DNA from: a bacterium | GTDB lineage: Bacteria > Krumholzibacteriota > Krumholzibacteriia > LZORAL124-64-63 | Direction of reading: 5' to 3' | DNA: 64,000 nt | Assembly (NCBI GenBank): GCA_016712675.1 | Contig: JADJQR010000001.1 | Span: forward strand, 4,077,999 to 4,141,998 | Shown: in pieces, positions 1 through 64,000 of the stretch | How the letters are laid out: the number at the start of each line of letters is the position of its first letter | Position numbering within the stretch: position 1 is the stretch's first letter | Notes under the pieces: model-generated | The model's database searches: none | Told to the model about the DNA's origin: nothing | The model's input: only the letters and a program-made list of their open reading frames with translations | Made by a program: the position numbers and the translations under genes

Positions 1-438
1 GAACTGCTGGAGTCGAAGTACGGCGTGGCGGCCGACGTCTGGAGCGTCACCTCGTACAAGGAGCTGTACCGCGACGCCGTCGAGTGCGAGCGCTGGAACC
101 TGCTGAACCCCTCGCGCAAGGAGAAGCAGCCGTACCTGGCGCAGCTCCTGGCCAAGGAGCAGGGCGTGTTCGTGGCGGCCAGCGACTACATGAAGGTGCT
201 GCCGGCCACGGTGGCCAAGTGGTTCCCCGGCCCGGTGCACATCCTGGGCACCGACGGCTTCGGCCGCAGCGACAGCCGCAAAGAGCTGCGCGACTTCTTC
301 GAGGTCGACGCGCGCTACATCGCGCTGGCGGCGCTGCACGAGCTGGCCGGCAAGGGCATCCTGGAGACGGCCGCCGTGAAGGCGGCCATGAAGGACCTGG
401 GCATCGACCACGGCAAGAAGAACCCGCACGTCGACTGA
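1..438 (+). CDS. aceE: Pyruvate dehydrogenase E1 component, C-terminal fragment (5' end outside window)
   Basis: The frame is open from base 1. The translation ...GTDGFGRSDSRKELRDFFEVDARYIALAALHELAGKG... matches the conserved AceE C-terminus. It is followed by E2 and E3 genes in the canonical order. Confidence 0.85.
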   Translation, partial: ELLESKYGVAADVWSVTSYKELYRDAVECERWNLLNPSRKEKQPYLAQLLAKEQGVFVAASDYMKVLPATVAKWFPGPVHILGTDGFGRSDSRKELRDFFEVDARYIALAALHELAGKGILETAAVKAAMKDLGIDHGKKNPHVD

Positions 439-466
439 CCCGGTCGGCGGGCAGGCAAGGAAGAAG

Positions 467-1819
467 ATGGCACAGGACATCCGCGTTCCCGAGGTCTCCG
501 ACGGCGTCAAGCAGGGCACCGTGATCAGCCTGGTCGTGAAGGCCGGCGACCGCGTCACGGCCGACCAGACGCTGCTGGAGATGGAGACCGACAAGGCCGT
601 CGTGGCGATCCCCGCGCCGGAGGCGGGCGTGATCACCGAGGTCCTCGTCAGCGAGGGCTCGGTGGTGAAGATCGGCGACGTGATCATGAAGCTGGAGACA
701 GGCGCGGCGGTGGCGAAGCCGGCGGCGGCGCCTGCTGCTGCTCCTGCGCCGGCCCCGGCGGCACCCGTTGCCGCACCAGCCCCCGCGCGCCCGGCCGTGG
801 CCGCGGCGCAGCCCCTGCCCCCGGCGGTCGAGGCCGCCCCGCCCCCGCGCTTCGCCGACGTGCCGGTGGACCTGACCACGGTGCGCACCGGCGACGCCGT
901 GGCCCCCGCGGCGCCCTCGATCCGGCGCCTGGCGCGCGAGCTGGGCGTGGACATCTACCAGGTGCAGGGCACCGGCCCGGCCGGCCGCATCAGCGAGGAC
1001 GACGTGCGCGCCTTCGTGCGCGCCACCATGCAGCGCCTGACCGGCGGCGGCCGTGCCGGCGGCGGCGGCGAGTTCCCCGGGCTGCACGCGCAGCGCCCGC
1101 TGCCCGACTTCACCAAGTGGGGCCCCATCCACACCGAGCCGCTGTCTCGGGTGAGGGAGATCACCGCCGACGCCATGGGCTACGCGTGGTCGACCATCCC
1201 CATGGTTACGCAGTACGACCGCGCGGACATCACGCGCCTGGAGCAGTACCGCCGGAAGTACAACGAATCGGCGCCGGCCGGCGGCAAGCTGACGATGACC
1301 ACGTTGCTGCTGAAAGTCTGCGCCGCGGCGCTGAAGGCGTTCCCGCGCTTCAACAGCAGCCTGGACCTGGCGCACAAGGAACTGGTGCTGAAGGACTACG
1401 TGCACATCGGCGTGGCGGTCGACACCCCGAACGGCCTGCTGGTGCCGGTGATCCGCGATGCCGACCGCAAGGGCCTCGAGAAGCTGGCACAGGAGCTGAA
1501 CGACGCCGCGCAGCGCACGCGCGACCGCAAGATCTCCCCCGCCGAGATGGAAGGCGGCACCTTCACCATCTCCAACCTGGGCGGCATCGGCGGCACGGCG
1601 TTCACGCCCATCGTCTACGCGCCGCAGGTGGCCATCCTGGGCGTCTCGCGCTCGGAGATGGCGCCGGTCTGGAACGGCGGCCAGTTCGCGCCCAAGCTGA
1701 TGATGCCGCTGTCGCTGACCTATGATCACCGGGTGATCGACGGCGCCGACGGCGCCCGCTTCCTGCGCTGGATCTGCGAAGCGGTGGAAGAGCCCCTGAA
1801 CCTCGTGCTGAAGGGATGA
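467..1819 (+). CDS. aceF: Dihydrolipoamide acetyltransferase (PDH E2)
   Basis: N-terminal lipoyl domain (EMETDKAVVAIPAPEAGVI), an Ala/Pro-rich linker, an E3-binding domain and a 2-oxoacid dehydrogenase catalytic domain ending in DHRVIDGADGARFL. Confidence 0.9.
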   Translation: MAQDIRVPEVSDGVKQGTVISLVVKAGDRVTADQTLLEMETDKAVVAIPAPEAGVITEVLVSEGSVVKIGDVIMKLETGAAVAKPAAAPAAAPAPAPAAPVAAPAPARPAVAAAQPLPPAVEAAPPPRFADVPVDLTTVRTGDAVAPAAPSIRRLARELGVDIYQVQGTGPAGRISEDDVRAFVRATMQRLTGGGRAGGGGEFPGLHAQRPLPDFTKWGPIHTEPLSRVREITADAMGYAWSTIPMVTQYDRADITRLEQYRRKYNESAPAGGKLTMTTLLLKVCAAALKAFPRFNSSLDLAHKELVLKDYVHIGVAVDTPNGLLVPVIRDADRKGLEKLAQELNDAAQRTRDRKISPAEMEGGTFTISNLGGIGGTAFTPIVYAPQVAILGVSRSEMAPVWNGGQFAPKLMMPLSLTYDHRVIDGADGARFLRWICEAVEEPLNLVLKG

Positions 1820-1823
1820 TCCC

Positions 1824-3221
1824 GTGAGCGACGTCATTCCCGCCACCGCCCAGCTGGTCGTCGTCGGCGCCGGCCCGGGCGGCTACCACGCCGCGTTCAA
1901 GGCCGCCGAGCTGGGGCTTTCAGTCACTTTGATCGACCCCGCCGTCAACCCCGGCGGCGTCTGCCTGTACCGCGGCTGCATCCCCTCGAAGGCGCTGCTG
2001 CACGTGGCGAAGCTCGTGGACGAGGCGCACGAGAGCGCAGCGATCGGCGTGACGTTCGCCAGGCCGGAAATCGACATCGACCGCGTGCGCGCCTGGAAGG
2101 ACGAGGTCATCGGGAAGCTGACCGGCGGGCTGGGCCAGAAGGTGACGCAGAAGAAGCTGACCTACGTGCGGGGCACGGCTCGCTTGAAGGATGCGCACAC
2201 GCTGGTCGTCACCGCGCAGGACGGCACCGTCGGCGAGCTGACGTTCGAGCAGGCGATCCTCGCGACCGGCTCGCAGCCGGTCATGCTGCCGGGCGTGACC
2301 AAGAGCGACCGCATCGTCAACTCGACCGGCGCGCTGGAACTGAAGGACGTGCCGGCGACGATGCTGGTCGTCGGCGGCGGCTACATCGGACTGGAGCTGG
2401 GCTCGGTGTACGCGTCGCTGGGCAGCAAGGTGAGCGTGGTCGAGATGACCAACGGCCTGCTGCCGGGCGCCGACCGCGACCTGGTCTCGGTGCTGAAGCG
2501 CAGGCTCGATACGAAGTTCGCGGGGTTCAAGCTGGAGACCAAGGTGGCCGGCCTGAAGGAGAAGAAGGACGGCGTCGAGGTCACGTTCGAGTCCGCCAAG
2601 GGCGAGCAGTCGGTCGAGACCTTCGACAAGGTCCTGATCTCGATCGGCCGGCGTCCCAACACTGCGGATCTAGGCCTGGAGAACACGGCGATCAAGCTGG
2701 ATGAGCGGAAGTTCGTCGTCGTCGACGGCCAGCGCCGCACGGCTGAGCCCAACATCTTCGCCATCGGCGACATCGCCGGCGAGCCCATGCTGGCCCACAA
2801 GGCCTACGCCGAGGCCGAGGTGGCCGCCGAGGCGGCCGCCGGCCGCAAGGCGACCTACGACCCGCGCGCGATTCCCGCCGTCGTGTTCACCGACCCGGAG
2901 ATCGCCTGGTGCGGCCTGACCGAGACCGAGGCGCGCGCGAAGGGCATCAAGGTCAAGACGGCGAAGCTGCCGTGGCGGGGGAACGGGCGCACTTTGACGC
3001 TCGGGCGTGAGGATGGGATCACGAAGCTGATCGTCGACCCGGACACCGATCGCGTGCTGGGGATGGCGGTGGCGGGGCCGGGGGCGGGCGAGTTGATCGC
3101 CGAAGGCGTGTTGGCGATGGAGATGGCGGCGGTGAGCGAAGACATGCGGCGGACCATTCATCCGCATCCGACGTTGTCGGAGACGGTGTATGACGCGGCG
3201 CAGTCGCTATTCAAGGCTTAG
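1824..3221 (+). CDS. lpd: Dihydrolipoyl dehydrogenase (E3)
   Basis: GTG start. FAD-binding GxGxxG motif (VVVGAGPGGY), redox disulfide motif GGVCLYRGCIPSKALL, and a C-terminal dimerisation region ending HPHPTLSETV. Confidence 0.9.
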   Translation: MSDVIPATAQLVVVGAGPGGYHAAFKAAELGLSVTLIDPAVNPGGVCLYRGCIPSKALLHVAKLVDEAHESAAIGVTFARPEIDIDRVRAWKDEVIGKLTGGLGQKVTQKKLTYVRGTARLKDAHTLVVTAQDGTVGELTFEQAILATGSQPVMLPGVTKSDRIVNSTGALELKDVPATMLVVGGGYIGLELGSVYASLGSKVSVVEMTNGLLPGADRDLVSVLKRRLDTKFAGFKLETKVAGLKEKKDGVEVTFESAKGEQSVETFDKVLISIGRRPNTADLGLENTAIKLDERKFVVVDGQRRTAEPNIFAIGDIAGEPMLAHKAYAEAEVAAEAAAGRKATYDPRAIPAVVFTDPEIAWCGLTETEARAKGIKVKTAKLPWRGNGRTLTLGREDGITKLIVDPDTDRVLGMAVAGPGAGELIAEGVLAMEMAAVSEDMRRTIHPHPTLSETVYDAAQSLFKA

Positions 3222-3244
3222 CGCACACGACGCGCGAATTGCAG

Positions 3245-3293
3245 TTGCGCCGGCGCAAGTCTCACGATTGTGGGATGAGTTGCGCCGGCGCAA
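3245..3293. repeat. Tandem pair of the perfect 14-bp palindrome TTGCGCCGGCGCAA (3245-3258 and 3280-3293), immediately 3' of lpd
   Basis: Read directly in the sequence. The same 14-mer recurs at 24273, 28997, 46035, 50954 and 52710, with a one-mismatch variant at 45799. Confidence 0.8.
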
Positions 3294-3428
3294 TTTCGTG
3301 GGTACGGGCCCGCCAAGTGCGGACATCCACAAACGGCTCGAATCGCTGGGAATGCCATCCAGCAGGCCGGACCTGCAGACTGGATCTGTCTTCAATGCGA
3401 GGCGGCACGTGCGGCGCGATCGGCGGAC

Positions 3429-4673
3429 TCAACCAGTCCCGATCATGCGCAGGGGGATCGCATAGATCCGGTCCCCCAGGGGAACCAGCGTCTCGCCATC
3501 GTACAGCAAAGCTCCGCAACGGAACCCGTCGCCTACGGCGTCCCTCAGGCGCTCGAGTCCGCGGCGGTCCGAATCCCTCAGGGTTGCTGAAGCCTTGACC
3601 TTGATGCCGACGACACGGTTCGGGCCACGTTCCAGGACGAGATCGACTTCCTGCTGGTCCTTGTCACGGTAGTGGGAGAAGCGGACGTTGTGCTCCCAAC
3701 CGCTGGCCTGGCGGCGGAGTTCCTGGACGACGAATGTCTCGAGCAACTGCCCGAGCAGGGTGCGGTCATCGCGAAGGTCCGCAGCCTCGACGCCAAGCAG
3801 CGCACACGCCAGGCCCGTGTCGGTCAGGTGGAGCTTCGGGGTCTTGACCAGGCGCTTCAGCCGATTGGCGTGCCAGGCCGGAAGCTCTTCCACGAGGAAG
3901 ACGTGGCGCAGCAAGGTCAGATAGTCGCCCACGGTCGTGCGATTGACACCGAACGGCCCGGCAATCCCGCTCACGTTGACCAGTCGGGCCGTCTGCCCGG
4001 CTGCGAGTTCCAGCAGACGCGGCAGGATGTCAAGCCGGTGGATGCGGGAGAGATCGCGGACATCGCGCTGGATGATCGCGTCCAGGTAATCGCGAACCCA
4101 GGCCCGCCGGCCTCGCTCGGTGTCGCGCCGCACGACTTCGGGGAATCCCCCCCGCACGATGAGGTTCGCCAGTTCCGGGCCCAGGCGTTCGCTGTGGGCG
4201 ATCTTGAACTCGCCGGCGAAGATCCGCTCCAGGAACTGCGGCTGATGCCGCCCGATCTCCACTTCGCTCAGGGGATGGAGGCGGACGGTCTCCATGCGAC
4301 CGGCAAGAGAATCGGCGACCCGGGGGACGAAGAGCGCGTTCGCCGAACCCGTGAGCAGGAACCGCCCTGGCCGACGATCACGATCGACCGCCTGCTTGAT
4401 GGCGAGGAAGAGCTCGGGGACCCGCTGGACTTCATCGATGGTGACGGGGCCTTCGAGATCGAGCACGAACCCGGCGGGATCCGCCTGGACCGAGGCGAAC
4501 GTCAGTGCATCGTCCAGGGTGAGGTACTGGCGATCCCCGTCCTCGCCGAGGCTCCGGGCAAGCGTCGTCTTGCCGCACTGCCGCGGCCCATGCAGCAGCA
4601 CAACGGGGGAATCGGCGAGAGCCTCACGCAGGCGCGCCCGGACGAGGCGGGGGTATAGTTCGGTTGTCGCCAT
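3429..4673 (-). CDS. AAA+ ATPase, DUF4143/AAA_14 family (ATP-binding protein)
   Basis: Walker A motif GPRQCGKTT, a hhhhDE Walker B motif, and a C-terminal DUF4143-like region. It lies inside the segment bounded by the duplicated lpd 3' end. Confidence 0.8.
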   Translation of the reverse strand: MATTELYPRLVRARLREALADSPVVLLHGPRQCGKTTLARSLGEDGDRQYLTLDDALTFASVQADPAGFVLDLEGPVTIDEVQRVPELFLAIKQAVDRDRRPGRFLLTGSANALFVPRVADSLAGRMETVRLHPLSEVEIGRHQPQFLERIFAGEFKIAHSERLGPELANLIVRGGFPEVVRRDTERGRRAWVRDYLDAIIQRDVRDLSRIHRLDILPRLLELAAGQTARLVNVSGIAGPFGVNRTTVGDYLTLLRHVFLVEELPAWHANRLKRLVKTPKLHLTDTGLACALLGVEAADLRDDRTLLGQLLETFVVQELRRQASGWEHNVRFSHYRDKDQQEVDLVLERGPNRVVGIKVKASATLRDSDRRGLERLRDAVGDGFRCGALLYDGETLVPLGDRIYAIPLRMIGTG

Positions 4674-4696
4674 GCGGCGGATTGTCAGCTAACTCT

Positions 4697-4752
4697 CGTC
4701 CAATTGCAATAATTTATTCGTCCGAATGCCATATATAGTGCGTCCAATTGCA
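4697..4752. promoter_or_regulatory. Three direct repeats CGTCCAATTGCA / CGTCCGAATGCC / CGTCCAATTGCA at 22-bp phasing in an AT-rich region upstream of the DUF4143 ATPase gene
   Basis: Repeats seen at 4697, 4719 and 4741. They are 25-75 bp upstream of the minus-strand start at 4673. The CAATTG core is palindromic. Confidence 0.4.
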
Positions 4753-4785
4753 GGAATAGAGGCGCGGGACCAGAATCTGAGAAGG

Positions 4786-4854
4786 ACGATCCATCCGCAT
4801 CCGACGTTGTCGGAGACGGTGTACGACGCGGCGCAGGGGTTGTTCAAGCCGTAG
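4786..4854 (+). repeat. Direct repeat (about 85% identity) of the lpd 3' terminus (3153-3221), including an in-frame stop codon
   Basis: It encodes IHPHPTLSETVYDAAQGLFKP*, against lpd ...IHPHPTLSETVYDAAQSLFKA*. This resembles a displaced old 3' end (attR-like) left by integration into the 3' end of a protein-coding gene. Confidence 0.75.
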
Positions 4855-5101
4855 GGCACACGAGCCGTTTCACAGGCGTCAACGTCTGGACAGCCTCCAC
4901 CCCGGGACCGTGCAGGCGCACCAGGTACGACCCGGAAGCGACCCGAGCGGCCGCGCAGGTCGTACACACACGGTCCCGCTAGACCCTATGGAGTGACCGG
5001 CCCCCTTGTCGTAACGTCGCCACTGTCGTTCAGGTGGTAGACGATGGCGGCCGGGTGGCAAGCACCGCAGTCGCGGGTTAGCGCCGAGGCGCCAGAGCCG
5101 C

Positions 5102-6213
5102 ATGCGACGAAGGGAGCCGGCGATGAGCAGTATAACCTACGTCGGGCTGGATGTGCACAAGAGGACGATTGCCGTGGCGATGCTTCAGACCGGGACCGGG
5201 GAAGTGCTGCAGTGGGAGGTGGCGAACGAGCCGACCGCCTTGAAGCGATTGATCCGCAAGCCAAGCCGCACGCGCCGTTGCGATGTGTGTACGAGGCCGG
5301 CCCCACGGGCTACGGCCTGCAGCGGCAACTCCAGGGGAAGGGATCGATTGCATGATCGCCGCGCCGTCCCTGATCCCGGTGCGCCACGGGGACCGGGTCA
5401 AGACCGACCACCGGGACGCCCGTAAGCTGGCCCATCTGCATGCCGCGGGGCTGCTGACCGCGGTGCACCCCCGACCGAGGACGAGGAGTCGGTCCGGGAT
5501 CTGTGCCGGTGCCGGGAGGATGCGCAGCTGGACCTGGTGCGCTCACGGCAGCGCCTCGGCAAGTTCCTGCTGCGCCGGTCGCTGGTCTTCCATGACGGCA
5601 ACCAGTGGTCGCAGAGGCACCATACGTGGCTGCACGGATTGAAGTTCTCCCGGGCCGCCGACCAGGTCGTGTTCGAGGACTACATGCTGGCCCTCGAACA
5701 GCACGAGGCCCGGGTTGCGGCTCTGGACGAGCAACTGGCCGCCGTGGCCGCGCAGGACCCGTACCGCGAACCGGTGGCTCACCTTCGCTGCTTCCGCGGT
5801 ATCGACACGGTCACCGCCCTGTCCCTGGCCGCCGAGCGCACGACGTCCGCCGGTTCCCGACCGCGCCTGCACTGATGGCCTACCTCGGGCTCGTGCCGAG
5901 TGAGCACAGCAGCGGCGAACATCGACGACGAGGCGGGATCACCAAGACTGGCAACCGCCACGTCCGGCGCCTGCTGATCGAGACCGCCTGGCACTACCGG
6001 CACAAGCCCGCGGTGGGGGTGAGGCTGGCCAAGCGTCGGCGCGGGCAACCACCCCAGGTGATCGCCCGGGCTGATCGGGCGCAGCAACGGCTGTGTACGC
6101 AGTACCGGCGGCTGGTCGGCAAGAGCAAGCACCACAACACCATCGTCGTGGCCATCGCGCGGATGCTGATCGGGTACGTGTGGGAGACGCTGCGTGAGGC
6201 GCAGCCAAGTTAG
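5102..6213 (+). pseudogene. IS110-family transposase, disrupted by at least 3 frameshifts
   Basis: An N-terminal MSSITYVGLDVHKRTIAVAML (DEDD domain) and a C-terminal ...MAYLGLVPSEHSSGEHRRRGGITKTGNRHVRRLLIETAWH (IS116/IS110/IS902 domain) are spread over four overlapping ORFs in different frames (5102, 5283, 5537, 5605). Confidence 0.8.
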
Positions 6214-6474
6214 GCCTGAACCAGAACCCCGGGATCGGCGGTCGGAGACGGCGGATGAGAACAGGCACGATCCGGAGAACCCGCGTTATCGGTAAGCGAC
6301 TGGGCCGAACAGTCCAGACTCGCGATGCTAGACAGCGGTACCTCCCGACGGAGCACGGTCATGCGGCACGGCACCGGTGCGCCGGCGCAACCCGCGAATA
6401 TCAGAGTGACACGTCGTCGAAGCGTCCTGCCTCGTCCGCCCTCCCCGACCGTCGTGGCCTTGAACCGATAAGGG

Positions 6475-6506
6475 AAGGGCCGCCTCCCTGACGGAAGACG
6501 GCCCTT
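6475..6506 (-). terminator. Possible hairpin (8-bp stem AAGGGCCG/CGGCCCTT, 16-nt loop) 19 bp downstream of the beta-helix gene; no U-tract
   Basis: Inverted repeat seen in the sequence. Its function is uncertain. Confidence 0.25.
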
Positions 6507-6524
6507 GACTTGGGTCACTCCATA

Positions 6525-7739
6525 TCAGCGGAACATCACCTTCACCTCTCCCCAAGATGTCACGTCGGTCGGCACCGGCCCACCCGCGAAGGGCTCGAAC
6601 ACCACCTTGCAGGCGACGGGCGGGTAGCACCGGTTGTCGCAGATCGACGCACGGATGGACTCCGCATCCGATGTGCCCCAGAAATTGTCCGTCAGATCGA
6701 TCGCCGTGACCGGTTCGTCATAGTACTCGCTGTAGAACGCCCATCCGGAAGCGGGGAGGAAGTCGCTGCCGTGGATGGACGCGCGCCCGCCGAGATTCAC
6801 GACCAGTGCGGAAGCGGTGGTGCCGGAAATGACAAGAGATCTTGCCGTCACGATCCCGCCATCGATCTCCAACCCCCGGGTACCGCCCGTCAGGGCGGTG
6901 TTCGCGAAGTCGACCGTGGCACCGGACATGACCCACGCCGAAGCGAACGATGAGTTCACAACCGCGCAGTTCTCGACTCGGCCCTTGCTTTCCGCCTGGA
7001 ACACGATGCCACTCTGCGCATCCTCGATGGTCGTGTTGCGGATGACGACATCCTCGGCCCACGGCATGACCTCGACCCCCGTCGCGCCTCCGCGTATGGT
7101 GCAGTTGTCGATCAGGCAGCTGTCAGGGTGTCTCTTGGTGTGATAGACCACGATGGATCCGGTGCTGTTGGGCTGCTCGAAAGTGCAGTCCCGGACGATC
7201 GCCTCGACCTTGTCGACAACGATGCTGGCGCCGCGATCGCCGCCGATAAACACACATGACCGAATCAAGAGATGGCCGTTCGCCCAGTTGATTCCGAGGT
7301 CGGTGTTCTCAATCGTCATGTTCTCGATGGCCACATCGTGACCGCCGTCCGAGTAGAACACCTGGGACATCGCGTCCGTCTTGCCCGCTGGCCCCAGGAA
7401 TGTCCTGTCACATCCGGATCCCGTGATTCTGAGTCCGGACTTCTTGACGCCGACGATCGTGCTCACCGACCACGGTGGGAACTCTATGGTACGAAATGTC
7501 GCAAAGCGGCCTGGCCCGATGCTGATCGTGTCGCCGGGCGCCGCGGCCTCGACGGCGGGCTGGATATCTGAATAGTCGCCGGATCCGTCCACCTCCACGT
7601 GCCAGATGCGGGCACCCGCGCTGGTGGCGGCAAGCAGCACGAACAAGCCCATCGCCAGCCGTGCAATGGCAAAGGTCGACACCTCAGGAACCTCGCTTGG
7701 TCGAGCCATCTGGGCCCGTGTGCGTGGTCGCGCCATCAC
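6525..7739 (-). CDS. Secreted right-handed parallel beta-helix repeat protein (pectate-lyase-like fold)
   Basis: Signal-peptide-like N-terminus (true start possibly at the internal Met codons at 7709 or 7652). Repeated NxTIxN / IRxCxF beta-helix rungs (ENMTIENT, IRSCVFIG, VRDCTFEQ, IDNCTIRG, IRNTTIED). Confidence 0.7.
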   Translation of the reverse strand: MMARPRTRAQMARPSEVPEVSTFAIARLAMGLFVLLAATSAGARIWHVEVDGSGDYSDIQPAVEAAAPGDTISIGPGRFATFRTIEFPPWSVSTIVGVKKSGLRITGSGCDRTFLGPAGKTDAMSQVFYSDGGHDVAIENMTIENTDLGINWANGHLLIRSCVFIGGDRGASIVVDKVEAIVRDCTFEQPNSTGSIVVYHTKRHPDSCLIDNCTIRGGATGVEVMPWAEDVVIRNTTIEDAQSGIVFQAESKGRVENCAVVNSSFASAWVMSGATVDFANTALTGGTRGLEIDGGIVTARSLVISGTTASALVVNLGGRASIHGSDFLPASGWAFYSEYYDEPVTAIDLTDNFWGTSDAESIRASICDNRCYPPVACKVVFEPFAGGPVPTDVTSWGEVKVMFR

Positions 7740-7799
7740 ATGAGATGGACCAGATCACCATACGGCAAGGAACCGGATAGTCCAAGATCAGGGAACTGT

Positions 7800-7990
7800 A
7801 CGTTGAATGCACCCCGATCCACCACCGGCATGCCGTTCCGACCCCGTGCGGCACCAATTCCACGCATTCACGCACACACGCCCCCATCCGCCGCACAGCC
7901 GAACCGGTGCACGAACGCAACGGCACCGAAGCGGGCGCCGCGGCCGGCAAGAAAGCCGCCGCCGCGGCATCCGCCGCGACGGCGTTCAGG
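7800..7990. mobile_element. Short degenerate remnant related to the IS91-family element (end-like and internal tnp-like segments)
   Basis: Nucleotide similarity to 22560-22620 and 23660-23710 of the complete IS91-family copy. Confidence 0.35.
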
Positions 7991-8021
7991 ACAAGGAGCT
8001 GCGCCGCGAGTCGTCCCGGCC

Positions 8022-8669
8022 TCAGGGACACTTCCTGCCGAGGGCGCGGTTCATCTCGACGATGTCGCTGAGATTCACACTGCCGTCCCGGATCAGATCG
8101 GAGCGAAAGGCATAGTGACCGACGAAATCAGCAGCGAAGCGGGCAACGTCCGACAAATCGACACGCAGGTTCCCGTCGATGTCCGGACTGTTGAACTTCA
8201 GGGCCAGCACGCCCGCCTGCACCCCGTGGCCGTTCACGTACACATGACACGGTGCCTGGCTGTGGCCGCCGGCGAGCAACGGCCGGGTCCACTCGGTGTG
8301 TCCGAGGGCGTCGGTTGCGTGGTCGGCCGTGCTGCCGCCGGCGCACAGGACCAGTCCTTCATCCTCGGCACCCAACCAGAGGTCTGCGGCCGGGACACCT
8401 TGCAGAGGACCGCTATCGTCGTTCGCCTGCAGATGAATCGTTGCGTCGACGATCTGGCCGAACGGGTTCCTCGCGGCGGTCAGGGGGTTGCCGGTGCCGT
8501 CGGGTACGACCAGCAGCGTGGCCGAATTGCCGGCGGCCAACCCCCAGGTGACCTGGTAGTACGGGCCTCCGACGCTCGCCGTCGCGGTGCCAGCCAGTGG
8601 GCCGGCCAGTCCGGCGAGCAGAAACAGCGTGCAAACCATGGACCTCGTGGAGATCATGGGTCCGATCAC
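8022..8669 (-). CDS. Secreted protein with C-terminal dockerin-like tandem Ca-binding repeats
   Basis: Signal peptide MISTRSMVCTLFLLAGLAGPLAG. The C-terminus DIDGNLRVDLSDVARFAADF...SDLIRDGSVNLSDIVEMNRAL fits two dockerin type-I-like D-x-D-G-x-x-x-V-D/N-x-S-D segments. Confidence 0.6.
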   Translation of the reverse strand: MIGPMISTRSMVCTLFLLAGLAGPLAGTATASVGGPYYQVTWGLAAGNSATLLVVPDGTGNPLTAARNPFGQIVDATIHLQANDDSGPLQGVPAADLWLGAEDEGLVLCAGGSTADHATDALGHTEWTRPLLAGGHSQAPCHVYVNGHGVQAGVLALKFNSPDIDGNLRVDLSDVARFAADFVGHYAFRSDLIRDGSVNLSDIVEMNRALGRKCP

Positions 8670-8689
8670 TTTCCAGGGGATTCGTCCGC

Positions 8690-9812
8690 AGTCGACTTTC
8701 AGGGGATGTACGGGTTCATCCTACCACATCGGCGCACCAAAGGCAACGCGGACGCCGTTTCCACCCCGAGCGGCGCCAATTCCCCGCGTTCACGGGCCCA
8801 TGCCCCCATCCACCGCTCTGCCGAGGCTACGGCCCATTCCGGTTCCGCTGTCAGGGGATCACTCCCAGCCGTCCGCCGCCGCCCCGCCGTCTGGTCCATC
8901 TCCGGCCAGTCGCCGGTGGCGATCGTCTGGTCGAACCCGAACTCCAGCTGCGGCGGCGATCGCGCCGGCAGCACTACGGGCGGCTGCGTGGGCAGTCGGC
9001 CTGCGGCCGACCGGCGGAAGCCGCTTGGGCACCGATGGCAACCACGCACGTTCGCCGATGACGCCGATGTGCTCGAGGATCCGCTCGACCTGCGGCTGGT
9101 CCAGCACGAACGCGATGTTGCGCATCAACTCACCGCATTTCGGGCATCTCAGGGGGAGGCATTCATAGATCCGCACCAGCAGCAGCGCCCAGCAGCGGGC
9201 CGCGGCGCGGCGCAGTTTCAACAGCGGCGATGACGGATCGGGCTCGGCCGGCTCGGCCGCCGGCAGCCCCATGCTCGCGCGCGCCTGCTCGAGCAGCTGA
9301 AGCGTCGCCCCCGCCGGCCCGGCCGATGCGGTCACCGCCTCGCGCAGCGCCGCAGTGGGCGCCAGCACGCCGCAGTAGCGAGGCTTGTGCAGTCGCGGCG
9401 AGGTCACCAACTGGGCCAGCAGGTCCAGCAGCTCGAGCGGGGTCAGCAACAGTTCGGTGCGGCCGTCGGCGGTCGGGCGGCGCAGGCTGTAGACCAGGGT
9501 CTGTTCGTTGAGGCGGCCCAGGCGCTCCTGGCTCAGCGGCGGCCGGGCGCAGTACCGCACCAGACGCTCGAGGCCCTGGCGGTCCCAGCCCGGGATCGTC
9601 ACCGAGGCGTCGACCGACCAGCCGCCGCCGTGTTCCAGGCTGTCCAGTACGTGAAGGGCATCGTCATCGAGGTGGCCGTGCCGGTGCAGCCAGCGCAGGC
9701 CGCGGTGGCGCATCTTGGCTTGAACCGCTTCGAAGTCATCTCGTTCCAGGTCGAGCGCCGGGTGAAAGACCGCCTCGTCGTCATCGCCGGCGCTGAACAC
9801 GCCGTCGGTCAC
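8690..9812 (-). mobile_element. 5'-truncated copy of the IS91-family element (3' end region plus the C-terminal 317 codons of the transposase)
   Basis: 8859-9812 encodes a polypeptide about 90% identical to residues about 215-470 of the full transposase at 22629-24221, including the zinc-knuckle LPLRCPKCGE. 8690-8858 resembles the element end at 22500-22690. Confidence 0.75.
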
Positions 9813-10090
9813 GCGACGTGCGGACCTGTGTTTCCATGTCAGCGGCGCCGGCGCGTTCGCGACGAGCGAGCGGGTGAACCTGTTCCTGGCCCGGGCGGAC
9901 AGGGTTTCGCTGTGCGGGCCGCTGACGTTGCTCCGTCGCTAGGTCGACCGCGGGCAAGAACCGACGGCCGCCACTGCCTGGCGCAGCGGCGGCCGTCTTG
10001 GTTCGCGAGGCGCGGGGAAACGGAGTCCCCTTGGTCGTCAGTCTACGCGATCTTCCGGAACCGTCGCCGGCCACGACGCCTCCGCGGCGT

Positions 10091-11341
10091 TCAGTTGACC
10101 GATTTCACCAGCCGGAAGCCGATGTTGTGGCCCGAATTTGCCGGCGGTTCGCCGCCGATTCTCGCGGCCGAGCGGCAGTACGCGGCACCGTCCACCCAGC
10201 TTCCCCCGCGGCGGATCCGAATCGTGCCGGAACTCGCCCCGACCGGATCGACGACGGTGTCCGTCCCGTAGGCCCCGTACCAGTCGTTGCAGAACTCCCA
10301 CATGTTGCCATGCATGTCGTAGAGCCCGGCGGCGTTGGCCGTCTTGCCGGCGCCGGCGTGCACGACACTGCTGGCGTTGCAGCTGAACCAGCCGACCGCG
10401 GCCAGATTCGGGTCCGTCGGGCTGCAGTTGGTGGACGTGATGGCGCCATTGCAGAACGCCGTCGTGCTTCCCGCCCGGCACGCGTATTCCCATTCGGCCT
10501 CGGTGGGCAGCCGATAGCCTCGCGCGTCATACGGGGCGCCCGCGTTGCACGACCACGTCACATGATCGTAGGCCGGGGTGCGTCCTTCGCGGAGGCTCAG
10601 CCAGTCGCAGTACGCCGCCGCCCCGTACCAGGTGGCCTCCTTCACGGGCAACGTCGGAGCTGTCGTGCTGAACTGGCCTGCGGCCGCGTTGTAGTCGATC
10701 GCACAGTCGCTGTCGTCCAGATCCAGCAGTTCGCGGGTCGAGCCCATGTTGTCCACGACGGACAAGGCGGTGGCCGTCACGTATCCCTGGTCCTTGGCCC
10801 ATTGGACCAGTTCCATGAACTGCTGGTTCGTGACTTCCGTCTCCTGGATGTCGAAGCCATGCGTGAGCTGCACCTCATGCTGAACCTCGTCCGACTGGCG
10901 TCCGAGTTCACCGGCGGGGCTGCCCATGGTGAAAGTCCCCGCATCCAGGCGCCGGAACCCGGCCGGGATGCTCCCGCAGCCGTCATCCGCATACACGCGC
11001 ACCACCAGCTGGTTGGACTCGACATAGCCGATATCGGCGCCCGCATCCCAGCGCGCCGTCCGCTGCGTGCCGGGCACGACCCCGGCTCCTGCCTCGCCGG
11101 AGACGGCGTCGCACTCGCCGTCGAACGACTGTCCACCATTGATGGAGTAGACGAGGGTGATGAAGAGCGGATCCCCGTCGGCATCCGCCACGTCGTACGT
11201 GATGTCAACGAGTCCGGTGTGCGCGACCGGCGCGGCCACGACGTTGGACACCACCGGCTGCGTGTTGGCGAGGACGCCCCCGGCCGCAAGCAGGGAGAGA
11301 ACCGTTGCTAGAGCGATCGTTCGCAGGCTCATGATCCACAC
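10091..11341 (-). CDS. Secreted FGE-sulfatase (SUMF1/formylglycine-generating enzyme) domain protein with an N-terminal Ig-like domain
   Basis: Signal peptide. FGE-domain motifs GYRLPTEAEWEYACRAGS, LYDMHGNMWEFCNDWY and RGGSWVDGAAYCRSAAR. Confidence 0.75.
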   Translation of the reverse strand: MWIMSLRTIALATVLSLLAAGGVLANTQPVVSNVVAAPVAHTGLVDITYDVADADGDPLFITLVYSINGGQSFDGECDAVSGEAGAGVVPGTQRTARWDAGADIGYVESNQLVVRVYADDGCGSIPAGFRRLDAGTFTMGSPAGELGRQSDEVQHEVQLTHGFDIQETEVTNQQFMELVQWAKDQGYVTATALSVVDNMGSTRELLDLDDSDCAIDYNAAAGQFSTTAPTLPVKEATWYGAAAYCDWLSLREGRTPAYDHVTWSCNAGAPYDARGYRLPTEAEWEYACRAGSTTAFCNGAITSTNCSPTDPNLAAVGWFSCNASSVVHAGAGKTANAAGLYDMHGNMWEFCNDWYGAYGTDTVVDPVGASSGTIRIRRGGSWVDGAAYCRSAARIGGEPPANSGHNIGFRLVKSVN

Positions 11342-11362
11342 TCCATTCCCGTGCCAGGGTTG

Positions 11363-14032
11363 CTACTTGACCAGTACTACGCGCTCGACGTCGGCGTCGC
11401 CGCGGTGCTCGAGCTTCACGAAGTACACACCCGAAGCCACGCGCTCGCCGCGCTCGTCGAGCCCATCCCAAGTCAGGCGATAGGTGCCCGGCGACTGGGC
11501 CTCGCTGAGCAGCAGCCGGACCATCCGGCCGGCGACGTCGTAGATGGCCAGCTTCAGGTTCGCCCCGTCGCTGGCCGAGTACGGGATCGTGATCGTCGGA
11601 TTGAAAGGATTGGGATACGGCGTGCCCAGGACCGCCGTGGCGCGCGCCATATCCCCGGTCCCGGCGACGATCTGCAGCGTGAACGGCAGCGAGTCGCCGG
11701 CCCCGATCCCGCTGAGGTCGATGGCGAAGACGACGGTGTCGCCGTAGGGCAACGCCGGCACGTCGGACTCGAAGTTCGCCGTGATCGTCCTGTCGGTGTT
11801 CATCACCACGGTCAGGGGATTGGTGTTCAAGCCCCCGGTATCGCCGGACCAGCCGGTCCATGTGTAACCGGTCGCGGGAATCGCCGTCAGCTGGACCGTG
11901 GTACCGGGCGCGTAGGCCGCGGATTCCGGCACCACCTGGACCTGGCCGCCAGAGACCGGCGACGCGCTCACCGACAGCACGAAGGACGTCGCGAGAGCGA
12001 AGGAAACGGCGATGGTGTGGTCCGCCGTGACATCGTCGAAGACATAGGTCGACTGCGGGGGCGCCGCGGCGCCGTCGACGGTGAGGCTCGCGATCGCGTA
12101 GCCGGGGTCGGGTGTCATGACGAAGACCTGATCCGAACCGTCGGCGACCGACACGGCGCCGCTCGGCTCAATGGAGCCGTTGGCGCCGGCGGTGGCGACG
12201 ATGGTGTGGGAGACCGCGGCGAAGGTGACGCTGATCGTGTGGTCCGTGGTGACGTTGTTGAACGTGTGGCTGGTCGCCGGCGCGAGGTTCGTGCCGTCGA
12301 TCACCAGCGTGGCGACCCCGTAGCCCGCGTCCGGCGTGATCGTGAAGCTGGCGTCCGTGCCGCGCAGAACATTGACGGCGCCGGACGGCGAGATCACGCC
12401 GTGCGGACCGGCGCTCGCGGTTATCGTCACCGTGGGATCCGCGGAGCATCCGTAGTGGGCGAACACCTGTTGCGTCGCCGAGGTGTTCCCCGATTCCGTG
12501 ATCAGGGCCGCCGCCAGTTCGTCGGCATTCTTCGGTTCGAAGCGCTTGATGACGTCATTGAAGAGCCGGTCGATCCCGAGAGACAGCCCATCCTGGGTCT
12601 CGCTGCCGGAGTCCATTGCGTCCCAGAGGATGCTGGCGAGCGAACCCTCGGTCACGCAACCGTCATCGGAGATGCCGTCGTTGAGGTAGAAGCTGTTCGT
12701 TTCGATGTCGCCGTTGCCATAACAGGGGTCCCACTGGTTGGCGGGACGCGAGTCGATGGCGCACGAGACGAACTCGGCCCACCCCTCGGTGAACGCGAAT
12801 TCGGGACAGGAGGCCATGGACGGCCAGTGGTAGTCGGACGGCACGGAGCCGCAGTCCGTCGGCTGCGTGTACGAACATGACGGCAGAGTGCCGTAGGCGC
12901 GACACTGGACATGGTGGCCGTATTCGTGATGGATCGGTTCTCGTGTCACGTCGTAGAAGGTCGCCAGCGGCAACTCGATGATGCTGGGGCACGTGTACCA
13001 GGGCCACGTGCCGGTGGGGAAGGTCACGTTGACGGCCGACAGGGACGTGCCCGTCTCTCCGTTGAAATAGCTCCAGGCGTCCTGCACCGCGCCCTGGATG
13101 GCAAAGGCCTGCCAGATCAACTCGGGTCCCATCTCACGGTCGATGTTGAGATCCGACAACACGATCATGCTGCCGGAATCTATCTGGTCGGTCTCGAAGG
13201 TGATCCAATACGGTGAGCCGCCCTCGGATTCGACCACAACGTGACGATTCGCGCTCGTGTTGCTGGTCGTGAACAGCATGATGCGTACGACGCAGGGAAA
13301 GACCTGATCCCAGGTCCCGGTTACGTACGAGCCGTCAGCCTGCAGGTCGCCGACGCTCCGGGTGGTCCAGGAACCGGAGCTGACCGGCCTCGTGGAGACC
13401 TCGACCTTGGCTCGCGGCAATCGCCGTTCCGCCACTGTGTCGTCATCGGGGAGGCGATCGTAGGTCGTCTTGGCGATGGTGACCTGGAAGGTCGACTTGC
13501 CGTCGCTCGGCTCCACGACGCCGTCCACGCGAATCGGTTGAGGTTCGCCCATGGTCTCCCGGTACCAGGCGAGATACTGTTCGGGCGTCGCCGCCCGCGG
13601 CTGTGGGCCGCGCAGGTCGAGGTATTGGCTGACCGACGATTCCATCGGGAAACCGCTGGCGCTCGAGCCGCTGAACCGCAGGACGAGGCGGGCGAAGGCC
13701 GACGGCGGCTCGTCGCACGAAGCGGAGAACTCCAGCGGCTCGCCGGCGGCCAGCAGCCCCTCCGGCGCGGTCGCGGGGGCGAGCCGACCGGACGGCCCCA
13801 GTTCGACCGACTTCAGTTGCATATCGGCCAGGGTGGTTCCCCGCCAGACCAGCTGGAGGCGAGGCGTGCCGGCATCGTCACGGCGCGCCTCGAACGAGCC
13901 GGTCACCAGCGGCTTCCTGAGGGCCGCGGATATGGCAGGTGGCGCGCCCGTCGCCTCGACCAGGATGGCGGCAAGCAGCGCGAGTCCCACTGCCAACAGC
14001 GAGCGGGTTTTCACAGGCCCGGGGTGTTTCAT
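11363..14032 (-). CDS. Secreted HExxH zinc metallopeptidase with tandem Ig-like repeats and a C-terminal FlgD-Ig/T9SS-like sorting domain
   Basis: Start at MKHPGPVKTRSLLAVGLALLAAILV (Met at 14032). HEYGHHVQ zinc-binding motif. Repeated ~90-aa modules (ISVTFAAVSHTIVATAGANGSIEPSG...). C-terminal NPFNPTITIPY...IYDVAGRMVRLL...WDGLDERGERVASGVYFVKL. Confidence 0.75.
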   Translation of the reverse strand: MKHPGPVKTRSLLAVGLALLAAILVEATGAPPAISAALRKPLVTGSFEARRDDAGTPRLQLVWRGTTLADMQLKSVELGPSGRLAPATAPEGLLAAGEPLEFSASCDEPPSAFARLVLRFSGSSASGFPMESSVSQYLDLRGPQPRAATPEQYLAWYRETMGEPQPIRVDGVVEPSDGKSTFQVTIAKTTYDRLPDDDTVAERRLPRAKVEVSTRPVSSGSWTTRSVGDLQADGSYVTGTWDQVFPCVVRIMLFTTSNTSANRHVVVESEGGSPYWITFETDQIDSGSMIVLSDLNIDREMGPELIWQAFAIQGAVQDAWSYFNGETGTSLSAVNVTFPTGTWPWYTCPSIIELPLATFYDVTREPIHHEYGHHVQCRAYGTLPSCSYTQPTDCGSVPSDYHWPSMASCPEFAFTEGWAEFVSCAIDSRPANQWDPCYGNGDIETNSFYLNDGISDDGCVTEGSLASILWDAMDSGSETQDGLSLGIDRLFNDVIKRFEPKNADELAAALITESGNTSATQQVFAHYGCSADPTVTITASAGPHGVISPSGAVNVLRGTDASFTITPDAGYGVATLVIDGTNLAPATSHTFNNVTTDHTISVTFAAVSHTIVATAGANGSIEPSGAVSVADGSDQVFVMTPDPGYAIASLTVDGAAAPPQSTYVFDDVTADHTIAVSFALATSFVLSVSASPVSGGQVQVVPESAAYAPGTTVQLTAIPATGYTWTGWSGDTGGLNTNPLTVVMNTDRTITANFESDVPALPYGDTVVFAIDLSGIGAGDSLPFTLQIVAGTGDMARATAVLGTPYPNPFNPTITIPYSASDGANLKLAIYDVAGRMVRLLLSEAQSPGTYRLTWDGLDERGERVASGVYFVKLEHRGDADVERVVLVK

Positions 14033-14747
14033 GTGATGCACTCTCCGGTAAGGGGGTTCTGGGCGCAGGCGGGTCTCCCGGCATGATTCGCGCGATGGCG
14101 TGTGAGAGGCCCGCTGGACGCGCCGCACGGCGACATCCAACAGCACGTGGCATGCCCGTCACGACGCGCAGAAGGCTGCGAGTCTGCGCTCCTGCAAGAT
14201 GCGTAACGGCAGCGATGTACGTGCGGGGAGCCCTTGCGAGCGGTGACGTGCGGGCATGGCGAGGCGGTTCGGCGACTCCGGTTGGCGGACCGGCGCGTAC
14301 GAATCCCGGACTGGTGCCTTGAAGGCGGTCCCGACCCTGGTCCACGAGCGGGCCCGGTTCACCGGCCGCGGCGGTCGAGCGGCAGAGCGTTGCGTCATGG
14401 GGAACCGCCGGAGCCGCATGGACGTGCGTCGGTAGGAACTGGCACGGCACGCCCACGCAATCCGCCGCCCGCTGTCGACAGTCATGTTCGTCGGCAGCGG
14501 CACCCTGGTGAGATCCTGCGGAGAACGGCTGCTCCACCGGCAGTCGCCGCAGGGAACGAGTTGCGTCTCCCGATGCCCCGAGTCACAGCCGAGACCAGCA
14601 AGATGCGGGTGGGATCGGCCCAGGGTTGGCGCAAGAGCCCTGCCCGTCGGCTATCAGACGGCGCGCAGCCGATTTCTGGTTTCAGCATCAACCCCAAGAC
14701 AATAGCGGGCAACTGCCATCGCCGTTGCCGATCGACAACCCTCGGCG

Positions 14748-15165
14748 GATAGGAGTTTCAACCCACCATTCCCCCTCGCCAAACCCTCGCGAGAGCCCTC
14801 CGACACTCCCTGAGTATCCCGCGCCGGAGCCCCTGAAGTCGATCGACCCGCCCCAATCCCCCACCCAGTCGCCGATCTCGCCCTGCACAGGGCCGATTCC
14901 GCCCCTTCGCGGACACACGCCCCCATCCGCCGCCCTGCCGAAGCCGCGGCCCGACACCGTTCGCCTGTCAGGGGATCACTCCCAGCCGTCCGCCGCCGCC
15001 CCGCCGTCTGGTCCATCTCCGGCCAGTCGCCGGTGGCGATCGTCTGGTCGAACCCGAACTCCAGCTGCGGCGGCGATCGCGCCGGCAGCACCGTCGGGGG
15101 CTGCGTCGGCTCGCCGATGTGCTCGAGGATGCGCTCGATCACCGGCCGGTCCAGCACGAACGCGG
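14748..15165 (-). mobile_element. IS91-family 3'-end remnant (tnp C-terminus with internal deletion plus the downstream element end)
   Basis: The ORF 14654-15157 begins MLDRPVIERILEHIG, matching FVLDRPVIERILEHIG of the full transposase. 14748-14975 aligns with 22440-22690. Confidence 0.6.
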
Positions 15166-15222
15166 AAAATGAACGTCATCTCGTTATACAATATGAACAT
15201 ATCGACAAGCAATAATATATTG

Positions 15223-15251
15223 TTGACATACGAGATTGTTGTGCCCATAAT
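15223..15251 (+). promoter_or_regulatory. Sigma70-like promoter: TTGACA, 17-bp spacer, CATAAT, in an AT-rich island upstream of the DUF2975 gene
   Basis: Hexamers and spacing read in the sequence. A GGAGG ribosome-binding site lies 6 nt before the ATG at 15289. Confidence 0.4.
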
Positions 15252-15288
15252 GGTCCCAGGCATTCCACCTCAATACGGAGGTCCCAAC

Positions 15289-15930
15289 ATGGCGAGCCTC
15301 TATTCCGGTCAGGGCGTTCGCTGGTTGCACCGTCTGCTCTCCCTGTCCTACTGCCTCGTCGTCATACTGGCGGTTGTGATGGCGGTCTGGTTGCTCGTGT
15401 CGCTGCCAGTGTGGTACCCCGACGCACCGCGTGTGCCGTTGCTGGGCATGGTCTTGGTGCCCGCCGCAGCATGGCCGACGCTCGCGACGGCACCCGCCGC
15501 CGGTGTCTCCGAACTCGAAATCGTCGAGGTGCATGGAATACTCAGGGCGCGTTTCGAGAACCCGTGGAACCATTGGGTGTTCCTGTTCATCTTCTCGCTG
15601 GGTGTGGGACTCTGCGCCGTGGTGCTGTTCCTGCTCCTGAAGATCGTGGGCAGCATCGCGGACAGAGACGTTTTCACCCGAGCCAATGCCCGGCGCCTGC
15701 GCTGGTTGGGGCTGGCGCTGGTGGTCGAGGCTGTGGCAAGCCCGGTCGCGGTCTACGCCATGTCACGCCTGGCCATCGACGGTGTGACGGTCGCGGGAGC
15801 GCCGTTCGCCGTCGACTGGAAATCCGAATTCGATTGGACCTCCTTCGTGGGCGCCTGGATTGTACTCATTCTCAGCGAGGTCTTCCGACAGGGCGCCGAC
15901 CTGCGAGACGACCAGTCTCTGACCGTGTGA
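15289..15930 (+). CDS. DUF2975-family membrane protein
   Basis: Four predicted transmembrane segments. It is in the typical pairing with a downstream small XRE HTH regulator (4-bp gap). Confidence 0.65.
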   Translation: MASLYSGQGVRWLHRLLSLSYCLVVILAVVMAVWLLVSLPVWYPDAPRVPLLGMVLVPAAAWPTLATAPAAGVSELEIVEVHGILRARFENPWNHWVFLFIFSLGVGLCAVVLFLLLKIVGSIADRDVFTRANARRLRWLGLALVVEAVASPVAVYAMSRLAIDGVTVAGAPFAVDWKSEFDWTSFVGAWIVLILSEVFRQGADLRDDQSLTV

Positions 15931-15939
15931 AGGAGCGCC

Positions 15940-16173
15940 ATGCCGATCCGGATCAATCTCGATCTGATGATGGTGCGGCGTGGGATCTCGTTGACCGAGC
16001 TGTCCGAGCGCGTCGGCATCACGATGGCCAACTTGTCGATCCTCAAGAACAACAGGGCCAGAGCCGTTCGCTTCTCGACGCTGGAAGCGCTGTGTCGAGA
16101 ACTGCACTGCCAGCCGGGGGAACTGCTGGAATTCGCACCCGGTGCGGCAGCAACTGACGGTCAGGAGATCTGA
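15940..16173 (+). CDS. XRE-family helix-turn-helix transcriptional regulator
   Basis: The sequence ISLTELSERVGITMANLSILKNNRARAVRFSTLEALCRELHCQPGELL matches the Cro/C1-type HTH. Confidence 0.75.
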   Translation: MPIRINLDLMMVRRGISLTELSERVGITMANLSILKNNRARAVRFSTLEALCRELHCQPGELLEFAPGAAATDGQEI

Positions 16174-16290
16174 CTCGCGAGTGCGGCGCCGGCTGTGCAT
16201 TCCTTGACCAAACATCATATTGGCCCTCCGCCTTGGTCAAGATCTCGTTACCAAGCGAATCAAACCCCAGCGCCGGACAGGAGAACGCCC

Positions 16291-16500
16291 ATGGACAGGT
16301 AGATCGGGTTGGATGCCCACACATCAAGCTGCGCGGTCGCCGTCGTCGGCCCCAGCGGCCGGCGACTCACCTCCCAGGTCGTCGAAACCAACGCCAGAGC
16401 TTTCGTCTCGGCCATCGAGGCGGGCAAGACCACCCTGCCAACGGCCGCTGCGAACACATCCTTCGCCTCCGGTCAGCGCATCAGGCTGATCTTCGTCATC
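16291..16500 (+). pseudogene. Possible N-terminal fragment of a second IS110-family transposase
   Basis: IGLDAHTSSCAVAVVGPSGRRLTSQVVETNARAFVSAIEA resembles the IS110 N-terminus (VGLDVHK..IAVAV). A stop codon lies upstream and there is no C-terminal domain. Confidence 0.3.
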
Positions 16501-17265
16501 TCTACCAGGCCGCCGAACTCAAGTCGCGCCAGGTAGCTGCCCGAGCCCATTTCCCTGCCGGTCGCATCCCGCCCGTCCCAGACCGCTTCGTGGCTGCCCT
16601 GGGGCCTGTTCTCGTCGACCAGTGTACGCACGAGTCGACCGGCCACATCAAACACCGTCAGGCGTACGGCTCCATCCGTCGGGATGGCGAACTGAATGGT
16701 CGTTCGCGGATTGAAGGGGTTCGGAATCCCGGAACGAAGCCGTAGAGCAGCCGCCGATTCCCTCGGAGGCACCGCACTGGCGCCTGTGAGCACCATTGCC
16801 TGCGTCTCCACAACTCGACCGATCACCGCTTGCAATTCCGCCGGGCAGGTGCCAGGCGCGCAGTCTACCCATTCGTACGGAATCCAATCCTCAACCATTT
16901 TGACGGGGCCGATATCTGGAACGTAGTAGACATGTCCGCGAATCGAGCCGGAAGCTGTCCCGACACTGTTCCCGCTTTCGTCTACCAACGGCCTGACACC
17001 CAGGTCTAGGTTGTACGCAACATCAACCGCATCCATGAAGACTCCAGCCATCGTCGACACGGTATCGGCTGTCGATACGACTGTGCTACTGAGGGTCCAA
17101 CCAGTGAGACTCGGCGAAACGGGAGTGGTAAGCGTGGCGCCCACCGCGAGATCCGCGCCAAGATACATCCAGATAACCTCGTCGAACTCCGCAGACCACA
17201 GAAAGATACTCGCTGCTGTCTTGAAGAAGATCCCGCCCGAAAGGAGCATCGGGCCGCACGGAAGT
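16473..17265 (-). pseudogene. C-terminal fragment of a secreted protein carrying the FlgD-Ig/T9SS-like sorting domain; the 5' part was lost at the junction with an IS91 fragment
   Basis: C-terminal NPFNPRTTIQFAIPTDGAVRLTVFDVAGRLVRTLVDE...WDGRDATGREMGSGSYLARL. There is no signal peptide, and the apparent N-terminus is IS91-derived sequence. Confidence 0.5.
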
Positions 17266-17760
17266 TCAGATCCGCATTGGCTCACCGCACTTCGGGCATC
17301 TCAGGGGAAGGCATTCGTAGATCCGCACCAGCAGCAGCGCCCAGCAGCGGGCCGCGGCGCGGCGCAGGTTCGTCAGCGGCGATGGCGCCTCAGGCTCGGC
17401 CGGCTTGGCGGGCGGCAGCCCCATGCTAGCTCGCGCCTGCTCGAGCAGCTGCAGCGTCGCTCCCGCCGGCCCGGCCGATGCGGTCACCGCCTCGCGCAGC
17501 GCCGCGTTCGGCGCCAGCACTCCGCAGTAGCGATGCTTGTGCAGGCGGGGCGGGGTCACCATCTGGGCCAGCAGGTCCAGCAGCTCGAGCGGGGTCAGCA
17601 GCAGTTCGGTGCGACCGTCGGCGATCGGGCGGCGCAGGCTGTAGACCAGGGTCTGTTCGTTGAGGCGGCCCGGGCGCTCCTGGCTCAGCGGCGGCCGGGC
17701 GCAGTACCGCACCAGACGCTCGAGGCCCTGGCGGTCCCAGCCCGGGATCGGAGCGCGCTG
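17266..17760 (-). mobile_element. Internal IS91-family transposase fragment (about 160 codons ending ...LPLRCPKCGEPMRI)
   Basis: High identity to residues about 280-440 of the transposase at 22629-24221. It is truncated at both ends. Confidence 0.7.
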
Positions 17761-18054
17761 TCGGACTGCCTCTGGGTCGACTGCGGGGCGATCACCACGG
17801 TGACGTTCGCCGACGCCGCGCTCGAGCAGGCCGTGCGCTCGCACGTGCACAAGCCGGCGGGCGGCCTGACCACCACCGACGTGGACACGCTGCACCACCT
17901 GGTGGCGCCGGCGCTGGGGATCGTGTCGCTGGAGGGCCTGCAGGCCTGCGCGTCGCTGCTGACGGCGCGGCTGCGGGGCAACGCCATCGTCGACCTTGGG
18001 CCACTGCATGAACTGGTGAACCTGGGCGACCTCTACCTGAACAACAACGAGGTC
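17750..18054 (+). pseudogene. Leucine-rich-repeat protein gene, upstream fragment (interrupted by IS3 at 18055)
   Basis: LxxLxLxxNxIxDLxPL periodicity (LTARLRGNAIVDLGPLHELVNLGDLYLNNNEV). The reading frame continues exactly across the IS at 19364. Confidence 0.45.
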
Positions 18055-18104
18055 TGAACCGCCCCGGGATTGCCGGAGACTCCATTCTTTGAGAGGATGG
18101 GGTA

Positions 18105-19333
<1,229 letters not shown>

Positions 19334-19363
19334 CGGAGGCTCCGGAAAAGTCGGGGCGGTTCA

Positions 19364-19520
19364 GTCAGCGACCTGCAGCCGCTGGTTGGGGCACCGACGC
19401 TGCACCAGCTGCATCTGATCGGCAACCCGCTGTCGGCGGCGGCGGTGTCGGTGCAGATTCCGGCGCTGGAGGGGCGGGGGGTGGTGGTGATCCGGAACGG
19501 TCTTCGCGCTACCGCAAGAT
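19364..19520 (+). pseudogene. Leucine-rich-repeat gene, downstream fragment after the IS3 insertion
   Basis: VSDLQPLVGAPTLHQLHLIGNPLSAAAVSVQIPALEGRG continues the LRR frame. Its 3' extent is uncertain because it overlaps the convergent amidase gene. Confidence 0.4.
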
Positions 19521-21518
19521 GGCCAACTTGCGCACCGCGACACGGGGCCCGACCCGCAGACGTGCGACGTACATGCCGGACGCCACCGCGGCGCCGTTCT
19601 GATCGCGCATGTTCCACTGCACCTCGCAATGGCCACCGGAGCCGGGCACCCGCCTCTGCATCAGACGCTTCCCGGAGATATCGTAGACTTCGAAGATGGG
19701 TTCGGTTGCCACGTCTGCCGGGTAGCTCGCCTGAAGAATCATCTGACCAGCGGCGGTGATGTATTCCAGGCGAACGTTCTCTTCGGCGTCCACCGAATCC
19801 TGGGGAACTGCCGTCGCGGACTGCGTCATTCGCCCCACCAGCCGAAACGGACCGCAACTGCCCGACTCGCCGTCGACCACCAGATAATGCAACCCCGACC
19901 GCTCGAAGACATGGAAGATATCGGTCGGTCCTCGGCTGTCCTCCTGCTGACCGGCACAAGCGACTGCGGCGTTCGCGGCGCATCCTTCCAGCAAGTACAG
20001 GGACGCTCCCCAGTCTGCATCGACGTGAGCGGTCAACGTGTCTCCGGCCGCCGGTCGCAGTTCGTACACCACATCCGGACCGCCCAGATCGGTGCTGCCG
20101 CACCACTCGGCGATGGCGCTACCGTCGCTCAGGTCGTCCGTTGCGTAGCAGTTCACGCCGTCGACATCGAACGAGCCGAAGAGTCGCGACGCGCTCTCGC
20201 AGCGGTCATTAGCAGCCGGACCCGTCGGCTCGTAGGCGCCTAATGCCACCTCGTCGATCATGAAGTCGGCCCCGTCCGCCCCCGTCACGCGGAATGCCAG
20301 CTCGACCGTCGCGCCCGCCCAATCTCCCAGGCCGACCGCTCGTTCACGAAAAATGAACGGGTCAGCCATCGGCTCATCCAGCGAGAGCGACCATAGCGTC
20401 GTCCATTCGACGTCGCCGACATTGCGGACACCCAGTGAAGCGTCCACGGCGTGAGCCCAGATTCGACTTCCGGCCCATTTGAAGCGCACGGCCGACAGAT
20501 CGCCAGAGGGCACGATCGGGGGCGAAATCAACCACGCGTCGGCGGCTTGCGGCGAACCGCCCCCGACCCACGCAGCCGCCACGCCATCACTGGCATGGCC
20601 GGGCAACGTCACGCGCTCCCATGTGGGAGATCCCGCGCCACCGGCCGTCAGCACGCTCCAACCAGCAGGCGGGAATGCGGTCTCCTCGAAGCTCTCGCCA
20701 AGTGCCGACTCGGTGATCGGCGCCTCCCCGGCCTTCGCCACCGACGCAGGATCCGTGTCTATCACGGGGACGCGCACACGCCCGGACAGCGTCGGCTCAA
20801 GGCAATAGGAAATTCCGACAGCAATGCCATCGGCAATGAGGGCCTGGTCGCCATCCGTGCTGATGTTGCGGAACTGGCATTCGTTGGAGATGAAGCAGAC
20901 TTCGACCAGCAGCGCGAGGTTTTTCGTGCGCTTCAACACGGCGAAGTTGCCGGCCTTTGTGCCCCTGTCCGCGCTGCAGAACAGGAACGCCAGATTCGCG
21001 TATGACATCAACGCCGACTGGACCTGGTTCGCCGCGCTTTGGGCTTCAACGGATTCGATCTTCTTCTTGGCGTAGTATCTGGTCGCCGGATACCACGTCT
21101 CCGTTCCTCGTGCTACAGCGTTAGTGGACGAGTTCATATGCACGCTCAGGAGCATCTGTGAGGTGCTTTGCATGCCGAGATCGTTCGGCAACTCGCCGTT
21201 CGCGATCAACGCGCGTTGTCTGGGCGTGAAATACGTGGTGTCGCTGTTCTGGGTTTTCGCCACGATGTAGCCCAAACCCGTCAAGGCGCCGTCCAGATAG
21301 TAGGCCACGCCGGAATTGAGATCCATCTCGTTCGGTGCGGCGGCTCCGTCATGACCAAGAGCCCCCGGATCGTGCCCGCCATGTCCAGGGTCAATCCACA
21401 CGTCGATTTGAGCTGAGGCGCCGTCTATTCCGCAAGTCAGGACGAACCCGGCCAGAGCCAGTGACAGCACGCTCCATCCGGAATGCCGTCGTCTTGATGC
21501 GAACCCATCCGCCCTCAT
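19509..21518 (-). CDS. Secreted N-acetylmuramoyl-L-alanine amidase (Amidase_3) domain protein with a large central domain of unknown function and a C-terminal FlgD-Ig/T9SS-like sorting domain
   Basis: Signal peptide after the Met at 21518. Amidase_3 motifs IDPGHGGHDPGA and ALLVEVCFISNE. C-terminus VYDISGKRLMQRRVPG...WNMRDQNGAAVASGMYVARL. Confidence 0.7.
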   Translation of the reverse strand: MRADGFASRRRHSGWSVLSLALAGFVLTCGIDGASAQIDVWIDPGHGGHDPGALGHDGAAAPNEMDLNSGVAYYLDGALTGLGYIVAKTQNSDTTYFTPRQRALIANGELPNDLGMQSTSQMLLSVHMNSSTNAVARGTETWYPATRYYAKKKIESVEAQSAANQVQSALMSYANLAFLFCSADRGTKAGNFAVLKRTKNLALLVEVCFISNECQFRNISTDGDQALIADGIAVGISYCLEPTLSGRVRVPVIDTDPASVAKAGEAPITESALGESFEETAFPPAGWSVLTAGGAGSPTWERVTLPGHASDGVAAAWVGGGSPQAADAWLISPPIVPSGDLSAVRFKWAGSRIWAHAVDASLGVRNVGDVEWTTLWSLSLDEPMADPFIFRERAVGLGDWAGATVELAFRVTGADGADFMIDEVALGAYEPTGPAANDRCESASRLFGSFDVDGVNCYATDDLSDGSAIAEWCGSTDLGGPDVVYELRPAAGDTLTAHVDADWGASLYLLEGCAANAAVACAGQQEDSRGPTDIFHVFERSGLHYLVVDGESGSCGPFRLVGRMTQSATAVPQDSVDAEENVRLEYITAAGQMILQASYPADVATEPIFEVYDISGKRLMQRRVPGSGGHCEVQWNMRDQNGAAVASGMYVARLRVGPRVAVRKLAILR

Positions 21519-21569
21519 GGTGCCATCCCCCGATTCATGCCGCCGGAGCCTCGCGCGCAATGTTTGAGT

Positions 21570-22433
21570 CTAGTGTCTCTCGCCGTCCGCGTCGGGAGCC
21601 GCGACCTCGCACAGCCTCGCTTCCGGCGAGCCAAAACGCACTCCGTCCCAATGATGCCGACAATAGGTGACGGCGCTGTCCGACACCCAGCGCGGATCTG
21701 ACAGCCCCGCGTGGTTGTCGGCGACGACCCGCCGGGACTTCCGCTCGTCCACGTCGAAGATCCAGATCTCCGAAGCCACCGGCTCTTCAGTGGCAGGGTC
21801 GATCGCGGCGTGTCGCACGAAAGCCAGCAGTTGGCCACGGGGGCTCCAGGCGAGGTCGTAGTCCGCCAGTGCCGCTGACGTGTCGCTGAACGCGACCCGT
21901 CCTTCGGGAACGACGACGATGTTCAGCATGGCGACCGGTCGTCCGTAGGCGGCCCCCGTTACCGCGACCAGCCGGGAGTCCGGCGACCACTCCGTTCGCG
22001 ACGTGCTGGCACCAAGGTTCGATTCGATGATGAGCCGCCGTTCGGCGACATCCACCACGCCGAGATCGCCGAATCGCCGGGCAGACTTCCAGAGGACACA
22101 GGCGAGGTGCGCGCCATCGGGAGACCACCGGGGAAGGGATGCCACGTCGCCGATGAGCGGCTTAGGCGGATCCAGCCGGTCCGTGGCGATCCACAAGCGC
22201 GGTCGCATGTGTTCGTCCGTCCGAACCATGACCACCGTCGAATCGGGGCCCTGGGCGACGTTGGCGTCCCGTGTCCAGCCGTCGTCAACCTCCGCCTCGT
22301 CGCACGACCGGCTCGTGGCGTCCATGACGGGTGCGCGCGAAGGCGATTCCGGTGGCGCGCCCGCACAACCCGTGCTGGAGGCCAGCACGACCATGGCGAT
22401 GACACCGGCAAGCGCGCTGAAGCCAAGAGTCAC
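21570..22433 (-). CDS. Lipoprotein with PD40/WD40-like (TolB-type) beta-propeller repeats
   Basis: Lipobox LASSTGC. Repeated WSPDGAHLA / WSPDSRLVA / WSPRGQLLAF blades. Confidence 0.65.
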   Translation of the reverse strand: MTLGFSALAGVIAMVVLASSTGCAGAPPESPSRAPVMDATSRSCDEAEVDDGWTRDANVAQGPDSTVVMVRTDEHMRPRLWIATDRLDPPKPLIGDVASLPRWSPDGAHLACVLWKSARRFGDLGVVDVAERRLIIESNLGASTSRTEWSPDSRLVAVTGAAYGRPVAMLNIVVVPEGRVAFSDTSAALADYDLAWSPRGQLLAFVRHAAIDPATEEPVASEIWIFDVDERKSRRVVADNHAGLSDPRWVSDSAVTYCRHHWDGVRFGSPEARLCEVAAPDADGERH

Positions 22434-22628
22434 TTCTCGATCATCTTCGCGGATAGGAGTTTCAACCCACCATTCCCATCGCCAAACCCTCGCGAGAGCC
22501 CTCCGACACCTCGTGAGTATCCCGCACCGGAGCCCCGGAAGTCAACCCGCCCGCCCCGCTCCCCCACCCAGGCGCCGATCTCGCCCTACACAGCGCCGAT
22601 TCCGCCCCTTCGCGGACACACGCCCCCA

Positions 22629-24221
22629 TCAACCGCCCTGCTGAGGCTGCGGCCGCGCCGATTCGCCTGGTAGGGGATCACTCCCAGCCGTCCGCCCCCC
22701 GCCCCGCCGTCTGGTCCATCTCCGGCCAGTCGTCGGTCGCAGGCTCTCTGGTCGAACCCGAACTCCAGCTGCGGCGGCGACCGCGCCGGCAGCACCGTCG
22801 GGGGCTGCGTCGGCAGTCGGCCTGCGGCCGACCGGCGGAAGCCGCTTCGGCTCCGATGGCAACCACGCACGTCCGCCGATGACGCCGATGTGCTCGAGGA
22901 TGCGCTCGATCACCGGTCGATCCAGTACGAACGCGAAGATCCGCATCGGCTCACCGCACTTCGGGCACCTCAGGGGAAGGCATTCGTAGATCCGCACCAG
23001 CAGCAGCGCCCAGCAGCGGGCCGCGGCGCGGCGCAGGTTCGCCAGCGGCGACGGCGCATCGGGCTCGACCGGGCTGGCCGCCGGCAACCCCATGCTCGCA
23101 CGCGCCTGCTCGAGAAGCTGCAGCGTCGCTCCCGCCGGCCCGGCCGAGGCCGTCACCGCCTCACGCAGCGCTGCGTTGGGCGCCAGCACGCCGCAGTAGC
23201 GGTGCTTGTGCAGGCGGGGCGGAGTCACCAGCTGGGCCAGCAAGTCCAGCAGCTCGATCGGCGTCAGCAGCAGCTCGTGGCGGCCGTCGGCCGTCGGGCG
23301 GCGCAGGCTGTAGACCAAGGTCTGCTCGTTGAGGCGGCCCAGCCGCTCCTGGCTCAACGGCGGCCGGGCGCAGTACCGCACCAGCCGCTCGAGGCCCTGC
23401 CGGTCCCAGCCCGGTATCGTCACCGAGGCGTCGACCGACCAGCCGCCGGCGTGGTCGCTGCTGTCGAGGACATGAAGGGCGTCGTCATCGAGGTGGCCGT
23501 GGCGGTGCAGCCAGCGCAGGCCGCGCTGGCGCATCTTCGCTTGAACCGCTTCGAAGTCCCCCGGTTCCAGGTCAAGCGCGGGGTGGAACACGGCCGCGCC
23601 GTCATCGCCGGCGCTGAACACGCCGTCGGTCACCAGCACGTGGAAATGGACGTGGCTGTTGAGGTAGCTGCCGAAACGGTGCACGAACGCCACGGCACCG
23701 AAGCGGGCGCCCGGCGGCGCGCCGAGGCTGCGCTGGCGCAGGGTGGTCTCGACGGCGCGCAGGAAGATCGCGAGCAGGCCGCTGATCACCTCGGGCTTAT
23801 TGCGCAGATGCCATCTCACCCGCTTGGGCACCGACAGCACCCACTGGCGGTGCTGCACGCGCGGCAGCACCTGGTCGACCATGTGCGATGAGACTTCCAC
23901 CATGCGCCGCGTCGCGCACGACGGGCACAGGTCGCGGCCCTTGCAGGAGAAGGCGACCAGGAAGTCACGGCGGCAGTTGCCGCAGTATACCCGGGCAAAC
24001 CCGTGGGCCAGGATGCCGCACCTCAGGTAATTGCGCAGGGCGGCCTCGACGTGCAGCGGAGCGCCGCGGCCGTACTCGTCGCGCTCGGCTGCCGTCGCCA
24101 GCCAGGTCTCCAGATGGGTGCGTACCAACTCGTGCAGCAGAGTGGCCGCCGGGCGTCGCGGGCGGTAGGCGCGCGGGGCGGGAACTGTCGCCGGCTGGTG
24201 ACACGTCGCTGCTGCGGGCAC
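22629..24221 (-). CDS. IS91-family transposase (HUH Y2 rolling-circle transposase)
   Basis: N-terminal zinc-binding CGNCRRDFLVAFSCKGRDLCPSC, HUH motif HVHFHVLV, and C-terminal LPLRCPKCGEPMRI, as in IS91/IS801/IS1294 transposases. Confidence 0.85.
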   Translation of the reverse strand: MPAAATCHQPATVPAPRAYRPRRPAATLLHELVRTHLETWLATAAERDEYGRGAPLHVEAALRNYLRCGILAHGFARVYCGNCRRDFLVAFSCKGRDLCPSCATRRMVEVSSHMVDQVLPRVQHRQWVLSVPKRVRWHLRNKPEVISGLLAIFLRAVETTLRQRSLGAPPGARFGAVAFVHRFGSYLNSHVHFHVLVTDGVFSAGDDGAAVFHPALDLEPGDFEAVQAKMRQRGLRWLHRHGHLDDDALHVLDSSDHAGGWSVDASVTIPGWDRQGLERLVRYCARPPLSQERLGRLNEQTLVYSLRRPTADGRHELLLTPIELLDLLAQLVTPPRLHKHRYCGVLAPNAALREAVTASAGPAGATLQLLEQARASMGLPAASPVEPDAPSPLANLRRAAARCWALLLVRIYECLPLRCPKCGEPMRIFAFVLDRPVIERILEHIGVIGGRAWLPSEPKRLPPVGRRPTADAAPDGAAGAVAAAAGVRVRPESLRPTTGRRWTRRRGGGRTAGSDPLPGESARPQPQQGG

Positions 24222-24272
24222 GCGCGCTCCCGGGCGCCTTGCGGCGGCGGGAGGCGGTAGGGCCGGCGGCGG

Positions 24273-24286
24273 TTGCGCCGGCGCAA
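24273..24286. repeat. 14-bp palindrome TTGCGCCGGCGCAA, between the IS91 copy and abiEi
   Basis: Exact match. Extended context GGTTGCGCCGGCGCAAGTTTCGGC resembles the copy at 45797. Confidence 0.8.
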
Positions 24287-24478
24287 GTTTCGGCCATCAC
24301 GGCGGCTGCGTCGGACAAGGCCAAACGGACCGTGCAAGCAACAAGCCACGCACTGTCGACCGGACCCGACCGGCATGGAGCCTGCGCCGAACTCGAGTTC
24401 TCTCTTGCAAGTCTCCCTAAATGTGTCTAAATAGTGAACGAACATATCTAACGTTCGCTATTTAAACACAGGTGAGGC

Positions 24479-25099
24479 ATGAGCAAAGGACCAGAAAAAC
24501 TGAGCCCCAACGAGGCTGCCATCCTCAAACTGGCAGCCTCCCTTGGCATCCTCAGGCCGCGCGACCTGCGCGCGCGCGGGCATTCGGTCGCCTATCTCCA
24601 GCGCCTGCTGGCAAAGGGGCGTCTGGCCAAGCTCGGGCGTGGCCAGTACGCCCTGCCCGATCGTGAACCGACCGCGGACGACACCCTGGCCGTCACGGCC
24701 AACCGGTATCCCGCAACGGTGGTTTGCCTGCTCTCGGCGCTCCGGTTCCACCAGCTGACGACCCAGTCACCCCGCTCGATCTGGCTCGCGGTCGAAGGCT
24801 CGAAACTGGCCCCAGCCAACACCCCGGCTGCGGTCCAGGTCGTCAGGATGACCGGCCCCTCGTTCACGAACGGGATCACGACTCACCTCGTCGGCCAGGT
24901 TCCCGTGCGGATCTACGATCCAGCCAAGACCGTCGCCGACTGCTTCAAGTTCCGCAATCGGGTCGGCCTCGACGTCGCCGTCGAGGCGCTCAGGGACTGC
25001 CTGGCCCAGCGGCGCGCCACGCCCGCCCAGATCTGGAGCTTCGCTGGGATCTGCCGCGTCAAGACCATCATGAGGCCTTATCTGGAGGCCCTCACGTGA
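24479..25099 (+). CDS. abiEi: Type IV toxin-antitoxin system antitoxin, AbiEi family (winged-HTH transcriptional regulator)
   Basis: N-terminal wHTH (AILKLAASLGILRPRDL...LAKLGRGQYALPD) and the AbiEi C-terminal domain. Its stop overlaps the GTG start of a DUF1814 nucleotidyltransferase (GTGA). Confidence 0.8.
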   Translation: MSKGPEKLSPNEAAILKLAASLGILRPRDLRARGHSVAYLQRLLAKGRLAKLGRGQYALPDREPTADDTLAVTANRYPATVVCLLSALRFHQLTTQSPRSIWLAVEGSKLAPANTPAAVQVVRMTGPSFTNGITTHLVGQVPVRIYDPAKTVADCFKFRNRVGLDVAVEALRDCLAQRRATPAQIWSFAGICRVKTIMRPYLEALT

Positions 25100-25971
25100 C
25101 GGCCGAGGACCGCACCCGCCTGCAGAATTCGGTCCGGCAAAGGCTGCTCAACATCGCCCAGAGGGACAACACCGACTTCCAGATGGTGCTGACAAGGTAC
25201 GGACTGGAACGTTTCCTCTACCGGCTGGGGCGATCCCCCCACAGATCCACCTATGTGCTGAAGGGCGCCTTCCTCTTCTACGCCTGGCAACAAGAGGTGG
25301 GTCGTCCGACCCGCGACCTGGATCTGCTCGGCCACGGCTCCCCGGACATCCGCAGGCTGGAAGGCGTCATCGCCGACATCGCTGCCGTGGAAGTCGAAGC
25401 TGACGGTTTGGACTTTCAGCCGGATACGATCCGAGGCGAGGCCATCCGCGAAGCTGCATTGTACGACGGGATCCGGTTCAGGCTCGTCGCCAACCTCGGC
25501 AAGACCCGCATTCCGCTGCAAGTCGATATCGGGTTCGGTGACGCCGCCGGACCCTCGGCCGTCGAGCTGGCATACCCGACGCTGCTCGACCAGGACGCCC
25601 CCAGGATCCTGACCTACCGGCCCGAATTCGTGGTCGCAGAAAAGCTCGAGGCGATGGTCACCCTCGGCGACATCAACACCCGACTCAAGGACTACTACGA
25701 TCTGTGGCGGATCAGCCGTACCATGGCATTGCCGCGTGAACACCTGATCGAGGCGGTGCGGACCACGTTCTCGCGCCGAGACACCGAGATCCCCACTGAG
25801 GTTCCCTCAGGTTTGGCCGACGGATTCGCCGACGCCCCTCGGTCCCGCATGTGGACCGCATTCATTGCCCGGAACGGACTCGACGCGGGAGGTGCATCCC
25901 TCGTGGAAGCGGTACGGGAGCTGCGCTTCCACTATTGGCCGTTGATCAAGGCGGCAGGAATTGCCGAATGA
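25096..25971 (+). CDS. abiEii: Type IV toxin-antitoxin system toxin, AbiEii/AbiGii nucleotidyltransferase (DUF1814)
   Basis: LERFLYRLGRSPHRSTYVLKGAFLFYAWQQEVGRPTRDLDLLG matches the AbiEii N-terminal nucleotidyltransferase motif. GTG start with a 4-bp overlap with abiEi. Confidence 0.8.
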   Translation: MTAEDRTRLQNSVRQRLLNIAQRDNTDFQMVLTRYGLERFLYRLGRSPHRSTYVLKGAFLFYAWQQEVGRPTRDLDLLGHGSPDIRRLEGVIADIAAVEVEADGLDFQPDTIRGEAIREAALYDGIRFRLVANLGKTRIPLQVDIGFGDAAGPSAVELAYPTLLDQDAPRILTYRPEFVVAEKLEAMVTLGDINTRLKDYYDLWRISRTMALPREHLIEAVRTTFSRRDTEIPTEVPSGLADGFADAPRSRMWTAFIARNGLDAGGASLVEAVRELRFHYWPLIKAAGIAE

Positions 25972-26287
25972 GATGGTTGGACCAGAGATTCGTGAGGGAG
26001 TTGCCGTGAACGAGCAGACACGCCACATCCTCGAGGTCAAGCGCGCGCAGCCTGGAGTTGAGCAGGACCATGTTGCGCCGGCCTGCATCGCACCGCGGCG
26101 GTGGCACGAAGTCCGCCTGATCCGTCCGGGACTTGCAACGGGCAAGGGAGTCGGCTCCGTGACGGCGCTGCCGGCGCGGGCCGCTGCCCCGCGACGATGC
26201 CAAAACATACACATACAATAGCCTTGACGAGTTCATAATATACCTATATTTTATTCAAACAAGAAACGCCCAGGAGCGGAGGAAATC

Positions 26288-27679
26288 TTGCAACGCCATG
26301 CCATGAAAAGACTTAACTCATGGCTTGAGACAGTGAACCGAAAGCCCTTGCTCATTCGCGGTGCGCGCCAAGTGGGCAAGTCCACGCTCGTCCGCCTCTT
26401 CGCCCAGCGTACGGGTCGGGACCTCTACGAAGTCGATCTCGAGCGGTACCCGGAACTCGAAGCCGTCTTCGCATCGCGGGACACGTCGCGGATCATGTCG
26501 GAACTGGAATACCTGATCGACAAGGGTCCCCTCAAAGGCCATGCGTCCATGCTCTTCCTGGACGAGATCCAGGCCGCACCCTCCGCCGTTGCGGCTCTCC
26601 GCTCCCTGCACGAAGACCGACCCGACCTGCCGGTCATCGCCGCCGGTTCGCTGCTCGAGTTCGTCCTGGCGGACCACGCCTTCTCCATGCCCGTGGGTCG
26701 CATCGAGTACCTGTTTCTGGAGCCCATGGGATTCGAGGAATTCCTCGAGGCGCTCGACGAGATGTCGCTGCTGGAACTGCTGCGCACGCACCGGTTCGGC
26801 GATGACTTTCCGGGGACTGCCCACAGGCGGCTGCTGGGGCGGCTTCGCGACTACATGCTGGTCGGCGGGATGCCGGAACCCGTACGTGTCTTTGCCGAGA
26901 CGGGTTCATTCGCGGCCACGGGCTCGGTCCACGCTTCGATCCTCGAGACCTATCGCGACGACTTCGCCAAGTACGGCTCGCGCTCCGAGATCGCCCAGTT
27001 GCGCCGCATCTACGGTTTCGTCCCCGGAGCCGTCGGCGAGAAGTTCAAGTATTCCCGCGTGGACTCGGACGCCAGGTCGCGCGACGTCAAGCGGGCCCTC
27101 GAGCTGCTGGTGATGGCGCGGGTCGTCCGCCGCGTGACGCACACCGATGCGACCGGCCTCCCCCTTGGCGCGAACCTCAAGGAGTCGGCCTTCAAGACCT
27201 ACTTCCTGGACGTCGGCCTCATGAATGCCGCCTGCGGCATCGACCGCTTGACGCCAGAGCAGGTGGCCGGGGCGCGCTTCGTCAACGAAGGCGCCATGGC
27301 CGAGCAGTACATCGCCCAGCACCTGCCCCTGCTCGCGCCCGACGACCGCGCCTACACGCCCACCTACTGGCTGCGGGAGGGCCGCACCAACAACGCCGAG
27401 GTTGACTTCGTGCATCAACTCGGCCCAGATGTCGCGCCCATCGAGGTGAAGGCCGGCAAGAGCGGATCGCTGAAGTCGCTTCTGGAACTGGTGTCGGCGC
27501 GGAGCTATGATCGGGCCCTGCGCTTCGACACGAATCCCCCGCACCTTCAGCGCGTTTCACACGCGCGGTCACACGGCGACGAAGTGGTCGAGTTCACGCT
27601 GCTGTCATTGCCCCTCTATATGGTCGAGCAGGCCCCCCGGCTCTGGAGGGATCCCGGAGACGGCGCAAGTGCGCCATGA
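26288..27679 (+). CDS. AAA+ ATPase, DUF4143/AAA_14 family (second paralogue)
   Basis: Walker A GARQVGKST, Walker B LFLDEIQ, and a DUF4143-like C-terminal region. The start may be the internal Met at 26303. An AT-rich promoter island lies upstream. Confidence 0.8.
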   Translation: MQRHAMKRLNSWLETVNRKPLLIRGARQVGKSTLVRLFAQRTGRDLYEVDLERYPELEAVFASRDTSRIMSELEYLIDKGPLKGHASMLFLDEIQAAPSAVAALRSLHEDRPDLPVIAAGSLLEFVLADHAFSMPVGRIEYLFLEPMGFEEFLEALDEMSLLELLRTHRFGDDFPGTAHRRLLGRLRDYMLVGGMPEPVRVFAETGSFAATGSVHASILETYRDDFAKYGSRSEIAQLRRIYGFVPGAVGEKFKYSRVDSDARSRDVKRALELLVMARVVRRVTHTDATGLPLGANLKESAFKTYFLDVGLMNAACGIDRLTPEQVAGARFVNEGAMAEQYIAQHLPLLAPDDRAYTPTYWLREGRTNNAEVDFVHQLGPDVAPIEVKAGKSGSLKSLLELVSARSYDRALRFDTNPPHLQRVSHARSHGDEVVEFTLLSLPLYMVEQAPRLWRDPGDGASAP

Positions 27680-27787
27680 GCCTTGCGCCTGGCGCATTTC
27701 TGTAGGCACAGGTTCGCCAAGGGCATAGCCTGACGATGAACGTGGTACGATCAACGGTGGAAGCACAGGCCCAGGGAGGCGCCGATC

Positions 27788-28831
27788 GTGAGCGAGAAGA
27801 TCTTCATCGGCACCGACAGCGGCGCCACCACCACCAAGTTCTGCGCCGTCTACGAGAACGGCGAGACGGTGTCCACGCGGGTGCTGCAGAGGCCCACGAA
27901 TGCGCAGGACGGCCGCGAGGCGGTCATCGGCGGCTGGATCGCGGGCATCGGCGAGTTCCTCGCGCAGAACGGCCTGCAGTGGACGCAGGTTCACGGCGTG
28001 GGGCTGGCGATCCCGGGGCCCTACGAGCGCTACGGCGTCTGGGGGAAGTCGCCCAACCTCCCCGCCCACTTCTGCGGCTGGGATGTGCACCAGGATTTCA
28101 GCGAGGCGCTGGCCGGCCCGATCGGCCGCCACGTCCCGCTCTCGGTCGGCAATGACGGCAACTACGGCGGCGTGGCCGAGGCGCAGCTGGCGCGCGGCCG
28201 GACGCGCGCCTCGGTGGCGATGCTCATGCCCGGCTCGGGGCTCGGGGCGGCGTTCGTCGGCGCCGATGGGCTCTGTCTGGACGGCGACACGCTGGCCGGC
28301 ATGGAAGCCGGCCACATGCCCGTGCCGCTGCAGCTGCTGGAACTGACCGGCAAGCCGCTGGCCTGCGGCTGCGGCCGCGACTGGGGCTGCGTCGAGGCCT
28401 ACACCACCATCTCCGGCCTGGGCCAGCTGCTGGCGATCTTTCTTCAGCGCCACCCGGAGCATGAACTCGCCGGGTCGGCGGCCCCGCTCAAGGACCAGGT
28501 GCTTTCGCTACGCAGCCGCGCGCAGGAGGGCGACGCGCTGGCGCTGGAGATCTTCGACTTCCAGGCCCGGGTGATGGGCCTTCATGTGGCCAACCTGGCC
28601 ATGGCGCTGGATCCGGGCATCTTCATCATCGGCGGCGGGCTGATGGACCACGAGGCGACGACGCCGGCGTTCCGGGAGCGGTACCTGGACCTCATCGAGC
28701 AGTCGGCCCGGCCCTATCTCTGGCCGCAGCAGCGCGAGACGCTGAAGATCGTGCCGGCGGCGCTGGGCGAGATGTCGCAGGCGATCGGCGCGGCTTTGGT
28801 GGCGTTGTATCGCAGTGGGACGATGGCGTGA
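27788..28831 (+). CDS. ROK-family sugar kinase (glucokinase / N-acetylglucosamine kinase-like)
   Basis: N-terminal IFIGTDSGATTTKF, ROK zinc motif H-x(n)-CGCGRDWGCVEAY, and C-terminal GGG. Confidence 0.8.
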   Translation: MSEKIFIGTDSGATTTKFCAVYENGETVSTRVLQRPTNAQDGREAVIGGWIAGIGEFLAQNGLQWTQVHGVGLAIPGPYERYGVWGKSPNLPAHFCGWDVHQDFSEALAGPIGRHVPLSVGNDGNYGGVAEAQLARGRTRASVAMLMPGSGLGAAFVGADGLCLDGDTLAGMEAGHMPVPLQLLELTGKPLACGCGRDWGCVEAYTTISGLGQLLAIFLQRHPEHELAGSAAPLKDQVLSLRSRAQEGDALALEIFDFQARVMGLHVANLAMALDPGIFIIGGGLMDHEATTPAFRERYLDLIEQSARPYLWPQQRETLKIVPAALGEMSQAIGAALVALYRSGTMA

Positions 28832-28996
28832 GCTTGCTGGGACGGGAAGACGGCTCGGCCCGCGATTACGGCAGTTGCTGATGCTGATTGTGAATTGAAT
28901 CCCCAATCAGCAAATTGCGCCACATTACGTTGATATCAAACGAGATATCACGTGCGCGATTGCTGATCGACGCCTTTCTGCCACCCCGCCGACCAC

Positions 28997-29010
28997 TTGC
29001 GCCGGCGCAA
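28997..29010. repeat. 14-bp palindrome TTGCGCCGGCGCAA, between the ROK kinase gene and bfr
   Basis: Exact match. Confidence 0.8.
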
Positions 29011-29083
29011 GTCCCCCGCCCCGCCGCACCCGGCCGCCCTTGTGGCCTGCCGGGCGCGGCCGTCGTTCCGCCTGGACGTGCGC

Positions 29084-29581
29084 TCACTCGCCCGGCTGCT
29101 GCGCCCCGCGCGTCTTCGCGCGCTCGATGCTCTGCAGGGCCAGGTAGTCCTTGCCGAAGCGGGCCAGGTTGCCCAGCTCGGTGTCGTACTGGTCGAAGTG
29201 GCGCTCCTCGTCGGCCACCAGCTCCTCGAACAGCTTCTTGCTCTGGCTGTCTGCGTTCTGGGCGCACTCGACGGCCATGCGGTTGTAGTCGCGGGCGCTC
29301 TGCTCCTCCATGCCGGCGGCCAGCTCGAGCATGCGCTTGACATCCGTCTCGTTGGCGACCGCGGCGCTGGCGACCATCACCACGTCGCCCTTGAGGAAGA
29401 GGATGCGCTCGGCCAGCCGCTCGATGTGCATCATCTCCTCGATGGCCGTGCGCCGGAACAGGTTGGCCAGCAGGTCGAAGCCCTGGTCGTCGCAGTGGAA
29501 GTGCCAGTACATGTACTGGTGGACGGCGGACAGCTCGTCGGCGACCGCCTGGTTCAGCAGGGTCACGCTCTTCTCGTGCAT
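29084..29581 (-). CDS. bfr: Bacterioferritin
   Basis: MHEKSVTLLNQAVADELSAVHQYMYWHFHCDD...EEMMHIERLAERILFLKG carries the ferroxidase-centre residues and Met haem ligand context. A GGGAGG ribosome-binding site lies before the ATG. Confidence 0.85.
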   Translation of the reverse strand: MHEKSVTLLNQAVADELSAVHQYMYWHFHCDDQGFDLLANLFRRTAIEEMMHIERLAERILFLKGDVVMVASAAVANETDVKRMLELAAGMEEQSARDYNRMAVECAQNADSQSKKLFEELVADEERHFDQYDTELGNLARFGKDYLALQSIERAKTRGAQQPGE

Positions 29582-29700
29582 GAGGGTTCCTCCCGGCGGG
29601 GACATGCAGGGTCAGGATCGGCTTGCCTGCCGAATCTAGAGGCTGCACGGCGCGTGGACAAGCGCGGGCGACTTCGGCGGCCCTGCCTTCCTGCCAACAC

Positions 29701-31119
29701 CTACTTCAGGAGCGTGATCTTCACCTCGCGCTCGCCGTCGGCGTCCACCAGCCGCGCGCAATAGACACCGGCCGGCACCGCAAGGCCGGCGTCGTCACGC
29801 CCATCCCAGGTCGCGGTCGTCGGTCCGGCCGCCAGCGTGCCGTCCAGCAACGTGCGCACGTGCCCGCCGCGCACGTCGTGGATCACCAGTTGTGCCGGCC
29901 CGGACCGGTCCACCGTGAACGAGATCTCGACGCGCGGGTTGAACGGGTTCGGCCAGGCGGCCAGGGCTCCGCGCGCCGGCGGCACCGCGATACCCGCCGC
30001 CGCATCGCAGTGGAGCGGATAGGGTCCGTGCCCGGTCACCAGCCAGCCGTCGCGCACCTCCACGCCCCGGGCAACCGTGGCACTGCCGTCGCCGATGTGG
30101 GTGGGGGTGGACGGATCGCTCACGTCGTAGGCGGCAAAGCCGCCGTCGTAGACGACATCGCCGCTCCAGACGGCGGGCTTGTCGCTGTACGCGCCGAACA
30201 GGCTGCTGACGGCGACCGGAGCGCCGGGCCCCTTCAGGCGGTGGATCTGCATCTGCCGGGTGGAGCTGCCGAACCTCAACACGGCCAGGTCGCCGCTCAG
30301 AGAGAGGCTGCCGACGCGGCCCGGGATGGTGAACGCCAGGACCGGATGGTCGAGATCGCTCACGTTCAGGGCGCACATCTGCGTGCTCGTCGAGAAGTAG
30401 ACGATGTCGCCATCCCGGCCCAGCCAGCGCGTGACCGCGGACGCGACGGCGCCGCGCGCCACCGGCGCCGATGGCACGCCGAAGTCGATCGCCTGCACCT
30501 GCGCACCGCCGAGGCCCACCAGCGCCACGTCGTCCGTCAGCGCGAACGGCCCGGGGCCCGGGTCCACGGCGCCGGCGAAGAAGCCGATCTCGCTGATGTC
30601 TCCGGGATCGGTGGCGTCGTAGCAGCCCAGCCCGGACACGCCGTCCATCCAGCCGATCGCCGCCTGGAACAGGCGCCGGCCCGACAGCGCCAAGGCACCG
30701 GAGAGCGGTGAGCCGTAGTGGACGGTGCCGGCGTCCGCGTCGATGAAGCGGTAGTCGATGCCCATGCTGTTGCCGTGGCCGACCGCGCACAGGGCGTCGC
30801 TCGCCGCAGCGATGAACTCGCTGTCGCTGAACTCGACGGAATAGCTCACCTCGTCGACCAGGGTTGGCTGCAACGGGTCGCGGACGTCGTAGTAGCGGCA
30901 GGCGCTGAGGCTCGGCACGCTCATGTCCAGCTTCTGCAGGAAGCCGCCTGTCAGTGTGCCGCCGACAACGTTGTGGAACGCCGCGTCATCCCACGAGGTG
31001 ACCGGAACCACGAGCGGCACGCTGCCCCAATCGATGCAGGCGGCAAGGCCCTGCCCGGACAGGGCACCGGCCAGCACGGTCAGAACGAGAATGCCCCTGC
31101 GCGCACGACGCATGTTCAT
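29701..31119 (-). CDS. Secreted LVIVD-repeat beta-propeller protein with a C-terminal FlgD-Ig/T9SS-like sorting domain
   Basis: Signal peptide. Repeated ...GDLAVL / GWLVTG blade motifs. C-terminal WPNPFNPRVEISFTVDRSGPAQLVIHDVRGGHVRTLLDG...[20 protein letters not shown]. Confidence 0.7.
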   Translation of the reverse strand: MNMRRARRGILVLTVLAGALSGQGLAACIDWGSVPLVVPVTSWDDAAFHNVVGGTLTGGFLQKLDMSVPSLSACRYYDVRDPLQPTLVDEVSYSVEFSDSEFIAAASDALCAVGHGNSMGIDYRFIDADAGTVHYGSPLSGALALSGRRLFQAAIGWMDGVSGLGCYDATDPGDISEIGFFAGAVDPGPGPFALTDDVALVGLGGAQVQAIDFGVPSAPVARGAVASAVTRWLGRDGDIVYFSTSTQMCALNVSDLDHPVLAFTIPGRVGSLSLSGDLAVLRFGSSTRQMQIHRLKGPGAPVAVSSLFGAYSDKPAVWSGDVVYDGGFAAYDVSDPSTPTHIGDGSATVARGVEVRDGWLVTGHGPYPLHCDAAAGIAVPPARGALAAWPNPFNPRVEISFTVDRSGPAQLVIHDVRGGHVRTLLDGTLAAGPTTATWDGRDDAGLAVPAGVYCARLVDADGEREVKITLLK

Positions 31120-31399
31120 GCCCTTCCCCCTCTCCCTAGTGGCCGCCCGCCGTGGTGCGAGTGCAGGCGCCCGGCTGCGACCGACGTATACGACTGTACC
31201 ACGACCGGGCCGGCCATTGTGGTCGGAGGGGCGCTTTCACAGCCCCAATCACCCGCGGAGGCGATGGATCATCAAACGATCGCACAGCGGGTCATGTCGC
31301 GCTCACACGAGGCAACCATTCGCGCGCGCAGCGCGTATACTGTCCGCTGTGCCCGCAATGCGACCACACCGGCCACCCCCGACCCGGAGTCCCACCCCC

Positions 31400-32326
31400 A
31401 TGGCGCAACCCAAAGGCTGCCTGAAGTCCTGCGGCATCGGCTGCGCGGCATTCGCCGCCTTGCTGGTGATCGGCGGCGTGATCATCTCGACGCTGGCCTG
31501 GAAGGCGCTCAACGGGGACGGCAAAGGGCGGCCGGCTGCGGATGTGGCCATCGAGGCGCCGGCCGGCTCGGTGAGCGAGCCGATGAGCGCGCGCGCGGCG
31601 CGGCTGACCACCACGCACGGCGGGCGCGTGCGGCTGGTGCTCGGTGAAGGCGAGTTCCGCCTGCGCCCGGCCAAGCCCGGTGAGGGGCTGCATGCGCGCG
31701 CCGAGTACGACTCGACGGTGCATCGCCTGACCGAGCGGTTCAGCGTGCTGCCCGATTCCTCGTGGGAATACCACCTGGACTGCCGGCAAGTGGGCTCCAC
31801 TTCGTTCCTCAAGCAGCTCTTCGGCGGCAAGCGCACGAACGCGAAGGTGACGGTGTACCTCCCGGCCGAGGTGCCCCTGGACCTGGACCTGCACGCGCGC
31901 CGCGGCGGCTGCGAGGCGGACCTGGGCGGGCTGTGGCTGCGCACGGGCGAGATCCGCTTCGACCAGGGCGGGATCGAGCTGGAGTTCAGCAGCCCTCTGC
32001 GCGAACCGATGGAGAGCCTGCGGCTGCAGGCGCGCATGGGCGGCATCTCCGCCAAGCGCGTGGGCAACGCCTCGCCGCGGGCCCTGGACATCGACTGCGC
32101 CATGGGCGGCGGCGATATCGACCTGCGCGGCGCCTGGCGCGGCGACTGCGTGGCCCGCGCCTCGGCGCGCATGGGCGGGGTCAGCCTGCAGGTGCCGGCC
32201 GAGATGCGGGTCGAGGGGCATGGCGCTTCCGAGCCGTCGCTGGCCGCCTCGAACGCCGAAGTGCCGGCGCCGGTGCTGCGGCTGACGGTCGACGCGAAGA
32301 TGGGCGAAATCGAAGTAACAAGATAG
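31400..32326 (+). CDS. Membrane-anchored protein with DUF4097/LiaF-like repetitive beta-rich C-terminal domain
   Basis: N-terminal transmembrane segment CGIGCAAFAALLVIGGVIISTLAW. Repeated GG(I/V)(S/D)x(R/K)-type segments (MGGISAKRVGN, MGGGDIDLRG, MGGVSLQVP). Confidence 0.55.
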   Translation: MAQPKGCLKSCGIGCAAFAALLVIGGVIISTLAWKALNGDGKGRPAADVAIEAPAGSVSEPMSARAARLTTTHGGRVRLVLGEGEFRLRPAKPGEGLHARAEYDSTVHRLTERFSVLPDSSWEYHLDCRQVGSTSFLKQLFGGKRTNAKVTVYLPAEVPLDLDLHARRGGCEADLGGLWLRTGEIRFDQGGIELEFSSPLREPMESLRLQARMGGISAKRVGNASPRALDIDCAMGGGDIDLRGAWRGDCVARASARMGGVSLQVPAEMRVEGHGASEPSLAASNAEVPAPVLRLTVDAKMGEIEVTR

Positions 32327-32515
32327 GTACAGCCGGCAATGCCGACGTCCAGGCGGTGGCGCACCTTTATTGCGACTGCCTTTGAATTTCTTTCTCAGCA
32401 ATAACTTGGATAAACGATGAATTGACACCCTTTGCCGCACCCCTGTAACTTCCTTTAACAGGAACGGACTGGGGATGACGTTCCTTCCCGGACTCTCGCC
32501 GTCAGGAACCTGCCC

Positions 32516-33661
<1,146 letters not shown>

Positions 33662-33665
33662 CTCC

Positions 33666-34127
33666 ATGGCGGTCAGCAAGCCGATCACGATCCTGTACGC
33701 CGAGGACGACGAGGAGGACCGCACGCTGGTCCTCGAGGCGATGCGGGAAAGTCGCCTGGGCAACCACATCGTGACCGTCAGCGATGGCGAAGAGCTGCTC
33801 GAGTACCTGCAGTGCAAGGGCCGTTACTCGGGGCGGGCCCCGGGCTTGCCCGGGCTCATCCTGCTGGACCTGAACATGCCGCGGCTGGACGGCCGCGAGG
33901 CATTGCGCGAGATCAAGGCGGACGCGGACCTGCGCCGCATCCCGGTCATCGTGCTGACGACCTCGCGGGCCGAGGAGGACATCCTGCGCACCTATGACCT
34001 GGGCATCAGCTCGTTCATCGTCAAGCCCGTGACCTTCGACAGCCTGGTCGACACGGTGCGCACGCTGGACAAGTACTGGCTGGAAATCGTGGAACTGCCC
34101 GTACCCCGGCAGTCGACGGGCGGTTGA
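33666..34127 (+). CDS. Single-domain CheY-like response regulator
   Basis: EDDEED acidic pocket, phospho-acceptor LILLDLNMP, T (VLTTS) and K (FIVKP) residues. Confidence 0.85.
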   Translation: MAVSKPITILYAEDDEEDRTLVLEAMRESRLGNHIVTVSDGEELLEYLQCKGRYSGRAPGLPGLILLDLNMPRLDGREALREIKADADLRRIPVIVLTTSRAEEDILRTYDLGISSFIVKPVTFDSLVDTVRTLDKYWLEIVELPVPRQSTGG

Positions 34128-34128
34128 G

Positions 34129-35025
34129 ATGGCGGACAATCGCGATATCCGCATCCTGCTCGTGGAGGACGACCAGGAGGACGCCGGGCTGGTGGTCTCG
34201 CTGCTGGAAGACGACTCCGCCCCCCGGTTCCTGGTCACCACGCGAACCACGCTGACGGCCGCGCTCGACGAACTGGACAACGCCACGCCCGACGCCATCC
34301 TGCTGGACTTGTCGCTGCCCGACAGCCAGGGCTTCGAGGGCCTTCGCGAGCTGGGGCGACGGCACCGGGGCGTACCCGTGGTCGTGCTGACGGGCCTCAC
34401 GGACGCGAACGCCGGGCTGGATGCGCTCGGCCTGGGCGCCGAGGACTACCTGCTCAAGGCCGGACTGAATCGCGAACTCCTGGTGCGGGCGCTCCGCTAC
34501 GCCAGGGAGCGCCGCGCGCTGCAGTGCCAGATCGAGGAGCTGCGCGAGCAGGAGCGCCGCGACCGCGAGCAGGCGGCGCTCGAACGACTGCTGGCGCCGT
34601 CGCGCACGGCGGTCACCGCGCACTTCTACGGCGCGAACGAACTGGCCGAATCCGCGCCGCAGCTGTTCGGCGAGCTGGTCACGCGCTACGGCCAGCTCCT
34701 GGAAGCGCACTTCTCGGATGCGTCGCGCGCCGGCGAACGGGCCATGTCGCGCGAACTGCAGGTGATGTCCGAGAGCCTGGGCCTGATGTACGCCGGCCCG
34801 CGCGACGTCATCCGCATGCACCAGGAGGCGCTGCGGCTGTACACCGCCACCGCGACCGACCACCTGGCCCGCGCAATGAGCAACGAAGGACGACTGATGC
34901 TGGTCGAGCTGATGGGCTACCTCGTGGCCTGGTACCGCCGCCAGGCCACCGGCCTGACCATCCAGCCCCCCGCATCCGCCGCGCCCTCGGCGCCGCGCGA
35001 GCTCGCACCGGGAAAGGAGCGCTGA
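34129..35025 (+). CDS. KaiA-like protein: canonical receiver domain fused to a KaiA C-terminal-like helical domain
   Basis: N-terminal REC with conserved DD, D (ILLDLSLPD), T (VLTG) and K (YLLKA). The C-terminal ~110 aa, RYGQLLEAHFSDASRAGERAMSRELQVMSESLGLMYAGPRDVIRMHQEALRLY...EGRLMLVELMGYLVAWYRRQ, aligns with the KaiA dimerisation/KaiC-binding domain (YRNILLEYFFSGD...VVEIHMELMDEF...EGRSEDILLDYRLTLIDVIAHLCEMYRRS). It sits directly upstream of kaiB. Confidence 0.6.
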   Translation: MADNRDIRILLVEDDQEDAGLVVSLLEDDSAPRFLVTTRTTLTAALDELDNATPDAILLDLSLPDSQGFEGLRELGRRHRGVPVVVLTGLTDANAGLDALGLGAEDYLLKAGLNRELLVRALRYARERRALQCQIEELREQERRDREQAALERLLAPSRTAVTAHFYGANELAESAPQLFGELVTRYGQLLEAHFSDASRAGERAMSRELQVMSESLGLMYAGPRDVIRMHQEALRLYTATATDHLARAMSNEGRLMLVELMGYLVAWYRRQATGLTIQPPASAAPSAPRELAPGKER

Positions 35026-35027
35026 CC

Positions 35028-35357
35028 TTGCCCACGCTGGCTTTCGAATTGTTCGTCATGGGCCGGACGCGGCAGTCGCTGGCCGCCATCCGGAACCTGC
35101 GCGCCTACTTCGCGGAGTTCCCCGACCTGGACTACGAGCTGACGATCGTCGACGTGCTCGAGCAGCCGGATCGTGCCGAGGAATCCCGCATCCTGGCCAC
35201 GCCCACGCTGGTTCGCCTGATGCCGCTGCCGTCGCTGCGCATCATCGGCGATCTGTCGGAGAAGGAGATCGTCTGGCAGACGATCGGCCTGCTCAGCGAC
35301 GACAGCGCGCGCCCCGGGAGCCACCCCAACGACGAGGGATCCAGCCATGATCGATAA
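35028..35357 (+). CDS. kaiB: Circadian clock protein KaiB homologue
   Basis: TTG start. LAFELFVMGRTRQSLAAIRNLRAYF...ILATPTLVRLMPLPSLRIIGDLS matches KaiB (YVLKLYVAGNTPNS...[23 protein letters not shown]). It overlaps the kaiC start. Confidence 0.8.
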   Translation: MPTLAFELFVMGRTRQSLAAIRNLRAYFAEFPDLDYELTIVDVLEQPDRAEESRILATPTLVRLMPLPSLRIIGDLSEKEIVWQTIGLLSDDSARPGSHPNDEGSSHDR

Positions 35358-36858
35358 GGCGATGGGACTGCCCAAGCTGCCGACCGGCATCCCTGGCTTC
35401 GACAGCATCACGAACGGCGGTCTGCCCGAGCACCGCACGACGCTCATGTCCGGCACCGCCGGCAGCGCCAAGACCGTGTTCGGCTGCCAGTACCTGGCCT
35501 CCGGCATCGAGCAGGCCGGCCAGGCGGGCGTCTTCGTCACCTTCGAGGAGCCACCGGCCGACATCCGCCGGAACATGCTCGGCTTCGGCTGGGACATCGC
35601 CGCCTGGGAGGCGGCCGGCAAGTGGGCGTTCGTCGACGTGTCGCCGCAACTGACCGACGAGACCGTGATCGGCGGCGAGTACGACCTGGGCGCCCTGCTG
35701 GCCCGCATGGAGAACGCGGTGAACCGCATCGGCGCCGAGCGACTGGTCATGGACTCGCTCGGGGCGGTGTTCACGCAGATCGCCCAGTCCAAGATCGTGC
35801 GCAACGAGATGCTGCGCATCACGACGGCCCTGAAGAAGCTGGGCGTCACCTCCATCCTCACCGCCGAGCGGACCGAGGAGTTCGGTGCCATCGCCCGCTA
35901 CGGCATCGAGGAGTTCGTCACCGACAACGTGGTCGTGCTGCGCAACATCCTGGAGGACGAGAAGCGGCGCCGGACCATCGAGATCCTCAAGTTCCGCGGC
36001 ACCGACCACCAGAAGGGCGAGTACCCGTTCACGATCCACCCGAAGGGCGGCATCATCGTGCTGCCGCTGTCGGCCCTGGAGCTGAAGCAGCAGTCGACGG
36101 ACCTGCGCATCAGCTCGGGCAACACGGTCCTGGACGACATGTGCGGGGGCGGCTTCTTCCGCGACTCGGTGATCCTGGTCTCGGGCGCCACCGGCACCGG
36201 CAAGACGCTGACCGTGACCCAGTTCATCAACGGCGGCGCCGCGCAGGGCGAGCGGTGCCTGCTGTTCGCATTCGAGGAAAGCCGCGAGCAGCTGTTCCGC
36301 AATGCTCGCGGCTGGGGCCTGGACTTCCGTGAACTGGAGGAGTCAGGCTGCCTGCGCGTCATCTGCACGTACCCGGAAGTGGCCGGCCTCGAGGACCACC
36401 TCGTGGCGATGAAGGCCGAGATCGAGACGTTCAAGCCCAACCGCGTCGCCGTCGACAGCCTGTCGGCGCTCGAGCGCGTGGGCACCGTCAAGGGCTTCCG
36501 CGAGTTCGTGATCGGGCTGACGTCGTTCATCAAGCACCACGAGATGGCCGGCCTGTTCACGGCCACCACCCCCACCCTGCTGGGCGGCGCTTCGGTCACC
36601 GAGGCGCACATCTCGACGATCACCGACTCCATCCTCCTGCTGCGCTACGTGGAGATGTACGGCGTCATGCGCCGCGGCATGACGGTGCTGAAGATGCGCG
36701 GCTCGATGCATGACAAGGAGATCCGCGAGGTCTCGATCGACAGCAGCGGCATGCACATCGGCGCGCCGTTCCGCAACGTGTCGGGCATCCTGGCCGGCGT
36801 GCCCGTGCACGCCTCCGAGCGCGAGATCGCCCGGCTCAACGACATGTTCGGGCAATGA
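35347..36858 (+). CDS. kaiC: Circadian clock protein KaiC homologue (double RecA-like ATPase)
   Basis: CI and CII Walker A motifs GTAGSAKT and GATGTGKT. Conserved phosphosite context EAHISTITD. A C-terminal A-loop/tail-like extension, FRNVSGILAGVPVHASEREIARLNDMF. Confidence 0.9.
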   Translation: MIDKAMGLPKLPTGIPGFDSITNGGLPEHRTTLMSGTAGSAKTVFGCQYLASGIEQAGQAGVFVTFEEPPADIRRNMLGFGWDIAAWEAAGKWAFVDVSPQLTDETVIGGEYDLGALLARMENAVNRIGAERLVMDSLGAVFTQIAQSKIVRNEMLRITTALKKLGVTSILTAERTEEFGAIARYGIEEFVTDNVVVLRNILEDEKRRRTIEILKFRGTDHQKGEYPFTIHPKGGIIVLPLSALELKQQSTDLRISSGNTVLDDMCGGGFFRDSVILVSGATGTGKTLTVTQFINGGAAQGERCLLFAFEESREQLFRNARGWGLDFRELEESGCLRVICTYPEVAGLEDHLVAMKAEIETFKPNRVAVDSLSALERVGTVKGFREFVIGLTSFIKHHEMAGLFTATTPTLLGGASVTEAHISTITDSILLLRYVEMYGVMRRGMTVLKMRGSMHDKEIREVSIDSSGMHIGAPFRNVSGILAGVPVHASEREIARLNDMFGQ

Positions 36859-38798
36859 GCCTGGTGAACGACCGGCAGCGGCGCGAGGATCTGGACGTCC
36901 TCCTCATCGAGGACGATGCCGACGATCGCGCACTGGTCCGCGAGATCCTGGCCGAGGTCTGCCTGGGTCCGTCCGGCGCCGGCCGCTGCCGGCAGAGCGA
37001 CGCCGCGACGCTGGCCGAGGCGCTGGCGATCCTGGGCGAGACGTCCTTCGACGTGATCCTCCTGGACCTGCACCTGCCGGACGCGGCCGGCCTGGAGGCG
37101 CTGGTCCGGGTGACGTCGGCCCAGGGCCTGGCGCCCGTTCTGATCCTGACCGACCTGCACGACGAGGCGGCCGGCCTGGCCGCGGTCCGCGAGGGCGCCC
37201 AGGACTTCCTGGTGAAGGACCGGCTGGACGGCCCGCGGCTGGGGCGGGCGATCGCCTACGCCATCGAGCGCCACCGGATGCGGCGCGAGGTCGCGATACG
37301 GGCGCGCGAGCTGTCGGCCAGCGAGGACCGGCTGCGCCGGCTCATCGCCGCGGCTCCCGACGGGATCGTCATCACCGACCGCGAGGGTGTAGTCGCCTTC
37401 TGCAACCCCGCCGCCGAGGTGCTCTTCAACCGGCCGCGCTCGGCGCTGATCGGCAGTCCGCTGGGCCTGCCGGTCGACGGCAGCCGCAATGAACTGGAAC
37501 TGCGCCGGCCGGACGGGCGTCCGCTGACGGCGGAGATGCGCGTGGCGCCGGTCGAGTGGCTCGGCCTGCCGGGCTACCTGGCGAACTTCCGCGACATCTC
37601 GGCGCACAAGGAGACGCTGCAGCAGCTGGACGACATGCGCGTGCGTCAGATCATGGTCCGCGACCAGTTCCTGTCGCACGTCTCGCACGAACTGCGGACG
37701 CCGCTGACGGTGGCCCAGCAATGGGTCGCGCTCCTGCGCGACGGCCTGATCGGAGCGGTCAGCGACGAGCAGAAGACGGCGCTGGAGACCGTGCTGCGCA
37801 ACTGCCGCCATCTCGAGAAGCTGATCGAGGACCTGCTCGAGGCACAACGCAGCGAGACCGGCAAACTGCGCGTTGAGCCGCTGCGCGCCCCGCTCCGTGG
37901 GCTTGTCGACGACGCCATCGCCTCGGTGCGGGCGGCCCAGCGCACCGATACGGTCCGCTTCGGCGCCGACCTGCCGAACGCGCTGCCGGACCTGCTGGCC
38001 GACCCGGGCCGCATCCGGCAGGTGCTGATCAACCTGTTGAGCAACGCCGCGCGCTTCACGCCCGCCGACGGCTCGATCACGGTCACGGCGATGATGGAGC
38101 CCCATGCCCCGGGCGAAATGCGCGTCTCGGTCAACGACACCGGCTGCGGCATCCCGCCCGCGGAGCAGGAGCGCATCTTCGAGCACCTCTACCAGCGCGA
38201 GACCGAGACGGAGATCGGCCGGCGTGGACTGGGGCTGGGCCTGTACATCTGCCGCCAGATCGTCACGCAGCACGGAGGGCGCATCTGGCTGGATAGCACC
38301 GAGGGGCGTGGCAGCACGTTCCACTTCACGGTGCCGGTGTTCTCCTGCCGCGCGATGCTCGCGAAGCTCCCGGTGCACGCCACCGGCGGCGGCGCCCTGT
38401 GCCTGGTGGGCATCGATGCACGCCCGGTCGGCGGCCCGCTGCAGGCTTTCGAGGTGCGGTACCTCGACGCCATGCGGCGCGTGGCCGGAGAGTGCCTGAT
38501 GCCCGACCGCGACCTCCTGCTGCCGCGCCTGACCTGCGACGAGCAGGGGGAGCTTGCCTTCATCGTCGCCACCGCCGATGCCGCCGGAACCGCCGTACTC
38601 GTGGACCGGCTGCGCAACCAGCTTGAGGCTGCCGGGGACACGGGGGCAACGCGCCTGGACTTCCGCTTCGATGCGGCCCCCCTGGCGGTGGTGCCTCGGA
38701 TTGGACGGGCGACCGATGCCTGGCTGGACGAAGCCGCTCTTGCCCTCCAGGACGAGCTGGAGCGCATGACACGGGCGGCCGGGCGCCAGCTCGACTGA
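36855..38798 (+). CDS. Hybrid REC-PAS-histidine kinase with a C-terminal ~190-aa domain of unknown function
   Basis: N-terminal receiver (LLIEDDADD...ILLDLHLPD...FLVKD), PAS domain, H-box VSHELRTPL and HATPase_c (NLLSNAARF, DTGCGI, GLGLGLYICR). ATGA overlap with the kaiC stop. Confidence 0.85.
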   Translation: MSLVNDRQRREDLDVLLIEDDADDRALVREILAEVCLGPSGAGRCRQSDAATLAEALAILGETSFDVILLDLHLPDAAGLEALVRVTSAQGLAPVLILTDLHDEAAGLAAVREGAQDFLVKDRLDGPRLGRAIAYAIERHRMRREVAIRARELSASEDRLRRLIAAAPDGIVITDREGVVAFCNPAAEVLFNRPRSALIGSPLGLPVDGSRNELELRRPDGRPLTAEMRVAPVEWLGLPGYLANFRDISAHKETLQQLDDMRVRQIMVRDQFLSHVSHELRTPLTVAQQWVALLRDGLIGAVSDEQKTALETVLRNCRHLEKLIEDLLEAQRSETGKLRVEPLRAPLRGLVDDAIASVRAAQRTDTVRFGADLPNALPDLLADPGRIRQVLINLLSNAARFTPADGSITVTAMMEPHAPGEMRVSVNDTGCGIPPAEQERIFEHLYQRETETEIGRRGLGLGLYICRQIVTQHGGRIWLDSTEGRGSTFHFTVPVFSCRAMLAKLPVHATGGGALCLVGIDARPVGGPLQAFEVRYLDAMRRVAGECLMPDRDLLLPRLTCDEQGELAFIVATADAAGTAVLVDRLRNQLEAAGDTGATRLDFRFDAAPLAVVPRIGRATDAWLDEAALALQDELERMTRAAGRQLD

Positions 38799-38977
38799 AG
38801 CGCGCGAACGCCGGGCATCTGCCGGGGCGCCCGCGGCAACCGCCAGACAACGCACCGTCTTCCCGCTAAAGTTTGCCCGTATGTATCCGATGACCCCGCT
38901 CGGCATGGCCGCCGCCATGGATCTCACCGCGCGTGTGCCCAGCCGGCAGGGCCACGGTGTCTGCGAAAGGGTCTACG

Positions 38978-39373
38978 ATGAGTCGAGCTCGCATCCTGCT
39001 GGTGGACGACGACGCCGACCTGCTCGAGGCCGTGCGTATCCGCCTGCGATCCGCCGGCTACGAGGTGCACACGGCCGGCGACGGCGTCCAGGCCACGCGC
39101 CTGGCGCGCCTCGAGCAACCCGACCTGGTGGTGCTGGATATCGGCATGCCCGGGGGCGACGGTCACACCGTGGCCAACCGTCTGAAGAACGACCCGGTCA
39201 CGATGTTCACGCCGATCGTGTTCCTGACCGCGCGCACGAACGAGAGCGACTTCGAGCGCGCGCGGCAGAACCACGTGGACAAGTACCTGGTCAAGCCGTT
39301 CCAGGTGGACGAACTGGTGCTGGCGGTCGATGAGCTCGTGGAACGGGCCGCGCGGGCGAGCCTCGCCGTCTGA
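38978..39373 (+). CDS. Single-domain CheY-like response regulator
   Basis: ILLVDDDADLLEAV...VVLDIGMPGGDGH...VFLTAR...YLVKP. Confidence 0.85.
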   Translation: MSRARILLVDDDADLLEAVRIRLRSAGYEVHTAGDGVQATRLARLEQPDLVVLDIGMPGGDGHTVANRLKNDPVTMFTPIVFLTARTNESDFERARQNHVDKYLVKPFQVDELVLAVDELVERAARASLAV

Positions 39374-39415
39374 CGGACGGCCGCGCACCGACGGACCGGT
39401 CACGAACGCCGCCGC

Positions 39416-42037
<2,622 letters not shown>

Positions 42038-42207
42038 CGGTCTTCCCGGGTTCGGGGCAGGGCGGCGTGGGCGGGACGGCCCGGGCCTTCCCCCAATATG
42101 GGCGGAATCGCGGGATTCGTCACGCCGTGGACGCGGCAGGGCGGCCCGGGCCGGGGCCGATCGCCCCCGCGCAGGCCGCCCTGCGGCAGCTCGCCCCGGC
42201 GGCGGGG

Positions 42208-44544
42208 TCAGCGCACCAGCACCACCCGTTGCCGCGCCGCCGTGCCCGTCCCCCGCAGCGCGGCGAAGTACACGCCGGCTGGCGCCGGCCGGCCAGCGTC
42301 GTCGCGCCCGTCCCAGGCCACGCGGTGCGAACCCGCCGGCAAGGTTGCTTCCGTGAGGGTGCGGACGCGCGCGCCGCGCACGTCGTACACGTCGACCACG
42401 ACGTTGCCCGCCACCGGCAGGTCGAAGGCGAACGCCGTGCGCGCGGTGAACGGGTTCGGCCAGGCCGGCCGCAGGGCGATGCGCGCGGTACCCGCTCCTG
42501 GGTCCACGGCCGACGCGGTGGCGGGCTGCCACTGCGCCAGCCGTGCGGAGACCTTGTCGCCCGCCCGCCGGAACTCGCCGCCGACCCACAGGCGACCGTC
42601 ACCCAGGTTGGCGATGTCATGGCCCTCGGCGTCGAGCCCGGACCCCAGGGCATGCCAGGCCGCCCCGTCCCAGCGCGCCACGTAGGCCGCCGGCTGGCCG
42701 CCGGCGGTGGTGAACTCGCCGGTGGCGTAGAGGTCGGTGCCGTGCGCCGCCAGCCCGAACACGCGGTTGCCGAGGCCCGCGCCGAGCGGGCTCCAGGCGC
42801 TGCCGTTCCAGACGGCGATGTTGGCCGCCGGCGCCCCGCCCGCCTGCGAGAAATTGCCGGCCGCGTACAGCAGGCCGTTCAGTTCCAGGATCGCGTGGAC
42901 CGAGCCGTTGGTCCCGGCGCCCAGCGCCTGCCAGGCCGTCCCGGTCCAGCGCGCGATGTTCGCCGCGGAGACGCCGTCGATCGAGGTGAAGCTGCCGCCC
43001 GTCACGGGGTCGCCCTGGTACGAGCCCAGCCCGTAGAGGATCTGCACGCCTCCGCTGATGCTGTTGCCGAGGGGATCGAAATCGACGCCGTTCCAGCGAC
43101 CGAGCGTCTGCTTGCCGCTCCAGTAGCCGTTGGCGTAGAGCACGTCGTCCAGCACGACCAGGCCGCTGACCGTCGTCAGCGATCCGGCGCCCATCGCGCT
43201 CCACTGCGCGCCGTCCCAGCGCGCGATCTTGTTGGCCGCGACGCCGCCGGCGCTGGCGAAGGCGCCGCCGACGACCAGATCACCGTCGAAGCTCGCGATC
43301 GCCTCGACGGAAGCGCCGTACCCGATGCCCGTCCCCAACGGCTGGAACCCGCTGCCGTCCCAGGCCGCGATGACGCCCGGCACATTGCCGATGCGGCCGG
43401 CACGACCGCCGACGATCACCTGCCCGTTCCACAGGCCGAAGCACTCGATCGGGCCGGTGGCTCCGTGGCCCGTGGCCAGCGTCTCCCAGCCGGTGCCGCT
43501 GCGGGCGGCCAGCCCCGCTGTCGGCAGCGCGTCGATCTGCGTCAGGTAGCCCCCGGCCACCAGCTTGCCGGCATGTTCGTCCAGGGTGAGGACGGCGCCG
43601 CCCGCGATGCCGATCGTGTTCCAGAAGGTGCCGTTCCAGCGCTGGCAGGAGCCGTACTCGTCGGCGGCCACCAGGTCGGCGCCCCAGCGCCCCAGCGCGA
43701 TGACGTTGGTCAGGAACGGCGTCGTGCCCACGGAACTGAACGCCGAACCGTTCCAGCCGACCAGGCCGGTGACCGGCAGGCTGCCCGCGCGCGTGAAATA
43801 GCCGCCGATGATCAGCTTGCCGCCGTGGACGGTAAGCGTCTCGCCGTTGGCATTCCAGGGCTCGCCCTTGTCGTCGAGCAGGCCCCCGCCGACGCCGAAC
43901 CAGGCGCTGCCGCTCCACCGCGCCAGGTTGGGCGCCAGGGCACTGCCGGCGAAGTCGAACGAGCCGCAGGCGTAGAGCGAGGTGCCGAAGACTTCCACGT
44001 CCGTGACCGGACCGTTCGTGCCGCCGTCGAGGTCCGACCACGAAGCACCGTCGTAGATGGCGATGTTCTCCGCGAACAGCGACGACGGCCCGACGAAGGA
44101 GAAGGACCCGGCAGCGACCAGGTCGCCATTCCAGACCGCCAGTGCATCCACGCGCCCGTCCACGCCACCATCGACCTCGACCCAGTCCGCGCCATCCCAG
44201 CGCACCACGCCGCCGGCGAAGCCGCCGCCGGCGTACAGATCGCCGTTCCAGACCACCAGCGCGGCGACATCGTTGTCCAGGCCGTCACCCAGCGCATGCC
44301 ATTGCGCACCGTCCCAGCGCGCGACGTTCGGCGCGGCGACATCGCCGACGCCGGGGAACTCGCCGCCGATCACCAGGTCGGTGCCGAAGGTCGTGGTGTC
44401 CTCGACGTAGCCCAGGACGCCGGGCACGCCGAAGCCGGTGGCCCAGTTGTCGTCGCCGGGTGCGGCCAGGGTGGCGGTCGCAGCCATGAGAACCAGCAGG
44501 GCCAAGCTGGAAAGCAGGAGCGAGTGCAGGCGGTGCGCGGGCAT
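42208..44544 (-). CDS. Secreted multi-bladed beta-propeller repeat protein (SBBP/delta-60-like repeats) with a C-terminal FlgD-Ig/T9SS-like sorting domain
   Basis: Signal peptide. More than 12 repeats of the form (I/V)ARWDGxxWxxLGxG...V(x)AL...G.LY(A/V)GGxF. C-terminus [36 protein letters not shown]...[20 protein letters not shown]. Confidence 0.75.
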
Positions 44545-44724
44545 GATGTCTCCCCCCGGAGGTGCGAAACGGATGCGGGCGATAAGCGCGGATTATATCG
44601 GAGTAAATTTGTCTTATCAATAGAGGGAAACCCGTAGGCCGGGCGGCCTCTCCCCTGACCAGCGCGAAATCGCCTTTCAAGTCTACCCACCGCCGCCCGA
44701 TGACTGGTCCAGGAGGACACACCG

Positions 44725-45744
44725 ATGCCCACGGATCCCCACAGCGCGACCGGCGATACCGGCCGGCACCGCCCGTCCGGCAGCCGTGCCATCGGCCTGG
44801 CCGCCGGTGCCGTGGGCCTGGCGGCCATCCCGCTGGCGGTAGGCACGCTGCTGGGCCCGGTGGCCGGGGCGGCGACGGCGGGTGTGCTGGCAACGGCGGC
44901 CGTCGTGACAGCGAGCCGCCTGGGACAGTGCGACCGGGCGGCACTGAAGGCGCTGGGCGACGGGCTGGAGCGCCTGCGGCGCGGCCGGCTCACCACGCCG
45001 GTCAGCGCGCGCGGCGGGGCCGAGGTGGCGCGCCTGGCCGGCGAGATCGACCAGGTGGCACAGTACCTGCGCGAGACGAACGCGCGCACGCAGGCCCGCG
45101 AGCTGGCCCTGGTCAAGACCCTGGCCCAGGTGGCCGAGGGCCGCACCCCCGAAAGCGCCAACCACATGACCCGCGTCGGCGCGATGTGCTGCGAACTGGG
45201 CCGCCTGGCCGGCCTGACGGCCGAGGAAGCGGAGATGCTGCGCCGCGCCGCGCCCCTGCACGACCTCGGCCAGGTGGGCATGCCCGAGGCCATCCTGGCC
45301 AAGCCCGGCACCTACACGCCCCGCGAGCGCGAGGCGATGAAGGCGCACACCGAGATCGGGCACCGCATCCTGTCCGGCTCGCCGCGGCGCGAACTGCGCG
45401 CGGCGGCCGAGATCGCCCTGACCCACCACGAGCGCTGGGACGGCCAGGGCTACCCGCGCGGCTTGGCCGGCGAGGACATCCCCCTGCACGGCCGCATCGT
45501 CGGCCTCATCGATGCCTTCGACGCGATGTTCAGCGAACGCGCCTACCGCCAGGCGATGTCGCGCGCGCACGGGCTGGGCATCATCCGCAGCCAGCGCGGG
45601 CACCACTTCGACCCGCGGCTGGTGGACCTCTTACTGGAGAACCTGCCGGCGTTCTTCGGGATCATGGAAAAGCACGCGGATGTGAAGCCGGTGCGGAAGG
45701 CGGGGGCGGCCAGGGGGCGGAGGCCGTCGACGGTGCGGGGTTAG
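44725..45744 (+). CDS. HD-GYP domain protein (putative c-di-GMP phosphodiesterase) with N-terminal transmembrane and HAMP-like region
   Basis: HD motif (PLHDLGQVGMPEAIL) and HHERWDGQGYPRGL (GYP motif). Confidence 0.8.
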   Translation: MPTDPHSATGDTGRHRPSGSRAIGLAAGAVGLAAIPLAVGTLLGPVAGAATAGVLATAAVVTASRLGQCDRAALKALGDGLERLRRGRLTTPVSARGGAEVARLAGEIDQVAQYLRETNARTQARELALVKTLAQVAEGRTPESANHMTRVGAMCCELGRLAGLTAEEAEMLRRAAPLHDLGQVGMPEAILAKPGTYTPREREAMKAHTEIGHRILSGSPRRELRAAAEIALTHHERWDGQGYPRGLAGEDIPLHGRIVGLIDAFDAMFSERAYRQAMSRAHGLGIIRSQRGHHFDPRLVDLLLENLPAFFGIMEKHADVKPVRKAGAARGRRPSTVRG

Positions 45745-45798
45745 GTGCCGCTGCCGGGCGCGAGCGCCCATGGCAACGGCGGCTTCGCGCCTTTCCGG

Positions 45799-45812
45799 TT
45801 GCGCCGGCGCGA
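45799..45812. repeat. One-mismatch variant (TTGCGCCGGCGCGA) of the 14-bp palindrome
   Basis: Context GGTTGCGCCGGCGCGATTTCGGC closely resembles the copy at 24271. Confidence 0.6.
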
Positions 45813-45831
45813 TTTCGGCTGGGTCTTTCCG

Positions 45832-46317
45832 TCAGCCCTGGTTCCCCGGCATCCTCCCCAGTTGCGATAGCAGCTCGAGCCCGTCCCACTCGCCCCAACG
45901 CTCTGTGATCCGCCCCTCGCACACCCGGATCACCTCGATCCCCTTGAACGTGACGCGCCGCCCGATCGGCTCGGCCCCAAGGTAGGCCCCGCAGTGCGTG
46001 CCCACGGCGGTCCACCGCACCGCCACCATGCCGCTTGCGCCGGCGCAAGTCGCGCCGGCCGCGCAGGCATCCGCCGCCGGCTCCACGACCACATCGCACG
46101 CCGTGGCCACCAGGTCGGGAAACGCCGCCAGCAGCGCGACGATGCCGGCACGGAAGCCGGCATTGTCCGGCGCGCGGCCGCCGCTGTCGTGGTCGATGAA
46201 GTCGGGGTGGTGCAGATCGTCGACGATCGAGCCGGCAGGCAGGGCGCCCGCGCTCCAGCCCTCCTCCACCCAGCGGCGGGCGAGGTTGGCCAGTGCGGCG
46301 CGGACATCGGCAGTCAT
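45832..46317 (-). CDS. SnoaL-like / NTF2-fold putative ester cyclase
   Basis: VAVRWTAVGTHCGAYLGAEPIGRRVTFKGIEVIRVCEGRITERWGEWDGLELLSQLG matches ester-cyclase family proteins. It contains an in-frame copy of the 14-bp palindrome (46035-46048), which adds a ...DACAAGATCAGASG... segment. Confidence 0.65.
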   Translation of the reverse strand: MTADVRAALANLARRWVEEGWSAGALPAGSIVDDLHHPDFIDHDSGGRAPDNAGFRAGIVALLAAFPDLVATACDVVVEPAADACAAGATCAGASGMVAVRWTAVGTHCGAYLGAEPIGRRVTFKGIEVIRVCEGRITERWGEWDGLELLSQLGRMPGNQG

Positions 46318-46330
46318 GGGCGGCGTGGCC

Positions 46331-47440
46331 CTACACGCCCGGCAGGCTCTTGAGCCCCGCCAGCAGCACGTCGTTCGAGGGGTACTTCTCCATCAGCTTG
46401 AGCATGCCCTCCATGGCCTGGCGCGGCGGCACGGCGATGGCGCGCTTGCGCAGCAGGTTGAGGGCCGTGATCTGGTCCTCGGTGTACAGGAGTTCCTCGC
46501 GACGGGTGCCGCTGGTGCGGATGTTGATGGCGGGGAAGACGCGCGCCTCGGCCATCTGGCGGTCCAGCACGATCTCGCTGTTGCCCGTGCCCTTGAACTC
46601 CTCGAAGATCAGGTCGTCCAGGCGCGAGCCGGTCTCGATCAGGGCCGTGGCGATGACGGTGATGGAACCGCCGCCCTCCACGTTGCGGGCCATGCCGAAG
46701 AACTTGCGCGGGATCTCCATCGCGCGCGAGTCGAGGCCGCCCGAGAGCGTGCGGCCCGAGCCGGGGCCGCGGTTGTTGAAGGCGCGGGCCATGCGCGTCA
46801 GGCTGTCGACCAGCAGCACGACGTCGTGGCCGCACTCGGCTTCGCAGCGCACCTGCGCCATCGTCAGTTCGCACAGCTTCACGTGCGACTCGATGCTGTG
46901 GTCGTTGTTGCTGGCCAGCACCTCGGCCGGGACCGAGCGGCGGAAGTGCGTCACTTCCTCGGGGCGCTCGTCGACCAGCAGCACCACGACGCGCGAATCG
47001 GGCGTGTCGGCGCAGATCGCCTTGGTCAGCTCCTCGAGCATCACGGTCTTGCCGGTGCGCGGGGGCGCCACGATCAGGCCGCGCGTGCCGCGCGCCAGCG
47101 GCGCGAACAGCTCGACGATGCGCATGGTGGGCCCGCCGTGGTCGCCGATGCGGAAGCGCCGATCCGGATTCACCGCCAGCAGCTTCTCGAAGGGCGTGCG
47201 CTTGCGGTAGTGGTCGTAGGGCACGCCGCAGATGGTGTCCAGGCCCACGAGCTGGGGCGCGCGCTTGCCGGCCTTCACCGGGCCGGTGATGGTGGCGCCG
47301 TGGACCAGCGCGAATTTCTGGATGGCCTGGCGCGGGACCAGCACGTCGTCGGGCGAGGGCTGGAAGGACTTGGCCGGGTTGCGCAGGAAGCCATCACCCT
47401 TTTGGGAGAGGTCCAGGACGCCGGTGGTGGTGTCGGACAT
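46331..47440 (-). CDS. rho: Transcription termination factor Rho (short N-terminus)
   Basis: GVLDLSQKGDGFLR (OB/CSD), Walker A APPRTGKT, LVDERPEEV, Q-loop and R-loop regions, and a SGTRREELL C-terminus. Confidence 0.9.
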   Translation of the reverse strand: MSDTTTGVLDLSQKGDGFLRNPAKSFQPSPDDVLVPRQAIQKFALVHGATITGPVKAGKRAPQLVGLDTICGVPYDHYRKRTPFEKLLAVNPDRRFRIGDHGGPTMRIVELFAPLARGTRGLIVAPPRTGKTVMLEELTKAICADTPDSRVVVLLVDERPEEVTHFRRSVPAEVLASNNDHSIESHVKLCELTMAQVRCEAECGHDVVLLVDSLTRMARAFNNRGPGSGRTLSGGLDSRAMEIPRKFFGMARNVEGGGSITVIATALIETGSRLDDLIFEEFKGTGNSEIVLDRQMAEARVFPAINIRTSGTRREELLYTEDQITALNLLRKRAIAVPPRQAMEGMLKLMEKYPSNDVLLAGLKSLPGV

Positions 47441-47614
47441 GCGGATCCGTTTCGAGCGTAGGTTGTCGTGTCCTCGGGGAAGCCGGCCGGTGCCGGCGGG
47501 TGGCCCGGAGCCGCGCGCGGGGTGGAGAACCCCGGGCCCGGGACCGCAGACATGATAACCCATGGGCGGGCGCCTGCCAAGCCGGATGGCGCCGGCACGG
47601 GAGCATGGGTTAGG

Positions 47615-50600
47615 ATGGCGCCCGAACAACCGCGAACCGTGGAGGATGCCGTGAACCGCTGCCGCCGCCTGTTCCTGCCGCTACCCCTGACCCTCGCCGT
47701 GCTGCTTGGGCCGGCTCACGCCGTCGCCGCAGATGTGGGCGACCTGGCCGGCGTGCGCCAGGAGGGCAGCGACGTCGTGCTGGGCTGCAGCACGGGCGAC
47801 ATCATTCGCCTGGAATTCATCGCCGACGACGTGCTGCGGATCTGGGTGGGACCGGGCGGCTGGCTGGCCAGCGAGGGCAGCGGGCAGACGCCGATCGTGC
47901 TGCCGCGCGAACGGCGACCCGTTGCGGTCACGGTCACGGCGGCGGAAGGGCACCACCACATCGAGTCGCCCGCGCTCAGGCTGCGTGTGCACCACGCGCC
48001 TCTGCGGCTGGAGCTGTTCCGCGCAGGCGAATCGGCGCCGCTGTGGACCGAACTGAAGCCGCTCGAGGTCTCCAAGCAGGGCAGTACGCAGACGCTGGCC
48101 GTGCGGCCCGGCGAGCGCTTCTGCGGCGGCGGCCAGCAGAATGGCGCCTACGCGTTCGCCGGCGAACTGCTGGAGATCTCCTACTCCGGCGGCTGGGAGG
48201 AAGGCGACCGCGCCAACCCCGCACCGTTCTACCTGAGCAGCGCCGGCTACGGCGTCCTGCGCAACACCTGGACCGACGGCCGCTACGACTTCCGCTCCAC
48301 CGACCACCTGACCACCTGGCACCGCGAGAACCGCTTCGACGCCTACTATGTCACGGGCCCGACGCTGGCCGACGTGCTGGGTCGGTACACCTGGCTGACC
48401 GGCCGCGCGCCGCTGCTGCCGCGCTGGGCCTTCGAGTACGGCGACGCCGATTGCTACAACGACCGCGACAACGCCGACAAGCCCGGTACGGTGCCGTCCG
48501 GATGGAGCGACGGACCCACCGGCACGACGATCGATGTCGTGTCCTCGGTGGCGCGCAGGTACCGCGAACACGACATGCCCGGCGGCTGGATCCTGCCCAA
48601 CGACGGCTACGGCTGCGGCTATACGGATCTGCCGGCGGTGGTCGACAGCCTGCGCGGCCTGGGCTTCCGCACGGGGCTGTGGACGGAGAACGGCGTCGAG
48701 AAGATCGCCTGGGAGGTGGGCACGGCCGGCACGCGCGCGCAGAAGCTGGACGTGGCCTGGACCGGCCAGGGCTACCAGCACGCGATGGACGCCAACCACG
48801 CCGCCGCGCGCGGCATCCTCGACAACTCGGACAGCCGCCCGTTCCTGTGGACGGTGATGGGCTGGGCCGGCGTGCAGCGCTACGCCGTGACCTGGACCGG
48901 CGACCAGTCCGGCACCTGGGACTACATCCGCTGGCACGTGCCGACGCTCGTCGGCTCGGGCCTGTCGGGCCAGGCCTACGCGACCGGGGACGTGGACGGC
49001 ATCTTCGGCGGCAGCCCCGAGACCTTCACGCGCGACCTGCAGTGGAAGTGCTTCACGCCGGTGATGATGGGCATGTCCGGCTGGTCTGCCGCCGAGCGCA
49101 AGCACCCGTGGTGGTTCGACGAGCCATACCGCTCCATCAACCGCAGCTATCTGAAGCTCAAGATGCGGCTGATGCCGTACATGTACACGCTGGCCTGGCG
49201 CGCCTCGCAGACTGGCGCGCCGCCGGTGCGCGGCCTGATGTGGGACCACCCCGACGATCCGCACGCCTGGACGGAGGACTATCCGTACCAGTTCTGCCTG
49301 GGGCCCGACCTGCTGGTGGCTCCCGTGTACCGCAGCCAGCAGGCCAGCGGCGGCTGGCGCGAGGGCATCCACCTGCCGGCCGGGCGCTGGCTGGACTGGT
49401 GGGACGGCACCGTGACCGAAGCGGGACCCGGCGGCGTGGACATCGCGGTGCCGGTCACGCTGGAGAAGCTGCCGGTGTTCGTGCGCGCGGGCGCCATCCT
49501 GCCGCTGTACCCCGAATCGCTGTACGACGGCCAGGTCGCCACCGACGTGCTGACGCTGGACGTGTACCCGCACGGCGATTCCCGCTACGAGCTGTACGAG
49601 GACGACGGCAACACGCGCGCCCATGCCGAGGGCGCCTTCACCCTGCAGATGTTCACCGCCAGTGCGCCGGCCGGGCACCCTGGCGCGGTCACCGTCGGCA
49701 TCGGCACCGCGCGCGGCATGTTTGCCGGCCGCCACGATCGGCGCGCCTACGAGCTGCTGCTGCGCACGCGCGTCGAGCCGGGCACCGTGACGCTGAACGG
49801 GGCGCCGCTGGCACGGTTGGCCGCCGGCACCGCCGGCTTGGACGCCGCGGGCTGGACGTGGGATGCGGCCGACCGCGGCGGCACGGTGCGCGTGCGCACG
49901 CCGCACCTGGACGTGGGCGTGCCGCATGCCGTCGCGGTCACGCCGCGACGCGGCGCGCGCCCCTCGCCCGGCGGCAGTTACCCGCCCGCGCCCGCGCGCG
50001 ACGGCGTCGTGCCCGCAGACCAGCTGCTGGTCATCGGCCGCCCCGCCGAGGAGCCCGGCCATCCGCTTGAGCACGCCTTCGACGGCGATCCGGGCACCTG
50101 GTTCCGCACCGTGCGCGGCCAGTCGGTGCCTTACGGGCCGCACGAGTTCACGCTCTCGCTCGGCGCGCGCCGCCTGGTCGAGGGCTTCCGCATCCGCCCG
50201 CGGAACGACCAGCACTGGCGTTACGGCAACGTCCGCCGCTGCGAGGTCTACGTGGCGGACGTGAACGGCGCGTGGGGCGCGCCCGTCTTTGCCGACACGC
50301 TGGCCCTCTGCGATTCGCTGCAGACGGTGCGCTTCCCGGCGCGGGCCGGCCGCCTGCTGCGCTTCCGCATCCTGGGCACGCACGACATGGAGCGCGACCC
50401 GATGGTCACCGGCGCGGCGGCCGCCGACAGCGCCGGCGCCTGGTCCGCCGGCGACCCGGTGCGCATCAGCCCGGTGACGATCGGGGAATTCGCGGTGCTG
50501 GAGCGGGAGGCGAGCTGGCGCGGTACGGCGGAACAGGCGCTCGCTGATCTGGCGATCGCCCCCGCCCCGCCCGCAGGCGAACTCCGTCTGGGCGGCCTGC

Positions 50601-50920
50601 CCCGTCCGGACGGCTTCGGGGTCGACGGCAGAGGCTCGACCACCTACGCCGTCGACGGACGGGCAGCGGGCTTGCGCTGCGAGGTCGGCCTGTTGGACGA
50701 CGCGCCCGCCGGCGCCTCGGCGCGCTTCACGGTCAAGGGTGACGGCAGGACGCTCTGGGACAGCGGCGCCATGGGCCCGGGCGAGGTGGCGAAGCCCGCG
50801 ATCGACATCCGCGGCATTGAGCGGCTCGAGTTGCGCTGGCTCGTGGAGCCGGCCGGCGTGGCGGCGGGTTGGGCGGACGCGCGCGTGACCGGCTGGCGGG
50901 AAGGTGACGGGCGGCGATGA
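47615..50920 (+). CDS. Secreted glycoside hydrolase family 31 protein with C-terminal F5/8 type C (discoidin)-like and NPCBM-like domains
   Basis: Signal peptide RRLFLPLPLTLAVLLGPAHAVA. GH31 catalytic signatures (WTGDQSGTWDYIRWHVPTLVGSGLSGQAYATGDVDGIFGG). C-terminal ~330 aa beta-sandwich modules. Confidence 0.8.
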   Translation: MAPEQPRTVEDAVNRCRRLFLPLPLTLAVLLGPAHAVAADVGDLAGVRQEGSDVVLGCSTGDIIRLEFIADDVLRIWVGPGGWLASEGSGQTPIVLPRERRPVAVTVTAAEGHHHIESPALRLRVHHAPLRLELFRAGESAPLWTELKPLEVSKQGSTQTLAVRPGERFCGGGQQNGAYAFAGELLEISYSGGWEEGDRANPAPFYLSSAGYGVLRNTWTDGRYDFRSTDHLTTWHRENRFDAYYVTGPTLADVLGRYTWLTGRAPLLPRWAFEYGDADCYNDRDNADKPGTVPSGWSDGPTGTTIDVVSSVARRYREHDMPGGWILPNDGYGCGYTDLPAVVDSLRGLGFRTGLWTENGVEKIAWEVGTAGTRAQKLDVAWTGQGYQHAMDANHAAARGILDNSDSRPFLWTVMGWAGVQRYAVTWTGDQSGTWDYIRWHVPTLVGSGLSGQAYATGDVDGIFGGSPETFTRDLQWKCFTPVMMGMSGWSAAERKHPWWFDEPYRSINRSYLKLKMRLMPYMYTLAWRASQTGAPPVRGLMWDHPDDPHAWTEDYPYQFCLGPDLLVAPVYRSQQASGGWREGIHLPAGRWLDWWDGTVTEAGPGGVDIAVPVTLEKLPVFVRAGAILPLYPESLYDGQVATDVLTLDVYPHGDSRYELYEDDGNTRAHAEGAFTLQMFTASAPAGHPGAVTVGIGTARGMFAGRHDRRAYELLLRTRVEPGTVTLNGAPLARLAAGTAGLDAAGWTWDAADRGGTVRVRTPHLDVGVPHAVAVTPRRGARPSPGGSYPPAPARDGVVPADQLLVIGRPAEEPGHPLEHAFDGDPGTWFRTVRGQSVPYGPHEFTLSLGARRLVEGFRIRPRNDQHWRYGNVRRCEVYVADVNGAWGAPVFADTLALCDSLQTVRFPARAGRLLRFRILGTHDMERDPMVTGAAAADSAGAWSAGDPVRISPVTIGEFAVLEREASWRGTAEQALADLAIAPAPPAGELRLGGLPRPDGFGVDGRGSTTYAVDGRAAGLRCEVGLLDDAPAGASARFTVKGDGRTLWDSGAMGPGEVAKPAIDIRGIERLELRWLVEPAGVAAGWADARVTGWREGDGRR

Positions 50921-50953
50921 TGGCCGGGTGAAGGCGATCGTTGGTGAGGACAA

Positions 50954-50967
50954 TTGCGCCGGCGCAA
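50954..50967. repeat. 14-bp palindrome TTGCGCCGGCGCAA, 3' of the GH31 gene
   Basis: Exact match. Confidence 0.8.
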
Positions 50968-51120
50968 GTCCTCGGCACCGCGCTCACCGCGCGACCTGAC
51001 TGCAAGTCGGCCGCGCGCCGCCCGCACGGCACGGCGCAGCCCGCAGGACGAGGCGCCGGCCGCCCTAGGGTCGCCAGGCAACCCGAGACGGCCGGCGCCG
51101 ATGACTACCGACTGTCGGCC

Positions 51121-52524
<1,404 letters not shown>

Positions 52525-52709
52525 GGTGAGCCCCTTCCAGTAGCATCGTGGGTGGCTTCCGGGTGGACGCCGACAGACCGGTGGCAGATGGCGAGGATCC
52601 ATCGACCGCGGGCGATTCCACACGATTCCTGGCGAGGAAGTATCAGCCTACAGCAAGGCGGCGATCGACGGCAAGCGCTAATTCTACGCGAATCGAGAAG
52701 GTCGTCGAA

Positions 52710-52723
52710 TTGCGCCGGCGCAA
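52710..52723. repeat. 14-bp palindrome TTGCGCCGGCGCAA, between the S8 peptidase gene and ubiX
   Basis: Exact match. Confidence 0.8.
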
Positions 52724-52770
52724 GACCGCGGGTCCGGGTCAGCGGGAGGAATCGGACGGCTTCCGGCGCC

Positions 52771-53373
52771 TCACTGCCCCCACCGCGGCGCCAGGTCCAC
52801 CTCGACGCCCAGGTGGTCGCACACGCGCTGCACGATGAAGTCGACCATCTCGCCCGGCGATTGCGGGCGGTGGTAGAAGCCCGGCATCGCCGGCAGCACC
52901 AGGGCGCCGCGGCGGCTCAACTCGGCCAGGTGCTCGAGGTGGTGCGTGGCCAGGGGCGTCTCACGGGGGACCAAGATCAGGGGGCGCCGCTCCTTGAAGC
53001 AGACGTCGGCCGCGCGCAGCAGCAGCGTCTCCGACGTGCCGGCCACCAGGCGGCCCACGGTGCCCATCGAGCAGGGAATGATCACGAGCGGGCCGCCCCG
53101 CGCCGAGCCGCTGGCCAGCGGCGCCGCGAAGTCGTGGCGGTCGAAGACGCACAGCGAGCCCGGACCCATCGCCGAGAGGCGGTCCAGGATGCCGGCCACG
53201 TCCAGACCCATTTCCACGGGCGCGGTCTGCCGCACGGCCTCGCTGAAGACCAGGTTCACGTCGCGGCCGGCGTGCAGCAGCACATCCACCAGCCGCACGC
53301 CGTAGACCAGCCCGCTGGCGCCGGTCCAGCCGACGCCGATGGCCGGCGCACCCCGGTGCGTCGCGTCGCTCAC
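52771..53373 (-). CDS. ubiX: Flavin prenyltransferase UbiX
   Basis: GTG start overlapping the ubiE stop (GTGA). IGVGWTGASGLVYGVRL...CSMGTVGRLVAGTSETLLLRAADVCFKERRPLILVPRETPL...PAMPGFYHRPQS matches UbiX/Pad1. Confidence 0.85.
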   Translation of the reverse strand: MSDATHRGAPAIGVGWTGASGLVYGVRLVDVLLHAGRDVNLVFSEAVRQTAPVEMGLDVAGILDRLSAMGPGSLCVFDRHDFAAPLASGSARGGPLVIIPCSMGTVGRLVAGTSETLLLRAADVCFKERRPLILVPRETPLATHHLEHLAELSRRGALVLPAMPGFYHRPQSPGEMVDFIVQRVCDHLGVEVDLAPRWGQ

Positions 53374-54149
53374 GGCAGCCTCCCGCAGATGATGTGCGCG
53401 ATCCCGAGCGTCTGGCGCTCGACGTCCACGTCGCTGAATCCGTACTCGGCCAGCAGGTCGCGGAACTCGCGCGCGGTCAGGAACTGGTCCATGCTGGCCG
53501 GCAGGTAGGCGTAGGCACCGCCGTCGCGGCCCACGAACCGGCCGAGCATCCGCACCATCGCCGCGATGGCCACGCGCAGCGGCGCCGCCACCCCGCGCAG
53601 CTGCCCGCGCGCTCCGGGGTCGTCGCGGAAGAACTCCAGCACGATGAGCTGGCCGCCCGGCCGCAGCACGCGCGCGATCTCGCCCAGGCCGGCGCGCACG
53701 TCCGCGAAGTTGCGCACGCCGAAGCCCACGGTCACCGCATCGACGCTGTGGTCGCGCAGGGGCAGCGCCAGGGCGTCGGCGGCCAGCAACTGCAGCTGAT
53801 CGGCGCCCTTCTTGCCGCGCGCGCCGCGCAGCATCGACGGGCAGAAGTCGGCGGCCAGCCAGGCGCGCCCGCGGCCCGCCGCGCGGCAGGCCAGGGCCAG
53901 GTCGCCGGTGCCGGCGCACAGGTCCAGGATCTCCCAGGCGTCACCGTCGATGCGCGCGGCCACGTTCCGGCGCCAGGCCCGGTCGCGGCCGGCGCTCAGC
54001 AGGTGGTTCATGAAATCATAGACGCCGGCGATGCGTGCGAACATCGCCTGCACGGTGCGGCCGTGCTGCTCGGGGTCGCGCACGGTCCAGGCGCCCTGCT
54101 CGCGGGCATGCACCTGCTCGAAGCGGCCGGCGCGTGTCGGTTTGCTCAT
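53370..54149 (-). CDS. ubiE: Ubiquinone/menaquinone biosynthesis C-methyltransferase UbiE/MenG
   Basis: VQAMFARIAGVYDFMNHLLS...ILDLCAGTGDLA (SAM motif I)...VGFGVRNF...LRPGGQLIVLEF. Confidence 0.85.
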   Translation of the reverse strand: MSKPTRAGRFEQVHAREQGAWTVRDPEQHGRTVQAMFARIAGVYDFMNHLLSAGRDRAWRRNVAARIDGDAWEILDLCAGTGDLALACRAAGRGRAWLAADFCPSMLRGARGKKGADQLQLLAADALALPLRDHSVDAVTVGFGVRNFADVRAGLGEIARVLRPGGQLIVLEFFRDDPGARGQLRGVAAPLRVAIAAMVRMLGRFVGRDGGAYAYLPASMDQFLTAREFRDLLAEYGFSDVDVERQTLGIAHIICGRLP

Positions 54150-55708
54150 CGTGGGGAACCGCCGAGCGTCGCCAGCAGCGCGGCCCACTTCACGTCGACG
54201 TCGCCCTTCACGTCGTCCGCCATCGTCACCAGGTCGGGCCACTGCCGGTGGTAGCCGTACTCGCCGGGCAGCTTGGTCGTGGCGTCGATGCCCATCTTGC
54301 CGCCGTAGCAGGGCAGGTTGGTCGCGTGGTCCAGCTGGTCGACCGGACCCTCGCTGAAGAAGACGTCGCGCGCCGGGTCCAGGCTGCCGGTCACGCGCCA
54401 CAGCACCTCGTTCAGGTCGTGCACGTTCACGTCGGCATCCACGACGACCACGTTCTTGGTGAACATGATCTGCCCCGTGCCCCACAGCGCCTGGCACACC
54501 TTCCGCGCATGGCCCGGGTATGCCTTGCGGATGGCAACGATCACCAGGTTGTGGAAGCAGGCGGCCACCGGCAGGTGGTAGTCGACGATCTCCGGCAGCG
54601 GCACCCTGATCAGCGGTAGGAACAGCCGCTCGGTCGCCTCGCCCAGCCAGCCGTCCTCCATCGGCGGACGACCGACGATGGTGGTCAGGTAGAGCGGGTC
54701 GCGCCGGCTGGTGATGCAGGTGACGTGGAAGACCGGGAACTCCTCGGCCAGCGAGTACCAGCCGGTGTGGTCGCCGAAGTCGCCTTCCAGCCTTCGTTCG
54801 CCCGGCTCCACGTAGCCCTCGATGACGAAGTCGGCCTCGGCCGGCACCTCCAGGTCGCAGGTCAGCGCCTTGACCATCGACACGGGCTGCCCGGTCAGGA
54901 AGCCGGCGAACAGCGCCTCGTCGATGTCCGGCGGCAGCGGCGCCGTGGCCGCGTAGGTCAGGACCGGCGGCCCGCCGATCGCCACGCAGACCGGCATGCG
55001 CTCGCCGCGCTTCTCGTAGCCGGCGTGGTGCGCGGCACCCGTCTTGTGGATCTGCCAGTGCATGCCGGTGGTGCGCCGGTCGTAGACCTGCATGCGGTAC
55101 ATGCCGATGTTGCGGCGCCCGCTCTCGGGGCTTCGCGTGATGACCAGCGGGGTGGTGATGTAGGGCCCGCCGTCACGTGGCCAGGTCGTCAGCACGGGCA
55201 TCAGGTCCAGCAACCCGCGGCGCGACAGCTCGTCGCCCTGCACGACCACGTCCTGGCACGGGCCGCGACCGACGGACCTCGGCGCCGCCTCGCCCCACTC
55301 CTTCAGCTTGCCCAGCAGGCGGATCTTGTCCCACAGCCCCTCGGGCGGACCCAGGCGCAGCGGCTCCTCCACGCGCGCGGCCACCTCGGCCAGCGTCTCG
55401 GCGCCCAGGGCCCAGGCCATCCGCCGGCGCGAGGCGAACAGGTTGATCACCACCGGCACCGGCCGTCCGTCCGGACCCACGGCCTGCGGACGCCCGCCGG
55501 CCGCGGCGCTCCAGCGTCCCGGCACGGGGTTCTCGAACAGCAGCGCCGGGTTCTGGCCAGCCTTGACGAAGCGGTCGGCGATCTCGGTAATCTCAAGGCA
55601 GGGATCGACCGCTTCGCGGACGCGGACCAGTTCGCCGCGCTCTTCACACAGACGCACGAAGGCGCGCAGGTTCGCGGCGGGCAGGCCGGCGAGAGAGTTC
55701 CTGGACAT
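54146..55708 (-). CDS. ubiD: UbiD-family decarboxylase (4-hydroxy-3-polyprenylbenzoate decarboxylase-like)
   Basis: Strong end-to-end similarity to UbiD: LEITEIADR, PALLFENP, RQNLGMYRMQV, GDHTGWY, YHLPVAACFHNLVIVAIRKAYPGHARKV. ATGA overlap with ubiE. Confidence 0.85.
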   Translation of the reverse strand: MSRNSLAGLPAANLRAFVRLCEERGELVRVREAVDPCLEITEIADRFVKAGQNPALLFENPVPGRWSAAAGGRPQAVGPDGRPVPVVINLFASRRRMAWALGAETLAEVAARVEEPLRLGPPEGLWDKIRLLGKLKEWGEAAPRSVGRGPCQDVVVQGDELSRRGLLDLMPVLTTWPRDGGPYITTPLVITRSPESGRRNIGMYRMQVYDRRTTGMHWQIHKTGAAHHAGYEKRGERMPVCVAIGGPPVLTYAATAPLPPDIDEALFAGFLTGQPVSMVKALTCDLEVPAEADFVIEGYVEPGERRLEGDFGDHTGWYSLAEEFPVFHVTCITSRRDPLYLTTIVGRPPMEDGWLGEATERLFLPLIRVPLPEIVDYHLPVAACFHNLVIVAIRKAYPGHARKVCQALWGTGQIMFTKNVVVVDADVNVHDLNEVLWRVTGSLDPARDVFFSEGPVDQLDHATNLPCYGGKMGIDATTKLPGEYGYHRQWPDLVTMADDVKGDVDVKWAALLATLGGSPR

Positions 55709-55977
55709 GGCAGACCTGTTCGGCGGCGGGCCGGAAATCGCGCGCGGAGCCGCCTGATGGCGGCGCATGAAGAACTTAGCAGAGGGCGCCACCGGCGGCA
55801 AGGCGGCCGCGCCGAGGCCGGGTCGGCCAGACATACCGACGGCCCCGTCGCCCTGGGGGACGCGCGGGGCCGCCGCCCTTGGACATGAGGAAGGTCGCCC
55901 GCCCTTCCCGCGTCCGCGGACCCAGCATCGTTGCCGTCCGAGACACTGTAGGTTCTTCATTGAATCGTGACCAATTT

Positions 55978-56000
55978 ATTGATATGATTTCACTATCAAT
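55978..56000. promoter_or_regulatory. Inverted repeat ATTGATA-N9-TATCAAT in the AT-rich divergent ubiD/LysR intergenic region
   Basis: Palindrome read in the sequence. It fits a T-N11-A LysR-type box, placed between divergently transcribed genes. Confidence 0.45.
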
Positions 56001-56068
56001 CGAATTAATGGCGCGGGTGTCATCCAGGACCTGGAGGCCCCGCCCTTCACGCGGAGGCCCACCCCACC

Positions 56069-56929
56069 ATGCAGCTCTCGTCCCGCCAGCTCGAGGCTTT
56101 CGTCGTGGTGGCCCGCACGCTCAATTTCACCCGTGCCGCCGAGCGCATGGGGCTGACCCAGTCGGCGCTATCGCAGCGGATCCGCAAGCTGGAGGAGGAA
56201 TTGGGGGCCGCCCTTCTGGTCCGGGCCCCCGGCGCCGTGCGCCTGACCGAGACGGGCAGCCGCATCCTGCGCTACTGCGAGGCCAAAGAAGCGCTCGAGG
56301 CGGAGATCCTGGCCGACCTGTCCACCTCGCGCTCGGGCGAGCTGGCTGGGGCCATCCGCGTGGCGGGGCACCTGTCGGTCATGCGGCCGATCGCCCTGCC
56401 GGCCATGGCCCCGCTGCTGCGCGAGCACCCCCGCGTCCAGTGCGAGCTGATCACCTCCGAGTTGAAGAACCTGCCGGGCATGCTCAAACGCGGTGAAGCG
56501 GACCTGGTGATCCTGGACCAGGAACTGCCGTGGGCGGCGCTGGTGCGGTTCCGCCTGGGTGACGAGACCTATGTCGCCATCGAAAGCGTGTCCCACCCGA
56601 CACGATCAGGGGTGTGGCTGGACATCAACCCCGACGACCAGGTCACCGAGCGCTTCTTCCGATTCCAGGGCAAGTCCCCCACCTACCGCCGTTCGTTCAC
56701 CTCGGACGTGTACGGCATCATCGACGGTGTGGCCCTGGGCATGGGTCGGGCCGTCGTGCCCCGCCACATGCTGGCCGGACGGGAGGATGTCCGGATCCTG
56801 CCTGAATACCGTGCACAGAAAGCGGGCGTCTGGCTGCACCACTATGCCCTGCCGTACTATTCCCGGCTTCAGCAGGCGGTGGTGGCCCGGATCCGCACCT
56901 GCTTCCCGGAGGCCCTGGCCGAAGCCTGA
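56069..56929 (+). CDS. LysR-family transcriptional regulator
   Basis: N-terminal HTH LEAFVVVARTLNFTRAAERMGLTQSALSQRIRKLEEELG, and a C-terminal LysR substrate-binding domain. Confidence 0.85.
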   Translation: MQLSSRQLEAFVVVARTLNFTRAAERMGLTQSALSQRIRKLEEELGAALLVRAPGAVRLTETGSRILRYCEAKEALEAEILADLSTSRSGELAGAIRVAGHLSVMRPIALPAMAPLLREHPRVQCELITSELKNLPGMLKRGEADLVILDQELPWAALVRFRLGDETYVAIESVSHPTRSGVWLDINPDDQVTERFFRFQGKSPTYRRSFTSDVYGIIDGVALGMGRAVVPRHMLAGREDVRILPEYRAQKAGVWLHHYALPYYSRLQQAVVARIRTCFPEALAEA

Positions 56930-57037
56930 CGGGCCGACCCCCACAAACCCGTAAGGGAAAGTCCGATATCAAGTAGAGCCATCCATGGGCGATAACCCCC
57001 CTGTAGCCGTGACGCCCGACGGTCCACAACGGGGGAA

Positions 57038-59134
57038 GTGCGCGTGAGCCTGACCGACAACTCGATCCTCGCCGAACTGAAGGCCTCGGGCAACCTGCCC
57101 TCGCCCACGGGCATCGCCCTAACCATCCTCGAGATGGCCCGCGACCCCTTGGTTTCGACCGACGAACTGGCAAACGTCCTGCAAGGCGACCCGGCGCTGA
57201 CCGGTCAGATCCTCAAGTACGCCAACAGCGCCGACTCGGGCGCGCGCGTGCACGTGATCGCGCTGCGCGATGCACTGATCCGCCTGGGCCTGGCTCAGGT
57301 GCGGCAGCTGTGCCTGAGCTTCTCCATCCTGGCGAACGCGCGCAGCGGCCCCTGCGCGGCGTTCGACTACGAGCGCTACTGGACCCGCTCGCTGGCAATG
57401 GCCGTCAGTTGCCAGTCGATCTCGCGGCTGGTCCGCTCGCTGAACCCGGACGAGGGGTTCACCTGCGGACTGCTCGCACACATCGGCCGCCTGGCGATGG
57501 CCAGCGTCTACCCAGACGACTACGCGGAGATCCTGGCGCGCTGGAACCACGGCGCGCCCGAGGAATTGGCCGAGTTCGAGAAGAGCATGACCGGCCTGAC
57601 GCACACCGATGCCGCCGCCGCGATCCTCGAGGACTGGCGCCTGCCTCCGCACGTGATCACCGCGGCCCGCTGCCAGGAGGACGGCAGCTGGATCACCGGC
57701 GCGGCCGTGCCGCCGTCATCGGATCGCGGCCGCCAACTGGGGCGCGTGCTTCACGCGGCGGGCCTGGCCGCGGACATCTGCGTCGAGAACGGCCCGCGGC
57801 GTCACCTGATGGTGCTCGGCTTCCTCAAGGCCGGCCTCTCGCTCGGCTTCGAAGAGATGCCGTGGATCTCGATGTACGACGAGATCCTCGCGGAATGGGA
57901 GCGCATGGGCGGCGTGTTGGACATCGTCACCGCGCACGTACCATCGCTCGAAACACTGGTCCAGAAAGCCCGCGCCCAGGGCGAGGTCATCGATGACCGC
58001 GCGCGCACGCGCGGTCCGGCCACCTCCGGTCCGGCGATGACCGCGCCGCGGCGGCCCCGCGCGTCGGGTCCGGCCGTCGCCGCCACCGTGGGCCCGGACA
58101 CCCAGGCCGTTACAGCGTCGGCCACGCCGGTCCAGGATGCTGCGACCGCCACGGCGGAGCCGGCCCAGGAGCCCGGGCTGGACATCCTGATCGCCACCGA
58201 CAGCGCGATCGAGATGACGGTGCTGACGCGGAAACTGACCCAGCTGGGCCACCGCATCACCTGCGCGACCGACGGTCGCCAGGCGCTCGAGATGGCGCTC
58301 AAGACGGCGCCGCAGCTGATTCTCTCGGACTGGATGCTGCCAAAGCTCGACGGCCTGGAGCTGTGCCGCATGCTGCGCTCGTCGCCGCAGACCCAGGGTG
58401 TCTACTACATCATCAACACCAGCAACGACACGGGCGCGGAGCTGGTCGAGGGCTTCGAAGCCGGCATCAACGACTACGTGGTCAAGCCGCTGAATCACCG
58501 GATCCTGGCCGCGCGTCTGCGCGGGGCATCGCAGGTGATCCGCCTTCGCGAGCAGAGCCTGCGCGATCGCGAGGAGATGCGCAGACAGCTGAGCCACATC
58601 AACAAGCTCAACCGCAAGCTCGAGAGCCTGGCCATGGAGGACCAGCTGACCGGCCTACCCAACCGGCGCGCGGGCCTGGAATTCCTGGACGAGACGTGGT
58701 CGCGTGCCACGCGCACCGGCGAGTCGATGCTGGTCATGCTGCTGGACATCGACCACTTCAAGAAGGTCAACGACACCTGGGGCCACGACGCCGGCGACGT
58801 CGTGCTGCAGCGGACTGCCACCGCGATGCGTGGCGCCGTGCGCGACTACGACAAGGTCAGCCGCTACGGAGGCGAGGAGTTCCTGGTCGTCTGCCCGGGC
58901 GCGGATGTGCAGTTCGCGCACGACATCGGCAATCGCATCCGTGAATCGGTCGAGAAGAACCGCATCGAGTCCGCCGTGTTCACCGGCTCGGTGACCATCT
59001 CGATCGGCGTCTCGGTACGCGGACCCGAGCACCAGTCCACGCGCGAACTGCTGCGCGAAGCCGACGAGGCGCTCTACGCCGCCAAGGACGCCGGCCGCAA
59101 CAAGGTCTGCATCCAGGCGCCCGTCGAGCCCTGA
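57038..59134 (+). CDS. HDOD-REC-GGDEF signalling protein (response-regulator diguanylate cyclase)
   Basis: HDOD domain at the N-terminus. Receiver with phospho-acceptor LILSDWMLP. GGDEF with DQLTGLPNRR...RYGGEEF. Confidence 0.85.
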   Translation: MRVSLTDNSILAELKASGNLPSPTGIALTILEMARDPLVSTDELANVLQGDPALTGQILKYANSADSGARVHVIALRDALIRLGLAQVRQLCLSFSILANARSGPCAAFDYERYWTRSLAMAVSCQSISRLVRSLNPDEGFTCGLLAHIGRLAMASVYPDDYAEILARWNHGAPEELAEFEKSMTGLTHTDAAAAILEDWRLPPHVITAARCQEDGSWITGAAVPPSSDRGRQLGRVLHAAGLAADICVENGPRRHLMVLGFLKAGLSLGFEEMPWISMYDEILAEWERMGGVLDIVTAHVPSLETLVQKARAQGEVIDDRARTRGPATSGPAMTAPRRPRASGPAVAATVGPDTQAVTASATPVQDAATATAEPAQEPGLDILIATDSAIEMTVLTRKLTQLGHRITCATDGRQALEMALKTAPQLILSDWMLPKLDGLELCRMLRSSPQTQGVYYIINTSNDTGAELVEGFEAGINDYVVKPLNHRILAARLRGASQVIRLREQSLRDREEMRRQLSHINKLNRKLESLAMEDQLTGLPNRRAGLEFLDETWSRATRTGESMLVMLLDIDHFKKVNDTWGHDAGDVVLQRTATAMRGAVRDYDKVSRYGGEEFLVVCPGADVQFAHDIGNRIRESVEKNRIESAVFTGSVTISIGVSVRGPEHQSTRELLREADEALYAAKDAGRNKVCIQAPVEP

Positions 59135-59141
59135 GGCAGGC

Positions 59142-59621
59142 TCAGGCTTTCGCCTCGAACCGCCGCCGCAGATCCAGGTGGTAGTCGGCCAGCGGGCGCA
59201 TCGCCTGGTCCACCCCCAGCACCGCCAGCGCCCGCTCCCAGTCCTCCGGGTGCACGTGCATGATATAGCGGTAGCCGCCGCGTCCGTCGGTCATGCCGTT
59301 CGCGCTCGACACGTTGATGTCGGCGTCGCACAGCTTCTCGTGGATGCCCACCAGTGCGCCCAGCTCGTCGTCGCCCTGCACGATGAAGGCGTGGTGCGGT
59401 CCCTGCAGCACCAGCCCCTCGTGCCGCGCGAAATCGCCGAGCCAGACCGGGTTGAGCGGGTAGATCACCAACTGTGTCCGCTCGCGCCCCACCGGGAAGG
59501 CGTTGAAGGCGACCAGGTTGACGTCCTCGGCAGCCAGTGCGCGCAGGAAGCGGCAGCCCTGGCCAGGGCGGTCGTCGACGGTCGCATAGTAGTAGTCCAC
59601 GGGATAGATGCGGGCTGCCAT
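59142..59621 (-). CDS. Hypothetical protein (about 160 aa; possible ACT-like small-molecule-binding fold)
   Basis: Clean ORF starting at the Met at 59621 and convergent with the GGDEF gene. The annotated longer ORF (to 60125) is probably an upstream over-extension. Confidence 0.5.
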   Translation of the reverse strand: MAARIYPVDYYYATVDDRPGQGCRFLRALAAEDVNLVAFNAFPVGRERTQLVIYPLNPVWLGDFARHEGLVLQGPHHAFIVQGDDELGALVGIHEKLCDADINVSSANGMTDGRGGYRYIMHVHPEDWERALAVLGVDQAMRPLADYHLDLRRRFEAKA

Positions 59622-59797
59622 GGCGGGACCTTCCTTCGTTCGCGCAAGGTTGGCCAAGGCCGCGCCGGGGGCCGCCGGGTGGGGCGGCGCGCCGGAGCGC
59701 ACACGCCGGAACGGGGTTCCGGACCCGCCGATCATAGCAGGTTTCGACACGCCTGGAAACAGCAGGTCAGGCGGCAGGCGCCGTGGTGCTGCCCGCG

Positions 59798-61423
59798 TCA
59801 ACGGCTGGGCGCGCCCCGGATCCGGCCACCGGCAGGCGCGCGGACCGTGCCCACCCGCTGGATCGCCTCGGCGGCGAGCCCGGACAACTCGCGGCCCGTG
59901 TCCGCGAACCGCGGGTTGGGGCAGCCCAGGTAGACCGGGGCCATCATCGCCACGAAGTCCGGCATGGCCACCAGATACGCGGCCTCGGGGTCCAAGGGCC
60001 GGCCACCGACTGTGACTTCCCCGGCGCGCGAGGGCGCTCCGTCCTGGCCGGCCACGATCAGGTATTCCAGTCCCGAAACCTGCAGGATGCCGTGGTCCCC
60101 GCTCACCTGCGCGGCGGCGTTCCAATCGGCGACGGTTGCCAGTTCGCGGCCGGACATGCGCACGGTCACCAGCGAGTTGGCGAACGGCAGCACCTCGTGG
60201 ATGTGCAGGGCGGTCAGCGGACCGGCAGGCAGGTCGCGCCGGATGCCGCCGGAGTTGATCACGCCCACGTCGGCGCCCGCGGCCTCGCGCAGCACATCGG
60301 CCAGCCAGTTGCCCAGCGCGCTCTCGCCGCGGCCGCGGCGCAGGTCGGTCGCCAGGGTGCCCAGCACGCGGCCGTACTGGTCGCGCACCTGGTCCTCGTA
60401 GCCGTAGGTCAGGGCGGCGATGCCGTCCAGTTCACCGCTCGCGTCCAGCGAGTCCGCCCACAGGCTGACCAGGCGCCCGTCGTAACCGGCCACCCGGTCG
60501 TCCTCCACCCTCAGGTCCAGCCGACCCAGGTTCGTCAGGGCCGAGCCCGCTTGCACGATCAGGATGCCCTCGACCAGCTCCGGCTGCCGCATCCGCGTGT
60601 GGCTGTGGCCCCCGACGATGACGTCGATGCCCGCGCCGGCCAGCGCCGCGGCCAGCTCGCGGTCCTTGTCCAGCCCGTTGTGGGTGAGCACGATCAGCAG
60701 GTCGGTGGCCGGATCCAGTTCGGCGGCCTGCCGGCGCAGCAGCGGCGCCTGCGGGGCCATCCGCAGCCCCGGGAACCGGCTGGGGGCCACCACCTCAGTC
60801 ATCTCGGAACAGGACACGCCCATGATGCCGATGCGCACGCCCCCGCGCTCCAGCACGACCGGCTCGGCGCGGAACACCGCGCGGCCCTGGTCATCGACGA
60901 TATCGGCCGCCAGCACCGGATGCCCGAACCGCGGCAGCAGCCGCTGCAGGTCGGCCAGGCCGATGTCGAACTCGTGGTTGCCCACCAGGCCCGCGTCGTA
61001 GTCCAGGGCGTTGAACAGCCGGGCGATAGCCGCGCCCGGCACGTCGTCCTCGCGCAGGTTGCAAACCGGGTTGCCGGTCATGAAGTCGCCGGCGTCCACC
61101 AGCAAATCAGCCGGCGCCGAGCGGCGTTGTTCCGCCAGGTGGTGGGCCAGCGCCACGATGCCGCCCACCGGCCGGCCGTCGTCGCGCCAGTCCGCCGGGC
61201 GGGCGAACATGCCCGCGTGCGTGTCGTTGGTGTGAAAGAGGGTCAGGTTCCAGGGGCCCGCTCCCGGCGCGGGCGCCGGAACATCCGCGGCCGTGACCGG
61301 CGCGGTGACCGCCAGGAGCACCGCCCCCAGGACACCAGGCAGCCAGCCGGCCCGCAGGTGCCGCTCCGGCGCCGACCGCCGCGTCGGCCCGCCGCCCGGC
61401 CCTCCCCGTCTGTTCGCTGCCAT
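59798..61423 (-). CDS. Secreted bifunctional metallophosphatase / 5'-nucleotidase (UshA family)
   Basis: Signal peptide. Calcineurin-like motifs LTLFHTNDTHAGM, DAGDFMTGNP, GNHEFD, GGHSHT, and a C-terminal 5'-nucleotidase substrate-binding domain. Confidence 0.8.
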   Translation of the reverse strand: MAANRRGGPGGGPTRRSAPERHLRAGWLPGVLGAVLLAVTAPVTAADVPAPAPGAGPWNLTLFHTNDTHAGMFARPADWRDDGRPVGGIVALAHHLAEQRRSAPADLLVDAGDFMTGNPVCNLREDDVPGAAIARLFNALDYDAGLVGNHEFDIGLADLQRLLPRFGHPVLAADIVDDQGRAVFRAEPVVLERGGVRIGIMGVSCSEMTEVVAPSRFPGLRMAPQAPLLRRQAAELDPATDLLIVLTHNGLDKDRELAAALAGAGIDVIVGGHSHTRMRQPELVEGILIVQAGSALTNLGRLDLRVEDDRVAGYDGRLVSLWADSLDASGELDGIAALTYGYEDQVRDQYGRVLGTLATDLRRGRGESALGNWLADVLREAAGADVGVINSGGIRRDLPAGPLTALHIHEVLPFANSLVTVRMSGRELATVADWNAAAQVSGDHGILQVSGLEYLIVAGQDGAPSRAGEVTVGGRPLDPEAAYLVAMPDFVAMMAPVYLGCPNPRFADTGRELSGLAAEAIQRVGTVRAPAGGRIRGAPSR

Positions 61424-61558
61424 GTCCGCTCCTCCTGGTGACGGGTCCGGCCGCGGAGCGCCCCGGCGCCAGCCCGCCGCGTCCGCAACCTGAAAACGAC
61501 ACGCCACCCGCGAGTTCATTGCCCGGGCGGCGTCCGCCGGGTTATTATTAACGCCGAC

Positions 61559-62851
61559 ATGAAGATTCTCAAAGCGCATGGGCCGATATTCCTGCTGATG
61601 CTGGCAACGGTGTTCGCGGCGTTCGGCCGACTTACCACCACCCCGCTGTGGGACGGCGCCGATGCCCAGATCATCTGCGACGCCCACGTGCTTGCGCGCG
61701 ACCCGGGCTCGATGTTCGGCCATCTGGGTTTCTATTTCAGCCAGCCACTGCTTCAGCTGGTGTTCCTGGCCGAGTACCGCCTGTTCGGCCTGGATTCGAC
61801 CGGCTATCTCGCGGTCAATCTCCTGATCCACGCGCTGAACGCCTTCGTGGTCTACATGTTGGTGAACATGCTCTTCCCGCGGCGGGGCATGGCCGTCCTG
61901 GCTGGTCTGCTGTTCGCCCTCGGCGTCGGCAGCTACGGGCGCGTGTTCACGACCGTCCACGCCCTGGAGAACCTGCTGCTGGCGACGCTGCATCTGCTGG
62001 TGCTGTATTTCTTCATCCGCAACGATTTCCGGCGGGACGGACGCCTACGCTCGTCCCTGTTCGTGGCGGGACTGGCGCTGTTCCTGGCCTCGGGGCTGAC
62101 GCGCGCCTCGTCGTTCTCCCTGTTGTCGTGCCTTATCGCCTACAAGGCCTTCTTCCATCGGCGCCGCGGCCGCCCGGTGTGGTCGCCGGACCTGCTGATC
62201 TTCATCGCGGTCGGCACGGCCTTCTACCTGGGGCAGGCCCGCTGGGGCTTCGAGCAGCCGACCGTTTTCGGACGGGGCGCCGAACAGACGCACTTCTCGC
62301 TGCTCTCGATCAAGAACCTGTTCCGGTACCTGGTCCTGATGTTCTTTCCGCTGCAGAAGAGCCCCCTGCTCGAGACGGCCCCGTTCTGGGTGGACTGGCT
62401 GTTCGCGGCCCGTACCTGGATCCGCTTCGGATTGACCATCGCCATCGTCTCCTACAGCTTCTTCGGGTTCGTCTTCGGCAGCCGTGCCACGCGCTTCTTC
62501 ATCGCCTGGACCTACATCACGCTGCTGCCCTTCACGGCGCACACGGAGGCCGGCCGCTGGCTCAACCTGAACCACCTCTACCTGGCCTCGCTGGGCTTCT
62601 GCGTGGTCATCGCGGCGGGTGCGGCCGGCTGCAGTTCGCTGCTGGCCCGGGCCGGCCGGCGGCGCTTCCTGCCCTACCTGGCCCCCCTGCTCCTGGCCGT
62701 CGTGGCCGTCGGGCTGACCCACCAGCTGGACTCCAAGTACAAGGCGATCGCCCGCTGGCCCGCGTCCGAGGCCCTGCGCGCCCAGGTCCATGAAGCCTGT
62801 TCGCCGGCGGCGGCCCACCGCACCCCGGGCGACCCCCTGCCACGCCCCTGA
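61559..62851 (+). CDS. Polytopic integral membrane protein (about 11 transmembrane segments; possible GT-C-type glycosyltransferase/polymerase fold)
   Basis: Hydrophobicity pattern only. No confident family assignment. Confidence 0.55.
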   Translation: MKILKAHGPIFLLMLATVFAAFGRLTTTPLWDGADAQIICDAHVLARDPGSMFGHLGFYFSQPLLQLVFLAEYRLFGLDSTGYLAVNLLIHALNAFVVYMLVNMLFPRRGMAVLAGLLFALGVGSYGRVFTTVHALENLLLATLHLLVLYFFIRNDFRRDGRLRSSLFVAGLALFLASGLTRASSFSLLSCLIAYKAFFHRRRGRPVWSPDLLIFIAVGTAFYLGQARWGFEQPTVFGRGAEQTHFSLLSIKNLFRYLVLMFFPLQKSPLLETAPFWVDWLFAARTWIRFGLTIAIVSYSFFGFVFGSRATRFFIAWTYITLLPFTAHTEAGRWLNLNHLYLASLGFCVVIAAGAAGCSSLLARAGRRRFLPYLAPLLLAVVAVGLTHQLDSKYKAIARWPASEALRAQVHEACSPAAAHRTPGDPLPRP

Positions 62852-62993
62852 GCGGCCATCCCCTGCCTCTCCCGCCAGCGCCGGATGCGTTTGGCGGCCC
62901 GCCCGCCGGGCCATATCTTGGTCCGGTCAACCGACCGGGCCGCCCCTGTTCCGGGACGATCCGGCCCCCGCTTCCGCAGGAGGACTAGAGGTC

Positions 62994-64000
62994 ATGGCCA
63001 AGTACAGGATCGGCTGGATGCCCGGCGACGGCGTGGGCGTCGACGTGATGGACGCCACCCGCATCGTGCTGGACGCGCTCGGCTTCGACGCCGACTACAT
63101 CCCCGGCGACATCGGCTGGGAGATCTGGTGCCGCGAGGCCAATGCACTGCCCGACCGCACGCTCGAGATGCTGCGTACGGTGGACGCGGCGCTCTTCGGC
63201 GCCATCACGAGCAAGCCGAAGGAGGAGGCCGAGGCCGAACTGATCCCGGAGCTGCGGGGCAAAGGCCACGTCTACCGCAGCCCCATCGTGCGCCTGCGCC
63301 AGGAGTTCAACCTGCGGACCAACCTGCGCCCGTGCAAAGCGTACGCCGGCAACCCGCTGAACTTCCGCGATGGCCTGGACATGGTCGTGTTCCGGCAGAA
63401 CACCGAGGACCTGTACATGGGCATCGAGTGGCACCCGCTGCCGCAGGAGCTGCGGGACGTCATGATGAAGACGCTGCCCGGCCCCACCAAGCGGCTGGCG
63501 GACACGGCGAACGAGGACATCGCCGTCTCGGCGCGCGTCCTGACGCGGCTCGGCTGCCAGCAGATCGTGCGCGATGCGTTCGAGTACGCGAAGAACTACG
63601 GCTACAAGACGGTGACCGTGGTCGAGAAGCCGAACGTGGTGCGCGAGACGAGCGGCCTGATGGTGCGCGAGGCCCGCAAGATCGCGAAGGACTACCCCGG
63701 CATCGAGCTGTGGGAGACCAATATCGACGCCATGTGCATGTGGCTGATCAAGAATCCCGAGCAGTACGGGGTGATGGTCTCCAGCAACATGTTCGGCGAC
63801 ATCCTCAGCGACCTCTGCGCGCAGCTGGTGGGCGGGCTCGGCTTCGCCTGCAGCGGCAACCTGGGCGACAAGATCGGCATCTTCGAGCCCAGCCACGGCT
63901 CGGCGCCGAAATACGTCGGCCTGAACAAGGTCAACCCCATCGCCATGATCCTCTCGGCCAAGATGATGCTCGACCACCTGGGCGAGAAGGACATGGCGGC
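62994..64000 (+). CDS. Isocitrate/isopropylmalate dehydrogenase family protein (3' end outside window)
   Basis: AGGAGG ribosome-binding site 10 bp upstream. The frame is open to the window end, so it is absent from the ORF track. MAKYRIGWMPGDGVGVDVMDA...NMFGDILSDLCAQLVGGLGFACSGNLG matches the ICDH/IMDH family signature. Confidence 0.8.
   Translation, partial: MAKYRIGWMPGDGVGVDVMDATRIVLDALGFDADYIPGDIGWEIWCREANALPDRTLEMLRTVDAALFGAITSKPKEEAEAELIPELRGKGHVYRSPIVRLRQEFNLRTNLRPCKAYAGNPLNFRDGLDMVVFRQNTEDLYMGIEWHPLPQELRDVMMKTLPGPTKRLADTANEDIAVSARVLTRLGCQQIVRDAFEYAKNYGYKTVTVVEKPNVVRETSGLMVREARKIAKDYPGIELWETNIDAMCMWLIKNPEQYGVMVSSNMFGDILSDLCAQLVGGLGFACSGNLGDKIGIFEPSHGSAPKYVGLNKVNPIAMILSAKMMLDHLGEKDMA

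Follow-up and report, generated by a model that had tools for sequence, protein, structure and literature searches.

A second 3′ terminus of the dihydrolipoyl dehydrogenase gene lies beside a candidate defence ATPase gene in a variable chromosomal region

In Rhs, CDI and T6SS effector loci, a conserved gene is proposed to act as an anchor to which a replacement 3′ end is added, the old end being kept downstream. A dedicated recombinase would not be needed. Displaced 3′ ends are a described outcome of anchor-mediated recombination at Rhs/T6SS loci (PMC5361080), and homology-facilitated illegitimate recombination is also on record (de Vries & Wackernagel 2002; Prudhomme et al. 2002, both as cited in PMC5361080). 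Islands inserted at gene 3′ ends by tyrosine recombinases are bracketed by imperfect direct repeats (attL and attR), the target gene stays intact, and relatives have empty sites. In ISCR1-bearing complex class 1 integrons, the captured genes are bracketed by a 3′-CS that is partly duplicated in direct orientation; the usual account is a circular intermediate that integrates by homologous recombination. Genes of the PDC-S01 family are very common candidate defence genes for which validation is still awaited (PMC12988326), and their DUF4143 domain has been placed in the PD-(D/E)XK superfamily (PMC3424549).

The locus described here lies in a window of 64,000 nucleotides, the whole stretch of DNA analysed, from an uncultured lineage (Table 1). 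As proposed for effector loci, a conserved gene is followed by foreign cargo and by a further version of its own 3′ end. The putative anchor here is a housekeeping gene, lpd, whose end would have been swapped for an allelic and functionally equivalent one, and the cargo is a defence gene instead of a toxin tip with its immunity gene. As in ISCR1 integrons, a conserved segment is partly duplicated around a captured gene. Unlike those integrons, the locus has no IS91/ISCR element between the repeats; IS91-family copies occur nearby, and they abut the cassette only in three relatives (L126, L002 and L127).

Table 1. Positions of features at the lpd locus and in the island downstream (window coordinates)
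Feature	Position	Strand	Evidence
lpd (dihydrolipoyl dehydrogenase), last gene of the PDH E1-E2-E3 operon	1824..3221	+	Pfam Pyr_redox_2, Pyr_redox_dim
Divergent tract: working lpd terminus (copy 1, 3151-3230), spacer, two palindromes	3101..3299	+	
Palindrome TTGCGCCGGCGCAA, two copies, REP-like; chromosomal, outside any element	3245-3258, 3280-3293		
Strain-specific island, from lpd to the ancestral neighbour (ATG at 31400)	3300..31399		Synteny with L129, L132, L003, L137
Flank from palindrome 2 to the ATPase stop; common only to the L126/L002/L127 group	3300..3428		
AAA_14 + DUF4143 ATPase-nuclease gene, PADLOC candidate defence gene PDC-S01	3429..4673	-	Pfam, PADLOC
ATPase regulatory region, three direct repeats TGCAATTGGACG	4674..4752	-	11-locus alignment
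Junction zone; lpd similarity weak (~60-70%), AT-shifted; breakpoint placed only to within the zone	4753..4783		
Copy 2, orphan 3′ terminus of lpd (final 23 codons, TAG, 9 nt)	4784..4863	+	Repeat search, BLAST
115 nt between the orphan terminus and IS110	4864..4978		
IS110-family element, frameshifted transposase (pseudogene)	4979..6527	+	Pfam, NCBIfam
IS91-family copies, three	8859-9812, 17266-18009, 22629-24221		
IS3-type gene	18422-19333		
AbiEi/AbiEii	24479-25971		
Second PDC-S01 gene	26288-27679		
Secreted beta-helix and FlgD_ig proteins	within 3300..31399		Pfam

A repeat search of the window aligned the two lpd ends as an 80-nt direct repeat with 88% identity, and BLAST with the lpd end as query showed a single second copy in the whole window (E = 2e-21). 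The first-pass annotation had described a 69-bp repeat at about 85%; that span matches at 60 of 69 positions, and its longest identical run is 32 nt (3159-3190). Similarity continues 9 nt beyond the stop codon (GCACACGA), and weak protein-level similarity of copy 2 to Lpd reaches back to ~4762. As the annotation had stated, both copies keep the reading frame and the stop, which is TAG in each. Six codons differ between the copies; four of the changes are synonymous, and the other two, S/G and A/P, alter the variable tail. Within the conserved part of the repeat there are three differences. Each is synonymous, which is what evolution of the two copies within functional genes would give.

We compared both copies with close relatives over 71 nt. 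Copy 2 matched two of the three slightly better than copy 1 did (66 versus 63 matches for L126, 65 versus 62 for L001), and the order was reversed for L137 (64 versus 65); none of these differences was significant. Copy 2 has no indels, and its first ~25 nt look A/T-decayed. In the junction zone upstream of it we saw no clear microhomology; there is only a possible GGACC match in AT-shifted sequence. The 115 nt downstream contain no palindrome and matched nothing among the relatives' loci compared. A large integrated island would be expected to have a third lpd fragment at its far end; none was found there.

The PDH operon is collinear with that of relatives and is a recombination mosaic among related lineages, and the window Lpd is 96% identical to that of P0001. 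Window-unique sites were in excess at the working lpd end (17 of 153 in 3101-3253, versus 98 of 3,100 upstream; P = 2e-5, Fisher test), and these changes were mostly synonymous. This excess fits a recombinant, donor-type stretch of the anchor gene next to the insert. The first window-specific substitution is at 3104, before the 32-nt identical block is reached, and this does not fit a crossover within that block. We found no donor of the copy 1 allele, the best sampled relative being ~90% identical over 3101-3299. The arrangement of this tract is native, and its allele is unlike that of any sampled relative.

Empty lpd sites, which the first-pass annotation had suggested looking for, were found in L003, L137, L132, L129-131 and L138-141. 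In six related lineages the order is lpd, a short spacer, one or two palindrome copies and the ancestral neighbour gene. This neighbour directly follows lpd in L003, L137, L132 and L129-131; in L138-146 a radical-SAM gene is found instead. Neither the ATPase gene nor a second lpd end was present at L003, L137, L132, L129-131 or L138-146. These empty sites support the ATPase gene as an insertion polymorphism. What lies downstream of lpd varies in several lineages, as in this window and on the P0012 contig, which has an RM system there, and this region can be marked as an insertion hotspot in this lineage.

Positions 3222-3299, comprising the spacer and both palindromes, align collinearly with the L137, L003, L132 and L138-141 empty sites, and homology with L137 stops at 3299. 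Because the empty sites have the same spacer and palindromes, this segment is native chromosome, and, contrary to the first proposal, the sequence between the repeats is not one element. The palindrome is dispersed: the window holds 9 matches with at most one mismatch (0.05 expected), and one or two copies lie 20-60 nt past lpd in L003, L137, L132, L138-141, L001 and L126. The contents first listed between the repeats (two palindromes, the ATPase gene and an iteron-bearing promoter) are all there, but the palindrome occurs outside the insert as well. Such a dispersed palindrome should not be counted as part of an element.

Foreign DNA begins at ~3300, and the supposed 1.56-kb insert is really the first gene of a ~28-kb island. 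Island GC3 was 0.80-0.86, versus 0.94-0.99. We confirmed with Pfam, over all sizeable ORFs between 3.2 and 34 kb, that neither the segment between the repeats nor the island encodes an integrase; the only transposases in this range were those of IS110 (DEDD), IS91 (Y2) and IS3 (rve). No tRNA was found in the window, and no Rfam RNA family in 3000-7000.

The IS110 element retains the DEDD and Transposase_20 domains, with its ORF split over frames 2, 3 and 1. Intact 366-aa relatives in L133-L136 are 96% identical and align from 4979, and the left end was set by comparison with them. We inferred the right end from an inverted repeat, TATGGAGTGACC (4987-4998 / 6513-6524). A near-copy of the palindrome lies at this right end (6377-6390). 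One idea considered was that it had natively accompanied copy 2 until IS110 separated the two; this was rejected because intact IS110 copies place it inside their right end. IS110 and the beta-helix gene are common to the organism of L001/L133 at 94.6%. In L133, a peptidase gene adjoins IS110 on the left.

The cassette also occurs elsewhere. In L128, the ATPase gene and its operator are 92.8% identical over 3420-4750 only, with IS21-like and unrelated flanks, and L083-L092 carry the cassette at 78-82% in other contexts. No lpd-like ends were found at these cassettes. In L126, L002 and L127 (~95% identity) we observed the same lpd-palindrome-palindrome-ATPase junction without copy 2; a mini-IS91 end occupies the position expected for copy 2. 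The idea that L126 retains part of copy 2 was considered and rejected, the matching bases being the tip of this mini-IS91 element. The flank at 3300-3428 is 91.9% identical to L126 and absent from L137, L003 and L128.

Direct repeats of neighbouring sequence bracket the cassette at two of ~8 loci with usable flanks, and the geometry of the two is similar. At the present locus the repeated sequence is the lpd end, and in L083 it is a 5′ fragment of a transposase gene. The L083 repeats argue only weakly for a general rule because this transposase gene is multicopy and the repeats are fragments of it. A search for the ATPase-plus-repeat cassette at the 3′ ends of other genes, also suggested at first pass, found none bracketed by repeats, and the second DUF4143 gene in the window lacks flanking repeats. 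The same att-like sequence did not accompany the cargo at the other loci compared (L128, L083-L092, L126, L002 and L127).

Taken with the native spacer and the divergent tract, these comparisons suggest that the second lpd end is most likely neither the att duplication of a self-contained element nor the trace of a new kind of mobile element. The explanation that we favour, and to which we give about an even chance, is that the resident terminus was orphaned by homology-anchored recombination with a relative's DNA at the hotspot. DNA from a diverged relative, already arranged as lpd, palindromes and ATPase gene, would have entered the cell. lpd would have been the homologous anchor for its integration, with a crossover near 3100, and the opposite end, which lies a little upstream of the ATPase operator, would have joined illegitimately within the resident lpd, ~75-95 nt before the stop. 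Integration of a circular fragment by a single crossover would be an equivalent route. By either route, the lpd end would be replaced in frame and the resident terminus pushed downstream. A later IS110-associated rearrangement and other insertions would then have altered the sequence after the orphan copy. At least one further rearrangement has to be assumed, since the 115 nt after copy 2 lack the resident spacer and palindromes. The ATPase gene is 96% identical to that of L126 and the lpd end ~90%, so more than one import may have shaped the tract. Mosaicism extends through the whole operon, and the divergent lpd end could thus stem from an unrelated recombination event.

If the anchored-recombination explanation is right, the locus is a clear and checkable example of a housekeeping gene whose end was swapped while a defence gene was added alongside. 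The fossil of the old lpd end left behind can be mistaken for an att site. A displaced terminus of this kind would be ordinary biology.

Site-specific integration is unlikely. An attP mimicking the lpd 3′ end would have been used by a tyrosine or serine recombinase since lost or acting in trans, with 3151-3230 as attL and 4784-4863 as attR. The locus resembles such islands in its imperfect, in-frame direct repeats with a 32-nt identical block and mostly synonymous differences, its intact target gene, its empty sites in relatives and the variability after lpd in several lineages. The island, however, encodes no tyrosine or serine recombinase, and the bracketed segment starts with native chromosome, so that the element would need to have carried the host's own spacer and two palindromes. 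Divergence also begins before the identical block is reached, the cassette has no lpd-like end in its other copies, the 95% relatives with the same junction have no second repeat, and the core sequence was found in no viral contig. The first-pass proposal that an element integrated at the lpd 3′ end and supplied a replacement end is supported as to the insertion polymorphism and the unusual lpd end, and is not supported as the footprint of a single element.

A doubtful alternative is that the island brought the orphan terminus with it. A close relative would have donated a large chromosomal fragment whose left edge was the final ~95 bp of its lpd, and this fragment would have joined illegitimately upstream of an ATPase gene already resident beside lpd; in the donor, the island would have abutted lpd 10 nt past the stop. 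The junction without copy 2 in L126, L002 and L127 is consistent with this, as are the IS110 and beta-helix genes in common with the L001/L133 organism and the slight lean of copy 2 towards L126 and L001. The missing palindromes after copy 2 would be explained without an extra event. The excess of unique sites argues against it, being left unexplained although it starts at 3104, just upstream of the equivalent of the copy 2 start (~3125-3151). In addition, the L133 element is flanked on the left by its peptidase gene, not by lpd.

Duplication in situ has a small chance of being correct. Copy 2 would have arisen by tandem duplication, or as templated filler DNA during break repair or an IS-mediated rearrangement, and then decayed. 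The copies are just 1.6 kb apart in a region with many IS elements and rearrangement breakpoints, and the start of copy 2 looks decayed. Against decay, copy 2 has no indels and its conserved-part differences are all synonymous. It is also at least as close as copy 1 to the working ends of two of the three relatives, the opposite of vertical descent after duplication, on small counts. It is very improbable that DUF4143/PDC-S01 genes are autonomous single-gene mobile units, with the protein binding its own 22-nt-period array, driving insertion and duplicating 80-270 bp of target.

The ATPase gene has the AAA_14 + DUF4143 architecture of PDC-S01/COG1373 proteins (PF13173, 1.1e-23, then PF13635, 4.6e-47; Pfam) and matches PADLOC model PDLC04790 for PDC-S01 strongly (E = 1.4e-167). 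It also resembles the family in its setting, a variable island that includes AbiE and another PDC-S01 gene. The Walker A motif GPRQCGKTT is present. This copy differs from the family in the predicted catalytic ExK motif, where E358K (codon 3600-3602) gives GIKVK instead of the GIEVK seen in 116 of 120 homologues, so the PD-(D/E)XK motif (D...ExK) is not intact. The protein probably works as an autoregulated candidate defence nuclease; as judged from E358K, this particular copy may be inactive. No solved structure matched the ATPase by sequence. Plasmid collections held only distant DUF4143 genes and phage collections none, and viral contigs contained no lpd core and no close relative of the ATPase.

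The more useful by-product of the analysis is the repeat array upstream of DUF4143/PDC-S01 genes. At this locus, the three 12-nt repeats (4697-4708, 4719-4730 and 4741-4752) are spaced at 22 nt, and in the 11-locus alignment the conserved cassette ends at the outermost one (4752). Neither a sigma-70 consensus promoter nor an intrinsic terminator was found near the cassette. Such arrays offer a testable handle, through self-binding and autoregulation, on very common uncharacterised candidate defence genes. Across the DUF4143/PDC-S01 family, we observed 3-5 direct repeats with a 22-23-nt period upstream of the genes, and the repeat sequence varies with protein lineage.

We read the lpd locus as most likely a recombination scar of an ordinary kind, in a hotspot for defence genes and insertion sequences (IS), with a known candidate defence gene. 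We observed that the final 23 codons of lpd, the last gene of the PDH operon, together with the TAG stop codon and the next 9 nt (3151–3230, copy 1), were repeated at 4784–4863 (copy 2; 80 nt, 88% identity). This was the sole second match to the lpd end across the whole window (E = 2e-21). The first-pass annotation had described a 69-nt duplication of the lpd 3′ terminus with reading frame and stop codon preserved in both copies, and both observations held: 60 of the 69 nt were identical, with a longest identical run of 32 nt (3159–3190). Six codons differed between the copies; four differences were synonymous and two altered the variable C-terminal tail. At the protein level, the similarity of copy 2 extended weakly upstream to ~4762. 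The interval between the repeats likewise contained what had been reported, namely two TTGCGCCGGCGCAA palindromes, a 414-aa AAA_14+DUF4143 ATPase gene on the minus strand and three 12-nt repeats upstream of this gene with 22-nt spacing.

The proposed insertion polymorphism at lpd was real. The relatives reached via the Lpd protein (L003, 86% nucleotide identity; L137, GCA_016709775.1, ~90%; L132; L129–L131; L138–L146) contained neither the ATPase gene nor a second lpd end. In these empty-site relatives, lpd is followed by an ancestral neighbour (a ~316-aa protein), a PAS kinase, response regulators, KaiB and KaiC; in L138–L146 a radical-SAM gene follows lpd in place of the ancestral neighbour. 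One or two palindromes lay 20–60 nt past the lpd stop in the empty-site relatives, with the exception of L129–L131, and homology between the window and L137 spanned both palindromes and stopped at 3299. Because empty sites share the palindromes and spacer, L137 homology reaches 3299 and the palindrome is dispersed, 3222–3299 is chromosomal and the foreign DNA thus begins near 3300. The ancestral neighbour picks up again at 31,400, so the insert is ~28 kb, not the 1.56-kb element between the repeats that had been proposed with the palindromes as its components.

TTGCGCCGGCGCAA is a 14-nt perfect palindrome with nine matches in the window (at most one mismatch) compared to 0.05 expected. The matches were mostly intergenic, frequently between convergent genes, and often trailed by GTC or TTTCG. 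The motif is conserved across related species, also occurs in L003, L132, L137 and L138, and could be a REP-like element or a global-regulator binding site.

We compared the PDH operon (1–3299) to the related loci L001 and L137 and observed a recombination mosaic, in which window–L001 sister blocks alternate with star-like blocks. This alternation indicates frequent homologous recombination among the three lineages. Within 3101–3253 the window was the outlier, with 17 window-unique sites versus 5 such sites for L001 and 2 for L137 (window-unique sites, 17/153 versus 98/3100 upstream; P = 2e-5). In the coding part these changes were mostly synonymous. They start at 3104, before the 32-nt identical block and just ahead of the equivalent of the beginning of copy 2 (~3125–3151). 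In the final 71 nt, copy 2 matched L126 (a ~95% identical related locus), L001 and L137 at 66, 65 and 64 sites and copy 1 at 63, 62 and 65; L126 and L001 are slightly nearer to copy 2, and L137 is nearer to copy 1 by one site, small counts that are not significant alone. Taken together, the window-unique excess and these counts fit a reading in which the working lpd end would be an allele from a lineage outside those sampled and copy 2 the old resident end. The earlier idea of a replacement lpd end gains some support here; the 1.56-kb element as its supplier does not. As a separate observation, C-ending codons were scarce at ~2950–3221 of lpd (codons ~375–465; C3 0.06–0.32 versus ~0.5 upstream). 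Low C3 over the last ~90 lpd codons was seen in the window, L001 and L003 and was absent in L129, L132 and L004; it is a lineage-specific codon-usage shift.

The most likely origin of the orphan terminus, to which we assign about an even chance, is homology-anchored recombination with DNA of a diverged relative. The incoming DNA would already have carried lpd, palindromes and ATPase gene, with lpd as the homologous anchor, and its far end would have undergone illegitimate joining within the resident lpd; as an equivalent route, a circular fragment would have integrated through a single crossover. By either route, the lpd end would be replaced in frame and the resident terminus displaced. An outcome of this kind has been described both for homology-facilitated illegitimate recombination and for Rhs/T6SS loci, in the form of orphaned 3′ regions (PMC5361080).

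The 115 nt from copy 2 to the IS110 element (4864–4978) had no match among the loci compared, and the palindrome near-copy at 6377 sits inside the IS110 right end. Copy 2 therefore lacks its native spacer and palindromes downstream, and at least one later rearrangement must be assumed. Intact IS110 relatives (protein P0241, 96%, 366 aa; loci L133–L136) align from 4979, and a 12-nt inverted repeat (4987–4998/6513–6524) suggests an end near 6527. L133–L136 share the right flank (a beta-helix gene), not the left, so the left end of the IS marks a rearrangement breakpoint.

As had been noted for the interval between the repeats, we found no integrase there, and the whole island lacked tyrosine and serine recombinases; att duplication by a recombinase since lost or acting in trans is an unlikely alternative. 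Arrival of the orphan terminus on the island edge is similarly doubtful, and in-situ duplication or repair filler is more improbable again. At its left end the island begins with the DUF4143 gene; the lpd fragment comes next, followed by an IS110 element with a frameshift. Farther along, it encodes secreted proteins of the beta-helix and FlgD_ig types, three copies of IS91-family elements, an IS3-type gene, an amidase, AbiEi/AbiEii, a second DUF4143 gene, a ROK kinase and ferritin. GC3 was 0.80–0.86 up to ~27.7 kb versus 0.94–0.99 in the PDH genes. The AbiE pair and the two PDC-S01 genes make this a small defence island.

Positions of repeats, mobile elements and defence genes in the window
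Feature	Position	Remarks
Palindrome TTGCGCCGGCGCAA and near-copies	3245, 3280, 6377, 24273, 28997, 45799, 46035, 50954, 52710	
Upstream repeat arrays	4697–4752	also at L084, L089, L093, L094, L098, L102, L105–L108, L114, L115
IS110 element	4979–6527	transposase frameshifted
IS91-family (Y2_Tnp) copies	8859–9812, 17266–18009, 22629–24221	two of three truncated
Solo IS91 end-like repeats	14743–14854, 22448–22565	
AbiEi/AbiEii toxin-antitoxin defence pair	24479–25971	adjoins second PDC-S01 gene
Second PDC-S01 (DUF4143) gene	26288–27679	distantly related to first ATPase

The ATPase gene and its operator also occur in other contexts. In L128 they were 92.8% identical, with homology confined to 3420–4750, and lay between an IS21-like fragment and the end of an unrelated gene. 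Ten more loci (78–85%) had only the gene and three-repeat region in common with the window, and across these ten conservation did not extend upstream past the outermost repeat or beyond the stop. These eleven loci indicate that the gene moves between contexts without conserved termini or an lpd mimic; a cassette with the same lpd-like ends was not found at the other loci compared. L126, L002 and L127 (~95%) matched the window in the arrangement lpd–palindrome–palindrome–129 nt–ATPase. In place of copy 2 these loci carried a miniature IS91 derivative, whose tip lay ~10 nt from the outermost repeat on its upstream side. This derivative (L126, 1408–1630), a 107-nt internal piece fused to an end, abuts the ATPase operator in all three. 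Among the loci compared, direct repeats surrounded the cassette elsewhere only in L083, an unrelated metagenome contig with an 85%-identical cassette. Its repeats (1396–1613 and 3119–3385; 126 nt at 93% plus 65 nt at 86%) resemble the lpd repeats in geometry and are 5′ fragments of a multicopy rve-type transposase gene. The second PDC-S01 gene had no flanking repeats. An undescribed mobility mechanism for DUF4143 cassettes, as first suggested, was not supported, and a self-mobile cassette making long target duplications is very improbable.

Both island DUF4143 genes matched PADLOC PDC-S01 (ATPase beside lpd, E = 1.4e-167), which is reported to rank fourth in frequency among candidate defence systems of prokaryotes and still awaits validation (PMC12988326). 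PDC-S01 combines an ATPase and a PD-(D/E)XK-type domain in one fusion protein (PMC12988326, PMC3424549). At residue 358 (codon 3600–3602), the window copy, alone among 120 homologues, carries Lys (GIKVK) in place of the predicted catalytic Glu of the PD-(D/E)XK ExK motif; 116 of the 120, including those 94–98% identical to it, have GIEVK. The window ATPase may be nuclease-dead, or the change may be an assembly error. Across the family, direct-repeat arrays (3–5 units, 22–23-nt period) lay just upstream of DUF4143/PDC-S01 genes, with at least three strictly matching units at 13/30 DUF4143 loci versus 6/155 control windows. The repeat sequence varies with protein lineage (CAATTGGACG, CAATTGGCCG, TTGCAATCCGCGG, CCAATTTGGACG, ATACTTTTCGCGG). 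This pattern suggests that the DUF4143 protein binds its own upstream region.

Follow-up and report, generated by a model that had tools for sequence, protein, structure and literature searches.

The window, i.e. the whole stretch of 64 kb that was analysed, contains four co-oriented copies of one insertion sequence (IS), all on the minus strand and called A, B, C+D and E. A 16-kb stretch holds one nearly complete copy (E) and three broken ones (A, B and C+D; Table 1). Self-BLAST of the 64 kb gave co-oriented DNA matches to the copy at 22629-24221 with E-values from 1e-11 to 0, and neither DNA nor protein comparison found further copies elsewhere in the 64 kb. An earlier, sequence-only reading had described IS91-superfamily repeats of one orientation at this locus, which is borne out by the Pfam domains and the self-BLAST; it placed the copies correctly to within about 10-80 nt, and neither differing orientations nor unrelated ends appeared on alignment. 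Its count of one complete and at least four truncated copies has to be revised to four in all, as the pieces it placed at 14748-15165 and 17266-17760 belong to one split copy: C ends at ref 22935 and D resumes at ref 22937 (ref positions are copy E coordinates), and they are therefore halves of one copy.

Table 1. Features of the IS cluster and its surroundings (positions in the window)
Feature	Position	Strand	Remarks
Compositional island	3300-27700	.	Contains all IS copies
Copy A	7812-7944	-	Two-piece relic, 130 bp
Self-BLAST match	7898-7944		93.6%
Copy B	8754-9820	-	Ref ~22574-23642; without oriIS and terIS
Self-BLAST match	8773-9812		88.3%, 1043 nt
Copy C, oriIS-proximal half of C+D	14745-15164	-	Ref 22449-22935; oriIS terminus intact; without 68-nt insertion
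Self-BLAST match	14745-15164		90%
Insert in C+D	15165-17267	.	2103 bp, foreign DNA
Promoter in insert	15223-15251
DUF2975 gene in insert	15289-15930	+
Small HTH gene in insert	15940-16173	+
FlgD_ig-tail gene fragment in insert	16473-17267	-	5'-truncated
Copy D, internal half of C+D	17268-17750	-	Ref 22937-23419; 5' side cut at plus-strand LRR gene fragment
Self-BLAST match	17268-17750		91.5%
IS3-family element, intact	18055-19364	+	orfA 18105-18425, orfB 18422-19333
Copy E	22449-24272	-	IS proper; to 24288 with abutting 16-nt palindrome; sole copy with both ends
oriIS terminus	22449-22471	-	GGTGGGTTGAAACTCCTATCCGC (sense strand); kept in relatives
Transposase ORF of copy E	22629-24221	-	530 aa; Zn-binding domain, HUH motif HVHFH, single-Tyr motif RYCARPP
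68-nt insertion in transposase tail of copy E	22815-22882	-
Sub-terminal 5' hairpin	24227-24253	-	CTCCCGCCGCCGCAAGGCGCCCGGGAG; from 5'-end alignments
REP-like palindrome, 16 nt	24273-24288	.	GTTGCGCCGGCGCAAG; adjoins 5' (terIS-side) end of copy E
AbiE cassette (AbiEi/AbiEii)	24398/24420-25971		Only module directly upstream of intact terIS

The broken copies and their surroundings

Copy A is made up of the piece 7812-7902 (~ref 22554-22644), with 72-82% identity to C and B, and the piece 7898-7944 (ref 23670-23718), with 94% identity to E. Copy B has an open reading frame of 317 codons and carries the 68-nt insertion. On the oriIS side the IS homology of A and B stops within about 20 nt of each other, and the mutual similarity of their flanks is at shuffle level. 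The 2103-bp insert was placed inside C+D with at most 1 nt lost; it terminates in GTTC beside IS sequence, and no terminal repeats or transposon ends were found for it (15165-17267). The LRR gene next to D (17751-18054 and 19368-~19510) is interrupted by an IS3-family element with imperfect inverted repeats of 40 bp and a target duplication of 3 bp (GTC), an element that the sequence-only reading did not contain. The clean target duplication indicates that the region tolerates insertions. The 5' part of the LRR gene was sought across the IS beyond oriIS and was not found; it has not been moved there but is gone, as after a later deletion. That several copies abut truncated genes, as had been proposed, is confirmed for the LRR gene and the FlgD_ig-tail gene fragment.

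All copies lie in a compositional island with a gene GC3 of 0.81, compared to 0.91 outside (Mann-Whitney p = 5e-7), and a GC content of 66.2%, compared to 70.4% outside. The intervening genes are atypical in composition when genes inside and outside the 3.3-27.7 kb island are compared. The further proposal that the IS carried these genes in is not sustained, since the low-GC3 island exceeds the cluster and at least three further settings have the AbiE cassette without the IS, with neither a transposase called next to it nor palindromes. This independence of the cassette also argues against ISCR-type capture of DNA next to terIS. A block with the order palindrome-AbiEii-AbiEi-palindrome-IS is common to the window and locus L002 from Krumholzibacteriia (about 90% identity over 3.9 kb, flank included), with similarity stopping about 20 nt beyond the distal palindrome; orthology can explain this common block. 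Among the related loci, 34 of 42 come from MAGs labelled Krumholzibacteria or unclassified 'bacterium' and 8 of 42 carry other phylum labels, and the host is probably a member of Candidatus Krumholzibacteriia.

Termini, transposase and REP-like palindrome

Alignment of the copies defined the oriIS and 5' boundaries from multiple copies, as the sequence-only reading had envisaged. Identity between E and C stops at ...CCTATCCGC, beyond which the flanks are unrelated in 20+ copies, and at the 5' boundary the upstream flanks are unrelated among 8 loci. Less the 68-nt insertion, the element measures about 1.77 kb. The two termini, defined in this way, are unrelated to each other and there are no terminal inverted repeats. 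Their position and likeness to the ISCR oriIS suggest that they may act as ori and ter, and the CCTCCC...GGGAG hairpin, which in the 5'-end alignments is family-wide and about 20-30 nt upstream of the start codon, is probably the terIS palindrome. The flanks of copy E, read from one copy, are ...GAAA/palindrome (5' side) and GAAG... (3' side), with no clear direct repeat.

The copy E transposase matches Pfam Zn_Tnp_IS91 (PF14319, 59.4 bits, cut-off 26.3) and Y2_Tnp (PF04986, 110.3 bits, cut-off 20.9), and its HUH motif is invariant across the transposase alignment, which includes ISCR1 and ISVsa3. The earlier description of this copy as full-length holds for its ends and catalytic core, which are intact, but not for the conserved C-terminal tail, which is put out of frame and remodelled by the 68-nt insertion and small indels. 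The insertion encodes ...EPKRLPPVGRRP, a mimic of the conserved EP..LP.R.PP motif; it is also found in B (8994-9061, 95.6% identical), and is missing from C and from every relative covering the site. By this comparison copy C has the ancestral state.

The palindrome CTTGCGCCGGCGCAAG occurs in 9 copies per 64 kb, compared to 0.04 expected from shuffles, and is in this respect REP-like. Seven of the eight solo copies fall in gaps between called ORFs, for the most part past convergent stop codons, and doublet units are present; no RAYT/TnpA-REP gene was seen among the scanned window ORFs. The palindrome adjoins all E-type copies whose 5' end is intact (9/9), and in L010 and L003 the IS borders on a composite palindrome unit which is also found without the IS. 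The position of the palindrome at these 5' ends suggests REP-directed insertion. It is possible, if less likely than not, that an ISCR-like lineage has become coupled to the lineage-specific palindrome, its transposase either recognising the REP hairpin as insertion site or using genomic palindromes as alternative terminators. With alternative terminators, any gene on the way from the IS to the next palindrome would be mobilisable, and the AbiE block described above would be one example. To our knowledge, REP biology has so far been that of Y1 RAYTs; the proposed coupling would link a Y2-type rolling-circle IS to it and would be the first case of REP-directed insertion in the IS91/ISCR superfamily.

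Origin of the cluster

Pairwise distances between the copies are 8-12%, with dN/dS values of 0.15 (E-D), 0.17-0.18 (E-B) and 0.33 (B-D), and B and D are mutual nearest relatives at 8.4%. In a neighbour-joining tree the window copies are mixed with those of other MAGs, the L001 and L002 copies being nested among them, and no similarity was found at DNA level between the flanks of the copies. The divergence together with the low dN/dS values (0.33 for B-D included) argues for independent insertions from diverged active lineages. We therefore favour as the probable origin an IS graveyard in an accessory island, in which old separate insertions would have been damaged by later deletions instead of arising as by-products of faulty rolling-circle transposition.

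Four separate insertions, all on the minus strand, would then have gathered in the accessory low-GC3 island, from source lineages already 8-12% diverged and with the transposase still under selection. By analogy with IS91, each transposition would begin at oriIS, run on through the transposase gene with displacement of one strand and stop at the 5' hairpin, the element starting with the CCTCCC...GGGAG hairpin next to the genomic palindrome and ending with the ISCR-type oriIS ...GGTTGAAACTCCTATCCGC. C+D may have lost its 5' third by a deletion that also took the start of the adjacent LRR gene, and an unrelated stretch of 2.1 kb would have split it; B would have lost both ends in place, A would have been reduced to a 130-bp relic, and E would have kept its ends while its C-terminal tail was rewritten by the 68-nt insertion and small indels. 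An orthologous pre-insertion sequence was not found, and the order of events is inferred. By our own arithmetic chance would put all four copies inside the 24-kb island with a p of about 0.02, i.e. the clustering is only modestly above chance, and a common strand for four copies has p = 0.125. The co-orientation may be either chance or the result of a replication-linked orientation bias, which has been reported for the IS91 family (PMC3971601).

Some observations count against post-insertion damage. C+D keeps oriIS and lacks the terIS side, as do copies in other genomes (L017, L021, L026 and the second copy of L055), which is the shape expected of abortive rolling-circle copying, and the breakpoints seen in other genomes are concentrated at ref 23267-23502. 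A second genome, that of L055, likewise has a group of co-oriented degenerate copies, several of them in 11 kb, a hint that something more systematic than tolerance of the island may cause the clustering. The placing of the 2.1 kb inside C+D with so little loss and the missing pre-insertion sequence also weigh against this origin.

Such a cause could be targeting, where a preference for sites beside REP-like palindromes, for one orientation relative to replication, or for both, piles up co-oriented copies in dispensable DNA. The palindromes at the intact 5' ends, the composite units in L010 and L003, the documented orientation bias and the similar cluster in L055 are in line with this. However, palindromes occur window-wide at about 1 per 8 kb without enrichment in the cluster, a symmetric palindrome alone cannot set orientation, the targets of A, B and C+D are unreadable as their 5' ends are lost, and the GC skew of the window is too noisy for replichore assignment. 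Overall, we consider targeting unlikely as the origin of the cluster.

The sequence-only reading took the partial copies for products of one-ended transposition missing terIS. In IS91-family elements terIS read-through occurs in 1-14% of events, and up to about 50% without Orf121, mobilising upstream DNA (PMC13181058), and Helitrons truncate prematurely at the termination end (PMC4778049). The missing terIS side in C+D and several foreign copies, the GTTC end of the insert beside IS sequence, and the AbiE block shared with L002 with its similarity ending close to the distal palindrome, would all be compatible with faulty rolling-circle transposition, by read-through or premature termination, that mobilised the genes between. 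Nevertheless, read-through units are longer (IS plus upstream DNA), not shorter (PMC13181058), and oriIS, the obligatory start of rolling-circle transposition, is missing from A and B. The divergence under purifying selection indicates different sources and not one misfiring master copy, no tetranucleotide, CTTG/GTTC included, recurs at the truncation junctions or oriIS flanks, and the 5' half of the LRR gene is missing, not displaced. The other contexts of the AbiE cassette and the extension of the low-GC3 island beyond the cluster on both sides are likewise at odds with this explanation, and the foreign truncated copies were surveyed with a bias to fragments that retain the HKHRYCGV motif. 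Direct origin by faulty transposition is in our judgement improbable.

Local segmental duplication of a single ancestral insertion, with paralogous copies decaying in place, would account for the clustering and co-orientation, the B-D relationship, the nearby homology limits of A and B and the 68-nt insertion common to E and B, but is very improbable given flanks without shared non-IS junction sequence, neighbour genes that share the FlgD_ig tail domain only (26-37% aa identity), dN/dS values of 0.15-0.18 that neutrally decaying dead duplicates could not show, and the nesting of L001 and L002 copies among those of the window.

Comparison with known elements

The Zn-binding and HUH/Y2_Tnp domains and the two distinct ends place the element in the IS91 superfamily, and on its sequence features it is an ISCR-like member, unnamed and new, from an under-studied phylum. 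It resembles ISCR1 and ISCR2/ISVsa3 in the Zn-binding N-terminus, the HUH motif, the single Tyr in R-Y-x-x-R-P, with Pro at Y+4 (RYCARPP; RYISRPA in ISCR1), and two distinct ends without terminal inverted repeats. The oriIS terminus lies about 180-230 nt past the stop codon, as in ISCR1/ISCR2, and has the pattern GGTT.A...TCCTAT.C; GGTGGGTTGAAACTCCTATCCGC fits the ISCR-type termini of ISCR1 (GGTGGTTTATACTTCCTATACCC) and ISVsa3 (GGGCGTTTATTCTTCCTATACG), and likewise matches the 3' terminus downstream of a Thiodictyon transposase gene. The transposase differs from ISCR1 and ISCR2 in having about 30% aa identity to them, and its best NCBIfam match, ISCR_clade_Ia (NF052416), gives 242 bits, below the cut-off of 925, so that it is not a clade member. 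Further differences are the Krumholzibacteria-like host, compared to Proteobacteria, the missing integron context and resistance genes, the motif WPEMDQTAG..W[DE] in the C-terminal tail, specific to the clade of the present element, and the 5' end adjoining a host REP-like palindrome.

With IS91, IS801 and IS1294 the element shares the two Pfam domains, the asymmetric oriIS/terIS and the sub-terminal palindrome on the terIS side (PMC13181058). Unlike these, it scores below the cut-off of the IS91 equivalog NF033538 (110.6 bits, cut-off 125), has no orf121, and lacks the second catalytic tyrosine of IS91 (Y249 and Y253, Y-x3-Y; PMC5714925). CTTG/GTTC (T at position 2) directly abuts oriIS at IS91 targets (PMC13181058); none of 22 copies has it, their flanks being GAAG, CGAG, CGGC, AAAC, TATT, ACCT etc. 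without consensus, and the GTTC/CTTG expected at junctions by the sequence-only reading was not seen.

Helitron read-through and premature-truncation products are the proper analogue of that reading's idea, and C+D and several foreign copies similarly have the initiation end but no termination end. Unlike in Helitron products, there is here no evidence for insertion already truncated, the initiation end is absent from two copies, and at one truncation the adjacent host sequence has gone as well.

As far as is known, established REP-targeting is mainly by DDE-type IS. As in the REP/BIME-targeting IS surveyed earlier (PMC1525189), the end of the IS coincides exactly with the border of a dispersed palindrome between genes, and composite units exist with and without IS. 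IS91 was found at REP for one of seven copies in one Shigella genome (PMC1525189), whereas the present element differs from REP/BIME-targeting IS in being an HUH element, with all nine intact 5' ends at the palindrome.

Copies, ends and state of the element

The open reading frame of copy E, the copy used as reference, carries the Pfam domains Zn_Tnp_IS91 and Y2_Tnp, both well over their gathering scores. Self-BLAST of the full copy and the whole window gave matches at four places only, all of them plus-to-plus; the copies therefore all point the same way, their gene lying on the minus strand. A further weak match links 7854-7903 with the untranslated 3' part of the other IS copies, and a protein-level search with four related transposases found no other IS91-like remnants in the 64 kb. 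The sequence-only reading had thus placed the copies to within tens of bases and was right on their single orientation. The repeats it counted as one complete and at least four truncated copies are real, while their number and completeness were overstated: in a gapped alignment to E the breakpoints of pieces C and D lie 1 nt apart, so that C+D is one copy split by 2103 bp and the total is four copies, A, B, C+D and E. Copy B keeps an open frame of 317 codons despite 12% divergence.

Coordinates of the features discussed (positions in the window; reference positions are those of copy E)
Feature	Position	Reference positions	Remarks
Copy A	7812-7944		two-piece relic; self-BLAST match 7898-7944, 93.6%
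Copy B	8754-9820	~22574-23642	self-BLAST match 8773-9812, 88.3% over 1043 nt
Copy C+D		22449-23419	split by insert
Piece C	14745-15164	22449-22935	self-BLAST match, 90%
Piece D	17268-17750	22937-23419	self-BLAST match, 91.5%
Copy E	22449-24272 (-)		full copy
Transposase frame of E	22629-24221 (-)		530 aa
68-nt insertion in E	22815-22882		
68-nt insertion in B	8994-9061		
Insert splitting C+D	15165-17267		
Promoter in insert	15223-15251		strong, sigma-70-like
Weak DNA repeats	16554-16724, 29785-29952, 42289-42459		59-73% identity range
Weak internal repeats	within 42631-44407		in large ORF 42208-44592; 59-73% identity range
IS3-family element	18055-19364		
LRR gene parts (+)	17751-18054 and 19368-~19510		
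Palindrome sites	3245-3260, 3280-3295, 6377-6392, 28997-29012, 45799-45814, 46035-46050, 50954-50969, 52710-52725		
Palindrome site at E	24273-24288		5' side of E
Palindrome site, decayed	26131-26146		
80-nt direct repeat	3151-3230 / 4784-4863		87.5%
AAA_14/DUF4143 ATPase gene	3429-4688		
Second DUF4143 ATPase gene	26288-27679		other island edge
Possible IS 5'-end relic	28997-~29150 (+)		

The insert in C+D, 2.1 kb of ordinary-looking DNA that cost the IS at most 1 nt, carries a promoter, a gene for a DUF2975 membrane protein, a small HTH gene and a fragment, cut at its 5' side, of a gene with a FlgD_ig tail. A transposon was rejected as an explanation of the insert, which has no terminal inverted or direct repeats. 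Weak DNA repeats begin at 16554, 29785 and 42289, and these, including the FlgD_ig tail of the fragment at 16473, appear to represent a shared C-terminal domain; a second set is internal to one large ORF.

The ends of the element were read from 42 related loci taken from one-genome-per-species contigs (34 labelled as MAGs of Candidatus Krumholzibacteria/-iia/-ota or plain "bacterium", and eight others). On the 3' side, copies with unrelated flanks stop matching at ...GGTTGAAACTCCTATCCGC, that is at 22449 in E and 14745 in C. The 3' termini of ISCR1 (GGTGGTTTATACTTCCTATACCC), ISVsa3/ISCR2 (GGGCGTTTATTCTTCCTATACG) and a Thiodictyon element (GCGGTTGGATTTCCTATCCCC), read from annotated plasmid records, each lie about 200-230 nt past the stop codon, and the likeness to these termini identifies the low-coordinate end as an ISCR-type oriIS, the presumed start end of rolling-circle transposition. 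On the 5' side, the similarity between nine copies with unrelated upstream flanks begins exactly at a 16-nt palindrome, CTTGCGCCGGCGCAA(G/C), which is followed by a conserved CCTCCC...GGGAG hairpin directly ahead of the start codon. Internally deleted derivatives were seen at comparison loci L028, L030, L033 and L039 (also L034 and L035) and at L010, in which the first 50-110 nt of the 5' end run straight into the oriIS-terminal ~570-590 nt of the reference copy, starting at about 23000-23035. Several have both ends and are present repeatedly within a single MAG, as in Loclat_bin-10883, where L030 and L039 stand beside the full-length L003, and they look like candidate non-autonomous, MITE-like elements.

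Copy E, whose transposase the sequence-only reading had called full-length, has both element ends and the first 446 codons intact, while a 68-nt insertion, a gain of 2 nt and a loss of 1 nt combine to put the conserved tail (...HIGEPTQPPTVLPARSPPQLEFGFDQ...WPEMDQTAG..GWE, complete in distant relatives, L005 and L006 among them) out of frame. The tail would seem remodelled rather than destroyed, since the inserted 68 nt encode EPKRLPPVGRRP, a mimic of the conserved EP..LP.R.PP motif. The insertion is present in E and B only (95.6% identical), and is found neither in C, L001 and L002 (the last a locus sharing E's flank) nor in other relatives covering the site. A dispersed mini-element was rejected, as nothing matches elsewhere in the window or in the 42 related loci. 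The distribution of the insertion does not follow the copy phylogeny, which suggests that gene conversion has taken place across the 13 kb between the two copies.

Origin of the partial copies

The cluster is a graveyard of the ordinary kind, made up of old insertions of an ISCR-like element that arose independently in an accessory island. The copies are 8-12% apart, in a neighbour-joining tree they are intermingled with those of other MAGs, and dN/dS is 0.15 for E-D, 0.17-0.18 for E-B and 0.33 for B-D. Such divergence at low dN/dS implies that it was mostly built up under purifying selection in separate active lineages; on this sequence comparison, the copies would not be products of one master copy that decayed in place.

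The sequence-only reading had derived the partial copies from one-ended, rolling-circle transposition, and its best version is premature termination, which has been experimentally shown for Helitrons (PMC4778049). The shape of C+D, with oriIS kept and the terIS side (the stop end) lost, fits such a process, and several copies in other genomes show the same loss, with breakpoints that cluster at reference positions 23267-23502. However, the breakpoint survey had started from a protein motif that lies just downstream of this region, so that the clustering may be a detection artefact. An internal surrogate terminator was rejected, as the 5' breakpoints of truncated copies are distinct in 12 loci and have no common tetranucleotide. 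A metagenome scan anchored on oriIS returned 15 hits, mostly cut by contig ends.

One-ended transposition proper, as in IS91 and IS1294, is a failure to stop at terIS and gives the IS plus upstream DNA (PMC13181058); it does not shorten the IS, and copies A and B are without oriIS, the obligatory start point. The internal junctions in turn share no tetranucleotide. Divergence, missing oriIS and junctions thus all speak against the proposed origin. What does hold is that a partial copy abuts a truncated host gene: the truncated 5' side of C+D adjoins a plus-strand LRR gene which is itself without its 5' part. The latter was not found beyond oriIS, where 14159-14744 translates to nonsense, and insertion of an already truncated C+D into the LRR gene was rejected for want of an LRR N-terminus in that stretch. 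The simplest reading is that one later deletion removed the LRR 5' part together with the 5' side of C+D.

A and B as duplicates of one junction were rejected, their flanks being similar at shuffle level only, and so were the neighbouring genes as segmental duplicates, which have only FlgD_ig tails in common. A comparison for orthologous loci gave no exact matches to two window proteins. The gene beside the oriIS of E encodes a TolB-like propeller without close orthologue, the next-best match being 38% identical. Locus L064 is syntenic for AbiE and a DUF4143 ATPase, and it is no precise empty site because its upstream 439 nt are unrelated.

Island, neighbouring genes and palindrome

Genes at 3.3-27.7 kb have a GC3 of 0.81 vs 0.91 outside (Mann-Whitney p = 5e-7), and GC is 66.2% vs 70.4%. 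This island of ~24 kb contains secreted-protein genes with FlgD_ig/Por_Secre_tail sorting domains, an FGE-sulfatase-domain protein, an amidase, toxin-antitoxin genes and all IS copies, and no tRNA genes were found at its borders. The composition is therefore atypical, so that the check proposed by the sequence-only reading came out positive, and still gives no support for import by the IS, since the island runs well past the cluster on both sides and the IS copies share its composition. Near its low-coordinate edge, an 80-nt direct repeat, in which the 3' end of gene 1812-3221 is duplicated, brackets a 1.5-kb segment with a palindrome doublet and an AAA_14/DUF4143 ATPase gene, and resembles the att duplication that a small element makes on integration. 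The second DUF4143 ATPase is only 24% identical.

The sole module directly upstream of an intact terIS is an AbiEi/AbiEii toxin-antitoxin pair. L002 shares with the window the IS, the spacer, AbiE and the distal palindrome, and similarity ends ~20 nt past that palindrome. Read-through to a surrogate terminator would explain this pattern, and so, no less well, would plain orthology. The operon is a compact cassette: homologues close to AbiEi, with a DNA identity of 80-90% across the operon, occur in at least three other, unrelated contexts (80-86% for the cassette in L061-L066), with homology confined to the operon (window 24398/24420-25971), from ~60-80 nt upstream of AbiEi to the AbiEii stop codon; in these loci no transposase was called beside the operon and no palindrome was found. 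AbiE thus moves independently, and capture by the IS is not supported, which together with the width of the island speaks against the proposal that intervening genes were carried in by the element.

All four copies are co-oriented (p = 0.125) and all four lie inside the island (p about 0.02). The default explanation of the clustering is accumulation in dispensable DNA. That the region tolerates insertions follows from an intact IS3-family element (orfA/orfB, 40-bp imperfect inverted repeats, 3-bp GTC target duplication), which cleanly interrupts the plus-strand LRR gene. A replication-linked orientation bias has been reported for the IS91 family (PMC3971601); the GC skew of the window is noisy. 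Locus L055 (JFJP01011113.1, also the contig of L010), from another MAG, holds two co-oriented degenerate copies 7.2 kb apart and, 3 kb further on, a palindrome doublet joined to an 83-nt IS 5' fragment, on a contig apparently not syntenic with the window, and some systematic cause of co-oriented clustering is in view of it possible.

The palindrome, CTTGCGCCGGCGCAAG, has nine near-perfect copies in the window vs 0.04 expected. One of them adjoins copy E, and the other eight have no IS beside them. Of these eight, seven are intergenic, in most cases following convergent stop codons; its behaviour is REP-like. It was not found in 8-14-kb loci of other Krumholzibacteria. All E-type IS copies have it next to their 5' end. 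In a distant IS variant (L006, L016) inter-copy similarity begins where E-type copies have the first base past the palindrome, so that the palindrome lies immediately outside the IS end common to the family. Composite units of the palindrome also occur where there is no IS: the doublet at 3245/3280 has the same linker as that of L010, and the L003 units 1508/1600 and 2840/2928 have the same left arm and spacing. In both L010 and L003 the edge of the second palindrome is precisely where the IS begins. These observations are explained most simply if copies of this IS lineage go in next to REP-like palindromes that were already there; the palindrome may instead have been taken up into the mobile unit, or may act as a terminator.

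To the right of the palindrome at 28997 lies a possible, highly diverged IS 5'-end relic, in opposite orientation to the cluster. Its score of 54 was reached by 0/200 shuffles and by 3/500 real-sequence controls. The match may be due to chance, given that the stretch overlaps a gene with good support at that gene's 3' end. The idea that solo palindromes mark unrecognised 5' relics of the IS was rejected, as only this one beats shuffles, and only marginally so against real-sequence controls.

Comparison with IS91 and ISCR elements

Degraded IS clusters in accessory islands are routine, and with the rolling-circle origin of the fragments failing, the cluster as first posed is of little importance. 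What the analysis adds is a definition of a hitherto undescribed ISCR-like element of Krumholzibacteria, a phylum known almost only from MAGs, by its ends, its subgroup and its non-autonomous derivatives. The tie to the REP-like palindrome is the sole part with real potential for novelty and, if true, would bear on the target choice of HUH transposases and on ISCR-type pick-up of neighbouring genes. Even for ISCR1 and ISCR2, which are clinically important, no transposition has been demonstrated (PMC6218425).

The best NCBIfam match of the E transposase is the ISCR clade model (242 bits, far under its cut-off of 925), while the IS91 equivalog falls just short (110.6 bits vs 125). Identity is ~30% to ISCR1 and ISVsa3 and 48% to the Thiodictyon protein, and the HUH motif HVHFH is invariant in their alignment. 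The tyrosine motif RYCARPP is similar to RYISRPA of ISCR1, and the second of the two tyrosines that IS91 needs, Y249 and Y253 (PMC5714925), is missing. Beside oriIS, the classical IS91, IS801 and IS1294 have CTTG/GTTC, a target tetranucleotide that is their defining, essential feature (PMC13181058), whereas just outside oriIS no CTTG/GTTC-like consensus was found in 22 copies of this clade. ISCR-best scores, a single tyrosine and no target consensus make the element an unnamed ISCR-like member of the IS91 superfamily, at which level the original assignment was right, outside the IS91 family in the narrow sense; its clade departs from the classical IS91 rules and in its tyrosine motif resembles ISCR1.

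Follow-up and report, generated by a model that had tools for sequence, protein, structure and literature searches.

The window, the whole 64,000-nt stretch of DNA analysed here, likely carries a KaiC of the KaiC3 type within a kaiA3-kaiB-kaiC module (Table 1). This KaiC probably depends on a KaiA-like activator, as suggested by the presence of a KaiA3-like gene, the conservation of the gene order and a distal motif of the KaiC tail. The probable candidate for this role is not a classical cyanobacterial KaiA but a response regulator of KaiA3-like type, encoded two genes upstream. The initial annotation had deduced a KaiA-dependent mechanism from the presence of an A-loop and tail. Activator dependence stands as probable on the evidence just named, but the partner is not the canonical KaiA, and the argument based on the A-loop is insufficient.

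Table 1. Features of the kai operon and of the KaiC protein (positions in the window)
Feature	Position	Strand	Remarks
Histidine kinase (HisKA + HATPase_c)	32516-33661	+	Also upstream of kaiA3 in ~13 other loci
Single-domain response regulator	33666-34127	+	Stop 1 nt ahead of the kaiA3-like start; in ~11 other loci
kaiA3-like gene	34129-35025	+	298 aa; MBK8167588.1, NCBI name only 'response regulator'; two genes upstream of kaiC
kaiB	35028-35357	+	109 aa; TTG start 8 nt past AAGGAG; 11-nt overlap with kaiC
kaiC, KaiC3-type	35347-36858	+	503 aa; MBK8167590.1, NCBI name 'circadian clock protein KaiC'
CI P-loop GTAGSAKT	35452-35475	+	Ala at the second canonical Gly position
CI catalytic pair E67/E68	35545-35550	+	From alignment to KaiC structures
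CII Walker A GATGTGKT	36184-36207	+	From sequence
CII FEES segment with catalytic E310/E311	36271-36282	+	S. elongatus E318/E319; from alignment
EAHISTITD phosphosite motif	36601-36627	+	Residues 419-427; from HMMER alignment
C-terminal 29 residues	36769-36855	+	Residues 475-503
A-loop equivalent S479-A489	36781-36813	+	S. elongatus E487-I497; from alignment
Distal tail motif E493-I-A-R496-L497-N-D-M500-F501	36823-36849	+	Candidate KaiA3-like docking helix
Hybrid REC-PAS-HisKA-HATPase histidine kinase	36855-38798	+	ATG overlaps the kaiC stop (ATGA)
Single-domain response regulator 3' of the hybrid kinase	38933-39373	+	Kept in loci L001-L003

The kaiC product contains two PF06745 stretches (Pfam, E 1.4e-114), which correspond to tandem RecA-like KaiC/ATPase domains, and it passes two NCBIfam equivalog cut-offs, with 709 bits for NF006799 (cut-off 408) and 611 bits for TIGR02655 (cut-off 546). 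Over the core, it is 73% identical to Chloroflexus KaiC and 69% to Crocosphaera KaiC3, with 67-69% identity to cyanobacterial KaiC3 overall, and 64% to the ancestral KaiC-beta and 56% to T. elongatus KaiC1. In a neighbour-joining tree, it is nested in the same radiation as the cyanobacterial KaiC3 clade. Given its higher identity to KaiC3 than to KaiC1, its position in the tree, its phosphosites S423/T424, which have the same numbering as in Synechocystis KaiC3, and its short tail, the protein is by its sequence an ordinary clock ATPase of the KaiC3 type that lacks the KaiC2 extension. NCBI already lists the gene as KaiC, and the features flagged in the initial annotation are those of any KaiC3-clade protein and unsurprising on their own.

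The catalytic Glu pairs are intact in CI and CII alike. The CI P-loop departs from the GxxxxGK[ST] consensus, a deviation found clade-wide, with Ala or Ser at the second-Gly position in 59 of 60 KaiA3-linked KaiCs. As for the EAHISTITD motif of CII, described earlier as the context of the Ser/Thr pair phosphorylated in S. elongatus KaiC, gap-free HMMER alignments with solved KaiC structures, including those of Synechococcus and Thermosynechococcus, place S423/T424 opposite S431/T432 and T418 opposite T426 without any shift in register, in agreement with that description. The Ser-Thr pair is kept across 69 tabulated members of the clade, except for two with Ser in second position. In Synechocystis KaiC3, phosphorylation at Ser423/Thr424 was detected by LC-MS/MS (PMC11372060).

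The C-terminal segment, FRNVSGILAGVPVHASEREIARLNDMFGQ, had also been proposed to align with the A-loop and the tail to which KaiA binds. A profile of KaiC3 tails does align it without gaps to residues 483-510 of S. elongatus KaiC, so that register and A-loop length are the same, with His488 as the only acidic- or basic-type residue of the loop, and the protein ends approximately eight residues short of the S. elongatus KaiC terminus. When the 36-residue tail alone was used in a phmmer search of the PDB, the ancestral KaiC-beta was the only KaiC match (E 0.018), with no extant KaiC1 found; a match with an RNA 3'-terminal phosphate cyclase (E 0.46) was dismissed as chance. As this search indicates, the similarity of the tail to that of KaiC1 lacks significance by itself and amounts to positional homology within a protein whose homology is strong. 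In KaiC1, Q441 is the hydrogen-bond partner of I489. The KaiC1 residues that bury the A-loop are all replaced in the window KaiC, E487 by S479, T495 by V487 and Q441 by R433. The same FRNV(S/T)GIL(A/S)G loop is present in relatives without an upstream KaiA-like gene, at Gemmatimonadaceae and Alphaproteobacteria loci. Since KaiCs without any KaiA-like gene carry the identical loop, this segment does not discriminate KaiA-dependent from KaiA-independent KaiCs, and the earlier argument from its presence does not establish KaiA dependence.

The same replacements may be taken as a sign that the window KaiC needs no KaiA at all. It would then be the kinase of a KaiBC timer or switch, phosphorylating itself thanks to an unburied A-loop, and the upstream regulator would only provide two-component input or output. 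With S, V and R at the positions of E487, T495 and Q441, the unassisted kinase might already be active. The ancestral KaiC-beta, with Arg and Thr at the Q441 and E487 positions, has a destabilised A-loop (PMC12081879), and Schmelling et al. 2017 predicted KaiA independence of KaiC3 from its lost A-loop residues (PMC5520375). The abundance of histidine kinases and response regulators in the operon also fits a regulator with such a role. We nevertheless hold such a self-sufficient KaiC to be unlikely. Synechocystis KaiC3, of a clade that has the same Arg at the Q441 position, is unphosphorylated without KaiA3 (PMC11372060), and three other lines of evidence, from the distal tail, the upstream protein and the gene order, argue in the same direction.

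The first of them is the E-x-x-R-[LIV]-x-x-[LM]-F motif of the distal tail. It aligns with E501...L505...I508-V509 of S. elongatus KaiC, hydrophobicity being kept as L505, I508 and V509 give way to L497, M500 and F501, and its residues E493, R496, L497, M500 and F501 would share one face of an amphipathic C-terminal helix. Across the 60 KaiA3-linked KaiCs, the tail is gap-free and F501 invariant (F 60/60, L/M 60/60, E 59/60, R 58/60), while the full motif is missing in nine of the ten non-cyanobacterial KaiCs that have no upstream KaiA3-like gene. The full [LM]F motif is thus found in 60/60 linked versus 1/10 unlinked proteins, and F501 alone in 60/60 versus 3/10 (Fisher p = 1e-7, uncorrected for phylogeny, the unlinked side representing about three independent lineages, namely a single clade of Gemmatimonadaceae plus one or two lineages of Alphaproteobacteria). 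Such invariance, confined to KaiA3-linked proteins, speaks against a KaiC acting by itself. A search of a library of papers for specific KaiA-contacting residues of KaiC returned none. Published work on KaiA3 and KaiC3 notes low conservation of the known contact residues between KaiA and KaiC and considers co-evolution likely, but leaves open the site on KaiC3 at which KaiA3 acts. For this site, the motif offers a concrete prediction that can be probed by mutation.

The second line is the upstream protein itself. It comprises a receiver domain (residues 9-118) with the phospho-acceptor D60, a long connecting helix and a KaiA-like four-helix domain (residues ~177-274). The receiver is detected by Pfam (PF00072, E 4.7e-18), and in 32 homologues D14, D60 and K110 are invariant and T88 near-invariant. 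As for the C-terminal domain, the Pfam KaiA family (PF07688) matches 3 of 23 members of the KaiA3-like family and is absent at E <= 0.01 from the seven operon proteins scanned. With a profile of this domain, each of the 12 best PDB matches is either RsbU_N or a KaiA C-terminal domain (lowest E 0.011), and an hhalign comparison with KaiA yields E 1.7e-4 over 81 columns (probability 50%). An AF2 model of the domain alone has a four-helix core (mean pLDDT 84), for which Foldseek returns KaiA C-terminal domains as best matches (probability 0.96-0.99, TM 0.55-0.68, E 0.15) and also RsbU_N; the full-length model returns only receiver domains. Each method is weak alone, but all converge on KaiA/RsbU_N, and profiles and model together suggest a KaiA-like domain. 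The protein is homologous along its whole length to those whose genes precede kaiB3-kaiC3 in Crocosphaera and Cyanothece, with 33-36% identity across residues 4-277 in BLASTP searches (E 1e-44 to 1e-50). The supplement of the study describing this system names both Cyanothece and Chloroflexus among the hosts of KaiA3 (PMC11372060). Homology to cyanobacterial KaiA3 argues against a mere two-component regulator, and this gene, annotated only as a response regulator, becomes a candidate for a KaiA3-type activator.

The third line is the gene order. The kaiA3-like gene, kaiB and kaiC are on one strand, separated by 2 and -11 nt; the kaiB product matches Pfam KaiB (PF07689, E 1e-19) and remains under both NCBIfam KaiB equivalog cut-offs. 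They are part of a tightly packed operon with the order HK-RR-kaiA3-kaiB-kaiC-hybrid HK, with a response regulator gene 134 nt beyond its end. The hybrid kinase gene also directly follows kaiC in L002 and L003, as well as in six loci that are more distant. A scan of positions 31,800-39,900 revealed no promoter-like sites, and terminator-like sites were at chance level. Among related loci with at least 1.5 kb of sequence upstream of kaiC, the only ones counted, 55 of 71 have a KaiA3-like gene upstream, with a detectable kaiB in between in 54 of the 55. The relatives at 91-93% identity are a Candidatus Krumholzibacteriia MAG and two MAGs labelled 'bacterium'; both of the latter carry kaiA3, and the locus of the former ends before the position of kaiA3. 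Judging by locus labels, the kaiA3-kaiB-kaiC order is also present in Chloroflexota, Planctomycetota, Blastocatellia, Latescibacterota, Desulfobacterium/Syntrophobacteraceae/Desulfovibrionaceae, Gammaproteobacteria, Myxococcales, Ignavibacteriaceae and Kosmotogales/Petrotogaceae. Retention of this order across so many phyla is at odds with a KaiC that dispenses with its activator, and the lineages with the full order far outnumber the five non-cyanobacterial genera of the 2024 report.

Could a classical KaiA, encoded elsewhere in the 4.72-Mb genome, bind the tail, which would make this KaiC KaiA-dependent in the canonical way? In favour are the collinearity of A-loop and tail with those of KaiC1 and the retention of the hydrophobic positions L505, I508 and V509, but we deem this very improbable. 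The window scan revealed no KaiA-like domain besides the single KaiA3-type one, and identity to KaiC1 is 56% versus 69-73% to KaiC3-clade proteins. Synechocystis KaiC3 does not respond to Synechococcus KaiA (PMC11372060), and KaiC-beta, the closest solved sequence, did not oscillate with S. elongatus KaiA or the ancestral KaiA-gamma, the partners tried (PMC12081879). A second kai copy within the window was also considered and rejected. As for a KaiC2-type hourglass similar to that of Rhodobacter, in which a C-terminal coiled coil joins two hexamers and exposes the A-loop, its chances are negligible and we reject it, since its only support is the homology common to KaiCs (R. sphaeroides KaiC, E 3.5e-96), while the tail is too short, with 7 residues past the aligned core versus 80 in R. 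sphaeroides KaiC (PDB 8DBA), and the phosphosites are Ser-Thr, not the Ser-Ser of KaiC2.

We therefore retain a KaiC3-type KaiC that works with a KaiA3-like activator, for which the cyanobacterial proteins provide a mechanistic frame. In Synechocystis, KaiA3 binds KaiC3, phosphorylation of KaiC3 requires KaiA3, and the three proteins KaiA3B3C3 together oscillate in vitro (PMC11372060); KaiC3 of Cyanothece and that of Synechocystis each oscillate with the KaiB and KaiA3 of the same organism (PMC12081879). On the model of this system and of KaiA-KaiC1, the KaiA3-like protein would bind as a dimer to KaiC's amphipathic C-terminal helix and keep the A-loop in its exposed state, which would promote CII autophosphorylation on T424 and S423. 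KaiB might then join the CI ring of phosphorylated KaiC and oppose the activator, and KaiC would dephosphorylate. Two-component phosphorylation probably gates the input of the cycle or carries its output, given the genuine receiver of the activator and the two histidine kinases and two single-domain response regulators encoded in the operon. A free-running cycle, an hourglass and a switch fit the sequence alike and cannot be told apart from it.

More tentatively, one may propose that the distal helix is the docking site of the KaiA3-like proteins, that a phospho-signal gates the kinase-promoting arm of the clock, as the real receiver of the activators and the adjoining histidine kinases hint, and that three-protein Kai oscillators are widespread outside cyanobacteria. 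We regard this wider proposal as possible but doubtful. If true, genuine KaiA3-KaiB-KaiC oscillators would exist in some ten phyla besides Krumholzibacteriota, most of which are not known as phototrophs.

Comparison with known systems sets the window module apart from several of them. It shares with the KaiBC of Rhodobacter sphaeroides (Pitsawong et al., bioRxiv 10.1101/2022.11.28.518275) a non-cyanobacterial KaiB-KaiC pair. However, the R. sphaeroides KaiC forms a dodecamer through a coiled coil about 50 residues longer than in other KaiC clades, has Ser-Ser phosphosites and lacks a KaiA-like partner (bioRxiv 10.1101/2022.11.28.518275), none of which applies to the window KaiC. The ancestral KaiC-beta (PDB 8ZN5; Mukaiyama et al. 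2025, PMC12081879) is the best match among solved structures (E 2.8e-205), and, in common with the window KaiC, it carries Arg in place of Q441 and, for E487, a small polar residue (Thr in KaiC-beta, Ser in the window KaiC). Unlike the window KaiC, it is an inferred sequence, and the distal tail (DELSRIVRD) conforms to the pattern of KaiC1 and has no [LM]-F.

With KaiC1 of S. elongatus and Thermosynechococcus, the window KaiC has in common its two domains, the Glu pairs, the equivalents of T426, S431 and T432, a KaiB partner, the A-loop length and the hydrophobic pattern of the tail. It differs from KaiC1 by its limited identity, the replacement of E487, T495, Q441 and W462, a tail eight residues shorter and the GTAGSAKT P-loop of CI. 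The activator also differs from KaiA, which has a pseudo-receiver, in that it possesses a true receiver and a C-terminal domain only distantly KaiA-like.

The closest system is the KaiA3-KaiB3-KaiC3 oscillator of Synechocystis sp. PCC 6803 (Koebler et al. 2024, PMC11372060), with which we count its orthologues in Cyanothece/Crocosphaera, Chloroflexus and Roseiflexus. The gene order kaiA3-kaiB-kaiC is the same, the receiver with its phospho-acceptor Asp is likewise fused to a KaiA-like four-helix domain, and, as in Synechocystis, KaiC has S423/T424 and no C-terminal extension. The differences lie in the host and the genetic context. Instead of a cyanobacterium, the host is an uncultured bacterium, probably of the Krumholzibacteriota, with a GC content of ~70%, whose nearest named relative is the Candidatus Krumholzibacteriia MAG, and Krumholzibacteriia are not among the five non-cyanobacterial genera reported to have KaiA3 (PMC11372060). 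Unlike in Synechocystis, the module is embedded in a two-component operon, and no KaiC1 system is visible in the window. On the strength of these likenesses, drawn from gene order and homology, the window Kai module is a further member of the known KaiA3-KaiB-KaiC system.

The kaiC gene, in a window of about 70% G+C throughout, is real and its annotation is already in place: NCBI MBK8167590.1, from a 4.72-Mb contig and titled ‘MAG: circadian clock protein KaiC [bacterium]’, is identical to the 503-residue product. Pfam finds two KaiC/ATPase domains (PF06745, E 1.4e-114), and the protein exceeds the cut-offs of the NCBIfam KaiC equivalogs NF006799 (709 bits, cut-off 408) and TIGR02655 (611 bits, cut-off 546). 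The initial annotation had recognized a cyanobacterial-type phosphosite in EAHISTITD, and this holds. HMMER alignments to the Thermosynechococcus and Synechococcus KaiC structures place S423/T424 at S431/T432 and T418 at T426, with no gap near the motif. The catalytic Glu pairs are likewise conserved in both CI and CII. The speed of the clock is set by the CI ATPase. In the CI P-loop, Ala takes the place of the second canonical Gly of GxxxxGK[ST]; this position is Ala or Ser in 59/60 KaiA3-linked KaiCs, and Gly is kept in KaiC1, the reconstructed ancestral KaiC-beta and all six KaiA3-less Gemmatimonadaceae-type KaiCs.

Features of the kai operon and of its KaiC
Feature	Window position	Strand	KaiC residues	Remark
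Histidine kinase	32516-33661	+		
Single-domain response regulator	33666-34127	+		
Receiver domain + 170-residue C-terminal domain (KaiA3-like)	34129-35025	+		298 residues
KaiB	35028-35357	+		TTG start after AAGGAG
KaiC	35347-36858	+		
CI P-loop, GTAGSAKT	35452-35475	+	36-43	
CI catalytic Glu pair			E67/E68	
CII Walker A, GATGTGKT				
CII catalytic Glu pair			E310/E311	S. elongatus equivalents E318/E319
EAHISTITD	36601-36627	+	419-427	
Tail, FRNVSGILAGVPVHASEREIARLNDMFGQ		+	475-503	
Hybrid REC-PAS-HisKA-HATPase kinase	36855-38798	+		ATG overlaps kaiC stop
Response regulator	38933-39373	+		

The solved structure closest to the window KaiC is 8ZN5 (E 2.8e-205), the ancestral KaiC-beta of Mukaiyama et al. 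2025 (PMC12081879), followed by the KaiCs of T. elongatus (1e-174), S. elongatus (1e-167) and R. sphaeroides (3.5e-96). We also scanned one genome per prokaryotic species with KaiC. Among the best-scoring 80 of 263 matches, a non-random sample, three MAGs come first, one from Candidatus Krumholzibacteriia (93%) and the others at 91%. Chloroflexus and other Chloroflexota (70-72%) are next, ahead of a group of unicellular cyanobacteria (Crocosphaera, Cyanothece, Hydrococcus, Geminocystis; 66-69%). These cyanobacterial relatives, which adjoin kaiA3-kaiB3, are KaiC3 copies. Core identity (residues 10-470) is 73% with Chloroflexus KaiC, 69% with Crocosphaera KaiC, 64% with KaiC-beta and 56% with T. 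elongatus KaiC1, the T. elongatus and KaiC-beta sequences being those of printed alignments, without their extreme termini. A quick neighbour-joining tree, without support values, places the window KaiC inside the radiation that holds the cyanobacterial clade. The KaiC2 type is rejected, as the phosphosite pair is Ser-Thr, not Ser-Ser, and 7 residues follow the aligned core, versus 80 in R. sphaeroides KaiC, whose extension forms a coiled coil (bioRxiv 10.1101/2022.11.28.518275). Closer to the Crocosphaera KaiC3 than to KaiC1 and devoid of KaiC2 features, the window KaiC is of the KaiC3 type, in a KaiA3-KaiB3-KaiC3 system. Its phosphosite pair bears the same residue numbers as that of Synechocystis KaiC3, Ser423/Thr424 (PMC11372060). 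Both the latter and a Cyanothece KaiC of the KaiC3 group oscillate with KaiA3 (PMC12081879).

The KaiA3-like protein is titled merely ‘response regulator’ at NCBI (MBK8167588.1), and no NCBIfam model reaches its cut-off on it. Its receiver domain is canonical, with D14, D60 and K110 invariant and T88 nearly so among 32 full-length homologues. Its C-terminal domain alone has no Pfam match. With a profile of 23 homologues of this domain, the 12 best PDB matches are all KaiA C-terminal domains (Thermosynechococcus, Anabaena, Synechococcus) or the RsbU N-terminal domain (best E 0.011); Pfam KaiA (PF07688) matches 3/23 family members, and so does RsbU_N. An hhalign comparison of the domain with two KaiA sequences gave an E of 1.7e-4 across 81 columns and agreed with HMMER in register. 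In the AlphaFold models (mean pLDDT 85.7 at full length and 84.0 for the C-terminal domain), the receiver domain is followed by a long connecting helix, then by a less confidently predicted linker with two very short helices, and finally by four longer ones. With the C-terminal-domain model as query, Foldseek ranks KaiA C-terminal domains (probability 0.96-0.99, TM 0.55-0.68) and RsbU_N highest in the PDB. Exactly these two folds were named for the C-terminal domain of KaiA3 by Koebler et al. 2024, who described a receiver domain fused to a KaiA-like domain, encoded upstream of kaiB3 (PMC11372060). Crocosphaera and Cyanothece proteins encoded upstream of kaiB-kaiC share 33-36% identity with the window protein over residues 4-277 (E 1e-44 to 1e-50). 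The KaiA3 orthologue list includes Cyanothece and Chloroflexus (PMC11372060); at the Chloroflexus loci, the alignment is confined to the C-terminal domain.

At 50% identity, the family of this C-terminal domain comprises 1,926 clusters at E <= 0.001 and 1,594 at E <= 1e-10. Since its 150 best-scoring proteins range from 163 to 1,002 aa, the domain also occurs by itself and with N-terminal regions that are not a single receiver. One metagenomic homologue, P0016 (402 aa), combines Pfam receiver (PF00072) and KaiB (PF07689) domains and may be either a fusion of KaiA3 with KaiB or the product of a read-through gene call.

Among the best 80 of 263 matches, gene order was compared in the 71 loci that reach 1.5 kb or more upstream. 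A KaiA3-like gene lies upstream of kaiC in 55 of them, with a detectable kaiB in between in 54/55; nine loci have kaiB only and seven have neither gene, six of these seven being cyanobacterial. In cyanobacteria, kaiC3 can be located apart from kaiA3B3, as it is in Synechocystis (PMC11372060). From the domain folds, cyanobacterial homology and synteny of the KaiA3-like gene, we conclude that the window carries a kaiA3-kaiB-kaiC module. At one locus, L048 from a Syntrophobacteraceae MAG, the KaiA3-like gene is downstream of kaiC (locus 5153-5572).

Between the first histidine kinase gene and that of the hybrid kinase, successive junctions measure 4, 1, 2, -11 and -4 nt, and a 134-nt gap precedes the last response regulator. 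The kaiB gene, with its TTG start, overlaps kaiC by 11 nt. Its product passes the Pfam KaiB threshold (70.5 bits vs 27) but is divergent, scoring under the cut-offs of the two NCBIfam KaiB equivalogs (67.9 vs 110 and 63.7 vs 145). Directly 5' of kaiA3, the pairing of histidine kinase and single-domain response regulator recurs in about a dozen loci of several phyla; the hybrid REC-PAS histidine kinase, again with a start that overlaps the kaiC stop, is found in the closest relatives and six more distant loci (L002-L004, L007-L009, L039, L051, L061, L063, L077 and L078 for these arrangements). These flanking genes are candidates for the input or output arm of the Kai module.

The C-terminus had initially been aligned with the A-loop and tail bound by KaiA, and read as fitting a KaiA-dependent mechanism. 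The alignment is borne out: a profile of 32 KaiC3-clade tails aligns with S. elongatus KaiC 433-510 without gaps, so the A-loop has canonical length and register. Window residues F475, S479, I481, P486 and V487 pair with F483, E487, I489, P494 and T495, and A489, E493, L497, M500 and F501 with I497, E501, L505, I508 and V509, although the window KaiC ends about 8 residues sooner. Searched alone, the 36-residue tail matched a single KaiC, the reconstructed KaiC-beta (E 0.018), and no extant KaiC1; its likeness to KaiC1 is positional homology, not an independently significant match.

The argument for KaiA dependence fared less well. The A-loop itself is no indicator of activator dependence, as KaiA3-linked KaiCs share its FRNV(S/T)GIL(A/S)G-P segment with relatives without a KaiA3-like gene. 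Moreover, the residues that bury the loop in KaiC1 are replaced clade-wide (E487 by S/T, T495 by V/M/T, Q441 by R). KaiC-beta has this Arg too, and there it abolishes the Q441-I489 hydrogen bond and destabilizes the A-loop (Mukaiyama et al., PMC12081879). From the lost A-loop residues, Schmelling et al. 2017 predicted KaiC3 to be KaiA-independent, but pointed out that several of the tail residues in contact with KaiA are still kept (PMC5520375).

The discriminating part of the tail appears instead to be a distal motif, beyond the A-loop. In 60/60 KaiA3-linked KaiCs, the window's included, a Phe (F501) follows the FRN motif 26 residues on, without gaps. It is directly preceded by L/M (60/60), with an aliphatic residue at -4, R at -5 (58/60) and E at -8 (59/60), a spacing (i, i+3, i+4, i+7, i+8) that defines one helix face. 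For comparison, we took the 10 non-cyanobacterial loci whose upstream sequence is complete but contains no KaiA3-like gene. The [LM]-F motif is absent from nine of their KaiCs, the tenth being that of L048, which keeps the full tail motif. Six of the nine have D-L-E-R-V-W and then an Arg-rich extension, five of them labelled Gemmatimonadaceae or Gemmatimonadales; the three others, alphaproteobacterial, are truncated or unrelated past the A-loop. The extension of the D-L-E-R-V-W loci (L055, L065, L070, L074, L076, L080) has 14-30 residues, e.g. ...ERRRGDERRGRR. For F501 alone (60/60 linked vs 3/10 unlinked), Fisher's exact p is 1e-7. Because the cases collapse to about three lineages, the association between motif and KaiA3 is suggestive, not proven. 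Activator dependence is thus probably right in substance, on grounds other than those first given, namely the linked KaiA3-like gene and the distal motif, and not with canonical KaiA as the activator.

The KaiC3 of Synechocystis is bound by KaiA3 and phosphorylated only in the presence of KaiA3, Synechococcus KaiA being ineffective; KaiB3 favours dephosphorylation, and together the three proteins form an in vitro oscillator (PMC11372060). By extension from these experiments and from the KaiA-KaiC1 paradigm, the KaiA3-like dimer would capture the C-terminal helix of KaiC, which would favour an exposed A-loop and hence CII autophosphorylation of T424 and S423. KaiB would then bind CI of phosphorylated KaiC and reverse activation. 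As the activator has a true receiver domain and is flanked by kinases and regulators, it is tempting to speculate that two-component phosphorylation gates the Kai cycle or reads it out.

The system is of the KaiA3-KaiB3-KaiC3 kind described in 2024, and what it adds is modest: a host lineage, apparently Krumholzibacteriota judging from the 93% relative, outside the genera reported to have KaiA3; a candidate activator gene not annotated as such; and a distal tail motif whose loss in KaiA3-less relatives makes it a testable, predicted docking site.
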